From: an uncultured Gammaproteobacteria bacterium | Lineage (GTDB): Bacteria > Cyanobacteriota > Vampirovibrionia > LMEP-6097 | NCBI GenBank assembly: GCA_964597205.1 | Contig: CAZQXM010000005.1 | Coordinates: 1-34,863, forward strand | Direction of reading: 5' to 3' | Length of the DNA: 34,863 bases | Shown here: piece by piece, positions 1 to 34,863 of the stretch | Position numbering within the stretch: the first letter of the stretch is position 1 | How the letters are laid out: each line of letters starts with the position of its first letter | Program-made: the position numbers and the translations under genes | The notes under the pieces: generated by a model | What the model saw: the letters and a program-made list of their open reading frames with translations, nothing else | Told to the model about the DNA's origin: nothing | Database searches by the model: none

Positions 1-2
1 TT

Positions 3-509
3 AATAAATTTCGTCATCTAGTTGGAATCGGCGTGCGTCATATTACTGTTTCTACCAGTGGTGTGGTGCCAGCGATGCTGAAACTTGCTGAAGAAGGAAT
101 GCAAGTAAATCTTGCTTTGAGTCTGCACGATCCTGATGATGCCGATAGAGATTACTTAGTACCGATTAACAAGAAGTGGCCGGTTAAAGAAGTGATCGCT
201 GCTTTGCAGAATTACGTCGATAAAACTAATCGCCGTGTGACTATAGAATATGCGATGCTGCGTGATCGTAACGATTCGCAAGCTAAAGCAGAATCGCTAG
301 GTAAACTAGTACAACACTTACATTGCAATATCAATTTAATTCCTTACAACACCACTGATGTGACCGATCCATTCCAAAGATCATCAGACACGACTATTAG
401 GGCTTTCGCTCAGACCTTAGAGACAGCAAGTCGTAATAAAACTGTAACTACACGCAGAGAACGAGGACATGATATCGACGCAGCCTGCGGACAGTTGGCA
501 AATAAGTGA
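3..509 (+). CDS. rlmN: Dual-specificity RNA methyltransferase RlmN, C-terminal part (5' truncated by window)
   Basis: Motifs RHITVSTSG, LALSLH, TIEY, NLIPYN and RGHDIDAACGQL (catalytic Cys). The frame is open from the window edge. Confidence 0.95.
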   Translation, partial: NKFRHLVGIGVRHITVSTSGVVPAMLKLAEEGMQVNLALSLHDPDDADRDYLVPINKKWPVKEVIAALQNYVDKTNRRVTIEYAMLRDRNDSQAKAESLGKLVQHLHCNINLIPYNTTDVTDPFQRSSDTTIRAFAQTLETASRNKTVTTRRERGHDIDAACGQLANK

Positions 510-517
510 CGCGTAGC

Positions 518-588
518 GTCATCCTGAGCACAGCGAAGGATCTCTAGATAGCGCACGGTGATCCTTCGCACTTCGTGCTCAGGATGAC
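518..588. repeat. Palindromic repeat family A, full copy (two inverted arms)
   Basis: Arm GTCATCCTGAGCACAGCGAAGGATC (518-542) and inverted arm GATCCTTCGCACTTCGTGCTCAGGATGAC (560-588). Related copies at 10369, 23941-24002 and 24429. Confidence 0.9.
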
Positions 589-613
589 AAGTACTACATA
601 TATAATATTGATT

Positions 614-2770
614 GTGGCGAAACTACGAATCCCTGATATCAAATTACCAGGACTAAAATCAGGCAATTTCAAATCTTCAAAATTACGCATAGTGTACGCG
701 GCAGTTGCTGCTCTCGCGGTTGCCTTCGCTGTATATTTTTATACTGATATTTCTAGCAGTGGACCAAGAGTAAGTGATGCTGAATTTAAAGCACTTGAAG
801 CCAAAATTCGCACAGCTTATACTCTAGCTAAAACTGACGCTAAATTAGGTACAAGTCAATTAGATAGTTTTAGTGGCTTGCCAACTAAACTTGAGAATAG
901 ACGTAATGTCTTGCTCGCTGCCATCTATGAAAAAATGGGTGAAGAAGCTTTAGCCTTCCATTATTACTACCTTATAGATAGAGATTATTTGCCGCGTTTC
1001 GCTAGTTACAAGCTCGCTAAGATGGCAGAGCGCATCGGGCTTGAACGCCTGGCGACAGAAATCTACGAAAATCTAGCGCAGAAATTCTCTAAGGACCCGC
1101 GTTATAGCTACGAACTGGCTAAATCATATTTACGCCAAAACGCAGTCGAAAAGGCGCGCGACAAGTTTATGGCAGTGCAGGCTAGTGCTCCCGAGTCTGA
1201 TTTTGCTATTGGTTCTAATTACTATTTAGCGAATCTTTGTGGTGCTGATGATAGAGAATGCAAGATAGCTTATCTGCGTAACTACTTAGTTAAAAGTCCT
1301 ATGGGAAATTTAGCTAGTTTAGTCGCCGATGAAGTTGCGGGCATGACTGATGCCGAGCGTAAACAATTTGCAGACTTGCATAAAGAACTGGGGCTAAGTT
1401 ATTACAGTCATGGTGATTACAGTAAAGCCCTAAGTTATTTCAACGCCAATGGCTCACCATTACTAGAACACGCTACCGCTCTTGCTAAGGCTGGCAAAAG
1501 ACAAGAAGCACTAGCGCTACTTTATAGACGTATACCAGGCGAGGCTAATGATGAAGTTGCTAAGAATGCTATTGAGTATCTCTTAGGTCTCAGTTCAGAA
1601 ACAGCAAGCATAAATCAGCTGCGTACTCTTGCCCCACGCATGCAGAAACATCGCGATAAAGTCTTGTGGCATATCGCTGAACTCTCCAAAATCAAAGAGG
1701 ATTATCAAGCTATTTACGAGGGCTATCCTGATAGTTTCTACGCTCCAGAGAGCATGGCGACTGTGTTCTGGAAAGAGTATAAGCGCGGAGCTAATCATAA
1801 TGCTCTGGCTATAGCTAAGCAACATTGGGAAAGATATCCAGAGTCTAAATCTCATGCTTTCGTCGCGTTTTGGGCAGCTAAACTCTGGCAGCAGCAGGGT
1901 GATAACAATATGGCGAATGCTACTTTGCAAAATATCATTGAAGAACACCCGCTTGATTACTATCGTTTCAGGGCTGAGCAAGTTCTTGCTAAGAAGAATA
2001 AATGGTATCTACTACCGGGAGTTAACGAGTTTAGCTCTTACCCTAATTGGCGTTGGCCAGATATAGCTACTGAAGATGAGTTGCAAGAACGTTACGGTAA
2101 TGAAGTTGCTGAATTAATTGCGATTGAACAATATAGTGCTTTATTAGATTCTGACGGTGAAGCTAATCAATACAAGCTCGATGAGAATCTCAAGATGTGG
2201 TTATATGCTCAGGCTGGCGACACTTATTCAGCTATCAAAACCGGACATATGGCGGTAGAACATATGAAGGGTAATATCGATGTTAGCGATAAGAGGTTAT
2301 TCTTCGCTTACCCACTACCATACGCAGATTTAATCGCTGATGAAGCTGGTAAGCGTCGCTTAGTAGATCCAATGCTGGCACAAGCTTTGATCAAACAAGA
2401 GTCTCACTATAGACCTGACATCAACAGTAAAGCTGGAGCAGTAGGTTTAATGCAAGTGATGCCGTTTACAGCGCGTGATCTAGCACGCAGATTAAGTATC
2501 AGTTCACCAGATATTAATGCACTTAAAGACCCGGCAATTAATATCAAGCTTGGTATTAGATATATGGAGGATGTGTTCGAGAGATTTTCTAACAATATGG
2601 TTTGCGCCGTCGCTTCATACAATGCTGGACCAACAGCCGTAGCTCAATGGATGAATAAAGGTGCTACTGATATGGATTTATTTATCGAAGATATTCCATA
2701 CAGCGAAACTCGCAATTACGTCAAAAAGGTTCTAGCCAACTATTGGACCTACAAAAAACTATATGCTTGA
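614..2770 (+). CDS. slt: TPR-containing soluble lytic transglycosylase (Slt70-like) with N-terminal membrane anchor
   Basis: SLT motifs IKQES, AGAVGLMQVMP, ASYNAGP and ETRNYVKKV, with a helical TPR-like body. Start moved to GTG 614 because the ORF-track start (575) lies inside the repeat and TATAAT sits at 601-606. Confidence 0.9.
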   Translation: MAKLRIPDIKLPGLKSGNFKSSKLRIVYAAVAALAVAFAVYFYTDISSSGPRVSDAEFKALEAKIRTAYTLAKTDAKLGTSQLDSFSGLPTKLENRRNVLLAAIYEKMGEEALAFHYYYLIDRDYLPRFASYKLAKMAERIGLERLATEIYENLAQKFSKDPRYSYELAKSYLRQNAVEKARDKFMAVQASAPESDFAIGSNYYLANLCGADDRECKIAYLRNYLVKSPMGNLASLVADEVAGMTDAERKQFADLHKELGLSYYSHGDYSKALSYFNANGSPLLEHATALAKAGKRQEALALLYRRIPGEANDEVAKNAIEYLLGLSSETASINQLRTLAPRMQKHRDKVLWHIAELSKIKEDYQAIYEGYPDSFYAPESMATVFWKEYKRGANHNALAIAKQHWERYPESKSHAFVAFWAAKLWQQQGDNNMANATLQNIIEEHPLDYYRFRAEQVLAKKNKWYLLPGVNEFSSYPNWRWPDIATEDELQERYGNEVAELIAIEQYSALLDSDGEANQYKLDENLKMWLYAQAGDTYSAIKTGHMAVEHMKGNIDVSDKRLFFAYPLPYADLIADEAGKRRLVDPMLAQALIKQESHYRPDINSKAGAVGLMQVMPFTARDLARRLSISSPDINALKDPAINIKLGIRYMEDVFERFSNNMVCAVASYNAGPTAVAQWMNKGATDMDLFIEDIPYSETRNYVKKVLANYWTYKKLYA

Positions 2771-4337
2771 TCGCAGACGTTTTCTTAAATTATTAGGAAT
2801 CGGCTCTATGGGTCTTGGTTTAAGTTCTTGTAATCTAAAGCCTTTGCCGCCTTTAATAAAACCTAATCCAGAACTAGGTTTTGAGCCCATAGCTGCAAGC
2901 TTAAGAGACGAGGTGGTTTTGCCGCGTGGATTTAGTTATCGTATAGTACGCAGCTGGCAAGATAGCATTGGCACCGATAAAAAATTTGGGTTCAATAACG
3001 ACTTCACTTGTTTTTTCCCTTTAGAAAAATCTGATGAGGCCTTATTATGGGTGAACCACGAATCAGTAGATCCTAAATATATTCCAGATATAGAAGAACA
3101 GCGCCGTAGTGTTGGTGGATCTATTATTAAAATTAAACGTAATGCTGATGGCGAGTGGATTTATGATCATAGCGACGAAACTAGTTATAATCGCCGCATC
3201 GATGCTAATAGTCCTGTTGAATTCACAGGTCCTCTTCGCTTCCGTGAAGAAGTTAAAGGCACGCTAGCGAATTGTAGCGGTGGACGCACGCCATGGGGTA
3301 CTGTACTCACTTGCGAAGAGAATTTTCATGACTTCAACGAAAAGTATAAATGGAAGAATTTTAAACGCAAACACTATGGCTGGGTAACTGAGATTAACCC
3401 TTACAATCCTAAATTCACCCCACGCAAACATAGTCTATTAGGGCGTTTTGCTCACGAGAATGCCGCTATCACCATCTCACGCAACGATAAGGTTGTGATT
3501 TATATGGGTGATGATAAAGAGAATGAACATATTTATAAATTCGTTTCTGCACGTAGCTTCACTAAACCACATAGCAAAATTAAGCTGCACGAGTACAGCG
3601 ATATAGTTGATGGCTTTAGCAACTTACTCTCTGAAGGTCAGCTTTATGTAGCTAGATTCTATGATGCCTCTAATGGAGAAACTATTAGCCCAAGCTTAGA
3701 TCCTAGCGAGCAAGGTGTCGGCGAATGGCTGCCCATCAGTCGCGAAGATAAACGTATCGCGCGCCGCTATCGCAATGATTCCGAGATGTTAATTCATACT
3801 CGCGAATCAGCTAAACTCATAGATGCTAGTGCGCTAGATAGACCAGAAGATCTAGAAGTCAGTCCTCATGATGGTTCCATCTATGTCTCGCTCACTAAAA
3901 ATCTTAGTCGCGCTAATACTTTTGGTTCGATAGTTCGCTTGCTAGAAGATGGTAATAACCATGAGGCTCTAAAATTTACTTATAATAATTTTGTAGTTGG
4001 CTCTATTGATTCAGGTTTTGCTTGTCCGGATAATTTAGCTTTCGATGGGCTTGGTAATCTTTGGGTGACCACAGACGCGTCTCCAGAATTTATGCTGCCG
4101 CATCAACGTCAGCTCTATGGTAATAATGGTCTTTATGTTATTGCACTAAGTGGTGAACAAGCTGGAATTCCTAGGCGCTTCGCATCAGCACCAATAGGTG
4201 CTGAACTTACTGGACCATGGTTTAGTGATGATGGACGGACACTGTTCTTATCGGTGCAGCACCCTAGTGGAACCTGGCCGCGATCCAAAGAGCATAAGTA
4301 TCCGAGACCTTCAGTGATAAGTATCAAGCTTAGATAA
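2763..4337 (+). CDS. phoX: PhoX-family alkaline phosphatase (DUF839), Tat-exported lipoprotein
   Basis: RRRFLK twin-arginine signal and LSSC lipobox. Motifs WVNHE, NCSGGRTPWGTVLTCEEN, GRFAHE, DRPED, CPDN, AELTGP and SVQHP. Confidence 0.92.
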   Translation: MLDRRRFLKLLGIGSMGLGLSSCNLKPLPPLIKPNPELGFEPIAASLRDEVVLPRGFSYRIVRSWQDSIGTDKKFGFNNDFTCFFPLEKSDEALLWVNHESVDPKYIPDIEEQRRSVGGSIIKIKRNADGEWIYDHSDETSYNRRIDANSPVEFTGPLRFREEVKGTLANCSGGRTPWGTVLTCEENFHDFNEKYKWKNFKRKHYGWVTEINPYNPKFTPRKHSLLGRFAHENAAITISRNDKVVIYMGDDKENEHIYKFVSARSFTKPHSKIKLHEYSDIVDGFSNLLSEGQLYVARFYDASNGETISPSLDPSEQGVGEWLPISREDKRIARRYRNDSEMLIHTRESAKLIDASALDRPEDLEVSPHDGSIYVSLTKNLSRANTFGSIVRLLEDGNNHEALKFTYNNFVVGSIDSGFACPDNLAFDGLGNLWVTTDASPEFMLPHQRQLYGNNGLYVIALSGEQAGIPRRFASAPIGAELTGPWFSDDGRTLFLSVQHPSGTWPRSKEHKYPRPSVISIKLR

Positions 4338-4357
4338 GATGTGTTAAGATAAGTTCT

Positions 4358-5221
4358 GTGTATAACAGTGCGTTAGTTTCACAGGCCCGTACAGGGCAAC
4401 CACATAGTTTTGGTCTAGCCGTCGCTGCAGATGTTTCCGGACGAAGAATTGTCAGTTTTAGAAATGAACTTGCAGGCTCCCACACAGCTCTCTTAAGGAA
4501 TATTTGTAAACTACTAGGCGTTAAGAATTGTCTAACAGAAGAACAAGTTGAAGCTGTTAGTAAATTTGATGTGGGTCAGAAACGAAACTGGACAAAAGTA
4601 GTCAATGCTACATATTTAGAATTAAGCAAAGTTGAGAAAGAACTTACAAGCAACCCAACAAGAAGAACTCTTGCAGTTACTCGTGTTCAAGAAAGATTTA
4701 GAAAAGCAATTAAGCTTATATCAGGACGCTATAGTCATTGCTCCTCAGCACCAAAACTACTAGCAATACCTTTAATGCCTAAGAAGGTAAAAGCAATCAA
4801 AACAGGTAAAAAAGTCAAAGAAGATAAAGATGATATCGCCATGTGTGATGTGACCGCTACAGGAAGCACAGGATGGTTTTTCTTAGATCACTTAGTAAAA
4901 TACTTTCGGGATGATACTTTAGTTGATCATTTGCATAAAAGCCTAAAAGAACAAGTGAAAGTACCAAGATTTCTTATCGCATTATTGAAAAAATTCTTTT
5001 TTCAAGATGAGAAACCAAAATTTGTAAAACTAGAAGTCACTAGACTAGGTAGTAAAAAGTTAATTAACCAGTTTCTTAAAAAAGCAACAAATTACATAGA
5101 TATCTATAAAATACATCGTGGAAATAAAACAGCCAGAGAATATGCTATGTCTAAGCTTCACGATGAGCTAAGATCCAAGTTTCTTATCTTGAAACCAGCA
5201 AGATCTAAGCCAAAACTGTGA
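4358..5221 (+). CDS. Hypothetical Lys/Arg-rich basic protein
   Basis: 287-aa ORF filling the phoX-fliP gap. Extended -10 (TGtTAAGAT, 4342-4350) lies 7 nt before the GTG. No recognisable motif. Confidence 0.7.
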   Translation: MYNSALVSQARTGQPHSFGLAVAADVSGRRIVSFRNELAGSHTALLRNICKLLGVKNCLTEEQVEAVSKFDVGQKRNWTKVVNATYLELSKVEKELTSNPTRRTLAVTRVQERFRKAIKLISGRYSHCSSAPKLLAIPLMPKKVKAIKTGKKVKEDKDDIAMCDVTATGSTGWFFLDHLVKYFRDDTLVDHLHKSLKEQVKVPRFLIALLKKFFFQDEKPKFVKLEVTRLGSKKLINQFLKKATNYIDIYKIHRGNKTAREYAMSKLHDELRSKFLILKPARSKPKL

Positions 5222-5255
5222 ATAAAGCTATTAGCGTCTATATAAAACGCTAGCT

Positions 5256-5909
5256 ATGGAAGATCTTAGTAGACTACTTCCTGATTTAGAACCGAGCTTA
5301 CAGATTGTAGGCCTGCTTTTCCTTTTAAGTTTTATACCTATCATCGTAGTGTCGATGACACCTTTCTTACGTATCATCATGGTGATGTCATTAATCAGGC
5401 AAGCACTAGGTACTCAGAACTCGCCACCCAACATGGTTTTAATAGGTTTAGCTTTGGTGCTTACTACTTATGTCCTGGGACCAGAAGTCGATATTATTAA
5501 TAAAACTGCAATAGTACCGCTGGCTAATAATCAAATCGCTTTACCTGAAGCACTGTCCCGTACTTACGAACCTTTAAAGCAACATATGCTACGCAACGTT
5601 GATAGTAAAGATCTTAAGTTCTTTTATAAACTCAGCCGTGAGGAACTACCTAAAAAACCGGTTGATGTCAAGACTAGAGAGCTATCAGCTGCCTATTTAT
5701 TAGGTGAAATGCGCAAAGCTTTCCAGATTGGATTTTTAGTTTTCATTCCCTTCTTGGTGATTGACCTAATCGTTGCTAATATACTCTTAGCGCTGGGTAT
5801 GATAATGCTCTCGCCAACTATTGTGTCGTTGCCGTTTAAGATTATGATCTTCGTAGCGATTGATGGTTGGGATTTAATTATCAAGGGTCTTGCTCAGAGC
5901 TTTAATTAA
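5256..5909 (+). CDS. fliP: Type III export gate protein FliP/SctR
   Basis: TPFLRI, RQALGTQNSPPNMVL, AFQIGFLVFIPFLVIDL and LPFK..F...DGW. 217 aa with no N-terminal signal peptide. Confidence 0.93.
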   Translation: MEDLSRLLPDLEPSLQIVGLLFLLSFIPIIVVSMTPFLRIIMVMSLIRQALGTQNSPPNMVLIGLALVLTTYVLGPEVDIINKTAIVPLANNQIALPEALSRTYEPLKQHMLRNVDSKDLKFFYKLSREELPKKPVDVKTRELSAAYLLGEMRKAFQIGFLVFIPFLVIDLIVANILLALGMIMLSPTIVSLPFKIMIFVAIDGWDLIIKGLAQSFN

Positions 5910-5911
5910 AA

Positions 5912-6892
5912 ATGGATTGGATGCCTCAAGCAATTCGAGACGGTATTTTTACCGTGCTCTTTATTTCTGGACCTTTGGTCTTGCTTGCTGCTGCCTTGGG
6001 ATTAGTAATCGGTATTATTCAAGCAGCAACACAAGTGCAAGAACAGACATTGGGTTCTGCGGTAAAAATCCTTGGAGTATTTTTAGCGTTGATTATTTTT
6101 GGATTCTATATGTTCCAATACCTCAAACAGTACGCAACGCAAACTATTAATCGCGCCTTTAATTTAGTGCCCTCACTCTCTTCACACCCACTACCACCGA
6201 AAAAATTATTCAAACAACCAATCAAGAGTAGCGAAGAGACTGATCATCCGCTCTTCTCACCAGAAGAACTGGCTGAAACTGCACCAGCCTCTGGCGGCGG
6301 TCGCGGAGCTGGTGCCGATAATAAAGCTGCTGTTCTAGAAGAACCAGAAGTGGTAGAGGTAGTGCCGCCACCGAGTACAGACAAATTACCAGAGATTAAT
6401 TACCTCACCAGACCTCCAAGCGGTATTAAAGAAGCTATATTCCAAACCCTCACTCCAGAAAGCACAGAAGAAACTGAGCAAGAACCAGAACGCGAAGAGC
6501 CACCAGTTCAAGAAGCTACTACTAGACCAGCTGCGACACCAGTAAGCAGACCTGCCGCAACAAGACCAAGTCAAACTCAACAAGCTACAACAAGACCAGC
6601 TCAACAGCAAACTGCGCCAAAAGCAGCAGTTCAACAAACTCCTGTTACTAGACCAACTACCACTCAGCAAACTCGACCAGCTACAACAAGAGCAGCAGCA
6701 AGACCTGCAGCTAGGCCAGCTCCACGTCCGCAAGCGCCAGCACCGGTAGCAGTAGAACCAGTACCAGTAGCAAGAACCGAAGCTCCTACACGCAACGCTG
6801 ATCTAGAAGCTAGTCGTAATAGCCGCCGTGCAGCACTAGCACGTATTAAATCATCTATTAATGAAGTAGAAGGAGCAGCTGCGGCTGAGTAG
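5912..6892 (+). CDS. fliQ: Type III export gate protein FliQ/SctS with ~240-aa low-complexity C-terminal extension
   Basis: The first ~88 aa contain GLVIGIIQAATQVQEQTL. Lies between fliP and fliR. Confidence 0.88.
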   Translation: MDWMPQAIRDGIFTVLFISGPLVLLAAALGLVIGIIQAATQVQEQTLGSAVKILGVFLALIIFGFYMFQYLKQYATQTINRAFNLVPSLSSHPLPPKKLFKQPIKSSEETDHPLFSPEELAETAPASGGGRGAGADNKAAVLEEPEVVEVVPPPSTDKLPEINYLTRPPSGIKEAIFQTLTPESTEETEQEPEREEPPVQEATTRPAATPVSRPAATRPSQTQQATTRPAQQQTAPKAAVQQTPVTRPTTTQQTRPATTRAAARPAARPAPRPQAPAPVAVEPVPVARTEAPTRNADLEASRNSRRAALARIKSSINEVEGAAAAE

Positions 6893-6897
6893 TTAGC

Positions 6898-7680
6898 ATG
6901 GAACTACTTGCAGGATTTTTCAGACAATCAGCACTTAGTTCAGGTACCGAATGGGTAGCAGCAGCAAGCCTAGTTCTGGTAAGAGTTCTAGCCTTCTTAC
7001 ATGAAGCACCAGTATTTGGTCATAAAAATATTTCTACTTTAAGCCGTATTGGTTTTGGCATATTACTAACTATGATACTTATGGCTAGTATCGATATTCC
7101 TAAACCACCAAGCACTGGTTATTATTTACCTTGGGCGATTTTGATAAATGTAATTCTTGGATTATTAATTGGTTTCGTTGCTAAATTAATGTTCGAAACA
7201 ATAGTCGCTGGTGGGGAGATGATGGACTCATCAATGGGCTTCTCATCAGCACAAACTTTCGATCCGCACTCTGGATCACAAACTACCATCATGGGTAAAT
7301 TTATGTCAATGCTCTCGATTGTGGTTTTCTTTTGGGTGCGCGGACCAGAGAGACTAATCGAATCACTACACAAAAGTTTCGGCACAGTGGATATTTACGC
7401 ACCGACATTCACGGTTGATACCCTCAAAATCGTTCATTTAGTAGGTGATATCATCTCCATGGGATTCATCATAGTTAGCCCAATAGTCTTAACCATCATG
7501 GTGCTAGATATAGTGCTGGGCTTGATTTCTCGGGCTTCTCCGCAGATCAATGCCTTCCAGATCAGTTTTACTATTAAGCCTAGCGTTGGAGCTATCGTGT
7601 TCTTGCTGATTATGCCGTTATTCTTTATGGGACTAACTAATTTCTTCGGTAATGCCGGAAGATTAATAGGATTCAATTAG
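6898..7680 (+). CDS. fliR: Type III export gate protein FliR/SctT
   Basis: Hydrophobic 260-aa protein with R...F...APVFG, GEMMDSSMGFSSAQTFDP and GLISRASPQINAF. Confidence 0.92.
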   Translation: MELLAGFFRQSALSSGTEWVAAASLVLVRVLAFLHEAPVFGHKNISTLSRIGFGILLTMILMASIDIPKPPSTGYYLPWAILINVILGLLIGFVAKLMFETIVAGGEMMDSSMGFSSAQTFDPHSGSQTTIMGKFMSMLSIVVFFWVRGPERLIESLHKSFGTVDIYAPTFTVDTLKIVHLVGDIISMGFIIVSPIVLTIMVLDIVLGLISRASPQINAFQISFTIKPSVGAIVFLLIMPLFFMGLTNFFGNAGRLIGFN

Positions 7681-8582
7681 TGCCAACACTAATCACTAGG
7701 GCCAAATTAATATTGCTAGCAATACTGCTAGTACTTAGTTGCGCGCCATCTACAAAAGCTGAAGAAGAAAAAAAAGAAACCTTATTAGTGGTCGGTGTGG
7801 GCTACAACCAACTCAGTCCAGCAACCCGTCAAAGTATGGGACCAGTAAATGTTGTTGAAATCGAATTCACTCCTCAATGGCAGCGATACATTGATCAAAG
7901 TGATGCCGATAAAGTTATATTAAGACACCCTAGTGGTTACACAGCTCTCTATCATAAGGATGGGACCTTCTTGCGTGATTTAGGGACTAGTTCTGCTGCT
8001 TATGCCTATCCTTATACAGTACAAGGTACTAACACGCGACCTCCAGCTGAGGCTATAACTTCAACTCCAGACTGGCATCAAGTGGGTTACGCCACTGGTG
8101 GTCTAACTGATCCTTACAGACAATATGCTCCACCAGCATCTAAACGTAATTATCAATCACTATCACCAGGCTGGGGATATAATCGCGAGAAAGCAGCACC
8201 TAGTCGCAAAGATACTTTCTTTCAATTCCTGAGCTTCTTTCCAATAGATACAGTTACACCATTTAATTATCCTGGTACTTTTGACTCTGTCGGTGTGCCA
8301 ACTGCTTACGCACTGGGTTCTATACCGCATATCGGCGGCATGGCACTAGAGATGCGCGAAGCTAAAAAACAACGTGAACTCTATGATGCTAACGCAGCTG
8401 CTATTCCAGAACATGTAGAGTTCCCAGTACAGATGTACAACTCTCAAGACCCTAATAATCCTTTAACTCAGGATCCTAATTTTATTCGTATGTCACCAAT
8501 GCCGCAAGGGTTTGACATGAAGTATCCTAATTTTCAGCAGCAGGCAAATTACTATGCTCAATATGGCAGACCAAGTCCCTAA
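7680..8582 (+). CDS. Hypothetical exported protein, Pro/Gln/Tyr-rich, translationally coupled to fliR
   Basis: TAGTG stop/start overlap at 7680. Basic plus hydrophobic signal peptide ending VLSCAPSTKA. Confidence 0.75.
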   Translation: MPTLITRAKLILLAILLVLSCAPSTKAEEEKKETLLVVGVGYNQLSPATRQSMGPVNVVEIEFTPQWQRYIDQSDADKVILRHPSGYTALYHKDGTFLRDLGTSSAAYAYPYTVQGTNTRPPAEAITSTPDWHQVGYATGGLTDPYRQYAPPASKRNYQSLSPGWGYNREKAAPSRKDTFFQFLSFFPIDTVTPFNYPGTFDSVGVPTAYALGSIPHIGGMALEMREAKKQRELYDANAAAIPEHVEFPVQMYNSQDPNNPLTQDPNFIRMSPMPQGFDMKYPNFQQQANYYAQYGRPSP

Positions 8583-8617
8583 AGGGCTTCGGGGCTGTCC
8601 TATCTCTGCGTTCGCCC

Positions 8618-9010
8618 TTAAATATCCAAAGCTTGATTTGCAAGCTGATCCGCCCGCTTGTTTAGTTCACGCCTCACATGACTGTAAGTCACAGACTCTA
8701 ATTTAGCTATTAGTTGTTTAGCTTTAGCGTGCAAAGGTTTAATATTTTCATTTTTAACTTTATACTCACCCTTAAGCTGTTTAATCATCAATTCACTATC
8801 TGCTTTAATAGCTAACTGCTTAAAACCTTTTTTCACCGCATATTCAAGTCCATAGACCAGTGCAGAATATTCAGCAATATTATTCGTAGCTATGCCAATA
8901 GCTTCTGAGATACTAGCTATCTCTTCATTATTAGCATCGTAAAAAACCACACCTAACGCTGACTCGCCAGGGTTACCGCGGCAAGCACCATCAGTGAACA
9001 TTGTAATCAC
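8618..9010 (-). CDS. rnhA: Ribonuclease HI family protein
   Basis: TDGACRGNPG, TNNIAEY, DSEL and RELNKRADQLAN. Confidence 0.92.
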   Translation of the reverse strand: MITMFTDGACRGNPGESALGVVFYDANNEEIASISEAIGIATNNIAEYSALVYGLEYAVKKGFKQLAIKADSELMIKQLKGEYKVKNENIKPLHAKAKQLIAKLESVTYSHVRRELNKRADQLANQALDI

Positions 9011-9780
9011 TTAGACTTAGCCTTTTTCCCACCGAGCTTAGTAACGTTCAATTCAGCAAGCGAGCCCAGAACCTCATCAGCAACGACTTTGAGCATACCG
9101 ATGTTTTCTTTACTAACTACACCAGTGAGCACACCAATAGTATACGCGCCAGCAGCTTTAGCAATACTAAGATCATGCGGTGAATCGGAAACCATAATAG
9201 TCTCACTCGGCTCTACTTTAAGTTTCTTGCAAAGCTCTATATAAAGTTCTGAAGTTTTATAATAATCACCTTGCAAAGCTGAGATAGAGGATTTGATTTT
9301 AAATTTCTCAAGACAAGTATTAATATTAGGCGCAGAATCTGAACTGAAAACTCCAAGCTTAAGACCAGAATCAGCAAGTTCTTTAATTTTCTCAATAGAG
9401 CCTTTGATCGGTTCTACCATCTCAGCAAAATCTAACTGCGCTGCGGTATCAGCGAAACACTGCTCAACAGTGTCAGAAGCCTGTTTAAAAAGATAACTAG
9501 GATCCCAAGTATTCACCGTCAAATAAGTAGCTACTTTCAAAGCGAGCTTGACGTCAGAAGCTGGCATAGAACAAGGTGCGTAAGCATCTATAGTCTCTTC
9601 CTCCTCGTCAACACCCATGGCTCTAATACAAGTGGTGCGTAATTGATTAAAACGATCCCAGGTGCCAGTAGCAGTCTCAGCGATAAGCTGAGCACGGTAA
9701 GCAATTACTCGCAGCCATAACTTGTGGAAGTCAACGAAAACTCCATCTTTATCTAGTATTACTGCTTTTATGTTCGTCAT
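9007..9780 (-). CDS. HAD-superfamily hydrolase (phosphoglycolate phosphatase-like)
   Basis: Motif I DKDG, motif II FSSD, motif IV MVSDSPHDL..A..AG, and IGVLTG. Confidence 0.85.
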   Translation of the reverse strand: MTNIKAVILDKDGVFVDFHKLWLRVIAYRAQLIAETATGTWDRFNQLRTTCIRAMGVDEEEETIDAYAPCSMPASDVKLALKVATYLTVNTWDPSYLFKQASDTVEQCFADTAAQLDFAEMVEPIKGSIEKIKELADSGLKLGVFSSDSAPNINTCLEKFKIKSSISALQGDYYKTSELYIELCKKLKVEPSETIMVSDSPHDLSIAKAAGAYTIGVLTGVVSKENIGMLKVVADEVLGSLAELNVTKLGGKKAKSK

Positions 9781-9800
9781 CTATTATATTTTACATTGAA

Positions 9801-10793
9801 GTGTTGATTCTAGGCATAGAAACAAGTTGCGATGAGACAGCGGTTGCCATAGTAAAAGATGGCCGCGAGATGATCGCGAACGTAGTCTACACCCAAATCG
9901 AGAAACACAAGAAATGGGGTGGAGTGATACCTGAGATGGCATCAAGATTCCACTTAGAAGTTATAAGCCAAGTTATTCGTGAATGTTTGGAGAAAGCTAA
10001 TTGCAATATAGAGACTGATATAGATGCCATTGCTGTTACTCAAGGACCTGGACTCACTGGTTCGCTGCTGGTGGGAGCTAACGCTGCTAAGACTTTAGCT
10101 TGGTTATACTCTAAACCTATTATTCCAGTGAATCATCTCTTAGGTCATATCGCCGCTAATTATATAGGGACAGAAATCAAGCCACCGCTAATCTGTTTAT
10201 TAGTTAGTGGCGGGCACACGCAGATTATTCGCGTAGACTCTTATACAGAAATAGAAGTGATAGGTGAAAGTGTCGATGATGCTGCCGGTGAAGCTTTCGA
10301 TAAGGTCGCAAGGTTATTAGATTTGCCTTATCCTGGTGGTCCGCACCTCGATAAGCTGGCGCAATCTTGTCATCCTGAGCGTAGCGAAGGATCCCCCAAT
10401 TATGGTTTCAAAATCCCAGATATGCCAGGCTTAGATTTTAGTTTTAGTGGGCTTAAAACCGGAGTGCTTAGATTAAAAGAAAAAATCGGCGAAGAAAAAT
10501 GGCAAGCAGATAAAGCTATGATTGCTAAAGCTTTTCAAGATACAGTGGCTGAGTTTTTGTTTAAAAAAGTATCAGAAGCAAGCAGGATAACTAAGTATAA
10601 TAAGATTATTATCGCTGGTGGAGTAGCTGCCAATTCCTCTGTGCGTAAGCGTTTCAGTGAAGGATTTACAGCACCTTCGTTCCAGATATATTATCCTCCA
10701 CTTAGTTTATGCACGGATAACGCTGCGATGATTGCAGCAGCGGCTTATCATCTCAAATCTTGCGATTTGGGTTTTGAGGTTTATTCTAGATAG
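9801..10793 (+). CDS. tsaD: tRNA t6A37 threonylcarbamoyltransferase TsaD
   Basis: LGIETSCDET, GPGL, VSGGHT, DDAAGEAFDK, FSFSGLKT, GGVAAN and CTDNAAMI. Confidence 0.97.
   Translation: MLILGIETSCDETAVAIVKDGREMIANVVYTQIEKHKKWGGVIPEMASRFHLEVISQVIRECLEKANCNIETDIDAIAVTQGPGLTGSLLVGANAAKTLAWLYSKPIIPVNHLLGHIAANYIGTEIKPPLICLLVSGGHTQIIRVDSYTEIEVIGESVDDAAGEAFDKVARLLDLPYPGGPHLDKLAQSCHPERSEGSPNYGFKIPDMPGLDFSFSGLKTGVLRLKEKIGEEKWQADKAMIAKAFQDTVAEFLFKKVSEASRITKYNKIIIAGGVAANSSVRKRFSEGFTAPSFQIYYPPLSLCTDNAAMIAAAAYHLKSCDLGFEVYSR
10369..10393 (+). repeat. Repeat family A half-copy inside tsaD, translated as CHPERSEGS
   Basis: GTCATCCTGAGCGTAGCGAAGGATC matches arm 518-542 at 23 of 25 nt. Confidence 0.88.
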
Positions 10794-10843
10794 TAAAGCG
10801 TGACATTAGTCACGTTTTACAACACGAGTGCAAAATTTAAGCT
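10791..10843 (-). repeat. Hairpin repeat family B copy filling the convergent tsaD/rlmD gap
   Basis: Stem 10793-10804/10809-10820 with loop ATTA. Minus-strand leader AGCTTAAATTTTGCACTCGTGTT is shared with the copies at 15732 and 29381. Confidence 0.85.
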
Positions 10844-12273
10844 GCAACCCTCTTCAGTAATGCTACAGCTTCTACATGATAAGTATGCGGAAACATATCT
10901 ACTGGCTGAATCTCTTGCACTTCATAGCCATAGCGTTCCATATATTTAATATCACGAGTGAGAGTAGCAGGGTTACAACTCACGTAAATAATATTAGGTG
11001 AAGCGATTTTGCCAAGTGCATCAAGAACGTCATTTGTACAGCCTTTGCGCGGTGGATTCACCAGGACCAGATCTAAGGCTTTGCGATCACGTAAGAACTG
11101 CGAGCGCGCGACGAACTCTTCAATATGCTGCTCTACTTCACCAGTTTTGAACTGTACAGAATTCAGCTTATTCAATTCGGCATTAGCTATACCATTACGC
11201 ACAGCAGCATCTACTACTTCTATAGCAGTGATTTGCATTAGCGGATATACCGAGGCTAGCGATAAAGCTAAAGTGCCTATACCAGCATAAGCATCAAGAA
11301 CTTCTGCGCCGACTGGGTTAAGCTCCTCAGTCTCAATCAGAGACTCAACTTGAGCCTTAACTACATCAATAATTTTGGCAAATTGATCATTATTAATCTG
11401 AAAAAAACTAGTTGGTGAAATCTTAAAACTAAGATCAGCAAGTTTATCTTCGATAATACCAGAACCCGCAAGCACCACTGTGCGCTCACCGAAAATCACA
11501 TTAGTAGAACCATCATTGTAGTTCAAACAACAACCTTTAAGCTGTGGATATTTAGCCATCAAGCTTGCAAAAATAGTTTTGAGGCGTTCTTCTACAGCAC
11601 TATTCTCAGGCTTAGACATTTCTCTTCCACGTACTATGAGGGTGAGAAGGACTTGCGACTGATCTTGGTTCGCTCTTAGATTAATGTGACGTAAGAGAGG
11701 CTTACCGATAAATTTTTGTGAGCAAAGTTCTTTAACATCCTCTACGATGGCATCAAAAATCTCATATTGCACCGGGCAATGTTTGACATTCACCAGCTCA
11801 TGAGTATTGCGCTTGTAATAGCCAGCAAGTAATCTGCCACTGGATTCTACAGTTTCAACCGGATATGTGATCTTATTGCGATAGCGCCAAGGATCATCCA
11901 TACCGATAACCGGCGCCACTAACATATGCGGCGGGCGCGGACTAGTGAGATCGGCTTTACGCACGAAATCTATGACATTCTGGCGTTTAAATTCAAGTTG
12001 TTCATCATAACTAATATGCTGCCACTGACAACCACCACAAATCTTGTGCAGTTTGCATGGTGGATCAATCATGCGCAATGGACTTGAATTCAATACTTCA
12101 TCAATCTCAGCATAAGCAAAACTACGACGATGATCATAGATATGCGCCTTCACCGTATCACCCGGACAAGCATTCTCAACGAAAACCACCAAGCCATCAT
12201 CAAGATGACTAACAGCATGGGCACCATGCGCCATAGATTCTATTTCAAGAGTTATATCAGTCATCACGGTCAT
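10837..12273 (-). CDS. rlmD: 23S rRNA m5U1939 methyltransferase RlmD (TRAM domain plus Fe-S)
   Basis: C-x5-CGGC..QH, YRNK, SFFQIN, DAYAGIG, NPPRKG, YVSCNPATLTRD and DMFPHTYHVE. Confidence 0.95.
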   Translation of the reverse strand: MTVMTDITLEIESMAHGAHAVSHLDDGLVVFVENACPGDTVKAHIYDHRRSFAYAEIDEVLNSSPLRMIDPPCKLHKICGGCQWQHISYDEQLEFKRQNVIDFVRKADLTSPRPPHMLVAPVIGMDDPWRYRNKITYPVETVESSGRLLAGYYKRNTHELVNVKHCPVQYEIFDAIVEDVKELCSQKFIGKPLLRHINLRANQDQSQVLLTLIVRGREMSKPENSAVEERLKTIFASLMAKYPQLKGCCLNYNDGSTNVIFGERTVVLAGSGIIEDKLADLSFKISPTSFFQINNDQFAKIIDVVKAQVESLIETEELNPVGAEVLDAYAGIGTLALSLASVYPLMQITAIEVVDAAVRNGIANAELNKLNSVQFKTGEVEQHIEEFVARSQFLRDRKALDLVLVNPPRKGCTNDVLDALGKIASPNIIYVSCNPATLTRDIKYMERYGYEVQEIQPVDMFPHTYHVEAVALLKRVAA

Positions 12274-13391
12274 GAGAGCACCAATACCTTATCTATAGCA
12301 CGCTTGATTAGCTCACTACCAGCCAGATTCACCTGATTATAGCCATTAGAGAGATAGGCTCGGCGCTGCTCCAGATCCTTAGGAAACTCGGCCTCAAGAT
12401 CAGCTAAGGCTGTATCAGTCTGCTGTGCCACACGTTTAACTGCGTTAGCCCAAGCTGGAATTTCAACTTCAGCTAAATCTACATTAGTAGGTTTTTCTGC
12501 TGGCGGGCATGCTGATGGGATCTGCGGCACTGGGGTAATTAGAACAACTTCAGTATGTGGTTTGAGCAATTCTACTACTGCTGTCATAAATACTTCAAAA
12601 GACAATAAAGCTGCGTGACCAAACCAAGCATCATTCATACCAAAAGATATAAAAGTGATATCAGGTTTATAGTTCAAAACATCACGCTTAAGATAGAGTA
12701 GAGCATCAAGAGCAGAAGCGCCAGAAATACCACAATTAGCAATGGTCGCCTTGGTGTTTAACTGTTGCGACCAGAGATAATGATAGGTCTGCTCATAATG
12801 CAGTTCCCAAGCAGGTTGCAAGCCAAGAGTAACTTGATCACCCCAAGCTACTACGCGCAGAGGCTTACTAGGGTCTTTATGCTTAAACTGAATGGTCTTG
12901 GATTTAAAATTAGCCGCGTCTAACTTAGGGACTAACTGAGAGAGTACGTGATTAATCGGCGTGATGTCTTCACCTAAACGCAATGTACAATATGCAGTCA
13001 TCGCTAAAGCTACGCGCGCCGAATTGTAACTATTAGGATCTAGACTCTTGGCGAACTCTGCATTCTGCTTAAGTAGTTTATTAGCCAGTTCCAACCACTT
13101 CTCAGGATCAAGTGGGTTATTAAGTCTGAACTCTTCAACGAATAAAGCTAAATCCTCAGGCAAAACTTCAAGCACATTAGTAATGCGATCAAGAACGTCA
13201 TTAAGTTTCTCAGCGATCTCAGGATTCTTAGATAAATGCAGCCCATTTTGATAGCAATGGAAAGCATGAGGAAAGAACCTAAGCTCCATAGCGAAATTAC
13301 CAGCATTCACCCACTCATCAACGCTATGCAGAGTCGGATCACCTTTAAGTGATTGCAGCATTATTTGAGTGAGTTTGAGGTCGCGGATCAT
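12270..13391 (-). CDS. Helical (TPR-like) N-terminus plus SGNH/GDSL-fold domain with degenerate catalytic residues
   Basis: SGNH-like blocks VVAWGDQVTLG, NCGISG, ISFGMNDA and SNGYNQVNLAG. Its stop overlaps the rlmD start. Confidence 0.7.
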   Translation of the reverse strand: MIRDLKLTQIMLQSLKGDPTLHSVDEWVNAGNFAMELRFFPHAFHCYQNGLHLSKNPEIAEKLNDVLDRITNVLEVLPEDLALFVEEFRLNNPLDPEKWLELANKLLKQNAEFAKSLDPNSYNSARVALAMTAYCTLRLGEDITPINHVLSQLVPKLDAANFKSKTIQFKHKDPSKPLRVVAWGDQVTLGLQPAWELHYEQTYHYLWSQQLNTKATIANCGISGASALDALLYLKRDVLNYKPDITFISFGMNDAWFGHAALLSFEVFMTAVVELLKPHTEVVLITPVPQIPSACPPAEKPTNVDLAEVEIPAWANAVKRVAQQTDTALADLEAEFPKDLEQRRAYLSNGYNQVNLAGSELIKRAIDKVLVLS

Positions 13392-13441
13392 CTATAGCCT
13401 TACTTATACTATCTTTTATATTCGTGATCTTGACAAAATGA

Positions 13442-13467
13442 GCCAGATAATGGGAGGATTATCTGGC
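13442..13467. promoter_or_regulatory. Perfect 10-bp inverted repeat with GGGAGG loop just upstream of ORF 13481
   Basis: GCCAGATAAT-GGGAGG-ATTATCTGGC. TTGACA at 13430-13435 and AAGGA at 13470-13474. Confidence 0.55.
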
Positions 13468-13480
13468 GTAAGGATTTTTT

Positions 13481-15124
13481 ATGGTTACAGAACTACAAGT
13501 CAAACAAGCAACTGAAATACTTCGACAACGAGATTTTACTAAACCTGGTTTATCAGCTAGCGCTATGCCTGCTGATTGGCTTGATCAGGTAACTAAGTTT
13601 TTAAAGAGAAAACCAACTCCTGAAGAGATTGCTCAAAGGATCGCAGCGGAAGCTGGTAATACGTCGATCGGCTCATGGAATACTGAAGTTTGGGCTAATG
13701 AGGTTAAAAATGCTTTTAATGAAGGTTATGAACCTTCAACAACTACGGCTGAAAACGAATCCTTAAAACACCAATATCGCATAATGCTGCCCTTAGATTA
13801 TGAGCAAGTACCTACTGCCTTAACTGAAATGGGTTTTGATATACCAATGCTCATTAGATCAGAAATGGATTCTGATATTGGCAAGCTTAGAATTGGTAAA
13901 GATTTATTTACTAAAAAATCAAAAGAATCTGATTTATTATTTTCTGTTTTAACTGGACATATACCCGAAACTATAGATGGTCAACCAATTCCTAAAGATC
14001 ATGTGACTTATCAAAGCTTACAAGTAGCTCAACAGGTATTTGCTGAAATTATTCAAGATCTTACTGGTGATCCTAATATCAAAACGATATTGAATCCCGA
14101 GTCTAAAGACTTTGATAAGCTACGCGAACTGTTTAAAAATAACCCGCTATTTCAAAATTGGGCACATGAATTGCCAGGACTCTTTGTCGCTATATCACGC
14201 TATTTAAGAGGTGACATTGATAAAGAAGGTTTGAGGACTCGTGTCTATGGCAACCTCTTGCATAATGGACCAGCTTCAAAACAATCATTCTGGAAATTTA
14301 TCACCAGCATACTTAAACCAGAAGTTGCAACTGAGTTGCTAAAAGGTGGTTTATTCCATGATGGCAAGGAAGCTGCTTATAGAATCTCAAAACACCCTGG
14401 AGCCATCTTACATAATCTTCTCGATAGATATGACCAAGCAACCCATGGCACTATCAAGATCGCTCATGAAATCAAACCAGCACTTACTCTTACGAAACTT
14501 CATGATGAGCTATTTGTAGGTAATCCTAAAGGAACTATTGACCAGCTAGAAGAATTACATCAACATATTAACCAATTAGAAACCAAAGAAAAACTTATTT
14601 CTAAATTACCTAAAAGTCCAGAATCTGCTGCCGCCGCTGAAAAAATCAATAAAAGTACTTCGATTGTTTCAGCACGCCAGAAGAGATTCTTATCAGCATT
14701 AGCTGAGAAAATGATTAGCCGTTTAGAAACTTATCAAAAGTTCGTTGCAGAGAATGTGAAATATTCAACCGAAGCTGCCGTAACAACAGCAGATGGAAGA
14801 CAAGAACAAGCAGTACAAATGGTATTTAATCATCGTAGTGCAACTGGTGTTCGTTATACTGATCGTTACACAGCTGTATACGACATTACTAATCCTAAGA
14901 GTCATATATTTAAGAGCGGTACTCATACACAATATGTTCAGGGTGAAACATTAAATGGCACATATGAACTTCAGGGTGAAGCTGAACATGAAATTTTAAA
15001 GAATTGGGCTTTAAGATCTAGTTTCAATACTATAAATGCTGAAGAACTTAACTATGCTCCAAACGGCTATATGCATGGTCGTATGGAAACATTAATACAC
15101 AAAGTATTGAATTTCCTAGGCTAG
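13481..15124 (+). CDS. Hypothetical protein, possibly divergent HD-superfamily
   Basis: 547-aa ORF with an SD. Ordered motifs KHQYRI, SDIGK, KDH, LLHNGP and LDRYD resemble an HD domain. Confidence 0.7.
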   Translation: MVTELQVKQATEILRQRDFTKPGLSASAMPADWLDQVTKFLKRKPTPEEIAQRIAAEAGNTSIGSWNTEVWANEVKNAFNEGYEPSTTTAENESLKHQYRIMLPLDYEQVPTALTEMGFDIPMLIRSEMDSDIGKLRIGKDLFTKKSKESDLLFSVLTGHIPETIDGQPIPKDHVTYQSLQVAQQVFAEIIQDLTGDPNIKTILNPESKDFDKLRELFKNNPLFQNWAHELPGLFVAISRYLRGDIDKEGLRTRVYGNLLHNGPASKQSFWKFITSILKPEVATELLKGGLFHDGKEAAYRISKHPGAILHNLLDRYDQATHGTIKIAHEIKPALTLTKLHDELFVGNPKGTIDQLEELHQHINQLETKEKLISKLPKSPESAAAAEKINKSTSIVSARQKRFLSALAEKMISRLETYQKFVAENVKYSTEAAVTTADGRQEQAVQMVFNHRSATGVRYTDRYTAVYDITNPKSHIFKSGTHTQYVQGETLNGTYELQGEAEHEILKNWALRSSFNTINAEELNYAPNGYMHGRMETLIHKVLNFLG

Positions 15125-15194
15125 ATCAGAAGATTATATCAATATAATGATCCAATCCATTAACCCGTCCATATAGGTTATAATCAACCAAGTC

Positions 15195-15329
15195 ATGAAA
15201 CGCACACTTAGAGGCAGTACACGCAAAAGAAACAGAACTAGCGGCTTTAGAGCACGCATGAGCACTCCAGGTGGCCGTAAAGTTCTTAGTCGCCGTCGCG
15301 CTAGAGGTCGTCACCAGATCGCTATCTAA
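15195..15329 (+). CDS. rpmH: 50S ribosomal protein L34 (absent from ORF track)
   Basis: Manual translation gives [44 protein letters not shown]. Directly upstream of rnpA. Confidence 0.97.
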
Positions 15330-15344
15330 TTCAAGGTTTATTCC

Positions 15345-15731
15345 ATGTTAAGCAAATCCGAGCGCCTGAAGTATCGTGGTTTGTTTTTGCAGGCTTATCA
15401 AAAAGGTAAAAAACTTAGTTCAGCTAATTTGATCGTTAACTACACGCCGACGCGTGCTGACTGTGCTGAGCGCTTACCCTTCGTCGGTTTTAGTGTCTCT
15501 AAGAAATATTCTAAGAAAGCTGTTTTGCGTAATCTAGTGAAACGCCGCTTACGTGAGATCTATAGACTTTATCGTCTCGACGAAAGTAAACAAAAAAAAC
15601 TAAAATCCATAGGCTTACTAGTAATCGCTGTGCGCGGTTCTATTACTGATCCCAAAGATCCGCAAGAAGAGAGTAGATGGGCGTATAGTAGTCTCAAAAA
15701 AGAATTGGAAGCGTTACTGGAAAAAATTTGA
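15345..15731 (+). CDS. rnpA: Ribonuclease P protein component
   Basis: ERLK...F, GFSVSKK and KAVLRNLVKRRLRE (RNR motif). Canonical rpmH-rnpA order. Confidence 0.93.
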   Translation: MLSKSERLKYRGLFLQAYQKGKKLSSANLIVNYTPTRADCAERLPFVGFSVSKKYSKKAVLRNLVKRRLREIYRLYRLDESKQKKLKSIGLLVIAVRGSITDPKDPQEESRWAYSSLKKELEALLEKI

Positions 15732-15793
15732 AAGCTTAAATTGTGCACTCGCGTGGAAAGCGCAAAAACGTGACTTAGGTCACGTTTTTGCTA
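15732..15793 (+). repeat. Hairpin repeat family B, full copy
   Basis: AAGCTTAAATTGTGCACTCGCGTGGAAAGC then GCAAAAACGTGAC-TTAG-GTCACGTTTTTGC-TA. Perfect 13-bp stem at 15762-15791. Confidence 0.9.
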
Positions 15794-16536
15794 TGCATCC
15801 CTGCCGGCACATTAGATCTAGCAGCTGCTCGTGATTGAGCAGGCTGGTTACGGCGGGCTTGAGCAGCGGCGATTTCAGCTTCACCAGTTGCAACTTGCTG
15901 TCCCATAAAGGGTCCTAGAACCTTAGCAATGAAATTAGGCATTTCATAATTGAGGATACTGAAGAATTTACGACGCTGATCCATATTAGCAATCTTAGGC
16001 AGCCAGCTCTTCAGCGCATCCTCAGCAGCGATAATCACTGGATCGTTTGCTAGTTTATTAGGGAAGAGTATACGAGAAATAAAGTTTTGTTTGCTGTTTC
16101 TTTGATCTTTGATAATTTTAATTAAAGATTCGCAAGCCTCAACAGCATAAGTAGTTGGACCGTAAGGCATGTTAGCCAGACCACCGAAACGTTTTAGTTC
16201 TTTAACTTTGGCATCGGTAGATGAACCTAAACCGAGAATGAATTTTACAAAAGTCCAAACATAATGGAATGGATTCCATGACACAGCGAAAGATTTACGA
16301 AGTAAGGCGACCTCTTGAGAAAACTCGCGAGTATCTAAAGTATTTTCGTCAGTTGGTGACTTAGCTGCCAAATGTAATTCTTTGAGTTTCTCAAAGAAAG
16401 TAACCATAGGGTCAACGAAAGACTGAGCACCAGGCATCATAGTCGTTATTAACTCTCGAATACCAGTTTTGGCACCAGGGGCTATCGTCGCCTTGAGGGC
16501 CTGGAAGAGGTTAGATGTGGTGGTTCCTACAGCCAT
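15775..16536 (-). CDS. Hypothetical protein; last residues and stop codon come from repeat B
   Basis: 253-aa ORF with an upstream extended -10 (TGtTAATAT). No known motif. Confidence 0.7.
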   Translation of the reverse strand: MAVGTTTSNLFQALKATIAPGAKTGIRELITTMMPGAQSFVDPMVTFFEKLKELHLAAKSPTDENTLDTREFSQEVALLRKSFAVSWNPFHYVWTFVKFILGLGSSTDAKVKELKRFGGLANMPYGPTTYAVEACESLIKIIKDQRNSKQNFISRILFPNKLANDPVIIAAEDALKSWLPKIANMDQRRKFFSILNYEMPNFIAKVLGPFMGQQVATGEAEIAAAQARRNQPAQSRAAARSNVPAGMHSKNVT

Positions 16537-16587
16537 AGCTGCGCTACGAGCCTCCAGCTCGTGATATACATATTAACACATTAAGGC

Positions 16588-18342
16588 TTATTTTGAGGTT
16601 TTTAGGTAAACCTCGTACAAGAAGGGCAAAATCCCCTGAAAACGCGTGGGTCTGGCGTTACCCAGCCTTAGGGAGCCAGCTTCAAGAATACGAGGAGAGA
16701 CCAGGTAAACCACAGGATTCTCTTGGTAAATAATTTTTTGAAACTCCGAATAAATTGCTTTGCGCTGACCCATGTCTAGCGTGCGCACACCGCGAGAGAA
16801 TAATTTATCTATCTCAGCTTCCCAAGCACGAACAGGACTAGTAACTTCTCCACGCTGATCGAACATATGCAAGCGACCATCACTGCGCCAAACATTAGCA
16901 CCACCATTAGGCTCGCTTGAACCAGTAAGTCCGATCAGACCCATCTCGTAATTCTTGCCCGCACTAATGCGCGCAACTAAATTATTAAACTCTAGAGTTT
17001 TAACATAGACGCTTATACCTATCTCTTCAAGATTGGCAGCGATAATACTTGCCATCATCTCACGTTCACGATTGCCTGCATTAGTAAAGAGACTAAATTC
17101 TACTTTATGTCCTTGAGCATCATAGAGTATAGGCTTAGAACCCTTTACTTGCTTGAGTTTGAAGCCTGCACTATTTAGCAATTCGCGCGCGTATTTAAGA
17201 TCACGCTTGTGATGGAACTGAGTATCAACGAAAGGCGACTGCAAAGACTCTGCTGTAAACAAGGGCGCTGCTAGTCCTTGAAAAACATTCGCCACCATAC
17301 TATCTCTATCGACAGCGTAACTAATAGCTTTGCGAAACTCAGTATTGTTAAACCAAGTACGCTGCGGTTGCGGCAGTGATGGACTCATATTAAACCAAAT
17401 AAAATTAGTACCACTGCTAGGACCTAAGTCGTAGAGTTTAAATTTATATTTCTTCTCTAAGCTTTTTAAGAGAGCTGCGTTATTAGGACTGACTTTAAGG
17501 TCATAAGATTCACCAGCAAGAAACTTAAAAGTATCAGCACTGTCATCCTGCACATAAGTAAAAACTACTTTATCGAGATATGGCAGTCGCTGATTGGCTT
17601 TGTTAACTATATAGTAATTAGGATTGCGCTCAAATTCTATGCGCTCACCGCTTTTCAAACGTAGTAACTTAAACGCCCCACTAGTAACCATGGCAGCAGG
17701 CTTAGTATCAACTCCCAAGTATTGATTGAAGGCTGTTTGTTTTTCGCTTAGAGTGCGGGCATTGCGTTTAGTGAAGAATTTTTCAATATCATGCTTAGGA
17801 GCAACAGCAATACTAAGGTTCTTAAGGAAAGGTGCGAACACATCTTGAGTTGCGAACTTGATAGTGTAATCATCGATCTTAGTAACCTGAGGAAACTTAC
17901 CATCAACAAGAAGAATGTCTTTAAGAGACGACTGCGCTACACCATCTCTAATCAATGTGTTCCAAGTATAAATCACATCGTCAGCGCTGATGGGATGCCC
18001 GTCAGTCCAGGTCAGTCCCTTGCGCATGGTGACTATGATTTCTTTGCCACCTTTAGCTATGCTGTAAGACTTAGCTAATCTTGGTAGTGGCTCATCAGTA
18101 TCTGGGTCAGGCGTGAATAAACCCTCGAATAAAATATTGGCGTAAAAGCTACTGGTGTAGTCATTAGAGATCCAAGAGTTAAAAGTCTTAGGATCTTGCC
18201 CTGAATGGGTTAAGCGTAAGACTCCATGGAAATGCCCTAGAGCAGCGTCGCTGACTAAATATTCTGTGGCTTTGACGGGGCGTGCGACTACTGTAAAAAA
18301 TGTAACAGCTATCAAGGTTGCGAGCCGTGCAAGACCTGTCAT
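16588..18342 (-). CDS. ABC transporter substrate-binding protein, family 5 (peptide/nickel)
   Basis: Signal peptide, DPKTFN, LAKSY, WTDGHPISADDV, LPYLD and FRKAISYAVDR. Confidence 0.92.
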   Translation of the reverse strand: MTGLARLATLIAVTFFTVVARPVKATEYLVSDAALGHFHGVLRLTHSGQDPKTFNSWISNDYTSSFYANILFEGLFTPDPDTDEPLPRLAKSYSIAKGGKEIIVTMRKGLTWTDGHPISADDVIYTWNTLIRDGVAQSSLKDILLVDGKFPQVTKIDDYTIKFATQDVFAPFLKNLSIAVAPKHDIEKFFTKRNARTLSEKQTAFNQYLGVDTKPAAMVTSGAFKLLRLKSGERIEFERNPNYYIVNKANQRLPYLDKVVFTYVQDDSADTFKFLAGESYDLKVSPNNAALLKSLEKKYKFKLYDLGPSSGTNFIWFNMSPSLPQPQRTWFNNTEFRKAISYAVDRDSMVANVFQGLAAPLFTAESLQSPFVDTQFHHKRDLKYARELLNSAGFKLKQVKGSKPILYDAQGHKVEFSLFTNAGNREREMMASIIAANLEEIGISVYVKTLEFNNLVARISAGKNYEMGLIGLTGSSEPNGGANVWRSDGRLHMFDQRGEVTSPVRAWEAEIDKLFSRGVRTLDMGQRKAIYSEFQKIIYQENPVVYLVSPRILEAGSLRLGNARPTRFQGILPFLYEVYLKTSK

Positions 18343-18764
18343 TAGCCTTCCTTACTAGCCAAGCACGCCAGCTCAGCAACCACCATAATAATATTTAAGT
18401 ACATTAGTGATGGCATACTAGCGATCATAAAATAGTTAAGATGCAAAATCACCGCTAACCAAGTTGCCATGCGCATCGGGAAGCCAATAAAAAAAGCACC
18501 AGCAATAAACATTTCAGCATGCTTAACAAACCAAGCAAAAATATATGCGTTAGGAATAATTACAGTCTGGAAAATTTTAGTATAAGGATTATGTCCGCGC
18601 ATTAAGATGTCATCGCGCAAAGTTAAAAAATACTCCTGCGCTGCTGCACCGAAACTTGGATCAGAGAATTTAGGGTACGCATTCAAGAAAAATATCAGCG
18701 CGATAGTCCAGCGCAGTATAAATAACCATGCCAGCGCTTTGGGTGCTACTTTTTCGTCAGCCAT
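18342..18764 (-). CDS. DoxX-family membrane protein
   Basis: LR......F.....K N-terminal pattern, E..I.....IG...R motif and about four hydrophobic segments. TAATG coupling to the binding-protein gene. Confidence 0.72.
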   Translation of the reverse strand: MADEKVAPKALAWLFILRWTIALIFFLNAYPKFSDPSFGAAAQEYFLTLRDDILMRGHNPYTKIFQTVIIPNAYIFAWFVKHAEMFIAGAFFIGFPMRMATWLAVILHLNYFMIASMPSLMYLNIIMVVAELACLASKEG

Positions 18765-18787
18765 AGCTATATTCTAATGTGAAATCA

Positions 18788-18850
18788 GTCTTAGCACAAA
18801 TGTGACATACGTCACGTTTGTGCGCTTGAAGTCGGGAGTGCACAATCTTA
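18788..18850 (-). repeat. Hairpin repeat family B copy
   Basis: Stem GCACAAATGTGAC-ATAC-GTCACGTTTGTGC (18794-18823). Minus-strand leader ATTGTGCACTC...AAGC. Confidence 0.85.
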
Positions 18851-18854
18851 CACT

Positions 18855-18907
18855 TTGCACTCATGGTTGACAGCGCAGAATTGACACGTATGTGTCAATT
18901 CTGCTAA
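18855..18907 (+). repeat. Hairpin repeat family B copy, inverted relative to its neighbour
   Basis: TTGCACTCATGGTTGACAGC then GCAGAATTGACAC-GTAT-GTGTCAATTCTGC-TAA. Perfect 13-bp stem at 18875-18904. Confidence 0.85.
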
Positions 18908-18957
18908 CTCCGGCACCTCGGGTTCGTGCGCCTAGCATCCGAAACAAAATACTGATT

Positions 18958-19869
18958 TCATCGGTTAAGTTTAGGATCTAACAAAGGAAAACACAATTCA
19001 ACTAAAGTGTTAATTATCAATAATAATAAGGCAAAAACCAAAACCACCCCTGAAACCAAAAAATAATCACGATTAATAAATGCCGTCACGAAATATTTGC
19101 CCATACCCGGCATAGAAAAAACATGTTCAACAACAAAACTTCCCGTAATCAATATCGCTGCTAATGGACCAACTACAGTAAGTATCGGTAACAGACTATT
19201 GCGCAGAGCGTGTTTGATTAATACTTGCATCGGCGCTACGCCTTTAGCAAGTGCGCTGCGAATATAATCCTGATTCAGTGTATCGAGCAGAGCTGAGCGC
19301 GTGATGCGAGTGATATAGGCAGTGGGAGCAAGTGAGAGCGTTAGCACTGGCAGAATAAAATACTCAGGACCTTCGGCAAGTGCCACCGGCAGCCACGAGA
19401 GTTGTAAACCAAAAATACTAACTAAGATGGCTGCCATTAAAAAACTTGGCAGTGACATAGCGAGTGTGGCGAAATTCAAAGCAACAGAACCCAGTAAAGA
19501 TCTAGGATAGAGAGCTGCTAAAGTTCCAGCAGTCACACCAAGCAGTGTACTAAGTATCAAAGCAAAAAATCCAAGTGTGAGTGATACCGGCAAAGCTTCA
19601 GCGAGAATCTCAGTTACCGAACGGCTAGTGTATTTAAGACTGGGACCTAGATCACCATGCATCACGCCTTCCATGTATTTGAGGTATTGATGGCTTAAAG
19701 GTTTATCGAGTCCATACTGACGTTCAAGATTAGCTTTGATCTCTGGAGCCAGTGCCCTATCTTGATCGAAGGGGCTGCCAGGTAAAATCCGCAGCATAAA
19801 GAAACTGGCGCTCACTGTAATAAAGAGAGTAATTATTAGAGTAATAAATTTAGTAACTAGTTGTTTGAT
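18958..19869 (-). CDS. oppB: Oligopeptide ABC permease OppB-like (start probably non-canonical, upstream of GTG 19815)
   Basis: PGSPF, YGLDKPL, GDLGPS, QDYIRSALAKG, KHALRNS and GSFVVE. The OppB-like N-terminus extends to about 19869. Confidence 0.88.
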   Translation of the reverse strand: MKQLVTKFITLIITLFITVSASFFMLRILPGSPFDQDRALAPEIKANLERQYGLDKPLSHQYLKYMEGVMHGDLGPSLKYTSRSVTEILAEALPVSLTLGFFALILSTLLGVTAGTLAALYPRSLLGSVALNFATLAMSLPSFLMAAILVSIFGLQLSWLPVALAEGPEYFILPVLTLSLAPTAYITRITRSALLDTLNQDYIRSALAKGVAPMQVLIKHALRNSLLPILTVVGPLAAILITGSFVVEHVFSMPGMGKYFVTAFINRDYFLVSGVVLVFALLLLIINTLVELCFPLLDPKLNR

Positions 19870-19902
19870 AACAACCCTAGTTTAACTTAGTTGTTGGAAA
19901 AA

Positions 19903-20106
19903 TTAGCCCTGGGCTTCAGTAGGTCCAGTTAGAGCTACTTCTTTATATTGGCGACCATTGTAATAGCCACAAGCTTCACAGATATTGTGTGATTTGTGCA
20001 TTTCGCCACAATTTTTGCAAGCAACGATGGTAGGCAAAGCGCCTTTCCAATTGGCCCTGCGGATTGCTTGGCGGTGGTGACTATGGTTTTTCTTAGGTAC
20101 TGGCAT
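19903..20106 (-). CDS. rpmF: 50S ribosomal protein L32 (Zn-ribbon form)
   Basis: MPVPKK..S.....RR, CKNCG and H..CEACGYYNGR. Confidence 0.96.
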   Translation of the reverse strand: MPVPKKNHSHHRQAIRRANWKGALPTIVACKNCGEMHKSHNICEACGYYNGRQYKEVALTGPTEAQG

Positions 20107-20254
20107 GGTTTTGAGCCTTAATATCCCGTAGGACAGGCAAGAATTGTAACATGCAAAAACTCTAGCGAAGCAGAAGCTTAAACTCCGCTTTAGGATTATA
20201 AATATCCGCGACGTAAATGTTTAAGATAATATAAAATGTACTATATTTATTATT

Positions 20255-20938
20255 ATGACTACTGCGTCCTTTCCAATAAAAATTCCAGACCAGGTTTTCA
20301 GGCTAGCTCTAGTTAGACCTGACTTGTGCAAGGCACAAAATGATAATACCTGGAAATTTTTAGTAAAAGGATTAAAAGATAAATTTGGTCATCAAATCCA
20401 CCCTAGAATAGAAATATTTACTGATCGTCTTGAAACTAATCAACCAGGACATCCAATGAATACTAGGGTCGTTGCAGACTTACTTCGCAACAATATTGGG
20501 GCTATTCGTATCCAAGCTACTATTGATAAGCCAAATTTTAATCAACTTGATAGAGCAGGACAAAATGCAGCACGCACAACTGCTAACCAAAAGCTAGCAA
20601 AACTTGGACCCAATGTAGTTAATAATCATGCTTATAGTATTGTTATAGCTCAAGAAAGTGATGAACATCAGGTGGCTGAAATGCTAGATCTCATGCCCCT
20701 TCGCAAAGGAAAGGTGTTTAGCTTGATAGATTGCGCTCGAGCAGGGGCTAGAACATTAGGAGAGTACTTGGCAAAGGCAGAAATAAAACCTGCTCGTTCA
20801 TATAGAACAGAAGAATCTAAGCCCGTGCTCGTTGATGTGCCAAGACTAAGAGAAAGAGCTAGTGATCCTGAGTTACTTGATTATATCTGCAAAGTCATAG
20901 AATTTAACAAGCCTAATGAAGAGGTACTTGCTGCCTAA
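20255..20938 (+). CDS. Hypothetical protein
   Basis: 227-aa ORF filling the rpmF-nadA gap. No motif recognised. Confidence 0.7.
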   Translation: MTTASFPIKIPDQVFRLALVRPDLCKAQNDNTWKFLVKGLKDKFGHQIHPRIEIFTDRLETNQPGHPMNTRVVADLLRNNIGAIRIQATIDKPNFNQLDRAGQNAARTTANQKLAKLGPNVVNNHAYSIVIAQESDEHQVAEMLDLMPLRKGKVFSLIDCARAGARTLGEYLAKAEIKPARSYRTEESKPVLVDVPRLRERASDPELLDYICKVIEFNKPNEEVLAA

Positions 20939-20959
20939 TGCGCTACAATTATCCAGACT

Positions 20960-21943
20960 ATGACTTTAATGGCAAGGTCAGTTGTCGATAAGACAGCTGA
21001 GAAGCAAGAGTTATTCAACAGAGTGCGCGAGCTGGCGAAAACCAAGAACGCCGTTATTCTTACGCATATTTATCAGCGTCTTGAAGTTCAGCGCGTGGCG
21101 GATTTTGTTGGTTACTCATTAATGCTCTCTAAGAGTGCAGCAGAAACTGACGCCGATATTATTGCTTTTTGTGGTGTGCATTTTATGGCGGAGACTGCTA
21201 AGCTGCTCAGCCCTACTAAGAAAGTTCTACTACCAGATATTCAATCTGGCTGCCCGATGGCAGATATGATTAACGTCGATGATTTGCGTTTGTTTAAAGC
21301 GAGTCACGAAGGCGCACCTGTGGTCTGTTATGTCAACAGCTCGGCAGCTGTGAAAGCCGAGTCGGATATTTGCTGCACCAGCACTAACGCTGTAGATATA
21401 GTGCGCTCGCTAAGTGAGCGTGAGGTGATTTTCGTTCCTGATAAGGGTCTAGGTGAGTGGGTGCAAGAACAAGTGCCCGACAAAAAACTACATATCTACG
21501 ATGGTTTCTGTCCGACACACTGGCAGATCACCGCCGCTGAAATCGACAAGCAGCGCGAAGAGTATCCAGAAGCTCTCATCATTGCTCATCCTGAGTGCGA
21601 TCCAGAGGTTTGGCGTAAGGCGGATTTCGTCGGTAGTACTTCGCAGATTTACAAATTCGTTGAAGAAAACCCAGGTAAGAGTTTCGTGATTCTTTCTGAG
21701 CAAGGTCTAGTAGCGCGCATGCAAGCTGATATGCCAGACAAGATTATCACTACAGTATTCCCGCTGCCGCTCTGTCCTAATATGAAATATCACAACCTCG
21801 AGAATCTCTATGATGCTATCGATCAAGAGTTCACTGAGATTAATATCCCAGAGCGCATCGCAGCACCTGCGCGCGCGACTATAGAGCGGATGATGGAAAT
21901 TAGTAACCGTAAGAAAATCTGGAGTGGACCTAGCAAAAACTAG
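20960..21943 (+). CDS. nadA: Quinolinate synthase
   Basis: FCGVHFMAETAK, GCPMA, YVNS, CTSTNA, FCPTH, AHPEC, GSTSQI and CPNMK. Confidence 0.96.
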   Translation: MTLMARSVVDKTAEKQELFNRVRELAKTKNAVILTHIYQRLEVQRVADFVGYSLMLSKSAAETDADIIAFCGVHFMAETAKLLSPTKKVLLPDIQSGCPMADMINVDDLRLFKASHEGAPVVCYVNSSAAVKAESDICCTSTNAVDIVRSLSEREVIFVPDKGLGEWVQEQVPDKKLHIYDGFCPTHWQITAAEIDKQREEYPEALIIAHPECDPEVWRKADFVGSTSQIYKFVEENPGKSFVILSEQGLVARMQADMPDKIITTVFPLPLCPNMKYHNLENLYDAIDQEFTEINIPERIAAPARATIERMMEISNRKKIWSGPSKN

Positions 21944-21971
21944 CCTGACGGCTAGTTTTTGCGCTTTAAAC
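21931..21971 (-). repeat. Hairpin repeat family B copy between convergent nadA and radical SAM genes; may act as terminator
   Basis: Perfect stem GCAAAAACTAGCC-TGAC-GGCTAGTTTTTGC (21933-21962). Contains the nadA TAG. Confidence 0.85.
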
Positions 21972-21977
21972 TTCGCG

Positions 21978-22913
21978 CTAGCTTAATACTGCTACCCTGC
22001 CCTCCAAATATTTATAAAGCTTCGTGAGAAACCCCTGCTTCTTCCCGCTCATCGCCCACTCTGGCGCAATCAATTCTCCGCGCGGACCTTCGCCCATAAC
22101 TCGCTGTATCACCCAGTGCTTAGGTATGCGCGCAAGAAACTCCGCAAGCAATTCTATATATTCGTCTTCTTCGAACACTGCTAATTCACCATTGAGGTAA
22201 TCTATCTCCATCGGTGTGCCTTTAAAGATGCAGAGTTGGTGGATCTTAAGATGGTCTATCGGTAGTAGAGCAAGACGCTCAGCGGTCTCGAGTATCATCT
22301 CACGGGTCTCACCAGGCAAACCCAAAATCACATGAGTGCAAATTTTAAGATGCGGATTTTTAAGCGCAGCGAGACGATTAACTGCATCGACGAAATCTTC
22401 ATAAGTGTGGGCGCGATTGATTCGTTCTTGAGTGATGTTGTGCGAAGTCTGAACTCCAATATCTACCCAGAGTTCTAATGGCTCTTGTCTGTTACGTACT
22501 AAACCTGCATACTCATTTAGCAGAGCTAGAACATCATCACCAACACAATCTGGCCGAGTGCCGATGGCAAGCACGCGCACACTAGGATGATCTATTGCTT
22601 GATCGTAAAGCCGGCGCAATTCTTCAACTGGCGCATAAGTATTAGTGAAAGACTGGAAATAAGCGATAAACTTATCGACACCGAACCTGCGCCCCTGCTC
22701 TTCTATACCTTGAAGTAGCTGAGCGCGAATAGTATCAGTAGCATTCTGGGCTAGTGAGCTTGAGCCTTCATCGGTGCAGAAGGTGCAACCACCAATAGCC
22801 TTAGTACCGTCGCGGTTAGGACAGGTAAAGCCACCCTCTAGGGTAACGCGCTGCACCCCGCCGCCAAAGCGCTCTCGCAGGTATTGATTTAGCGTAATAT
22901 AAGGGGCTTGCAA
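21978..22913 (-). CDS. TIGR01212-family radical SAM protein (YhcC/YtqA-like)
   Basis: GFTCPNRDG....GCTFC, YFQSFTNTY, IGTRPDC, HVILGLPGE and KIHQL. Confidence 0.92.
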   Translation of the reverse strand: MQAPYITLNQYLRERFGGGVQRVTLEGGFTCPNRDGTKAIGGCTFCTDEGSSSLAQNATDTIRAQLLQGIEEQGRRFGVDKFIAYFQSFTNTYAPVEELRRLYDQAIDHPSVRVLAIGTRPDCVGDDVLALLNEYAGLVRNRQEPLELWVDIGVQTSHNITQERINRAHTYEDFVDAVNRLAALKNPHLKICTHVILGLPGETREMILETAERLALLPIDHLKIHQLCIFKGTPMEIDYLNGELAVFEEDEYIELLAEFLARIPKHWVIQRVMGEGPRGELIAPEWAMSGKKQGFLTKLYKYLEGRVAVLS

Positions 22914-22979
22914 GGGTGAAAATTATATCATTACAAAATGATTGACCAGCCTGCTGGTCTTATGTTAAATTAGTTGTTT

Positions 22980-23708
22980 ATGGCTGGATTTCACCTGCAC
23001 ATTATAAACAATCCTACGGGTCACCCAGCACAACAGGTTTATTACCACGGAACCAACTTACCTTCTGTTGACTCTAGCACTGAAAAACAAATAGTCAAAA
23101 GTATAATCCCTGTTGATCAACTTTTGGCACCCAATTATTTGCACGGCACTGTACTAAAAAATATAGATCATATTATTCGACTTGCAAACAGCGTTGATAA
23201 TGCAGAGACTGATACAGACAAAGAGACTGCTGGAAGAATACAAGGGTTTCTTTTGCAGATAGCTGACGCGCTCAGAGTAAAAGTTGAAGATGCTTTGCAA
23301 GAGATTACAATTAAATCCAAATCAATAGTCTTTCAACTTCTTACGCCAGCTGGAGGAACAGGTCAGGCAAGACAGTTAATGGCACTTGCAGGTGATAAAC
23401 CTCTAAGAACTTGCACCGTAAATCTTGATGACAACAATCAAGTGCAATCAATTCGCTTAGATGATTCTCTTAATGCTTGCACACAATCCCTACATGCTTC
23501 AACTGTTGATGCAGAGTATGTTAATGGATTACCTTCAAGGGTAGCAGTTCAAACAGCCGTGCCTAAGAGTTCGGATCAGGTCTTACTAAGCCTCTTTGAA
23601 GCACCAACTGCAGACAAAGAAAGTCTGCTTATGACCAGCATTAGAACTAATTCTCAGCTTACCTCCGCACATACCTCACGTCTTCCTAAAAGCCGCTTGC
23701 TACAATAA
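22980..23708 (+). CDS. Hypothetical protein
   Basis: ORF of about 242 aa. ATG 22980 lies 8 nt after TGtTAAATT. Confidence 0.68.
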   Translation: MAGFHLHIINNPTGHPAQQVYYHGTNLPSVDSSTEKQIVKSIIPVDQLLAPNYLHGTVLKNIDHIIRLANSVDNAETDTDKETAGRIQGFLLQIADALRVKVEDALQEITIKSKSIVFQLLTPAGGTGQARQLMALAGDKPLRTCTVNLDDNNQVQSIRLDDSLNACTQSLHASTVDAEYVNGLPSRVAVQTAVPKSSDQVLLSLFEAPTADKESLLMTSIRTNSQLTSAHTSRLPKSRLLQ

Positions 23709-23714
23709 CTACTT

Positions 23715-24467
23715 ATGTCCAACTCTCTTCCTATAGTCCTTGGCGTAACTGGTGCTAGCGGAGCCGTTTATGGACTTAAATTATTAGAGTTTTTACTAGT
23801 GCATGATTATCAGGTTGAATTAGTTTATTCTGATAACGCTAAACTAGTTGCCTATCATGAGCTTGGTTATGATTTTCGTAACACTAACAAACAAAAGTTT
23901 AAGCAGCAGTTAATTGGATTGTTTCGCAATAAGACTGATAGTCATAACAAGAAAGGGATCCCTAGCTGCGGCACGGAGGTCCTTCGCGATGCTCAGGACG
24001 ACAGATGTTTTGAGAACAATCTCCGCATCTGGGATCACAGTGATGTCGCAGCTAGTGTCTCTAGCGGTTCCTATAAAACCCAAGGCATGATTATCGCGCC
24101 AGCAAGTATGGGCACCATCGCTAATATCGCTGCGGGCACCAGCAACAACCTTATTGCGCGCGCTGCTGATGTGGTGCTTAAAGAGAGACGCAAACTTATA
24201 CTCGTTGCTCGCGAGACACCGCTTAGTACTATTCACTTGCGTAATATGCTTACGCTAAGCGAGATGGGGGCTGTAGTTTTGCCTGCTGCTCCTGGTTTCT
24301 ACCAGCATCCTAAAACTATTGAGGATCAGGTGAATTTTGTTCTGGGTAAAACCATAGATGCTTTTGGTTTAGATCATGATTTGTTTACGCGCTGGACCAA
24401 CCATGGTCATAGCAAAAACGTGACAGACGTCATCCTGAGCGAAGCGAAAGGATCCCCCGTACAATGA
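23715..24467 (+). CDS. ubiX: Flavin prenyltransferase UbiX with repeat-derived insert and tail
   Basis: GVTGASG, SSGS, APASMGT, RAADVVLKERRKL, RETPL, HLRNM and PGFYQHP. Confidence 0.95.
   Translation: MSNSLPIVLGVTGASGAVYGLKLLEFLLVHDYQVELVYSDNAKLVAYHELGYDFRNTNKQKFKQQLIGLFRNKTDSHNKKGIPSCGTEVLRDAQDDRCFENNLRIWDHSDVAASVSSGSYKTQGMIIAPASMGTIANIAAGTSNNLIARAADVVLKERRKLILVARETPLSTIHLRNMLTLSEMGAVVLPAAPGFYQHPKTIEDQVNFVLGKTIDAFGLDHDLFTRWTNHGHSKNVTDVILSEAKGSPVQ
23941..24002. repeat. Decayed full copy of repeat family A, in frame inside ubiX
   Basis: Right arm GGTCCTTCGCGATGCTCAGGACGAC (23978-24002). Spacer CCTAG...GCACGG resembles TCTAG...GCACGG of the 518 copy. Eroded left arm GTCAT...AGGGATC. Confidence 0.78.
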
Positions 24468-24468
24468 C
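24410..24468. repeat. Chimeric repeat B/repeat A junction encoding the UbiX C-terminus
   Basis: TAGCAAAAACGTGAC-AGAC-GTCA (family B) runs directly into GTCATCCTGAGCGAAGCGAAAGGATC (family A, 24429-24454). Confidence 0.85.
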
Positions 24469-24482
24469 TTATAATATTTCCC

Positions 24483-25652
24483 ATGCAAAGCCTCTCCGAG
24501 TTCCTAACTAAAGTCAATCAAGAACTCAAAAACACTAATCTTTTTCGTAATATCGAAGATAAAGTTATTAGTGATGATGAAATAAGTTTTAGTGGTAATG
24601 ATTATCTCGGTCTCGCCCGCGAGCATTACAGTGCAGGGCTTACAGATTATTGGGGTAGCACTGGCTCGCGCCTCACTACTGGCACGCACCAGGTCCATTT
24701 AAATCTTGAAGCATTAATTGCGCGCTGGAAAAAAACCGAGGCAGCAATATTATTTAGTAGCGGATATATGGCTAATCTCGGGGCGATTAGTGTACTGCTT
24801 GATTCGCGTGATGTGGTTTTCGTAGATGAGGTGGCTCATGCCTGCATTTATGAAGGTATTAGGCTAAGCAAAGCTCGTAAAAATATTTTTAGACATAATG
24901 ATGTCACTCATCTTGAGCAGCTTTTAGCTAAATCTCGCAACGATGGCGAGAAAGCTCTAATTATTACTGATGCCGTATTTAGCATGGACGGCGATAGAGC
25001 ACCCTTAGCTGAAATATCTAAACTTGCTCATAAATATAATGCTAGTCTCTATGTCGATGAAGCGCACGGCGCTGGCGTGCTTGGTGCTCGCGGGGCTGGT
25101 TTGGTCGAAGAACTAATCGACGAAGGTTTACTAAAAGCTGGCGATGTGGAAATTCAGATGGGGACTTTCTCTAAAGCCATAGGGCTTGAAGGTGGTTATA
25201 TCGCAGGCTCAGAAGAATTGATTACTTATTTGCGCAATAAGGCGCGCACTTTCATTTATAGTACTGCGGCGGCACCAATAGTAGTCGCTGAAGCTTATGA
25301 GCGCGTGCGCAGATTATGCGATGGCGAGCTTAATGATCGCAGAGAAAAATTAGTTACCAATATAGAATATTTCCGCGCGCAAATCGCCGCTAAAGGTTTT
25401 ACTGTTTACCATAGTGCCTGCCCTATTGCTGAAGAGGATACCAAGCATAAGGTCTATAACGATTTAACTGCTATCTTCGCAGTCTTCGTCGGTGATACCG
25501 ATAAGACTATGGCTGTGGCTGCCAAGCTACGTAAGGCTGGAATTTTCGTAACACCGATACGCCCACCAACAGTGAAGCAGGCGCGCTTGCGTATATCTAT
25601 GAGTGCCCGTCATAGTAAAGAGCAGATAGATAAATTACTCTCGCTACTGTGA
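24483..25652 (+). CDS. bioF: 8-amino-7-oxononanoate synthase (PLP class II)
   Basis: FSGNDYLGLA, GSRL, FSSGYMAN, VFSMDGD, DEAHG, GTFSKA and IRPPTV. Confidence 0.92.
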   Translation: MQSLSEFLTKVNQELKNTNLFRNIEDKVISDDEISFSGNDYLGLAREHYSAGLTDYWGSTGSRLTTGTHQVHLNLEALIARWKKTEAAILFSSGYMANLGAISVLLDSRDVVFVDEVAHACIYEGIRLSKARKNIFRHNDVTHLEQLLAKSRNDGEKALIITDAVFSMDGDRAPLAEISKLAHKYNASLYVDEAHGAGVLGARGAGLVEELIDEGLLKAGDVEIQMGTFSKAIGLEGGYIAGSEELITYLRNKARTFIYSTAAAPIVVAEAYERVRRLCDGELNDRREKLVTNIEYFRAQIAAKGFTVYHSACPIAEEDTKHKVYNDLTAIFAVFVGDTDKTMAVAAKLRKAGIFVTPIRPPTVKQARLRISMSARHSKEQIDKLLSLL

Positions 25653-25690
25653 TGACCGTGATAAAATCACAAATCCAAAGGGGCTAAAAC

Positions 25691-26434
25691 ATGGCTAAAA
25701 AACTTTTTATAGACTTAGAAACCACTGGCATTGATGCTGTCAAAGACCGCATCTGCCAAATCGCGATCATTAATGTCGATGGCACAGAATTCTCTTCTCT
25801 AATCAACCCAGAGAAAGTAATTCCTGAACAAGCAACTGCCATCCATGGCATTACTAATGCGATGGTACTCGACGCGCCTAAGTTCGGTGAAGTCGCTGAG
25901 AGGGTGCGCGAGATGCTAGCTGCTGCCGATCATTTCGTAGCTTACAATGGGATCTTCGATTTTCAGTTCTTGCAGTCAGAACTCAATCGCACTATAGGTT
26001 TCGATCTTAATGAGCGCAATTATACTTTTGTTGATCCATACAAGATTTTTCGCAAAATGTTTCCGCATAATCTTTCTAATGCTTATCACTATTACACTGG
26101 CAAGCCTCTTGAGAATGCGCATAACGCTATTGTCGATATTCGCGCTACTCGTGAAATATTAGAGCAGCAAGAAAATAAATACCCTGAATTGTTTAGTCAT
26201 GGTTACGAGCATGTAGCGCGTGAGACTATTGGCAGCACTTCAGTATTAGGTAAATGGTTTGAAGTTAAAGAAGATCAAGCAACATATTTCAAACAAGGCA
26301 AGCATAAAGGTGAAAAAGTATCTCTTGCTCAAGACGGCTACCTTAAATGGATAAACGGGCTAGAAGACATTACAGTTTCTGAGCGCCGCTTCATTAATGA
26401 GATCCTTTCGCAGCTAAAACAGCCGGCTCGTTAA
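25691..26434 (+). CDS. DEDDh 3'-5' exonuclease (DnaQ/ExoX-like)
   Basis: DLETTG, IHGIT, N..FD and AHNAIVD, with a C-terminal F..GKHKG....YLKW module. Confidence 0.9.
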   Translation: MAKKLFIDLETTGIDAVKDRICQIAIINVDGTEFSSLINPEKVIPEQATAIHGITNAMVLDAPKFGEVAERVREMLAAADHFVAYNGIFDFQFLQSELNRTIGFDLNERNYTFVDPYKIFRKMFPHNLSNAYHYYTGKPLENAHNAIVDIRATREILEQQENKYPELFSHGYEHVARETIGSTSVLGKWFEVKEDQATYFKQGKHKGEKVSLAQDGYLKWINGLEDITVSERRFINEILSQLKQPAR

Positions 26435-26580
26435 GAAGTCTTAACCTAAATACCTGAAAACCCCTAAAAAGCGCGTATTATAGGCCTTTTTCTTTAAAAA
26501 TATTTAGCTTTCAGGCTATCAATCCTAGCTGGAGCATAACCTTATATACTCACGAATCACCAAGAGGGACATTAAAAATT

Positions 26581-27117
26581 ATGCTTCAAGTAAAAGAAAT
26601 AGAGAACAAATTCATTTTCAAAAAATTAATTAGCGATGTTAGCTATATTAGCGATGCTGAAGGCCAAGTTCTTGGCTTCAATAGACAAGCTAATGGCAAC
26701 AATGTGATTTTTACTAAAGACCTTGAAGGTATTGAAGTTGCTATTGAGCATTGTCCTGATGGCACCAAGATTTTCCACATGGAGAAAGATTCTAAGGGTC
26801 TGCCTGCAATGCATGAGTTCAAACCAGATGGCACTGAGTTTATTTATCTTTTCGATTCTTCTAAAATTCTAGAGAAAGTAGTAGAGCTTAAAACCAACGG
26901 GGACAAACTTACTTATTGGTTCTCTAAGAATGGTGATGAGATCACTCAAGAGCAAAGACAAAAAGGTGGCATTCTATTCAAGATGCGCACTTCTTTCGCT
27001 GAGGCGCTTGTTTGGCTGCATAGCGATGGTGATGTAGAAAGCCATGGTCACCCTAAAGTAATAGAACATTTGCAAAAAGTTTTCGGTCAATACCTTGATG
27101 GTGTTGCTCTAATCTAA
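26581..27117 (+). CDS. Hypothetical protein with beta-hairpin (P/T/S-D/N-G) repeats
   Basis: SD AGAGGG upstream. Repeats HCPDGTKIF, FKPDGTEFI, LKTNGDKLT and LHSDGDVES. Confidence 0.72.
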   Translation: MLQVKEIENKFIFKKLISDVSYISDAEGQVLGFNRQANGNNVIFTKDLEGIEVAIEHCPDGTKIFHMEKDSKGLPAMHEFKPDGTEFIYLFDSSKILEKVVELKTNGDKLTYWFSKNGDEITQEQRQKGGILFKMRTSFAEALVWLHSDGDVESHGHPKVIEHLQKVFGQYLDGVALI

Positions 27118-27621
27118 TTAATATTTACTTGTAGCTCTATCAATATCACGTTGCTGAGCTTTGCGTTTAAGAGTATCGCGCTTATCGTGTTGTTTTTTAC
27201 CTTCAGCAAGACTTAGACTTACCTTAGCGTAATTGCCTTTAAAAAAAACCTTGGTCGCTACTAAAGTTTTATTAGTGGTAGCTAGCTCGAATTCTATTTT
27301 GTCTAATTCACCACGATTAAGTAGAAGTTTTTTGGCGCGCATTGGATCATGCTGCTTAGCACTATGAGAATACTCAGCAATCTGGCAGTTAAATAACCAC
27401 GCCTCGCCATCAATAATCTTGGCGTAACAAGCTTTAAGCTGCACCTGCCCGAGCCGGACGGACTTAACCTCAGAACCTTCTAATATGATCCCGGCTATTA
27501 TCTCTTTACCTAAATGAAAATCGTGACGGGCTTTACGGTTTTGCGCGACAGTAGCCTTACCGCTCTTAGTATCGGCGGCTCGTTTCTCTTTGAGCTTTTT
27601 TTGTTGTTTGGCGCGGCCCAT
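27118..27621 (-). CDS. smpB: SsrA-binding protein
   Basis: NRKARHDF, AGIILEGSEVKSVR, R.KKLLL and GKKQHDKR. Confidence 0.96.
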   Translation of the reverse strand: MGRAKQQKKLKEKRAADTKSGKATVAQNRKARHDFHLGKEIIAGIILEGSEVKSVRLGQVQLKACYAKIIDGEAWLFNCQIAEYSHSAKQHDPMRAKKLLLNRGELDKIEFELATTNKTLVATKVFFKGNYAKVSLSLAEGKKQHDKRDTLKRKAQQRDIDRATSKY

Positions 27622-27678
27622 ATTTACTTATTATAGTAGGCGGTCTAGCCTTAAAATTTCGGGTATCATATTAGTTAT

Positions 27679-28422
27679 ATGGCGGAAACAGTTAAGTTTA
27701 AGGTTAAAAGACAAGATAGTCCCGATAGCTCATCATATTATGACAACTTTGAAGTGCCACTAGAGCCGAGCATGAATGTGATCTCCTTATTAATGGCGAC
27801 GCGTGCATATCCAGAAACTACAGATGGTAAAGCTACTACGCCGGTCTGTTTTGAATCTAGTTGTTTAGAAGAAGTTTGCGGTGCTTGCACCATGGTTATC
27901 AACGGTAAAGTAAGACAGGCTTGCACAGCGCTAGTCAGTCAGTTCGAGCAACCAATTAAACTTGAGCCGATGTCTAAGTTTCCTGTTAAGCGTGACTTGG
28001 TGGTGAATCGTTCCGTGATGTTCGACAACCTGAGAAAAGTTAAAGCTTGGGTAGATGTCGATGGTATCTACGATCTAGGCGAAGGTCCTCTAGTGCAGCC
28101 AGCTATTCAAGAAGATAGCTACCTTCTAAGTCGCTGTATGACTTGTGGTTGCTGCCTTGAAGTTTGCCCGCAGTGGACTTACGACAATAGTTTTATCGGT
28201 GCGCAAGCTATATCTCAAGCGGTCTTGTTTAACAGTCTACCTAGTGGTGCGAATCTCAGAACCGATCGTACTCAAGCGCTAATCGATAATGGGCTTAACG
28301 ATTGTGGTAACGCACAAGAATGTGTGAAAGCTTGTCCTAAAGAAATTCCTCTTACTGAGAGTATCGCTAAAGCTAATCGTGAAGCGACTATACAATCGAT
28401 AACTAGCTTCCTTAATGTCTAA
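27679..28422 (+). CDS. sdhB: Succinate dehydrogenase Fe-S subunit (Bacillus-type)
   Basis: SCLEEVCGACTMVING..RQAC, CMTCGCCLEVCP and CGNAQECVKACPK. Confidence 0.94.
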   Translation: MAETVKFKVKRQDSPDSSSYYDNFEVPLEPSMNVISLLMATRAYPETTDGKATTPVCFESSCLEEVCGACTMVINGKVRQACTALVSQFEQPIKLEPMSKFPVKRDLVVNRSVMFDNLRKVKAWVDVDGIYDLGEGPLVQPAIQEDSYLLSRCMTCGCCLEVCPQWTYDNSFIGAQAISQAVLFNSLPSGANLRTDRTQALIDNGLNDCGNAQECVKACPKEIPLTESIAKANREATIQSITSFLNV

Positions 28423-29284
28423 AGCACTATTATTTCTGGCTCCTTGGGCTATTGCTTTTATATTATTTTTCTTTGGACCTATAATTGCTAGTCTATATTT
28501 GTCTTTCACGAATTTCGATGGGCTTAATACAGCTCAGTGGCTGGGTTTGGCGAACTACCATGAAATGCTCGCACGCGATCCGATGTTTTGGACTTCGCTT
28601 AAAGTTACATTAAGTTTTGCAGTGGTCGCTTTACCACTTGGAACCATCTTCGCCATCTTTGTAGCTATCTTATTGAATCAACGCATCATCGGACAAAGCG
28701 CTTATCGCTCATTGATCTATCTGCCTACTATTATTCCTATAGTAGCCTCGAGCGTAGTTTGGTCTTGGGTATTTAAAGCTGATCAGACTGGTCTATTAAA
28801 TAATTTACTAATGCCAGTTTATAAGCTAGTCGGTATGCCAGCACCAATGTGGCTCGCTGACCCGCATTGGGCTTTGCCAGCATTAATCATTATGAGTTTT
28901 TGGTCACTAGGAAATCCGATTGTGATCTACTTGGCTGGTCTGCAAAATATTCCAGAGTCTCTATACGAAGCCGCTGAGATTGATGGTGCTGGGAGTTTGG
29001 CGAAACTCTGGCATATCACTCTACCAATGTTATCGCCGACTATTTTTTTCAATGTTACAGTCGGACTTATTCAAGTCTTTCAATATTTCGTACCGGCTTA
29101 TGTGATGACTTCTGGCGGACCGCAAGGCGCGACTATGTTCTACTCGCTCTATGCTTATCAAGTGGCTTTCGATGATTTTAGAATGGGTTATGCTTCGGCG
29201 CTAGCTTGGGTTCTGTTCTTAGTGGTTTTAGTCGCTACGATGCTGAGTTTTAGGTTGTCGAGGGATTTGGTGCATTATAGTTAG
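28415..29284 (+). CDS. Carbohydrate ABC transporter permease
   Basis: FLAPW, GLANY and EAA loop LAGLQNIPESLYEAAEIDGA..HITLP. Confidence 0.92.
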   Translation: MSKALLFLAPWAIAFILFFFGPIIASLYLSFTNFDGLNTAQWLGLANYHEMLARDPMFWTSLKVTLSFAVVALPLGTIFAIFVAILLNQRIIGQSAYRSLIYLPTIIPIVASSVVWSWVFKADQTGLLNNLLMPVYKLVGMPAPMWLADPHWALPALIIMSFWSLGNPIVIYLAGLQNIPESLYEAAEIDGAGSLAKLWHITLPMLSPTIFFNVTVGLIQVFQYFVPAYVMTSGGPQGATMFYSLYAYQVAFDDFRMGYASALAWVLFLVVLVATMLSFRLSRDLVHYS

Positions 29285-29380
29285 AACCGGTCACAGATTG
29301 TGATCAATTTTAATTGTGGTTAAGATTGAGCTTGATGCTAGAGCAATTAGGATTGGCTTAGCTCAAGGCGTAAGAAAGCA

Positions 29381-29446
29381 AAGCTTAAATAGTGCACTCG
29401 TGTTGAAAGCGCAAAAACGAGCCGTCGGGCTCATTTTTGCTAAGAC
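29381..29446 (+). repeat. Hairpin repeat family B, full copy
   Basis: AAGCTTAAATAGTGCACTCGTGTTGAAAGC then GCAAAAACGAGCC-GTCG-GGCTCATTTTTGC-TAAGAC. Confidence 0.9.
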
Positions 29447-29465
29447 AATCAAAATCGCTCTAAAG

Positions 29466-29497
29466 AAAAAAGAGCGATCTGAGTAGGCAGATCGCTC
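29466..29497 (-). terminator. Intrinsic terminator on the minus strand
   Basis: 10-bp stem GAGCGATCTG/CAGATCGCTC (29472-29497) followed on the minus strand by T6. Confidence 0.7.
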
Positions 29498-29674
29498 CTA
29501 ATGAGGGGGGTGTGTATTACTTATCATAATACTTTCAAGTTAAGCCCAGATTAAGAGTCTTATCTTTCAATTAGAAACTGTATTTACGTCAGCAAAGACT
29601 AGTCTAAATGACCTATTTTACCCTTTAGACCTAGGAGGCTTAAAGCCTTGCTCAGTGCTAATATTGGCTTGATT

Positions 29675-31060
29675 ATGACTAAAACTACTAGCCTTAGCAG
29701 TACTGATCTTAGCGGAGTTAAGAAGATTTTCGCCACTGAACTAGCTGAGATTTCAACGGCACTTGAACCCAAGTTTAAGGAACTGCAAAAAACTCTAAGT
29801 ACAGCAAGTTCTAAACTTGAGTACTTCAAGTGGCTAGATTTTGATTATTTGCGCAAGGTGAATGCTGAGACTAAAGCATTAGCAAGTTCTATTAAAAGTA
29901 AAGGTATACGTAACGCTCTAGTGGTTGGCATGGGCGGCTCTGGAATCAACTCTATGGTTTTGCAAAATGCTTTGCAAGAATTCAGACCAGCAAATGCTCA
30001 AAGTATCAAAGTTATAGTACAAAACAATCTTGATCCTAGTAGCCTTAAATCAAGACTACTTAAGCTGGATGTTAGTGGCGAGCTTGATAAAACTATTTTT
30101 ATTGTTATCTCCAAATCCGGCAGCACCGATGAAGTAACGCGCAACACTAATACTATTATTAACTACCTCGCTCGATCTCTTGGCAAAGCTGTGGGAGAAC
30201 AAACTGAGGTTTTAGCTAACTTCGCTAGTCGCTTAGTGATTATCACTGAACCCGCTCAAGAAGGAAAGAAAAATTTCTTATTAGATCTTAAAAAGGAAAT
30301 CGAGACTAAAAGCTCTGTCGATATTCCTAGTCTTGAAAACCATCCTTTCGTCGGCGGACGCTTCTCAATGTTCTCGCCTGTCGGCATGCTTAGTGCTGAA
30401 CTAATGGGGCTCAGTAGTGATGCGCTAATCGCTGGCGCTGAAGCTTGTTGGAAGGATTTCTCAGCTGCTAGCTTAGCTGATTCTACAGTAGCTCAATTAG
30501 CATTGCTAGACATCACGCTAGTACGCAAACATGGCTACGCTCACAGGTACAGCATGGTTTATGCTGATGCGCTTGAAGCTGTGAATAAATTCCGGGCTCA
30601 GCTTAAAGGCGAGTCGCTGAACAAAACTGGCATTGATTCTACGGTGCATGTCGCTGGCATCGGTACCGTCAATCACCACTCAGATCTAGAGTTACTACTC
30701 AAAGATGGTAACAAATTAATACTAGAGCAGATTTATTTCGCTAGACCAACGCTTGATCATATTAATCAAAGCACAGGATTAGAGGCTTTCAAAGCTATAG
30801 AGAATGAATCTAATCACGAATCATTATTACGCAATCACATTAAACCACTAGGCGCTTATTTATTAGGCAAGAATTGTCCAGTAATCGAGACCGTGATCTC
30901 AGAACAAAAAGAAGAACCACTAGCTTATTTCTTAATGCAGGACATGTTGGTTACTATAGTACAAGCTGGTCTCCAAGATGCTCCAGGCGCTGTTGAGAAG
31001 CTGGATCTAGCGATTAGGCAGTGGGAAGTTGAGAATTACAAGAAGGCGCTGAGAAAGTAA
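29675..31060 (+). CDS. pgi: Glucose-6-phosphate isomerase family protein (divergent)
   Basis: GMGGS, SKSGSTDE, VGGRFS, QLKGESLNK, GTVNHHS and QWEVENYK. ATG 29675 preferred (TGcTAATAT 10 nt upstream). Confidence 0.82.
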   Translation: MTKTTSLSSTDLSGVKKIFATELAEISTALEPKFKELQKTLSTASSKLEYFKWLDFDYLRKVNAETKALASSIKSKGIRNALVVGMGGSGINSMVLQNALQEFRPANAQSIKVIVQNNLDPSSLKSRLLKLDVSGELDKTIFIVISKSGSTDEVTRNTNTIINYLARSLGKAVGEQTEVLANFASRLVIITEPAQEGKKNFLLDLKKEIETKSSVDIPSLENHPFVGGRFSMFSPVGMLSAELMGLSSDALIAGAEACWKDFSAASLADSTVAQLALLDITLVRKHGYAHRYSMVYADALEAVNKFRAQLKGESLNKTGIDSTVHVAGIGTVNHHSDLELLLKDGNKLILEQIYFARPTLDHINQSTGLEAFKAIENESNHESLLRNHIKPLGAYLLGKNCPVIETVISEQKEEPLAYFLMQDMLVTIVQAGLQDAPGAVEKLDLAIRQWEVENYKKALRK

Positions 31061-31067
31061 AAGACTA

Positions 31068-33038
31068 CTAGGCTAGTAAAGTTGACTCTAATTCCCTCGC
31101 CTTAATCTCCGCTCGTATCTTAGTAGTGAAATCCGCAACTGACATTTCAGCCTGAGCTTCCCCACGACGATAACGCACATTCACTGAACCATGTTCTAGT
31201 TCTTTATCACCCACAATTAGCATATAAGGAATCTGTTGTTCCTGAGCGTTACGGATTTTATAATTCATGCGCTCAGATCTAGCATCCACTGTTACGCGCA
31301 GACCTTCATCGATCATCTCATCAGCAATACGCTGAGCGTAATCATTATGCTTGTCAGTAACGGGGATGACTATCGCTTGAGTCGGCGCTAACCAAGTAGG
31401 GAAAGCACCAGCGAAGTGTTCGATAATTACCATCGAGATACGCTCCATAGATCCGAATATTGCTCTATGTATCATTACTGGCTGCTCAGGCTCCGAGTTA
31501 GCATTAGTATAAGTGAGGTTGAAACGCTGTGGCAGATTGAAGTCCAGCTGTATAGTAGCCCCCTGCCAGATTCTACCGATAGCATCTTTCATTTTGAAAT
31601 CTATTTTAGGTCCGTAGAAAGCGCCATCGCCAGGATTAAGTTCATAATTAACACCAAGTCCATTAAGTGCTTGCTTAAGTCCAGCTTCAGCGAAGTCCCA
31701 AATATCCGCGCCACCAATAGCATCAACTGGACGAGTAGATAGTTCAACTGTGAAAGTTAAACCAAGAGTGCCGTAGATTTTCTCGATGAGTCTATAAACA
31801 CCTTGAATCTCATCAACGAACTGCTCGCGAGTACAGAATATATGTGCGTCATCTTGAGTGAAACCACGCACCCGCGCAAGCCCGTGAACCGCTCCGCTAG
31901 CTTCATTGCGGTACACAGTGCCCATCTCTGCCATGCGTACAGGCAGCTCTCTATAACTCTTCTTAGCGTTTTGGAATATAAGAATATGGAAAGGACAGTT
32001 CATCGGCTTAAGCACGTATTCTTGCTCGTCCACCTTCAATGAGTACATGTTGTCTTTATAGAAACTATTGTGCCCTGATGTATCCCAGAGTTCAGACTTG
32101 GCTATATGCGGCGTCACCACGAACTCATAGCCAGCTTTGCGATGTTCCTTCTTCCAGAAATCTTCTAGCTCTTGGCGCACAGTAGCAAGGTTAGAATGCC
32201 AGAATATCAGTCCAGCACCGGCTAGTTCGTGAGTCGAAAATAAATCCATGGACTTCGCTAGGCGGCGGTGATCGCGAGCTTCAGCTTCTTCTTTACGTTT
32301 GAGATATTGTTCTAGCTCTTCATCTGTCCACCAAACAGTACCGTAGATTCTCTGCAGTGCATCTTTGGCAACATCACCGCGCCAGTTAGTACCCGATACG
32401 TTAGTGAGCTTGATAGCTTTAATAAATTTAGTATTAGGCAGATGTGGACCAGCGCAAAAATCCGACCAAACCTTAGCACCATTATTATCAATGAAGTAAT
32501 ACTCGGTTGGATTATCATTGCGATGCTCTTCAAGTAATTCTGCTTTATAAATTTCACCTTTAGCGCGAAATTCTTTCAATGCTGCATCCACGTCAGCCAC
32601 TGGCTCACAGCGCAATTCATAAGCACCAGAAGCGAATTTTTTCATCTCTTTCTCGATATTCAAGAGGTCATCATCAGAGATAGCTTTGCCACCCTCAGTG
32701 CGAAAGTCATAGAAAAATCCATTCTCAGTAGCTGGACCCACACCCACGCGCGCATATGGAAATAATTTCTGGACGACAGCAGCAAGTACGTGTGAGGTAG
32801 TGTGTCTTAAAACTTCATAGCTGCGTTTATCACCTACGCAAACTATCTTCACTTCATCGCCATCATTAAGCTTGCTAGTTAAATCATAAACTTCACCATT
32901 GCGCTCAAGCGCTACAGCTTTTTTGGCTAAGCCAGGTGATATAGATTTAGCTAAATCTAAACCAGTGCTGCCAGATGGTAGTTGACGGCTGCTGCCGTCA
33001 GGGAGTTTGATAGTAATCTGGGAAGTGGTGCTAGTCAT
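31068..33038 (-). CDS. thrS: Threonine--tRNA ligase
   Basis: TGS domain, RHTTSH, C.GPH, KPMNCP, RVRGFTQDDAH, FYGPKID and HRAIFGSMER. Confidence 0.98.
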   Translation of the reverse strand: MTSTTSQITIKLPDGSSRQLPSGSTGLDLAKSISPGLAKKAVALERNGEVYDLTSKLNDGDEVKIVCVGDKRSYEVLRHTTSHVLAAVVQKLFPYARVGVGPATENGFFYDFRTEGGKAISDDDLLNIEKEMKKFASGAYELRCEPVADVDAALKEFRAKGEIYKAELLEEHRNDNPTEYYFIDNNGAKVWSDFCAGPHLPNTKFIKAIKLTNVSGTNWRGDVAKDALQRIYGTVWWTDEELEQYLKRKEEAEARDHRRLAKSMDLFSTHELAGAGLIFWHSNLATVRQELEDFWKKEHRKAGYEFVVTPHIAKSELWDTSGHNSFYKDNMYSLKVDEQEYVLKPMNCPFHILIFQNAKKSYRELPVRMAEMGTVYRNEASGAVHGLARVRGFTQDDAHIFCTREQFVDEIQGVYRLIEKIYGTLGLTFTVELSTRPVDAIGGADIWDFAEAGLKQALNGLGVNYELNPGDGAFYGPKIDFKMKDAIGRIWQGATIQLDFNLPQRFNLTYTNANSEPEQPVMIHRAIFGSMERISMVIIEHFAGAFPTWLAPTQAIVIPVTDKHNDYAQRIADEMIDEGLRVTVDARSERMNYKIRNAQEQQIPYMLIVGDKELEHGSVNVRYRRGEAQAEMSVADFTTKIRAEIKARELESTLLA

Positions 33039-33080
33039 TCAGATTCAATTCTAGCCCTAAGACTTTAACTAAAGCAATAC

Positions 33081-33896
33081 TTATAAGTACGGATTATACT
33101 GCCCTACTGGCGCCGTTTGCTGACTTGGCGCAGCAAAACCACCAGTTGAAGGAGTGCTATAACCTTGCGGAGCATATTGCTGGACTTGAGCTTGCGGAGC
33201 TGCATTTATTTGTAGAGGTTGGTCAAGTACGAAAGGCACTGGGGTACCAGATTTCATAACAAACTCTTCGCCTTTTTTAATTGCACCACCAAGCAAGCCG
33301 ATACCAGCACCTATGCCAGTTCCGATAGCTGCGCCTTTACCTTTAGAACCACCGCTAATTGCTGAGCCAACTAGTCCAGAGAGTGCACCAGCACCAGCTC
33401 CGATAGCTGTACCTTTAGCTATAGAGCTAACAGCACCGCCATCAGCTGATAATGAGAATGTAGTAGATTCGACTTTCGCAGATAATGGATAACGGCGACC
33501 GTCTGGAGTGATTACAGAAGTGAGACGTATGTCTATAGAACCTGGTCTACCAGCGCGTCTTGCTGACTCAACCGCTACTATCTGACCTTGCACTGTAGAG
33601 CCTGGACCAGCGACAAGCTGATTACCAGCATAAATAGGACCAGTGAGTGTCGCGTTGAAAGTTTGACCAACAGTACTAATCTCTGAGCCAAGAGCTTCAT
33701 TAATAGTTACTGATACTGGTGTTCCTGCTGGCACAAAACTTACTTGTCCTTGAAGAACTGGTTGTTGTTGGTAACCTTGAGCATATGCTTGAGGTTGAGC
33801 GAAACCCTGCGGCGCGTAACCATAGCCTTCAGCGCCAACTGGCATCTGGGCCGCGATACTAATCATAGATATATATAGTAGTGATTGTTTTTTCAT
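33081..33896 (-). CDS. Exported protein with TrbI/VirB10-like beta domain and glycine zipper
   Basis: Signal peptide, VPAGT....GS.V.G.I pattern, GxxxG zipper and Gln/Pro/Tyr-rich termini. SD AGGGG. Confidence 0.7.
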   Translation of the reverse strand: MKKQSLLYISMISIAAQMPVGAEGYGYAPQGFAQPQAYAQGYQQQPVLQGQVSFVPAGTPVSVTINEALGSEISTVGQTFNATLTGPIYAGNQLVAGPGSTVQGQIVAVESARRAGRPGSIDIRLTSVITPDGRRYPLSAKVESTTFSLSADGGAVSSIAKGTAIGAGAGALSGLVGSAISGGSKGKGAAIGTGIGAGIGLLGGAIKKGEEFVMKSGTPVPFVLDQPLQINAAPQAQVQQYAPQGYSTPSTGGFAAPSQQTAPVGQYNPYL

Positions 33897-33929
33897 AATA
33901 TTTTATTTCCCCTGTTGTTAATAGTAATT

Positions 33930-34268
33930 TTAGCGCAGTAGAGCTGCCACTGACGCTTCAAGTTGTGGGATGTCGACAGGCTGCTTCGTTCCAGCAAGCA
34001 CCACTAAATATGCTGGCTGTCCAACTTCAGGTATGCCGGGTAACTGTGCTAGTAACCAAGCACCCTTCTCAGCGAGTACTATAGCGGTATTAATATCAGC
34101 AGCATCGCCAGAAAAACTAGCAGAAAAAACATCAGCGAACAAGGCTTGATGACCGGCAGGCACTCTAAAACCAGCGCGGCTATCCACCACCATAAATTCA
34201 GAATCTAAAAGCGCATAACCATCGACACCTTCGACTGCTAGCAAATTAGTGAAATCATTCTTGCTCAT
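33930..34268 (-). CDS. Small Roadblock/LC7 (MglB)-like protein
   Basis: LLAVEGVDGYALLDSEFMVVDS resembles a roadblock N-terminus; about 112 aa. ATG 34268 overlaps the end of the upstream gene. Confidence 0.5.
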   Translation of the reverse strand: MSKNDFTNLLAVEGVDGYALLDSEFMVVDSRAGFRVPAGHQALFADVFSASFSGDAADINTAIVLAEKGAWLLAQLPGIPEVGQPAYLVVLAGTKQPVDIPQLEASVAALLR

Positions 34269-34746
34269 CTTCACTTGGTTCATCGTCATCATCCTTGGCT
34301 ATTTTTTGCTTGATCTTGAGTTCAGTAACATCCACCCAAGCTTCACCAAGAGCTACCGCAAATACCTTACCTTCAACACGCACCATATCACCGTGCTCGA
34401 CTCCAGAAAGTATCTCATCATCCTTAAACATTTTAATCGGCACAGCCAATTTAAGCTCGACTAAAGGTATCTTGGGATGATCTGGCCGAGTTAGCACAAT
34501 TCCAACAAAATCCTTGCTTGAGCGCATGGCATTTTTATAATCAAGGGGCAGAGTGGAAAAAGCATAAAATTCACCTTCAACTGCTATTCTGTGACCTTTA
34601 TATTTAGCCGGGCTAGCAACTAAATCAACAGTAGCCATCGGCGGGGCATCGCACTGAGAAGCGGCTAAAAATACCGCCTCTGAGGGTAAAAACGCCAAAA
34701 CTAGCGTGAAAATGCATAAAAATGACCTTAAAAAAGACCTGAACAT
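34255..34746 (-). CDS. Exported hypothetical protein, OB-fold-like
   Basis: Signal peptide from ATG 34746. P.KYKG.RI.VEG and GD.VRVEGKV OB-fold-like patterns. Confidence 0.68.
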   Translation of the reverse strand: MFRSFLRSFLCIFTLVLAFLPSEAVFLAASQCDAPPMATVDLVASPAKYKGHRIAVEGEFYAFSTLPLDYKNAMRSSKDFVGIVLTRPDHPKIPLVELKLAVPIKMFKDDEILSGVEHGDMVRVEGKVFAVALGEAWVDVTELKIKQKIAKDDDDEPSEDEQE

Positions 34747-34789
34747 AGGATCTATCATAGCAGCAATTAATATGTTATAATACATAGCT

Positions 34790-34829
34790 CTGCTCAAGAG
34801 TGTTGTCCCCGCTCTTGAGCAGTTTTTTT
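34790..34829 (+). terminator. Intrinsic terminator-like hairpin on the plus strand
   Basis: CTGCTCAAGAGT/GCTCTTGAGCAG stem followed by T7. Confidence 0.72.
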
Positions 34830-34863
34830 CTAATATGCTCAGCCCAGAAAAGCTAGATACTCT

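Follow-up and report, generated by a model that had tools for sequence, protein, structure and literature searches.

The window (the whole 34,863-nucleotide stretch of DNA analyzed) belongs to a MAG of the Melainabacteria (Vampirovibrionia), cyanobacterial relatives that do not photosynthesize, order Caenarcaniphilales. Surrounded by housekeeping genes, it encodes three consecutive genes for a type III export gate, here termed type A: fliP (5256..5909, +) for a pore subunit of 217 aa, fliQ (5912..6892, +) for a FliQ hairpin core with a Pro/Thr/Ala/Gln/Glu-rich tail (326 aa in all), and fliR (6898..7680, +) for a gate subunit of 260 aa. No fliO, flhB, flhA, rod or motor families were detected with Pfam models in the flanking ORFs or in 27 further ORFs of the window, as the earlier note had observed. 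The two flanking genes described there as orphans (4358-5221 and 7680-8582) lack a Pfam or NCBIfam family, and the downstream one is coupled to fliR, again as described: the TAG stop of fliR and the GTG start of ORF 7680 overlap by one base (..AATTAGTGCC..).

FliP matches the Pfam FliP model at 230 bits (residues 20-212) and passes the NCBIfam fliP cut-off (234.8 bits; cut-off 217.45), but does not reach that of SctR (185.7; cut-off 208.6). FliR matches Pfam Bac_export_1 at 177 bits, and its best NCBIfam model is fliR (160.9), although this is under the cut-off of 168.6; SctT scores 124.3 (cut-off 163.05). FliQ is matched by Pfam Bac_export_3 over residues 7-75 only (69.5 bits), and again the flagellar NCBIfam model is best but under its cut-off (fliQ 64.1, cut-off 88.9; SctS 54.2, cut-off 76.5). 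The SctR, SctS and SctT models thus all score lower on these proteins and fall under their cut-offs. A plasmid search placed annotated FliP (37.6-51% identity) above SctR (30-42%), with the exception of one SctR row.

The sequence traits that had suggested an injectisome-like gate are present. The P subunit reads SPPNM, and its length of 217 aa and a Pfam match that begins at residue 20 leave no space for a signal peptide; the Q subunit reads QEQTLGSAVK. SctR proteins are likewise short (216-217 aa) and without a signal peptide, and three of the five SctR references have PPN-Met. The injectisome-like label is nevertheless not supported: the HMMs favor FliP/Q/R over SctR/S/T, SctR and SctV references group apart in trees, and the partners of the gate are flagellar. 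Judged by these comparisons, the gate is flagellum-derived.

FliQ carries a tail that the earlier note does not mention. The core of about 88 aa (5912-6175) is followed by 238 aa (6176-6889), of which 60% are P, T, A, Q or E, and which terminate in a short conserved helix-like motif. All ten type A FliQ examined are long (136-326 aa), with Pro/Thr/Ala-rich tails of 50-240 aa, and long FliQ of 179-571 aa form 98 clusters in the database. The accessible part of PMC7064499 has the FliQ hairpin loop pointing to the cytoplasm; the tails would thus leave the gate on its periplasmic side, where they may tether or space it within the ring, with four tails per gate if the stoichiometry is as in Salmonella. 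The tail was considered as a substitute for FliO and rejected, as FliO and long FliQ occur together in four genomes (G019, G021, G022, G023). A tailed FliQ and a FliP without a signal peptide provide simple sequence markers with which to find the system.

Strong purifying selection acts on type A, with dN/dS of about 0.04. Relative to a same-genus genome, values are 0.040 (FliP), 0.044 (FliR), 0.052 (FliQ core), 0.26 (FliQ tail) and 0.078 (product of ORF 7680), in a comparison of two genomes with dS of 0.76-1.9, near saturation.

Two paralogous export-gate sets

We sampled 30 genomes of the class, among them 17 from the window's family besides the window's own. Relatives carry two paralogous gate sets: type A, with a short FliP that lacks an N-terminal extension and a tailed FliQ, and type B, with an extended FliP, a FliQ of 88-95 aa (six of six) and a grouping with ordinary flagellar proteins. 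In the window's family, two FliP and two FliR were each found in 15 of 17 genomes, two FliF in 16 and at least two FlhA in all 17; the second, canonical genes of relatives occur as fliPQ and fliR-flhB. Both sets are present in a complete one-contig genome (G021) and in two 20-contig genomes (G007, G011), and type A coexists with a complete flagellum in four families. Type A is therefore not the only gate of the lineage, and it is a separate paralogous gene set.

This set has its own FlhA, FlhB, FliF, FliE, FliH, FliI, rod proteins and a 120-aa mini-FliG. In other orders, its genes are FlgF/G-like, FlgB, FlgC, SLT, FliE, FliF, a FliG-like ORF, FliH, FlhA, FliI and FliJ, and FliN-like-FliO-FliP-FliQ(long)-FliR, with FliO (PF04347) as the immediate 5' neighbor of type A fliP in G019, G021, G022 and G023. 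Type A FliF is full-length (536-629 aa in the six copies scanned, five of which match YscJ_FliF_C). The FliG-like protein of the window's family has no FliG_C match; the best PDB match of its profile is FliG (3hjl_A, E=0.0014), and FliG accounts for five of the ten matches listed.

In the genome itself, the set is scattered over several contigs. In addition to FliPQR in the window, we identified type A FlhB (C103), FlhA (C53), FliE-FliF-miniFliG-FliH (C22), FliI (C32), a FliN-like protein (C29), FlgB-FlgC (C39) and FlgF/G-like proteins (C19, C13). Thus, the gate is not stand-alone, as had been proposed. The FlhB on C103 shares 35-54% identity with the sole FlhB of the five genomes that have type A only, vs. 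32-36% for the other FlhB. FliR, FlhB, FlhA and FliF each occur in two types with 25-37% identity, and the window's FliR is 25-26% identical to the genome's type B copies. Pfam detected no FliO beside the window's fliP, tblastn with two of the FliO proteins mentioned above found no match in this genome, and FliJ and long FliG-like homologues likewise gave no match with the queries used. Only one fliP and one fliQ were found in this assembly. The type B fliPQ probably falls in an assembly gap, since contigs C154 and C176 break off at the genes that border it in the same-genus genome.

Five genomes (G022, G028, G023, G029 and G024; 91-99% complete) have type A only. FliG_C, flagellin (Flagellin_N), MotB_plug and FlgI were each found in none of the five with Pfam models over MAGs, a search that divergent flagellin, stator or hook proteins would escape, as type A FliG-like proteins escape the FliG_C model. 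Among the 23 genomes with two sets, FliG_C and FlgI were each found in 22, and flagellin and MotB_plug in all. FliG_C, MotB_plug and FlgI are single-copy in nearly all of these, flagellin matches are numerous (3-34 per genome) and Flg_bb_rod matches number 5-9 per genome. Rod-type matches are few or absent in some type-A-only genomes, with no Flg_bb_rod match in G023 and G029. In a wider sample of one family (f6), each of the 50 genomes has a single FliP, and its length is that of type A. Type A is thus the sole set kept where flagellin, stator, full FliG and P ring are undetected.

Relationship to flagella and injectisomes

In a FliP tree of 38 rows, ordinary FliP of six phyla and type B form one clade (100/98) and SctR another (100/99), and type A falls outside both. 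The pattern recurs (98/91) in a tree of 45 rows that includes seven FliP rows from six of ten loci of other classes (L129, L130 and L132 are without a FliP row and L137 has FliQ only). In an FlhA tree of 22 rows, from which a Myxococcota row (X_Myxococcota_C16; wrong ORF, branch length 10) is left out, type A forms a clade (100/100) that a split of 98/94 places with the flagellar proteins and apart from SctV; it is separate from ordinary FlhA plus type B (95/97); none of the four SctV references groups with type A. Together with type B, the canonical clade includes FliP/FlhA of Pseudomonadota, Bdellovibrionota, Myxococcota, Nitrospirota, Bacillota, Thermotogota, Actinomycetota and Thermomicrobiota; this is a small sampling that leaves out Spirochaetota, Aquificota, Chlamydiota and Planctomycetota.

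How deep the type A split lies is less clear, as AU tests differ. For FliP, the test rejects a single clade for all copies of the phylum (p 0.011, for a group named after seeing the tree). For FlhA, type A and type B as one clade is unrejected (p 0.198), and thus type A may instead stem from a duplication within the lineage and have evolved fast. A clade of type A with the second FliPQR set of the phylum's other classes is also unrejected (p 0.074), and that set is possibly the type A counterpart. A more far-reaching reading seems to us rather unlikely: that type A represents an ancient third lineage of type III systems, sister to all canonical flagella sampled, apart from injectisomes and at least as old as the ancestor shared by the non-photosynthetic cyanobacterial classes. 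If true, it would provide a living rod-building, non-rotating, flagellum-like secretion apparatus of the form proposed for a pre-motility flagellar ancestor or for the first step to injectisomes.

Type A shares five protein families with the canonical FliPQR-FlhBA gate (Salmonella, Vibrio; PMC7064499), for which HMMs favor the flagellar models. Its partners are also like those of the canonical flagellum, namely FliO (in other orders), FliE, FliF, FlgB/C and FliH/I/J. Type A differs from the canonical gate in a FliP without the signal-peptide extension, a long, predicted disordered FliQ tail and a reduced FliG, and genes for filament, stator and P ring, which the canonical flagellum has, are undetected in type-A-only genomes. 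The injectisome gate SctRSTUV (Yersinia Ysc, Shigella Mxi-Spa, Aeromonas Asc, Hrc of plant pathogens, Rhc of rhizobia) works, as type A would, without a flagellar motor or filament. The gene content is distinct: injectisomes have a needle, SctD/J and a secretin, whereas type A, as known from flagellar-family searches, has a rod, FliE, FliF and FliO.

Buchnera, an aphid symbiont, forms filament-less flagellar basal bodies and retains basal-body and export genes without flagellin, for which a role in protein export has been proposed. That system is a reduced canonical flagellum in a tiny genome, whereas type A appears to be an old separate paralogue that occurs beside a complete flagellum.

Partial flagellar gene sets have been described from non-motile Gastranaerophilales (PMC3787301; PMC4040986; bioRxiv 10.64898/2026.04.24.720558), and in the accessible parts of these papers they comprise the same genes as type A. 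Di Rienzi 2013 (PMC3787301), in the portion available, gives 13 shared flagellar genes, including a flgG-flgG-flgC-fliF-fliH-flhA-fliI-flgE cluster, a second flhA and fliP-fliQ-(gene)-fliR. The available text of the Gastranaerophilales papers treats the set as the remains of one flagellum and states neither two paralogous sets nor a divergent retained one; supplements may list duplicates. In the literature as far as it was accessible, we came across no prior account of the two sets or of any type III system from Vampirovibrionia.

Nature of the type A apparatus

Recognized type III machines are of two kinds, the flagellum and the injectisome. We infer the function of type A from which genes are present. 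The window's fliP-fliQ-fliR probably encode the gate for a second type III apparatus, one that derives from the flagellum, is class-wide in Vampirovibrionia and occurs in this genome beside an ordinary flagellum with its own gate. Such an apparatus would build an MS ring equipped with an export gate, together with an ATPase complex and a short rod, would export its own rod-type subunits and probably further substrates, and would neither rotate nor bear a filament. As relatives keep type A even without a flagellum, a role other than swimming is probable. Flagellar parts are present in the window's own family, and type A could therefore borrow them there.

The main alternative is that type A serves another motile flagellum as its gate, and that in this family this flagellum shares or borrows rotor, stator, hook and filament proteins from the first, by analogy with polar plus lateral systems. 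Both sets do occur in all flagellated members sampled, flagellin matches are many (3-34 per genome), and type A retains rod proteins, a FliN-like protein, FliH and FliI. Dual polar and lateral systems, however, have two complete sets for motor, hook and filament, whereas here nearly every two-set genome has a single copy each of FliG_C, MotB_plug and FlgI. Type A also stays intact in the five genomes where these and flagellin are undetected, the FliP of all 50 f6 genomes is type A only, and in the window's family the FliG-like protein is cut to 120 aa and has no FliG_C match. We regard this alternative as quite unlikely. Still less probable is an ordinary gate of one swimming flagellum, with flagellar genes merely scattered in the genome. 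The HMM rankings of all three proteins, the fliP equivalog cut-off passed by FliP and the single fliP and fliQ of the assembly would fit, as would the flagellins and the rod, hook-junction, FliG, MotB and FlgI genes found elsewhere in the genome. The earlier note took a complete flagellar gene set elsewhere, a sole copy and nesting in ordinary flagellar clades as signs of such a gate; the set is present, yet the lineage has a second gate, and ML trees of FliP and FlhA put type A outside those clades, with mixed AU tests. A second, canonical fliP-fliQ is found in the same-genus genome and in 15 of 17 family members and is here accounted for by an assembly gap, and two types of FliR, FlhB, FlhA and FliF already exist in this genome.

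Di Rienzi 2013 (PMC3787301) and Soo 2014 (PMC4040986), in the parts accessible, read partial sets as continuing genome reduction and motility loss, and type A might accordingly be a decaying remnant of an ancestral flagellum that has no present function. This is extremely improbable given the dN/dS of 0.04-0.08, the retention of the gene in all 50 f6 genomes and of the set beside a complete flagellum in four families, and type A reading frames that, where examined, are all open, with no internal stops in full-length matches. A binning artefact that mixed the sets of two organisms into one MAG is hardly credible. Contamination of the MAG is 5.4%, and two strain variants are present at some loci (C15/C73, 78-85% identity; C53/C161, 96%), but these are duplicates within a type and do not follow the A/B split. 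Moreover, the one-contig and 20-contig genomes contain both sets, and the housekeeping gene order of the window's contig matches that of relatives.

The proposal of a divergent or repurposed type III machine for a purpose other than motility thus stands in part. The gate is divergent and, from the trees, the second canonical gate and the lack of detected motor genes in five of five type-A-only genomes, is probably not that of the swimming flagellum; the suggested injectisome-like character, isolation and involvement of ORF 4358 are not supported. A whole class, including common human and animal gut bacteria, keeps a third version of type III machine, flagellum-like but apparently without motor or filament, under strong selection and even alongside a normal flagellum. 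If the preferred reading of a second, non-motile exporter is true, what gut Melainabacteria retain as 'partial flagella' would function as a machine and not be leftovers. The system would also be a natural one in which to ask what a non-rotating flagellar basal body does, and would offer a deep-branching reference point for the debate about how flagellum and injectisome are related.

Genes beside the gate

The two orphan genes differ in their conservation. ORF 4358 (orfA, 4358-5221), the 5' neighbor of fliP, has no homologue in any of the fliP loci of 13 relatives, and its database matches are the window's own protein and one homologue with 63% identity. It was considered as a member of the system and rejected. 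ORF 7680 (orfB, 7680..8582, +) is kept 3' of type A fliR in six of the 13 loci (it is missing from four, and three are cut off) and also lies downstream of type A fliR in G007, G011 and G018.

The orfB gene encodes a predicted Sec-type signal peptide and a 270-aa Tyr/Pro/Gly/Asn-rich protein. In a database of 5.8 billion sequences the window's protein has 15 homologues (16 proteins in all) and none of them matches Pfam, and a search of the ESM Atlas gave no usable match. The gene occurs in Caenarcaniphilales only, whereas the type A machine is class-wide. We read the signal as an ordinary Sec signal; a lipoprotein was rejected because the signal-peptide Cys of the window's copy is unconserved in the alignment. 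An AlphaFold model from an 18-sequence alignment has a mean pLDDT of 55.7 and is confident at residues 31-100 only. Searched against 48,161 PDB representatives, it best matches a tRNA-synthetase anticodon-binding domain (Z 6.2; 71 residues, rmsd 3.3), followed by PelC, LpoB and CsgG-complex chains at Z 3.7-5. These were set aside as generic small alpha/beta resemblances. Probably Sec-exported and co-translated with FliR, the protein may be a periplasmic accessory particular to Caenarcaniphilales; that it is a subunit of the type A machine is a guess from synteny.

Also encoded in the window is a 731-aa TPR and SLT lytic transglycosylase (575..2770, +; Pfam SLT at residues 589-695), and it is uncertain whether this enzyme is linked to the type A machine. 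Its gene is the usual one 5' of type A fliP in the window's family and directly adjoins fliP at six loci (L033-L036, L043, L079); in the window, PhoX and ORF 4358 separate the two. Type A clusters of other orders include a separate small SLT gene, the best match to which in this genome is on contig C11.

The gate genes of the window and their neighbours

The fliPQR genes of the window encode the gate of a conserved flagellum-derived type III apparatus, apparently without motor or filament, that occurs beside the true flagellum. We refer to this gate set (short FliP, long-tailed FliQ) as type A and to the canonical flagellar paralogues as type B. ORFs and Pfam matches bear out the presence of fliP (5256–5909, 217 aa; Pfam FliP, 230 bits), fliQ (5912–6892, 326 aa; Bac_export_3/FliQ, 69.5 bits, residues 7–75 only) and fliR (6898–7680, 260 aa; Bac_export_1, 177 bits), although the earlier note, a reading of the sequence only, needs correction. 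It ascribed injectisome-like traits to the gate, whereas flagellar NCBIfam models outrank injectisome models for all three proteins: fliP 234.8 vs SctR 185.7 (cut-off passed by fliP only), fliQ 64.1 vs SctS 54.2, and fliR 160.9 vs SctT 124.3. Among the window ORFs scanned, housekeeping families (such as PhoX, RNase H, HAD, ThrRS, NadA and SmpB) surround fliPQR. A short inverted repeat (AGCGT ... ACGCT) at 5233–5251 lies just 5' of the fliP start, and no clear Shine-Dalgarno sequence is visible in this region.

In other members of the window's family a TPR-SLT gene lies directly 5' of fliP. In the window the two are separated (2763–5221) by a gene for a PhoX phosphatase and by a Lys-rich orphan, ORF 4358 (4358–5221); PhoX intervenes in a same-genus genome as well, the orphan does not. 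ORF 4358 matches no Pfam/NCBIfam family and has one database homologue besides itself, on a contig where close homologues of the window FliQ and of ORF 7680 are found too. Given this single homologue and its absence beside fliP in the other relatives' loci, ORF 4358 was rejected as a part of the machine.

ORF 7680 (7680–8582), also without a Pfam/NCBIfam family, does show the translational coupling noted earlier: its GTG start overlaps the fliR stop by one base. Its product begins with a hydrophobic signal that ends in A-x-A-like sites, and it has conserved Gly/Tyr/Pro motifs. Counting the window's protein, 16 members are in the database; none of them has a Pfam domain, and fold prediction with a fold search was uninformative. 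The gene lies 3' of type A fliR in six of 13 relatives' loci (four do not have it there, three are cut off) and is also found downstream in G007, G011 and G018, with other genes intervening in two. Synteny and coupling to fliR are the two reasons why ORF 7680 may be an order-specific accessory of type A.

Overlooked earlier was the tail of the window FliQ, 238 aa of which 60% are Pro/Thr/Ala/Gln/Glu, which accounts for a local rise in G+C to 0.47. In all ten type A FliQ examined, a conserved stretch (..VP....LPP..) stands right behind helix 2 and is followed by a low-complexity tail of about 50–240 residues; Caenarcaniphilales tails have a short basic, helix-like motif conserved at their end. 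A length-restricted database search returned 98 clusters with a FliQ domain (179–571 aa), and their few NCBI organism labels are Melainabacteria, Cyanobacteria, Cyanobacteriota or just "bacterium". In the Vibrio FliPQR-FlhB structure, the FlhB loop contacts the conserved loop of FliQ on the surface facing the cytoplasm, and the hairpins of FliQ and the first of FlhB run in opposite directions (PMC7064499). By analogy with this loop position and hairpin orientation, the FliQ C-terminus and its tail would point towards the periplasmic end of the gate; any role there is speculation.

The motifs first noticed in the window are real. PPN followed by Met or Leu occurs in four of five SctR references (the fifth reads PSNM) and in type A FliP of the window's subgroup. 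Ordinary FliP reads PPNQ or PSNQ in 13 of the 14 other-phylum cases where the pattern was found (the exception being Sinorhizobium, PSNM), as do both type B rows where it was found. A FliQ loop without Pro-Lys (..GSAVK) is confined to the f1/f2/f8 subgroup of type A families, with f7 reading differently again; ..PK is kept in type A from families f3, f5 and f6 and in all type B. These motifs do not make the window gate an injectisome gate.

Two gene sets across the class

We surveyed 30 genomes of the class Vampirovibrionia, including G000, the window's own MAG. Of the 17 further members of the window's family, 15 have two FliP and 15 two FliR, 16 have two FliF, and all have at least two FlhA. 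The two-set pattern extends to another family of the order and to two other families of the class, and the one-contig genome G021 holds both sets. Type A FliP is 213–232 aa long, its Pfam match beginning at residue 17–35, and type A FliQ is 136–326 aa; in 9 of the 10 genomes the operon continues with fliR. Type B FliP (244–283 aa) has a 53–84-residue N-terminal extension with a hydrophobic stretch, and type B FliQ is 88–95 aa. Type B genes occur as separate fliP-fliQ and fliR-flhB pairs in the window's family, and as a classical fliPQR-flhB-flhA-ycgR operon in G019. Other, higher-G+C classes of the phylum (L131–L138; G037, G048, G069, G078, G141) also have two FliPQR sets, both with FliQ of normal length. 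One is sister to type B, while the second, "b", takes a position between type A and ordinary FliP; in G048 the "b" kind stands alone.

G000 is a 1.8-Mb MAG of 253 contigs, 92% complete and 5.4% contaminated, with the window as its contig C5. Its flagellar genes elsewhere include four tandem flagellins, FlgK/L-like genes, eight rod/hook-type matches, and one each of FliG_C, MotB_plug and FlgI. FlhA, FlhB and FliR are matched three times each, FliP and FliQ only once. Within every triple, two members have the same neighbours and represent strain variants of a single locus (FlhA on C53/C161, 96%; FlhB and FliR on C73/C15, 85% and 78%), leaving two real types of each, with 25–37% identity between types. 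Two loci (L026, L027, L030, L031) are present in two variants: one with EF-Tu, a Na+/H+ exchanger and type B fliR-flhB (C15/C73, 78–85% protein identity), and the SecF-flhA locus of type A (C53/C161, 96%). The doubling suggests a bin that mixes two related populations rather than gene duplication. On C15, ParE/ParD and nucleotidyltransferase/HepT-like toxin-antitoxin pairs flank type B fliR-flhB a few kb off (L026, 3253–3791 and 11781–12463). Type B fliP-fliQ is missing from the G000 assembly. The genes flanking it in a same-genus genome run out at the starts of C154 and C176 (96% and 66% identity), so the canonical pair was probably lost in an assembly gap.

Partner genes, and genomes with type A alone

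In other orders, type A fliP follows genes for FliO (PF04347) and for a protein of about 400 aa with a FliN domain. A second cluster in G019 encodes two FlgF/G-like proteins, a FlgB-like protein, FlgC, an SLT transglycosylase, FliE and FliF, followed by a 317-aa ORF (weak FliG_M match), FliH, FlhA, FliI, FliJ and a FlgE/F/G-like protein; parts of this order are shared by G021, G022 and G024. With these type A proteins from other orders as tblastn queries, the closer homologues in G000 were located for FlhA (C53), FliE-FliF-FliH (C22), FliI (C32), FlgB-FlgC (C39), FlgF/G-like proteins (two on C19, one on C13) and a FliN-like protein (C29). Contrary to the earlier note, the gate is thus not stand-alone. 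The same queries found no FliO, FliJ or long FliG-like homologue in G000. The FlhB on C103 is 35–54% identical to the sole FlhB of five type-A-only genomes; for the other G000 FlhB the value is 32–36%. Between fliF and fliH, the canonical fliG position, the window's family conserves an ORF of 120–129 aa, whose profile has FliG 3hjl_A as best PDB match (E=0.0014, marginal), aligned to FliG residues 13–100 and again 131–247; FliG makes up five of the ten PDB matches listed. Type A FliH is much longer in this family (446 aa in G011, 676 aa in G007; L104:4914–6944, L105:5876–7216) than in other orders (224–314 aa).

The five type-A-only genomes are G022 and G028 (99% complete), G023 (91%), G029 (92%) and G024 (98%). 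None has a match for FliG_C, Flagellin_N, MotB_plug or FlgI, compared with 22, 23, 23 and 22 (one a mere fragment) of 23 two-set genomes, where FliG_C, MotB_plug and FlgI occur almost without exception as single copies. For Flg_bb_rod, the five type-A-only genomes have 4, 3, 2, 0 and 0 matches, against 5–9 in two-set genomes. In a phylum-wide sample, all 50 genomes of family f6 (99% complete) have exactly one FliP match; such absences, here and in the type-A-only genomes, mean no match in MAGs, not proof of absence. All but one of these f6 matches lie in open frames of 212–228 aa (one of 254), with 42–46% identity to the window FliP. Type B matches the window FliP at 42% identity (E 1e-47 to 4e-48), so a type B copy in f6 would be detectable at the threshold used. 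Based on gene content, we infer that type A secretes proteins, or builds only a rod. G013, a member of the window's family, has 34 flagellin-N matches, far above the 3–13 of its relatives. ORFs of 376–516 aa whose match to FlhA is limited to its cytoplasmic C-terminal half (from about profile position 308–322 to 653–656) occur in G022 (C6:10760–11788), G028 (C15), G019 (C7) and G025 (C293), two of them type-A-only, and may represent a free-standing FlhA-C-like protein.

Di Rienzi et al. (2013; PMC3787301) describe three genomes with complete flagellar sets and one, MEL.A1, whose reduced set has no filament, cap, junction or L/P rings, which they read as genome reduction; the 13 genes they list as shared include two flhA and fliP-fliQ-(one gene)-fliR. 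A 2018 termite-gut study repeats this account. The accessible literature on flagella and type III secretion of Melainabacteria, Vampirovibrionia and Gastranaerophilales yielded no description of flagellated members with two paralogous sets, or of the retained set as a lineage of its own, though supplementary tables or figures may list duplicates.

Selection and phylogenetic placement

Against type A as a decaying relic stand the absence of internal stops in full-length type A matches and low Nei-Gojobori dN/dS versus a same-genus genome (dS 0.76–1.9, near saturation): 0.040 for FliP, 0.044 for FliR, 0.052 for the FliQ core, 0.26 for the FliQ tail and 0.078 for ORF 7680, with 0.094 for the neighbouring PhoX.

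Trees (IQ-TREE, LG+C20 PMSF) place the conserved type A set outside both reference groups. In the 38-row FliP tree, five SctR references form a clade (100/99), as do the six type B with all 16 other-phylum FliP (Pseudomonadota, Bdellovibrionota, Myxococcota, Nitrospirota, Bacillota and Thermotogota; 100/98), and type A falls outside both, as two groups. With seven FliP of the phylum's other classes added (45 rows), type A is one group (87/54). A clade of all remaining rows (98/91) has those classes' second copy, "b", as its first branch (100/99), and type B pairs there with their first copy, "a" (83/81). The FlhA tree (22 rows, 693 columns) recovers a monophyletic type A (100/100) and a clade of ordinary FlhA with type B (95/97); the two clades together (98/94) exclude all four SctV references and two Myxococcota copies. 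Type A may have been drawn towards the long Sct branch by fast evolution. AU tests are mixed: a single clade of type A and type B FlhA was not rejected (p 0.198), nor was one of type A and "b" (p 0.074), whereas one clade of all FliP of the phylum was rejected (p 0.011), a group named after the tree was seen. Judged by these sequences, type A is a distinct lineage whose branching depth differs between AU tests; these results permit, but do not establish, a third ancient branch of type III machines. In Myxococcota (L064, L069, L071, L120, L121), FliP-like proteins of 217–218 aa without N-terminal extension fall inside the ordinary FliP clade, and two FlhA-like proteins of one such genome lie among the SctV references, outside the flagellar FlhA clade.

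Follow-up and report, generated by a model that had tools for sequence, protein, structure and literature searches.

A maintained long-tailed FliQ from a second flagellum-type export core of Vampirovibrionia and its possible role as a periplasmic tether

In the present study, we analysed a 34,863-nt stretch of contig CAZQXM010000005.1 (the window) and found an open reading frame at 5912..6892 on the forward strand that begins with ATG and encodes a FliQ of 326 aa. In every type III machine, FliQ/SctS ranks with the smallest and least variable components. Judged by sequence comparison, the frame is a genuine fliQ under selective maintenance and not the result of a lost stop. The gene is distinct from the ordinary flagellar fliQ and forms part of a divergent second export core of flagellum type (set 1), which is passed on vertically through the class Vampirovibrionia (Melainabacteria). 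For the whole account, in which the maintained tailed FliQ of this second core forms a periplasmic tether to a docking partner, we estimate a probability of about 0.55.

The fliQ frame follows fliP of the set-1 gate (5256..5909, forward strand, 217 aa; Pfam FliP, E 2.9e-68) at a spacing of 2 nt. Its TAG stop (6890-6892) ends 5 nt before the ATG at 6898 of fliR of the same gate (6898..7680, forward strand, 260 aa; Pfam Bac_export_1, E 4.4e-52), exactly as given in the preliminary description. Residues 7-75 matched Pfam Bac_export_3 (PF01313) with an E value of 2.4e-19 and 69.5 bits against a cut-off of 25, and the protein scored 73.5 bits for the same family in the whole-genome scan. The PF01313 cut-off, the two-helix hairpin and the place between fliP and fliR all agreed with membership of FliQ, and the single-domain length of about 86-95 aa expected of FliQ/SctS was exceeded. 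We compared the protein with canonical FliQ/SctS as solved in Salmonella FliPQR and SpaPQR gates (for example PDB 6f2d, 7cgo and 6pem). The canonical proteins share the hairpin, the QxxTQxQEQT loop and the position between fliP and fliR, and all seven distinct sequences of solved FliQ/SpaQ are 86-89 aa long. The window FliQ adds 237 residues, so that its length is indeed about 3.7 times normal, and it scored under both NCBIfam equivalog cut-offs: 64.1 bits against 88.9 for flagellar FliQ (TIGR01402) and 54.2 bits against 76.5 for injectisome SctS (TIGR01403).

The product was divided into five parts, all encoded on the forward strand. The hairpin domain (aa 1-89; 5912..6178) was delimited by Pfam, AlphaFold2 and the solved chains and consists of two helices joined by the loop QAATQVQEQTL, which aligned to solved FliQ and was invariant in 22 relatives. 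Tail segment 1 (aa 90-104; 6179..6223), drawn from the 22-sequence alignment and charge counts, is basic and membrane-adjacent (LSSHPLPPKKLFKQPIK); among the 22 family and order sequences P95 was invariant and the consensus was PRxNF(L/F), and aa 71-104 of the window protein hold five K/R and no D/E. Tail segment 2 (aa 105-205; 6224..6526) is acidic, Pro/Glu-rich (23 D/E, 8 K/R, 14 P) and predicted to be disordered (pLDDT <50), with a short predicted helix at aa 172-179; the islands PLFSPEE, EPEVVEV and LPxINYL were kept among G000, G001 and G006. Tail segment 3 (aa 206-292; 6527..6787) is a basic Thr/Ala/Gln/Arg-Pro block (11 K/R, 2 D/E, 18 P) with nine degenerate xxRPx units, placed by the RP positions, and was the part of the alignment that varied most among relatives in length and sequence. 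Ten RP dipeptides are present, nine of which fall within aa 205-273. The tail tip (aa 293-326 and the stop; 6788..6892) is an amphipathic helix (DLEASRNSRRAALARIKSSINEVE...), predicted by AlphaFold2 at 294-325. The acidic segment, the roughly nine xRP/A units and the disordered tail with its terminal helix had all been noted in the preliminary description, and each was borne out here.

The tail as a whole (aa 90-326, 237 aa) is composed of 16.5% A, 15.2% P, 11% E, 11% T and 8% R. At the DNA level just two repeats were detected in it, both weak and short (6687-6720 and 6742-6770), and the peptide repeats are therefore degenerate. The AlphaFold2 model based on 22 sequences gave helices at aa 6-40 and 47-85 with pLDDT 70-91, values mostly below 50 for aa 104-290, and about 90 for the terminal helix. 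In 19-residue Kyte-Doolittle windows the tail reached a maximum of 0.46, compared with 2.6 in helix 1, and no window of membrane-helix grade was found in it. Pfam returned no second domain in the long FliQ besides Bac_export_3, the tail alone had no Pfam match at E up to 1, and a search of the ESM Atlas with the tail alone gave no usable match. An antisense ORF of 115 aa within the tail (6386..6733), rich in Cys, Ser and Trp, was rejected as a by-product of low-complexity sequence.

The extension was widely retained among relatives. The long FliQ was matched in 37 of 40 relatives, and every one of the 36 homologous frames extracted was extended (136-323 aa). The protein search yielded 137 cluster representatives of 186-360 aa; one of them, P0104 (360 aa, FliQ with a peroxidase domain, on a 1.8-kb contig), looked chimeric. 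Set-1 FliQ frames across relatives ranged from about 101 to 386 aa, and extended forms were kept in at least seven families. Family f5 had frames of just 101-160 aa with the tail almost absent; the tail is therefore not universal in set 1, a point against a tether, and a gate can function when it is short or missing. The word-indexed protein searches reach close relatives only, so that absence of long FliQ elsewhere cannot be inferred from them; the control for other phyla was a set of 74 FliQ/SctS loci alone, 72 of which had just 2-21 residues after the domain.

The dN/dS ratio was 0.05 in the hairpin domain versus 0.26-0.28 in the tail, with 0.13-0.19 in segment 2 and 0.33-0.54 in segment 3 (dS saturated), and it was below 1 in every FliQ segment. 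Contigs from two other studies covered parts of the gene (run X3, 6227-6586; run X5, 6103-6649) with zero indels; among the 21 runs listed, none carried it as RNA. They differed from the window inside the fliQ frame at 6184, 6232 and 6466, all third-position changes that read as synonymous. The frame kept in relatives, the synonymous-only differences and the tail dN/dS of about 0.26 are the reasons for regarding the tail as maintained coding sequence, and this part of the preliminary description therefore stands.

Comparison of the tail ends indicated that the tip is conserved in a lineage-specific manner. In the alignment of 22 sequences, both the membrane-adjacent segment and the tip were conserved. 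A terminal helix motif, [RK]xS[LI][ST]DxLx[KR][LI][KR], closes most FliQ homologues of the family and order. Counted over 123 cluster representatives from two protein searches, it was present by strict pattern in 106 and by eye in six more, and seven carried W-tips. In family f7, four tails end in WW and another (G029) in EEWL, while tails of family f8 end in SWLN or TWLN. The conservation of these tips within lineages, whether helix, WW or SWLN, suggests four flexible tethers with docking tips.

Trees and gene content were used to place the gate. In the FliP tree, the 36 FliP adjoining long FliQ formed one clade (SH-aLRT 96) into which the window FliP falls, the flagellar FliP of other phyla and the canonical melainabacterial copies formed another (97), and chlamydial and proteobacterial injectisome-type copies were placed elsewhere; the FlhA tree separated set 1 from the canonical copies likewise (100/100), all trees coming from quick searches with midpoint roots, SH-aLRT support only and outgroup loci picked by similarity to the query. 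Set 1 in this genome comprises fliP-fliQ-fliR of the window, an flhA on contig C53 whose set-1 type follows from the FlhA tree, and fliE-fliF-(unknown)-fliH on C22, for which synteny and score class were the only grounds of assignment. The assembly is a metagenome bin of 253 contigs with 5.4% contamination, in which one FliP and one FliQ were found, and we infer that the canonical fliP-fliQ pair lies in the unassembled 8%. Five relatives (G000, G001, G019, G027 and G038) carried at least two each of FliR, FlhB, FlhA and FliF together with a single FliG_C. Flagellated members have two cores. The FliQ of the canonical one measures 90 aa; in Pfam, such canonical second copies of relatives scored 78-105 bits versus 64-86 for the long type.

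Of 120 genomes sampled, 93 had FliQ; the 50 genomes with flagellin were also the 50 with FliG_C above the cut-off. FliQ of the long type only was found in 24 of 24 genomes of family f6, 8 of 9 of f7 and 11 of 12 of f8 (43 genomes), and none of the 45 genomes of f6-f8 had flagellin or FliG_C over the cut-off. Family by family, the short FliQ followed flagellin and FliG. These results indicated that flagellin and FliG accompany the canonical core alone. Being the only copy in f6-f8, the long FliQ might be taken for the melainabacterial flagellar FliQ itself; this reading was rejected, as those genomes lack flagellin and FliG_C. The gene orders also differ: the canonical operon runs flgB-flgC-fliE-fliF-fliG-x-fliI, and that of set 1 runs fliE-fliF-(338-398 aa, no family)-fliH-flhA. 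The protein without a family occupies the fliG position and gave weak Atlas leads (0.76) to FliG clusters; therefore, a rotor protein may still be present in set 1. That fliQ belongs to a second core persisting without flagellin or recognisable FliG had escaped the preliminary description.

The topology was considered by analogy with solved gates, each of which has four FliQ copies with the FliQ loop at the cytoplasmic base, as described in PMC7064499. According to that source, the C-terminus of FliR is periplasmic and a FliP-FliQ unit structurally equals FliR; canonical FliQ is presumably arranged likewise, as four copies around the gate base. On this analogy, the window FliQ would have four copies per gate with the C-terminus facing the periplasm, and the four tethers proposed earlier are a fair deduction (PMC7064499). 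Since the C-termini would point there, the four tails would start on the periplasmic face, inside the basal-body cavity. In solved structures, the FliQ C-terminus is confined to the narrow gap that separates the gate from the ring around it. Tails of 240 residues, four per gate, are structurally unexpected there and would imply either spare room or contacts unlike those of any studied machine.

We propose a mechanism that we hold tentatively. Each tail would act as a flexible tether rich in Pro, and its conserved tip would bind a partner. In this order, the tip is an amphipathic helix; sister families have WW or (S/T)WLN instead. A candidate partner is one of the periplasmic accessory proteins whose genes adjoin those of the gate (Y, X or the SLT lytic transglycosylase); an alternative candidate is a ring or rod part of the set-1 machine. 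The tether would keep this partner close to the gate, in a machine whose task is probably secretion and not swimming.

Among these neighbours, Y (7680..8582, forward strand) is a conserved signal-peptide protein whose GTG start begins on the final base of the fliR stop, and it matched no family in Pfam or NCBIfam. A Y homologue lay directly 3' of fliR in 13 of 19 family and order loci, a 14th was found about 1.8 kb downstream and one was partial; in the remaining 4 of 19, Y was not beside fliR although their FliQ keeps the terminal helix. The Y alignment had a mean column identity of 49%. The AlphaFold2 model of Y (mean pLDDT 57.5) was confident only for aa 31-105, and a wide fold search with it gave best Z scores of 5.8 or less, with matches mostly to long helices. 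At all loci examined, fliR was a neighbour of the long fliQ. In two other orders, an ORF X that also has a signal peptide is inserted between these genes; it gave weak sub-threshold T2SS-T3SS_pil_N matches only. BLASTP detected no similarity between Y and X, or between X of the two orders. An SLT gene precedes fliP in four of five loci tested. At the locus of G030 (family f8, with an (S/T)WLP/N-type tip), neither X nor Y was seen; this locus and the four without Y beside fliR speak against the tether.

The foremost rival, which we consider unlikely, is that the tail has no specific partner and is a weakly constrained disordered spacer, a tolerated drifting extension or an entropic cushion, for example one that fills the space enclosed by gate, ring and membrane. 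Evolution is rapid in the central part of the tail (dN/dS reaching 0.54), which counts against a tether, and the wide variation of its length and sequence (frames of 101-386 aa) and its low-complexity composition fit such a spacer. So do the nearly tail-less family f5 and the absence of a Pfam tail domain, which was sought in the window protein and in 12 further long FliQ proteins. A mere spacer does not account for tips conserved inside each lineage, short conserved islands within the tail, dN/dS below 1 in all segments and retention of the extension by at least seven families.

A cytoplasmic tail is less probable still. Here the chain would return, or the FliQ topology would differ in this lineage, and the tips would dock on cytoplasmic machine parts such as the FliN/FliY-like protein, FliH/FliI or the protein in the fliG position. 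The strongly basic stretch directly after helix 2 favours the cytoplasm by the positive-inside rule and thus speaks against the periplasmic tether; this basic cluster is not kept in f6 or f7. The gene cluster of other orders opens with a 400-aa FliMN_C protein (FliN/FliY-like) upstream of fliO-fliP. Terminal Trp-containing peptides and amphipathic helices are frequent cytoplasmic docking elements, a point in favour of this reading. Against this placement, the tail has no hydrophobic segment able to recross the membrane (maximum 0.46), and the C-termini of FliQ and FliR are periplasmic in solved gates (PMC7064499).

The preliminary description had offered a ruler, a tether from the gate to another ring or the cell wall, or a glycosylated or phosphorylated linker. 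We consider it very unlikely that the tail serves as a molecular ruler, or that in a rotating flagellum it anchors the gate to the wall or to an outer ring. The succession of acidic and basic Pro-rich blocks does resemble periplasm-spanning spacers such as the Pro-rich one of TonB, and the four copies per gate (PMC7064499) are compatible with the idea. A fixed-length ruler fits poorly with set-1 frames of about 101-386 aa, the tail length differing several-fold among close relatives. In a working flagellum, the export gate rotates with the rod, so that any connection to the immobile wall would become twisted (PMC13710759). This objection is void if set 1 does not rotate, in which case the wall tether merges with the preferred account of a periplasmic tether. 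It is highly improbable that the long frame is an artefact, whether of a stop lost or misassembled, of a chimeric contig or of two genes taken for one: the source is a fragmented and contaminated bin, but the architecture recurs in 36 other genomes and 137 protein clusters, the independent contigs have no indels, the tip is conserved and the spacing to fliP and fliR is tight.

A broader proposition, which goes beyond the periplasmic tether and which we regard as doubtful, is that the long-tailed FliQ is the signature of an unrecognised type III branch. Such a branch would be flagellum-like, without flagellin or recognisable FliG, as old as Vampirovibrionia and distinct from ordinary flagella and from injectisomes; its role would lie in secretion or cell contact, not in swimming, and a periplasmic docking cage of four tails would be unique to it. 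Its putative core would consist of FliE, FliF, FliH, FlhA, FlhB, FliOPQR, the FliN-like protein and a few rod proteins. The comparative result makes two questions testable: what role a filament-less flagellum-type core has, and how type III machines branch off flagella. The conserved tips offer a concrete handle, as peptide bait, toward the partner.

Flagellum-less export cores are among the closest known parallels. Buchnera has flagellar basal bodies without flagella, and Lysobacter enzymogenes OH11 reportedly keeps a flagellar type III system (FT3SS) without flagella. Such cores likewise keep gate, ring and rod genes without flagellin, and a secretion role has been postulated for them. Set 1 is unlike these leftover flagellar cores in being a separate paralogous lineage that stands beside a canonical core in flagellated relatives, and also in carrying a long-tailed FliQ. 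Incomplete flagellar gene sets of gut and environmental Melainabacteria, hitherto read as decaying flagella, need rereading; they look like a separate, long-maintained paralogous export machine, beside a true flagellum where one is present. Partial flagellar gene sets are described for Gastranaerophilales (10.64898/2026.04.24.720558; PMC4040986).

Set 1 also shares features with injectisome SctRST. The set-1 FliP domain begins at residue 20 without a long N-terminal leader, and this short FliP exceeds one EscR/YscR/HrcR model cut-off (204 versus 179). The two differ in the place of FliP in the tree and in the gene neighbours, which in set 1 are fliO, a fliN-like gene, fliE, fliF and fliH. The plan of the FliQ tail, with a disordered linker and a terminal docking peptide, is that of the TonB spacer, the FtsZ C-terminal linker and peptide and the SSB tail. 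In these too, a charged linker rich in Pro varies between homologues and leads to a brief conserved element at its terminus; the likeness is one of design only, as no sequence relationship was found.

Covalent additions to gate subunits have precedents. A natural FliR-FlhB fusion is described for Clostridium in PMC7064499, and NCBIfam NF009411, the model for this fusion, was matched in the window search. Apparent FliP-FliQ fusions of 326-406 aa at six loci (L050, L051, L052, L057, L071 and L098) were rejected; these ORFs are other-frame upstream extensions over a separate fliP. Tandem FliQ-FliQ ORFs were found at L069 and L074. The FliR-FlhB fusion and tandem FliQ indicate that gate subunits likewise tolerate covalent additions at their ends; they add further gate domains, whereas the long FliQ adds a domain-less low-complexity tail.

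The open reading frame at 5912..6892 on the forward strand starts with ATG and remains open for 326 codons, with a 217-aa FliP gene 2 nt upstream and a 260-aa FliR gene 5 nt downstream. The only Pfam domain found in its product was Bac_export_3 (aa 7-75, E 2.4e-19), with no further Pfam domain outside these residues. AlphaFold2, run on a 22-sequence alignment, predicted the hairpin helices 6-40 and 47-85 (pLDDT 70-91) and a C-terminal helix at 294-325 (pLDDT ~90) but gave no confident structure for aa 104-290. The 237-residue tail lacks a hydrophobic segment. It starts with a basic part adjoining the membrane (aa 90-104), continues with a Pro/Glu block of acidic character (aa 105-205) and a basic Thr/Ala/Gln/Arg-Pro block (aa 206-292), in which the RP unit recurs nine times in degenerate form, and closes with the terminal helix. 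These results bore out the preliminary description of an overlong FliQ with a disordered tail, about nine RP units and a terminal helix, and the window sequence confirmed its statement that the frame ends 5 nt before the fliR ATG. All seven distinct sequences of solved FliQ/SpaQ chains are 86-89 aa long, whereas the long FliQ has 326 aa. We regard it as an otherwise canonical subunit of the gate whose tail has no precedent and which marks a paralogous core of the flagellar type.

The tail had also been proposed to be maintained coding sequence rather than the result of a lost stop. A protein search found a match in 37 of 40 related genomes, which are not independent samples, and every homologous frame extracted (36/36) was extended, to 136-323 aa. 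As a control, 72 of the 74 non-melainabacterial FliQ/SctS loci retrieved for comparison have 2-21 residues after the domain. The two exceptions are tandem FliQ-FliQ ORFs: a single 198-aa ORF in a Synergistia MAG (L069:3253-3849) and one of at least 182 aa in a Bacillota MAG (L074:3256-3801), each with two FliQ domains; a separate FliQ ORF lies just upstream of the former, giving three FliQ domains in two genes. Cluster representatives of 186-360 aa numbered 98 in one word-indexed protein search and 137 in a second, with hairpin identity of at least 64% among the 120 matches listed; those that were named were annotated only as "flagellar biosynthetic protein FliQ". The tails of 22 sequences from the window's own family and order share a membrane-side PRxNF consensus, short islands and the C-terminal motif [RK]xS[LI][ST]DxLx[KR][LI][KR]. 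The strict pattern occurred within the last 32 residues in 106 of 123 representatives and could be recognized by eye in 6 more. A Trp tip was found in 7/123; of the remaining four, two had no tip motif, one was partial and one was apparently a chimera. The hairpin had a dN/dS ratio (Nei-Gojobori, against two relatives) of 0.05 and the tail one of 0.26-0.28, figures that are rough because dS was saturated. Contigs from the sequencing runs of two other studies, X3 (6227-6586) and X5 (6103-6482 and 6494-6649), differed from the window by substitutions only, with zero indels, and the three that fall inside fliQ (6184, 6232 and 6466) read as synonymous third positions. Collectively, the extended frames, the indel-free contigs and the dN/dS of the tail argue against a lost stop, and we put the probability that the long fliQ is genuine, maintained coding sequence at roughly 90%. 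In family f5 of the class the frames are short (101-160 aa), indicating that the tail is a variable rather than a constant trait of the export core that holds it.

The organism of the window belongs to Vampirovibrionia (the GTDB name; also called Melainabacteria), the sister class of Cyanobacteria that does not photosynthesize. Many relatives carry a second, short FliQ (an 88-115-aa frame) at another locus, where it adjoins a longer FliP, followed by fliR-flhB in some genomes; its Pfam score exceeds that of the long FliQ. Five genomes from three families possess at least two copies each of FliR, FlhB, FlhA and FliF but one FliG_C. The bin that holds the window (1.8 Mb, 253 contigs, 92% complete, 5.4% contamination) contains one FliP and one FliQ, but three FliR/FlhB/FlhA hits, four flagellins and one FliG; its canonical fliP-fliQ pair was presumably left out of the assembly. 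The three hits for each of FliR, FlhB and FlhA (contigs C73, C15, C103, C52, C53 and C161), compared with two in relatives, may reflect strain mixture, given the contamination, or a true third copy.

FliP and FlhA trees were built as quick, midpoint-rooted searches with outgroups picked by similarity. In the FliP tree (103 rows, IQ-TREE, SH-aLRT support), all 36 FliP copies beside a long FliQ fell in one clade (support 96). The clade beside it (97) held flagellar FliP of Bacillota, Spirochaetota, Pseudomonadota and others, plus the four melainabacterial canonical copies; injectisome-type copies were more distant. The FlhA tree showed the same split, with support of 100 on each side. One side contained C53 of the bin, the sole FlhA of four genomes that have only the long-FliQ core and, from two complete genomes, the FlhA beside the second FliF. 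On the other were C52 and the higher-scoring copies. Both trees thus support a split into two export cores. The gene orders are flgB-flgC-fliE-fliF-fliG-x-fliI for the canonical core and fliE-fliF-(338-398 aa, no family)-fliH-flhA for the second core (set 1), which in other orders also includes fliN-like-fliO-fliP-fliQ(long)-(X)-fliR. We consider it likely that the long fliQ belongs to this second core.

In a single sample of 120 genomes from the class, FliQ was detected in 93, flagellin in 50 and FliG_C above its cut-off in 50. Family by family, possession of two FliQ coincides exactly with possession of flagellin and FliG_C: f1 (22/22), f2 (1/1), f3 (2/2), f5 (14/14), f10 (9/9) and f11 (1/1). 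Only the long type was found in f6 (24/24), f7 (8/9) and f8 (11/12), and these three families had flagellin in 0/45 and FliG_C above the cut-off in 0/45 genomes, with two sub-threshold FliG_C hits. Families f4 (0/23) and f9 (0/2) had no FliQ, flagellin or FliG_C. Flagellin_N matches are abundant in some genomes, numbering 30 and 25 in two of f1 (G013 and G020) and 20 in one of f3 (G025), the last arranged in a long tandem run on a single contig. Five set-1-only genomes (91-99% complete) each carry one FliF and one full-length FlhA, and in four of them 2-4 rod-type proteins are present as well. In f6 genomes, an ORF of ~500 aa matching the C-terminal half of FlhA alone (model ~310-653) accompanies the full-length copy (G028:C6:10760-11788, G034:C15:12305-13324 and G039:C8:59709-60731).

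No recognizable FliG was found in set 1. The usual site of fliG, between fliF and fliH, is occupied in other genomes of the class by a protein of 338-398 aa (L134:11600-12793, L135:11266-12456 and L164:2733-3746) with no Pfam or NCBIfam family and weak Atlas links to FliG clusters (0.76). In the bin of the window, just a 120-aa ORF lies at that position (C22; L138:809-1168).

Flagellar gene "subsets" in this group have been noted previously and read as ongoing loss or possible secretion devices (PMC3787301, PMC4040986, and the preprint 10.64898/2026.04.24.720558). The accessible text of these reports contains no split into two paralogous cores and no FliQ length, and their supplementary gene tables might show duplicates. 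The one paper found for FliQ in Melainabacteria does no more than list the gene. Among the matches listed, searches under five order or class names gave no mention of FliQ, those on flagellar or type III terms gave no paper that names Melainabacteria, and those on FlhA or FliP gave the 2013 paper as the sole one that does. A search for FliQ with "C-terminal extension" and "disordered" found none.

According to the accessible text of PMC7064499, each gate contains four FliQ, the FliP-FliQ unit is structurally equivalent to FliR, whose C-terminus is periplasmic, and the FlhB loop makes contact with the conserved loop of FliQ at the cytoplasmic base. By homology, the equivalence with FliR and its periplasmic C-terminus suggest that the tail begins on the periplasmic face, within the ring cavity; the basic stretch after helix 2 counts somewhat against this. 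The tips are conserved in a lineage-specific manner, with a helix in f1 and f2 and (S/T)WLN in f8, while f7 tails end in WW (four) or EEWL (one, G029); the middle drifts in length and sequence. Such a combination of conserved tips and a drifting middle is what characterizes a flexible tether that docks by its tip. The tail would then act as a tether whose tip docks on a partner, a reading we offer tentatively. As for the cell wall, proposed earlier as an anchor, it is implausible that the gate of a rotating flagellum is tied to a static wall (PMC13710759, accessible text); such a link could exist if set 1 is non-rotating.

For a docking tip, candidate partners are the exported proteins whose genes flank the gate genes, namely Y, X and an SLT lytic transglycosylase, none of them universal. 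Y (7680-8582) shows translational coupling to fliR and is conserved across the family (alignment A2); of 19 loci, 13 have it directly 3' of fliR and a 14th has it ~1.8 kb downstream. It has a signal peptide, a confidently predicted small alpha/beta domain (aa 31-105) and, after it, the conserved motifs GWGYN, PxDxVTPFNYPGTFD and LPHIGG, with no family and no fold match. X, a signal-peptide ORF that two other orders carry between fliQ and fliR, encodes 122 aa in G028 (L141:9495-9860) and 375 aa in G025 (L144:8720-9844), with sub-threshold matches to PF13629, the N-terminal domain of secretin/pilus proteins (E ~1e-3). The SLT gene lies upstream of fliP in four of five loci tested. In the window, a 287-aa ORF without a family hit (4358-5221) stands between PhoX and fliP; a same-genus genome (L004) lacks it there and has PhoX directly before fliP, and other genera of the family carry the SLT gene in its place.

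Follow-up and report, generated by a model that had tools for sequence, protein, structure and literature searches.

A family of hairpin repeats, probably of the REP class, in one genus of Melainabacteria

Among the repeats described in Bacteria, the closest to those which we report here are the REP elements. As presented in the sections on REP families of Di Nocera et al. (2013, PMC3733652), they are small hairpin repeats with hundreds of copies and loops of 2–4 nt, and they form subfamilies which have alternative complementary residues in the stem. They are found as singletons and as head-to-head dimers, which have outer tags and a conserved spacer with complementary ends; units with different stems may be combined in one dimer. 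Their ends can give TAG stop codons and some copies lie wholly within ORFs. Most of them are placed between unidirectional and convergent ORFs, with a depletion between divergent ORFs. In GTAG-tagged REPs the terminal GTAG is unpaired, and most families retain it in more than 90% of their members. CGTC-tagged REPs have a terminal CGTC, TGTC or CCTC, a stem of 8–9 bp which starts with A-T pairs and a CCA-like tail. According to the same sections, the behaviours of the family studied here are all described for REP families, and the closest ones are the GTAG-tagged REPs with long stems (GTAG-24, 12–13 bp).

We have studied a window of 34,863 nt from the genome of an uncultured member of a Melainabacteria genus. 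This genome is a MAG of 1.8 Mb in 253 contigs, 92% complete, with an estimated contamination of 5.4%. The hairpin family which it contains is new and belongs to a kind of element known before; we consider it probable that it is a non-autonomous selfish DNA repeat of the REP class, expanded in this single genus. A likeness to REPs had been proposed in the original prediction, and it holds in abundance, in the alternative complementary stems and in the head-to-head dimers.

The repeat unit has about 68 nt: a leader of 36 nt with the boxes TTAGATT and TGCACTC, the triplet AGC, a stem of 13 bp with a loop of 4 nt and a final TA. Similarity between copies stops at about −36 and +2/+3 from the hairpin (7323 pairs compared). 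The loop is GTNN in 72 of 120 oriented copies. Hairpins of this size (13-bp stem, 4-nt loop, at most one mismatch) occur 203 times in the genome, 164 of them starting with GCA, while three mononucleotide shuffles gave 4, 1 and 2. With nhmmer we have found 222 non-overlapping matches to the family in the whole genome, 169 of them with leader. Hundreds of dispersed copies had been predicted at one per 5 kb; the number is of that order, with a lower density of about one copy per 8 kb. A pattern of leader plus hairpin has 83 matches and none in the reversed control. When sites are selected by the leader alone, which is unbiased with respect to the stem, 125 of 157 have at most two mismatches across the 13 pairs. 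In the window the leader word has three matches at up to three mismatches, with 0.04 expected. A covariance model finds at least 151 and at least 148 matches in the two species of the genus; these counts are lower bounds, with 150 candidates scored per genome.

The family does not correspond to a known Rfam entry: there was no match at gathering score in the full window, and in region 15650-19000 a search with E up to 1 gave only a chance InvR match, away from the copies. In named genome contigs at least 37 loci are found; among the matches listed, 29 come from one Candidatus Melainabacteria bacterium MAG record, five organisms have a single match each and one Paenibacillus genome has three. 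The Paenibacillus matches were discarded: they are copies of a repeat which does not form the hairpin.

Seven copies had been recognised in the window, and nhmmer locates all of them:

10791..10849, minus strand: copy of the family (nhmmer 10796-10849, 25.4 bits)
15726..15796, plus strand: full singlet (nhmmer 69.6 bits; covariance model 78.8 bits)
18788..18861, minus strand: left half of a head-to-head doublet (nhmmer)
18835..18908, plus strand: right half of the same doublet (nhmmer)
21930..21970, minus strand: copy with a decayed leader (nhmmer 26.0 bits)
24407..24432, minus strand: half copy, interrupted by a repeat of another family (family A) at 24433-24451
29379..29444, plus strand: full singlet (nhmmer 63.4 bits)

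Their stems are as first described. The copy at 10791 has the only stem of 12 bp (10793-10804 / 10809-10820, one G.T pair, loop ATTA); its leader, in reverse complement, extends to about 10849, and the TAG stop codon of tsaD (10791-10793) is formed by its TA and first stem G. The singlet at 15726 lies directly 3' of the stop codon of rnpA; its leader is at 15732-15761 and its stem, 15762-15774 / 15779-15791, is perfect, with loop TTAG, TA at 15792-15793 and a DNA fold of −18.1 kcal/mol (z −5.65). In the doublet, the left half has its TA at 18792-18793, a hairpin with a GTGAC-type tip at 18794-18823 with one T.G pair, and a leader which faces inward; the right half has a leader, a perfect hairpin with a GACAC-type tip at 18875-18904 and a TA at 18905-18906. 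The centre is common to both leaders and forms a third hairpin of 7 bp (GAGTGCA/TGCACTC), so that the doublet folds into three hairpins (−33.2 kcal/mol, z −6.61). The copy at 21930 (TA 21931-21932, perfect stem 21933-21945 / 21950-21962) had been taken as leaderless: it is a copy on the minus strand whose leader has decayed. The nadA ORF ends within its stem, at 21943. The half copy at 24407 keeps its TA (24410-24411), one arm (24412-24424) and the loop, with the other arm reduced to GTCA; it forms the predicted C-terminal tail of UbiX, and in the sister genome the hairpin at this site is intact. The last singlet has its leader at 29381-29410, a stem 29411-29423 / 29428-29440 with one C.A mismatch, loop GTCG and TA at 29441-29442.

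The two arms of the stem change together, as the original prediction stated. In an alignment of 60 copies 98.8% of the cells are paired and 7 of the 13 pairs show changes on both sides, 112 cells in all; none of 500 shuffles reached this value and slid controls pair in 34–40% of the cells. In this alignment 55 of the 60 rows were chosen by the leader-plus-hairpin pattern, which sets or limits 10 pairs; double changes number 27, 28 and 19 in the three pairs free of the pattern (columns 57/80, 63/74 and 64/73), and all their cells are paired. Pairing is kept, but the proposal that structure rather than sequence is selected goes too far: 6 of the 13 pairs are invariant and the others are limited to 2–4 states. 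Copies could be made in trans by an enzyme which would recognise the extruded single-stranded hairpin together with the invariant AGC and TA flanks. Such recognition would explain that the arms stay complementary when their bases vary. Two further processes were considered. Loop flipping by inversion of the hairpin was ruled out (5 flipped loops against 72 in the usual sense among 120), and fold-back copying is unlikely to regenerate the stem, since the members of one subfamily have in common both a C.C mismatch and a GTAA loop.

Differences with the described kinds of REP are found, among others, in the ends and in the leader. Here the hairpin ends in xTAG, with x = A in 59, T in 45, G in 14 and C in 2 of 120 copies; a G in first place, as in GTAG, is thus present in 14/120 and the final G is paired, being the first base of the stem, whereas in GTAG REPs (PMC3733652, sections on REP families) the tag is unpaired. 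Each unit carries a conserved leader of 36 nt and no RAYT is associated with the family, which are further differences with GTAG REPs. CGTC-tagged REPs, as characterised in the same sections, also differ: the stem of 13 bp starts here with G-C and C-G pairs and the hairpin is flanked by AGC and TA.

Neighbouring copies form 14 head-to-head pairs, 11 tandem pairs and one tail-to-tail pair. Eleven of the 14 head-to-head pairs have an identical spacing; such a pair has about 115 nt, with two different hairpins and the leaders as conserved spacer. REPINs, the doublets mobilised by RAYT transposases (PMC3116915, PMC5581495), are similar in that they are foldable inverted doublets, their singlets keep a remnant of the partner and they are restricted to a genus; our family is carried by both species of the genus. 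However, REPINs occur mainly as inverted doublets, with singlets as decayed remnants, and in P. fluorescens SBW25 61% of the REPs are in doublets (PMC3116915, PMC5581495), whereas here doublets contain only 28 of the 222 copies and singlets are the majority.

Mobilisation by a RAYT, a HUH tyrosine transposase of the Y1 type, would agree with the presence of such doublets, with the similarity of xTAG to the GTAG tag and with the lack of target duplication at the only insertion that could be resolved. There is also a candidate: a single Y1_Tnp gene in the genome (contig C166; PF01797, 47.1 bits), which resembles the NCBIfam 'REP-associated tyrosine transposase' (67.7 bits, under its threshold of 80). 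Its surroundings speak against this role. On either side of the gene there is a perfect inverted repeat of 15 bp which belongs to a further family (family C, about 10–12 copies), and not these hairpins, whereas a RAYT would be flanked by its REPINs. In the sister genome (87% complete) the matching site lacks the whole Y1 unit, and no Y1 gene is detected at threshold in spite of at least 148 copies of the repeat and insertions of its own. Among 29 genomes of the taxonomic family the presence of Y1 genes does not track the repeat: 11 of them have Y1 genes and no match. None of 10 Y1 loci is adjoined by a covariance-model match, the best one having 14.4 bits at a distance of 1.4 kb. The link to HUH/RAYT nucleases put forward originally is thus not borne out. 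The Y1 transposase of this genome is probably not the mobilising enzyme, and we hold a RAYT origin to be unlikely.

The Y1 genes themselves, together with the family C repeat, recall TIRtrons as outlined in part of PMC3733652: in this genome and in three of the four relatives examined they lie between long, moderately repeated inverted repeats of their own. The likeness does not concern the hairpin family, and the GGGGWSAS motif of TIRtrons is only partly matched by GGGGTCGY. Other genes which might move the repeat were sought between inverted copies. Eight such ORFs were checked, and none of them is similar to a nuclease or transposase: six are housekeeping genes (YbeY, L9, protoglobin, arginase family, AtpA and RuvC) and two have no Pfam match.

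A different origin for the family would be a classical MITE, derived from a DDE-type insertion sequence and similar to Correia elements, in which the doublet is the full element and TA the target duplication. The doublets do have inverted ends with TA on both sides, and Correia elements and other MITEs have similar densities in the data drawn from PMC10969869. However, TA is found at both ends because two inverted units each end in TA, and at the leader end of the singlets TA is missing. The resolved insertion has no duplication, and neither DDE_3 nor TnpB-type genes, the two families searched, were found in the genomes of the two species. We give the MITE interpretation very little probability.

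The distribution of the copies shows that they are placed at random across non-coding DNA. Among the intergenic copies 107 lie between tandem genes, 38 between convergent and 33 between divergent genes, the same proportions as in the background (858, 293 and 277). The depletion in divergent regions stated for REPs in general in PMC3733652 is thus not apparent here. Neither is there a bias in orientation: 62 copies are opposite to the flanking genes and 45 are in the same sense. A structured RNA which has spread through the genome (a terminator, an mRNA stabiliser or a small RNA) was also contemplated in the original prediction; it could account for the stability of the hairpin on folding, for the many copies just 3' of stop codons and for the G.T pairs present in few stems. 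It is very improbable, because both orientation and type of intergenic region are unbiased; the share in divergent regions, which have only promoters, equals the background (33/178 against 277/1428). Moreover the stem is not followed by a T-run, RNAalifold finds no conserved helix or structure in the leader, Rfam gives no match and copies in both orientations are found within coding regions. The element behaves as DNA rather than RNA. A mechanism which uses single strands at the replication fork predicts a strand bias, and none was seen with respect to local GC skew (Fisher p 0.22) or to the majority gene strand (p 0.63); this test is weak, since skew hardly tracks gene strand in short contigs.

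Copies are retained where they are harmless: at gene ends, in which TA plus G gives a TAG stop, and in loops and linkers of proteins. The TAG stop is supplied by 21 of 161 intact copy ends. About one tenth of the copies lie in frame within genes, housekeeping genes among them; 24 of the 222 have at least 60 nt within ORFs of at least 100 codons. In a Pfam scan of 12 such ORFs, nine have the copy in or between the domains of conserved enzymes: a radical SAM protein, MetH, an FGGY kinase, Lnt, a GidA-like protein, an Orn/Lys/Arg decarboxylase, an Fe-S/CCG protein, CarA and an amine oxidase. One of the other three is ambiguous and in two the copy is probably upstream of the true start. Alignments with orthologues show that the residues encoded by the copy are extra. 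On the reverse strand the element has one open frame, which encodes approximately SKNVTDVTFLRSQPxVHNL; an example of the predicted peptide is SKNVTDVTFLRSQ (CarA, FGGY kinase or MetH). In this behaviour, and in it only, the family is similar to Rickettsia palindromic elements, which, in the passages devoted to them in PMC10969869 and PMC3733652, are described as inserted in frame into unrelated housekeeping genes, at loops or linkers, with one conserved encoded peptide. They differ by a longer unit (about 150 bp for RPE-1, as given there, against about 68 nt) and by their host lineage; a further difference is that about one tenth of our hairpin copies are inside genes.

Comparison with the sister species shows that sites are filled in one genome and empty in the other, as the original prediction suggested should be looked for. 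The FGGY kinase gene is filled here and empty in the sister species, which has two other copies within this gene, and in two other genera. The insertion has 81 nt and no target duplication; it is the sole site that can be resolved at nucleotide level and its ends are blurred by about 20% divergence. In the sister genome the matching site lacks the whole insertion formed by the doublet of the window, and conversely a copy of the sister genome is absent from the window at 27621-27662. The insertion sites differ between the sister species, which indicates that the element has moved after their split; some of the differences could be losses rather than gains. Four sequencing runs over 10000-29990, with short contigs and low depth, did not give a clean empty site; a variant contig of one of them (run X1) joins 29227 to 29460 and may or may not lack the copy at 29381.

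Classical REPs bind gyrase. They have also been reported, in the part of PMC3479197 concerned with them, to recruit integration host factor. A site which serves the host, for example by binding a nucleoid or topology protein, and which is kept by selection, would be in line with the conservation of the hairpin sequence across genera: a related form has 39 matches in another genus and 1–6 in seven further genomes of the taxonomic family. It would also fit one orthologous copy in the GidA-like gene, in which 2 of about 62 positions differ between the species and the flanks diverge far more; this comparison of sequences hints at constraint in place, unlike pure junk. On the other hand few positions are common to the sister species (about 1/8 in the compared region), copies land within genes and the composition in subfamilies, judged by eye, differs between the two species. 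The chance that the family as a whole serves the host in this way appears slight indeed.

A selfish element of the REP class remains our preferred explanation. A variant of it, which is possible but doubtful, is that these are REPs of a third kind, neither GTAG nor CGTC, moved by an unrecognised enzyme which is not of the Y1 type; the hairpin would then predate the genus, and at least some copies, including those predicted to be translated in essential enzymes, may be under selection where they lie.

Our literature search found no description of a REP-type family for the non-photosynthetic sisters of cyanobacteria; small dispersed repeats were reportedly described in Nostoc by Elhai and colleagues in 2008. 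The family adds a well-documented case of the REP type to this sister lineage. It is a compact case of selfish hairpin DNA which is predicted to be translated within housekeeping enzymes. In addition it shows clearly that a REP-like family can be abundant, and mobile after the split of two species, without a cognate RAYT, and it bears on the question of what mobilises REPs in the absence of a dedicated transposase. In the annotation of these MAGs such elements have practical consequences: assemblies are broken at them, ORFs are prolonged or terminated and proteins become longer.

The neighbouring family A repeat fits, in our own reading, the layout of CGTC-tagged REPs. A special association of family A with the hairpin was ruled out for this genome: an A core is found at a distance of 15 nt or less from 5 of the 222 copies, with 3.1 expected for random non-genic placement, and a stricter A core gave 3/222. 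Family A and the hairpin do occur at the same sites in the two species (tsaD, ubiX, carA, metH and FGGY), and these sites are better read as permissive spots.

We will start with the hairpin family, a dispersed repeat formed by a leader, the triplet AGC, a stem of 13 bp with a loop of 4 nt and a final TA. It is real, abundant and well structured. The seven copies which the original prediction placed in the window, at about 10791, 15732, 18788, 18855, 21931, 24410 (partial) and 29381, are all found there, and their stems are as described. The genome assembly (1.80 Mb in 253 contigs, 41% G+C, estimated completeness 92% and contamination 5.4%) contains 203 hairpins in which a 13-bp stem, with one mismatch at most, encloses a 4-nt loop; 164 start with GCA. 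In three shuffled genomes there were 4, 1 and 2 such hairpins. The leader box followed by the hairpin has 83 matches, against none for the reversed control. The further copies which had been anticipated in the genome are thus present: a profile HMM trained on 120 oriented copies detects 222 members which do not overlap, about one copy every 8 kb, and 169 of these have the leader.

Written in its own orientation, the unit is approximately gcAAAGCTTAGATTnTGCACTC, 8–9 variable bases, AGC, the stem-loop and TA. The base following the stem is T in all 120 copies and the next one is A in 101. In 7323 pairwise alignments the copies cease to be similar near −36 in the leader direction and at +2/+3 past the hairpin, which gives a unit of about 68 nt. 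Its loop has the form GTNN in 72 of the 120 oriented copies, whereas only 5 have the flipped NNAC, which gives the hairpin a sense. The stem varies at five positions, which take two to four states each, and a change in one arm is matched in the other, as had been proposed. In 60 copies, most of them selected by a pattern which itself fixes some stem pairs, 98.8% of the cells are paired and double changes occur in 7 of the 13 pairs (112 cells), a level not attained in any of 500 shuffles. When the partner is slid by 1–3 columns, pairing is only 34–40%. The three pairs unconstrained on both sides have 27, 28 and 19 double changes, and pairing is unbroken in all their cells. Selection by the leader only gave 157 sites, 125 of them with at most two stem mismatches. 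A search for conserved structure in the leader found none; the types of leader and of stem tip are combined in various ways.

Head-to-head pairs, with the TA ends outward, number 14, and in 11 of them the spacing is identical. Where the case is clear, the tip is of the GTGAC type in the left hairpin and of the GACAC type in the right one. The doublet in the window (18788–18861 on the minus strand, 18835–18908 on the plus strand) folds into three hairpins, the middle one formed by both TGCACTC boxes.

A structured RNA had been considered as an alternative. The position of the copies and the lack of a T-run and of an Rfam match speak for DNA which lands wherever it is tolerated, rather than for a terminator or RNA gene. 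With crude gene calls (1681 ORFs of at least 90 aa, 92% coverage), 107 copies lie in tandem, 38 in convergent and 33 in divergent intergenic regions, the same proportions as the background (858, 293 and 277). In tandem regions 62 copies are opposed to the genes and 45 run along them. There is no run of T after the stem, and the comparison with Rfam, which had been suggested, gave no matching family. Nor was a strand bias seen with respect to local GC skew (p 0.22) or to the majority gene strand (p 0.63), a test which says little, since the genome skew is weak.

Filled and empty sites, proposed as a check, are found by comparison with the other species of the genus, the sister species, which has 71–79% identity to the window across a syntenic contig. 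Where the window has the doublet with its surroundings (about 18787–18975), the sister has just a few bases; it has a copy of its own where the window has 41 nt (27621–27662). The copy at the 3′ end of ubiX is common to both species; two others, one inside tsaD and another inside ubiX, are found only in the sister. By our count about one of eight sites in the region is shared. Polarity comes from a gene for an FGGY kinase. In the window's genome it has an in-frame insertion of 81 nt, absent from the sister and from two other genera; the sister has two different copies, the first at a site which is empty in the window's genome and in both outgroups. Copies were thus added in both lineages since the species split. 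No target duplication is seen at the 81-nt insertion, whose exact ends are blurred by divergence.

Genes are not excluded as targets: 24 of the 222 copies lie at least 60 nt inside open frames of at least 100 codons. By called genes there are 20, of which 15 are opposed to the gene and 5 in its sense. Pfam was applied to 12 such ORFs, and in nine of them recognised domains contain or flank the copy: a radical SAM protein, MetH, an FGGY kinase, Lnt, a GidA-like protein, an Orn/Lys/Arg decarboxylase, an Fe-S/CCG protein, CarA and an amine oxidase. GcvP is ambiguous; in glutamine synthetase and trigger factor the copy precedes the first domain and is probably upstream of the real start. Added residues are visible at in-gene copies in orthologue alignments. 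The reverse strand of the element has one open frame, approximately SKNVTDVTFLRSQPxVHNL. In the window, UbiX (250 aa) has repeat-derived sequence in an internal loop and in its C-terminal tail, and the stop codon of tsaD is the TA of an element plus G. Throughout the genome 21 of 161 intact element ends give the TAG stop of a called gene. The GidA-like gene has orthologous copies in both species (C11:22979–23027, L104, and sister L152) which differ in only 2 of some 62 positions, and none of their 15 codons has a synonymous change; the flanking coding sequence is far more divergent. In this single case the sequence may indicate constraint on the hairpin in place.

A scan of named genome contigs for the hairpin family gave at least 37 loci; among the matches listed, 29 belong to one record, 'MAG: Candidatus Melainabacteria bacterium', and the other eight are scattered, at chance level. 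Three of these, from a single Paenibacillus genome, belong to a repeat which does not form the hairpin. The strict pattern has 55 matches in the sister and none in 38 other relatives (22 of the same taxonomic family, one of the same order, 15 of the same class). A covariance model applied to 29 genomes of the taxonomic family gave at least 151 matches in the window's genome and at least 148 in the sister. One other genus has 39, seven more genomes have 1–6 and 19 have none. Outside the genus the hairpin is kept together with the AGAGC before it and the TA after it; the leader core differs. In the literature searched we found no account of such elements in the Melainabacteria lineage.

The hairpin family is a new family of an already known kind of element. 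According to Di Nocera, De Gregorio and Rocco 2013 (PMC3733652), REP families have stems of 6–13 bp, loops of 2–4 nt and subfamilies with alternative complementary stem residues. They form head-to-head dimers, also of unlike units, with conserved spacers having complementary ends; their ends give TAG stop codons, some units lie entirely within ORFs, and there are CGTC-tagged families which lack a dedicated transposase. Our family shares every one of these features, and by analogy its mechanism would be that of the REP class. It also departs from them: its tag is xTAG, where G is the first base in only 14 of 120 copies, there is a leader of 36 nt, divergent regions are not avoided and most copies are singlets; 61% of the REPs of Pseudomonas fluorescens SBW25 are in doublets (PMC3116915). 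In-frame colonisation of genes is given as the hallmark of Rickettsia palindromic elements in PMC10969869.

The original prediction also suggested mobilisation by a RAYT, a REP-associated Y1 (HUH) tyrosine transposase, with its gene flanked by copies. This part is not supported. The single Y1 gene of the genome (contig C166, 308 aa, Pfam Y1_Tnp) does not attain the cut-off set for NCBIfam's RAYT model and has no hairpin copy beside it. It is bounded by perfect 15-bp inverted repeats (1832–1846 and 2776–2790, L088) of another family, C, whose 15-bp word occurs 10 times in the genome without any change. In the sister the corresponding site lacks the unit of about 950 bp, and its two flanking genes are only about 90 nt apart; no Y1 reaches threshold in that genome, which is 87% complete. 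Y1 matches occur in 18 of the 29 genomes, including 11 without any repeat hit. Relatives have 1–7 similar units with long inverted repeats of their own. Of four Y1 genes examined in them, three are enclosed by long inverted repeats starting with GGGGTCG, an arrangement which matches the TIR-flanked tyrosine transposase units described in PMC3733652. No TnpB-type or DDE_3 domain was found in either species, and the eight genes flanked by inverted copies (six housekeeping, two without Pfam match) include no nuclease or transposase candidate. As a separate observation, the sister has a remnant of 25 N-terminal residues of an IS200-type transposase (L120:1283–1366), fused to the end of a radical SAM (RimO/MiaB-like) ORF.

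A second repeat, family A, has the core TCCTGAGCGNAGCGAAGGA with GTCA ahead and CC behind, a layout which in our reading fits CGTC/TGTC-tagged REPs. The core has 84 matches in the genome, against none for the reversed control; its stem variants are ATCCT/AGGAT and ATTGC/GCAAT.

Copies of family A in the window
522–540
10373–10391, inside tsaD
23980–23998, minus strand, inside ubiX
24433–24451, in the ubiX tail

It is also translated within genes, as HPERSEGS or VILSEAKD. In tsaD, ubiX, carA, metH and the FGGY kinase gene one species often has the hairpin family and the other family A, in the same protein loop or gene end. Within the window's genome the two families are no closer than chance, so that their common sites look like shared permissive spots.

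Six ORFs of the window (140–547 aa) have no Pfam match; an NCBIfam scan of the first three gave no match either.

ORFs of the window without Pfam match
13481–15124
15775–16536
18342–18764
20255–20938
22974–23708
26581–27117

Just past the copy at 29381 there is a separate perfect hairpin, AGAGCGATCT ... AGATCGCTCT (29450–29500), which looks like an ordinary terminator stem.
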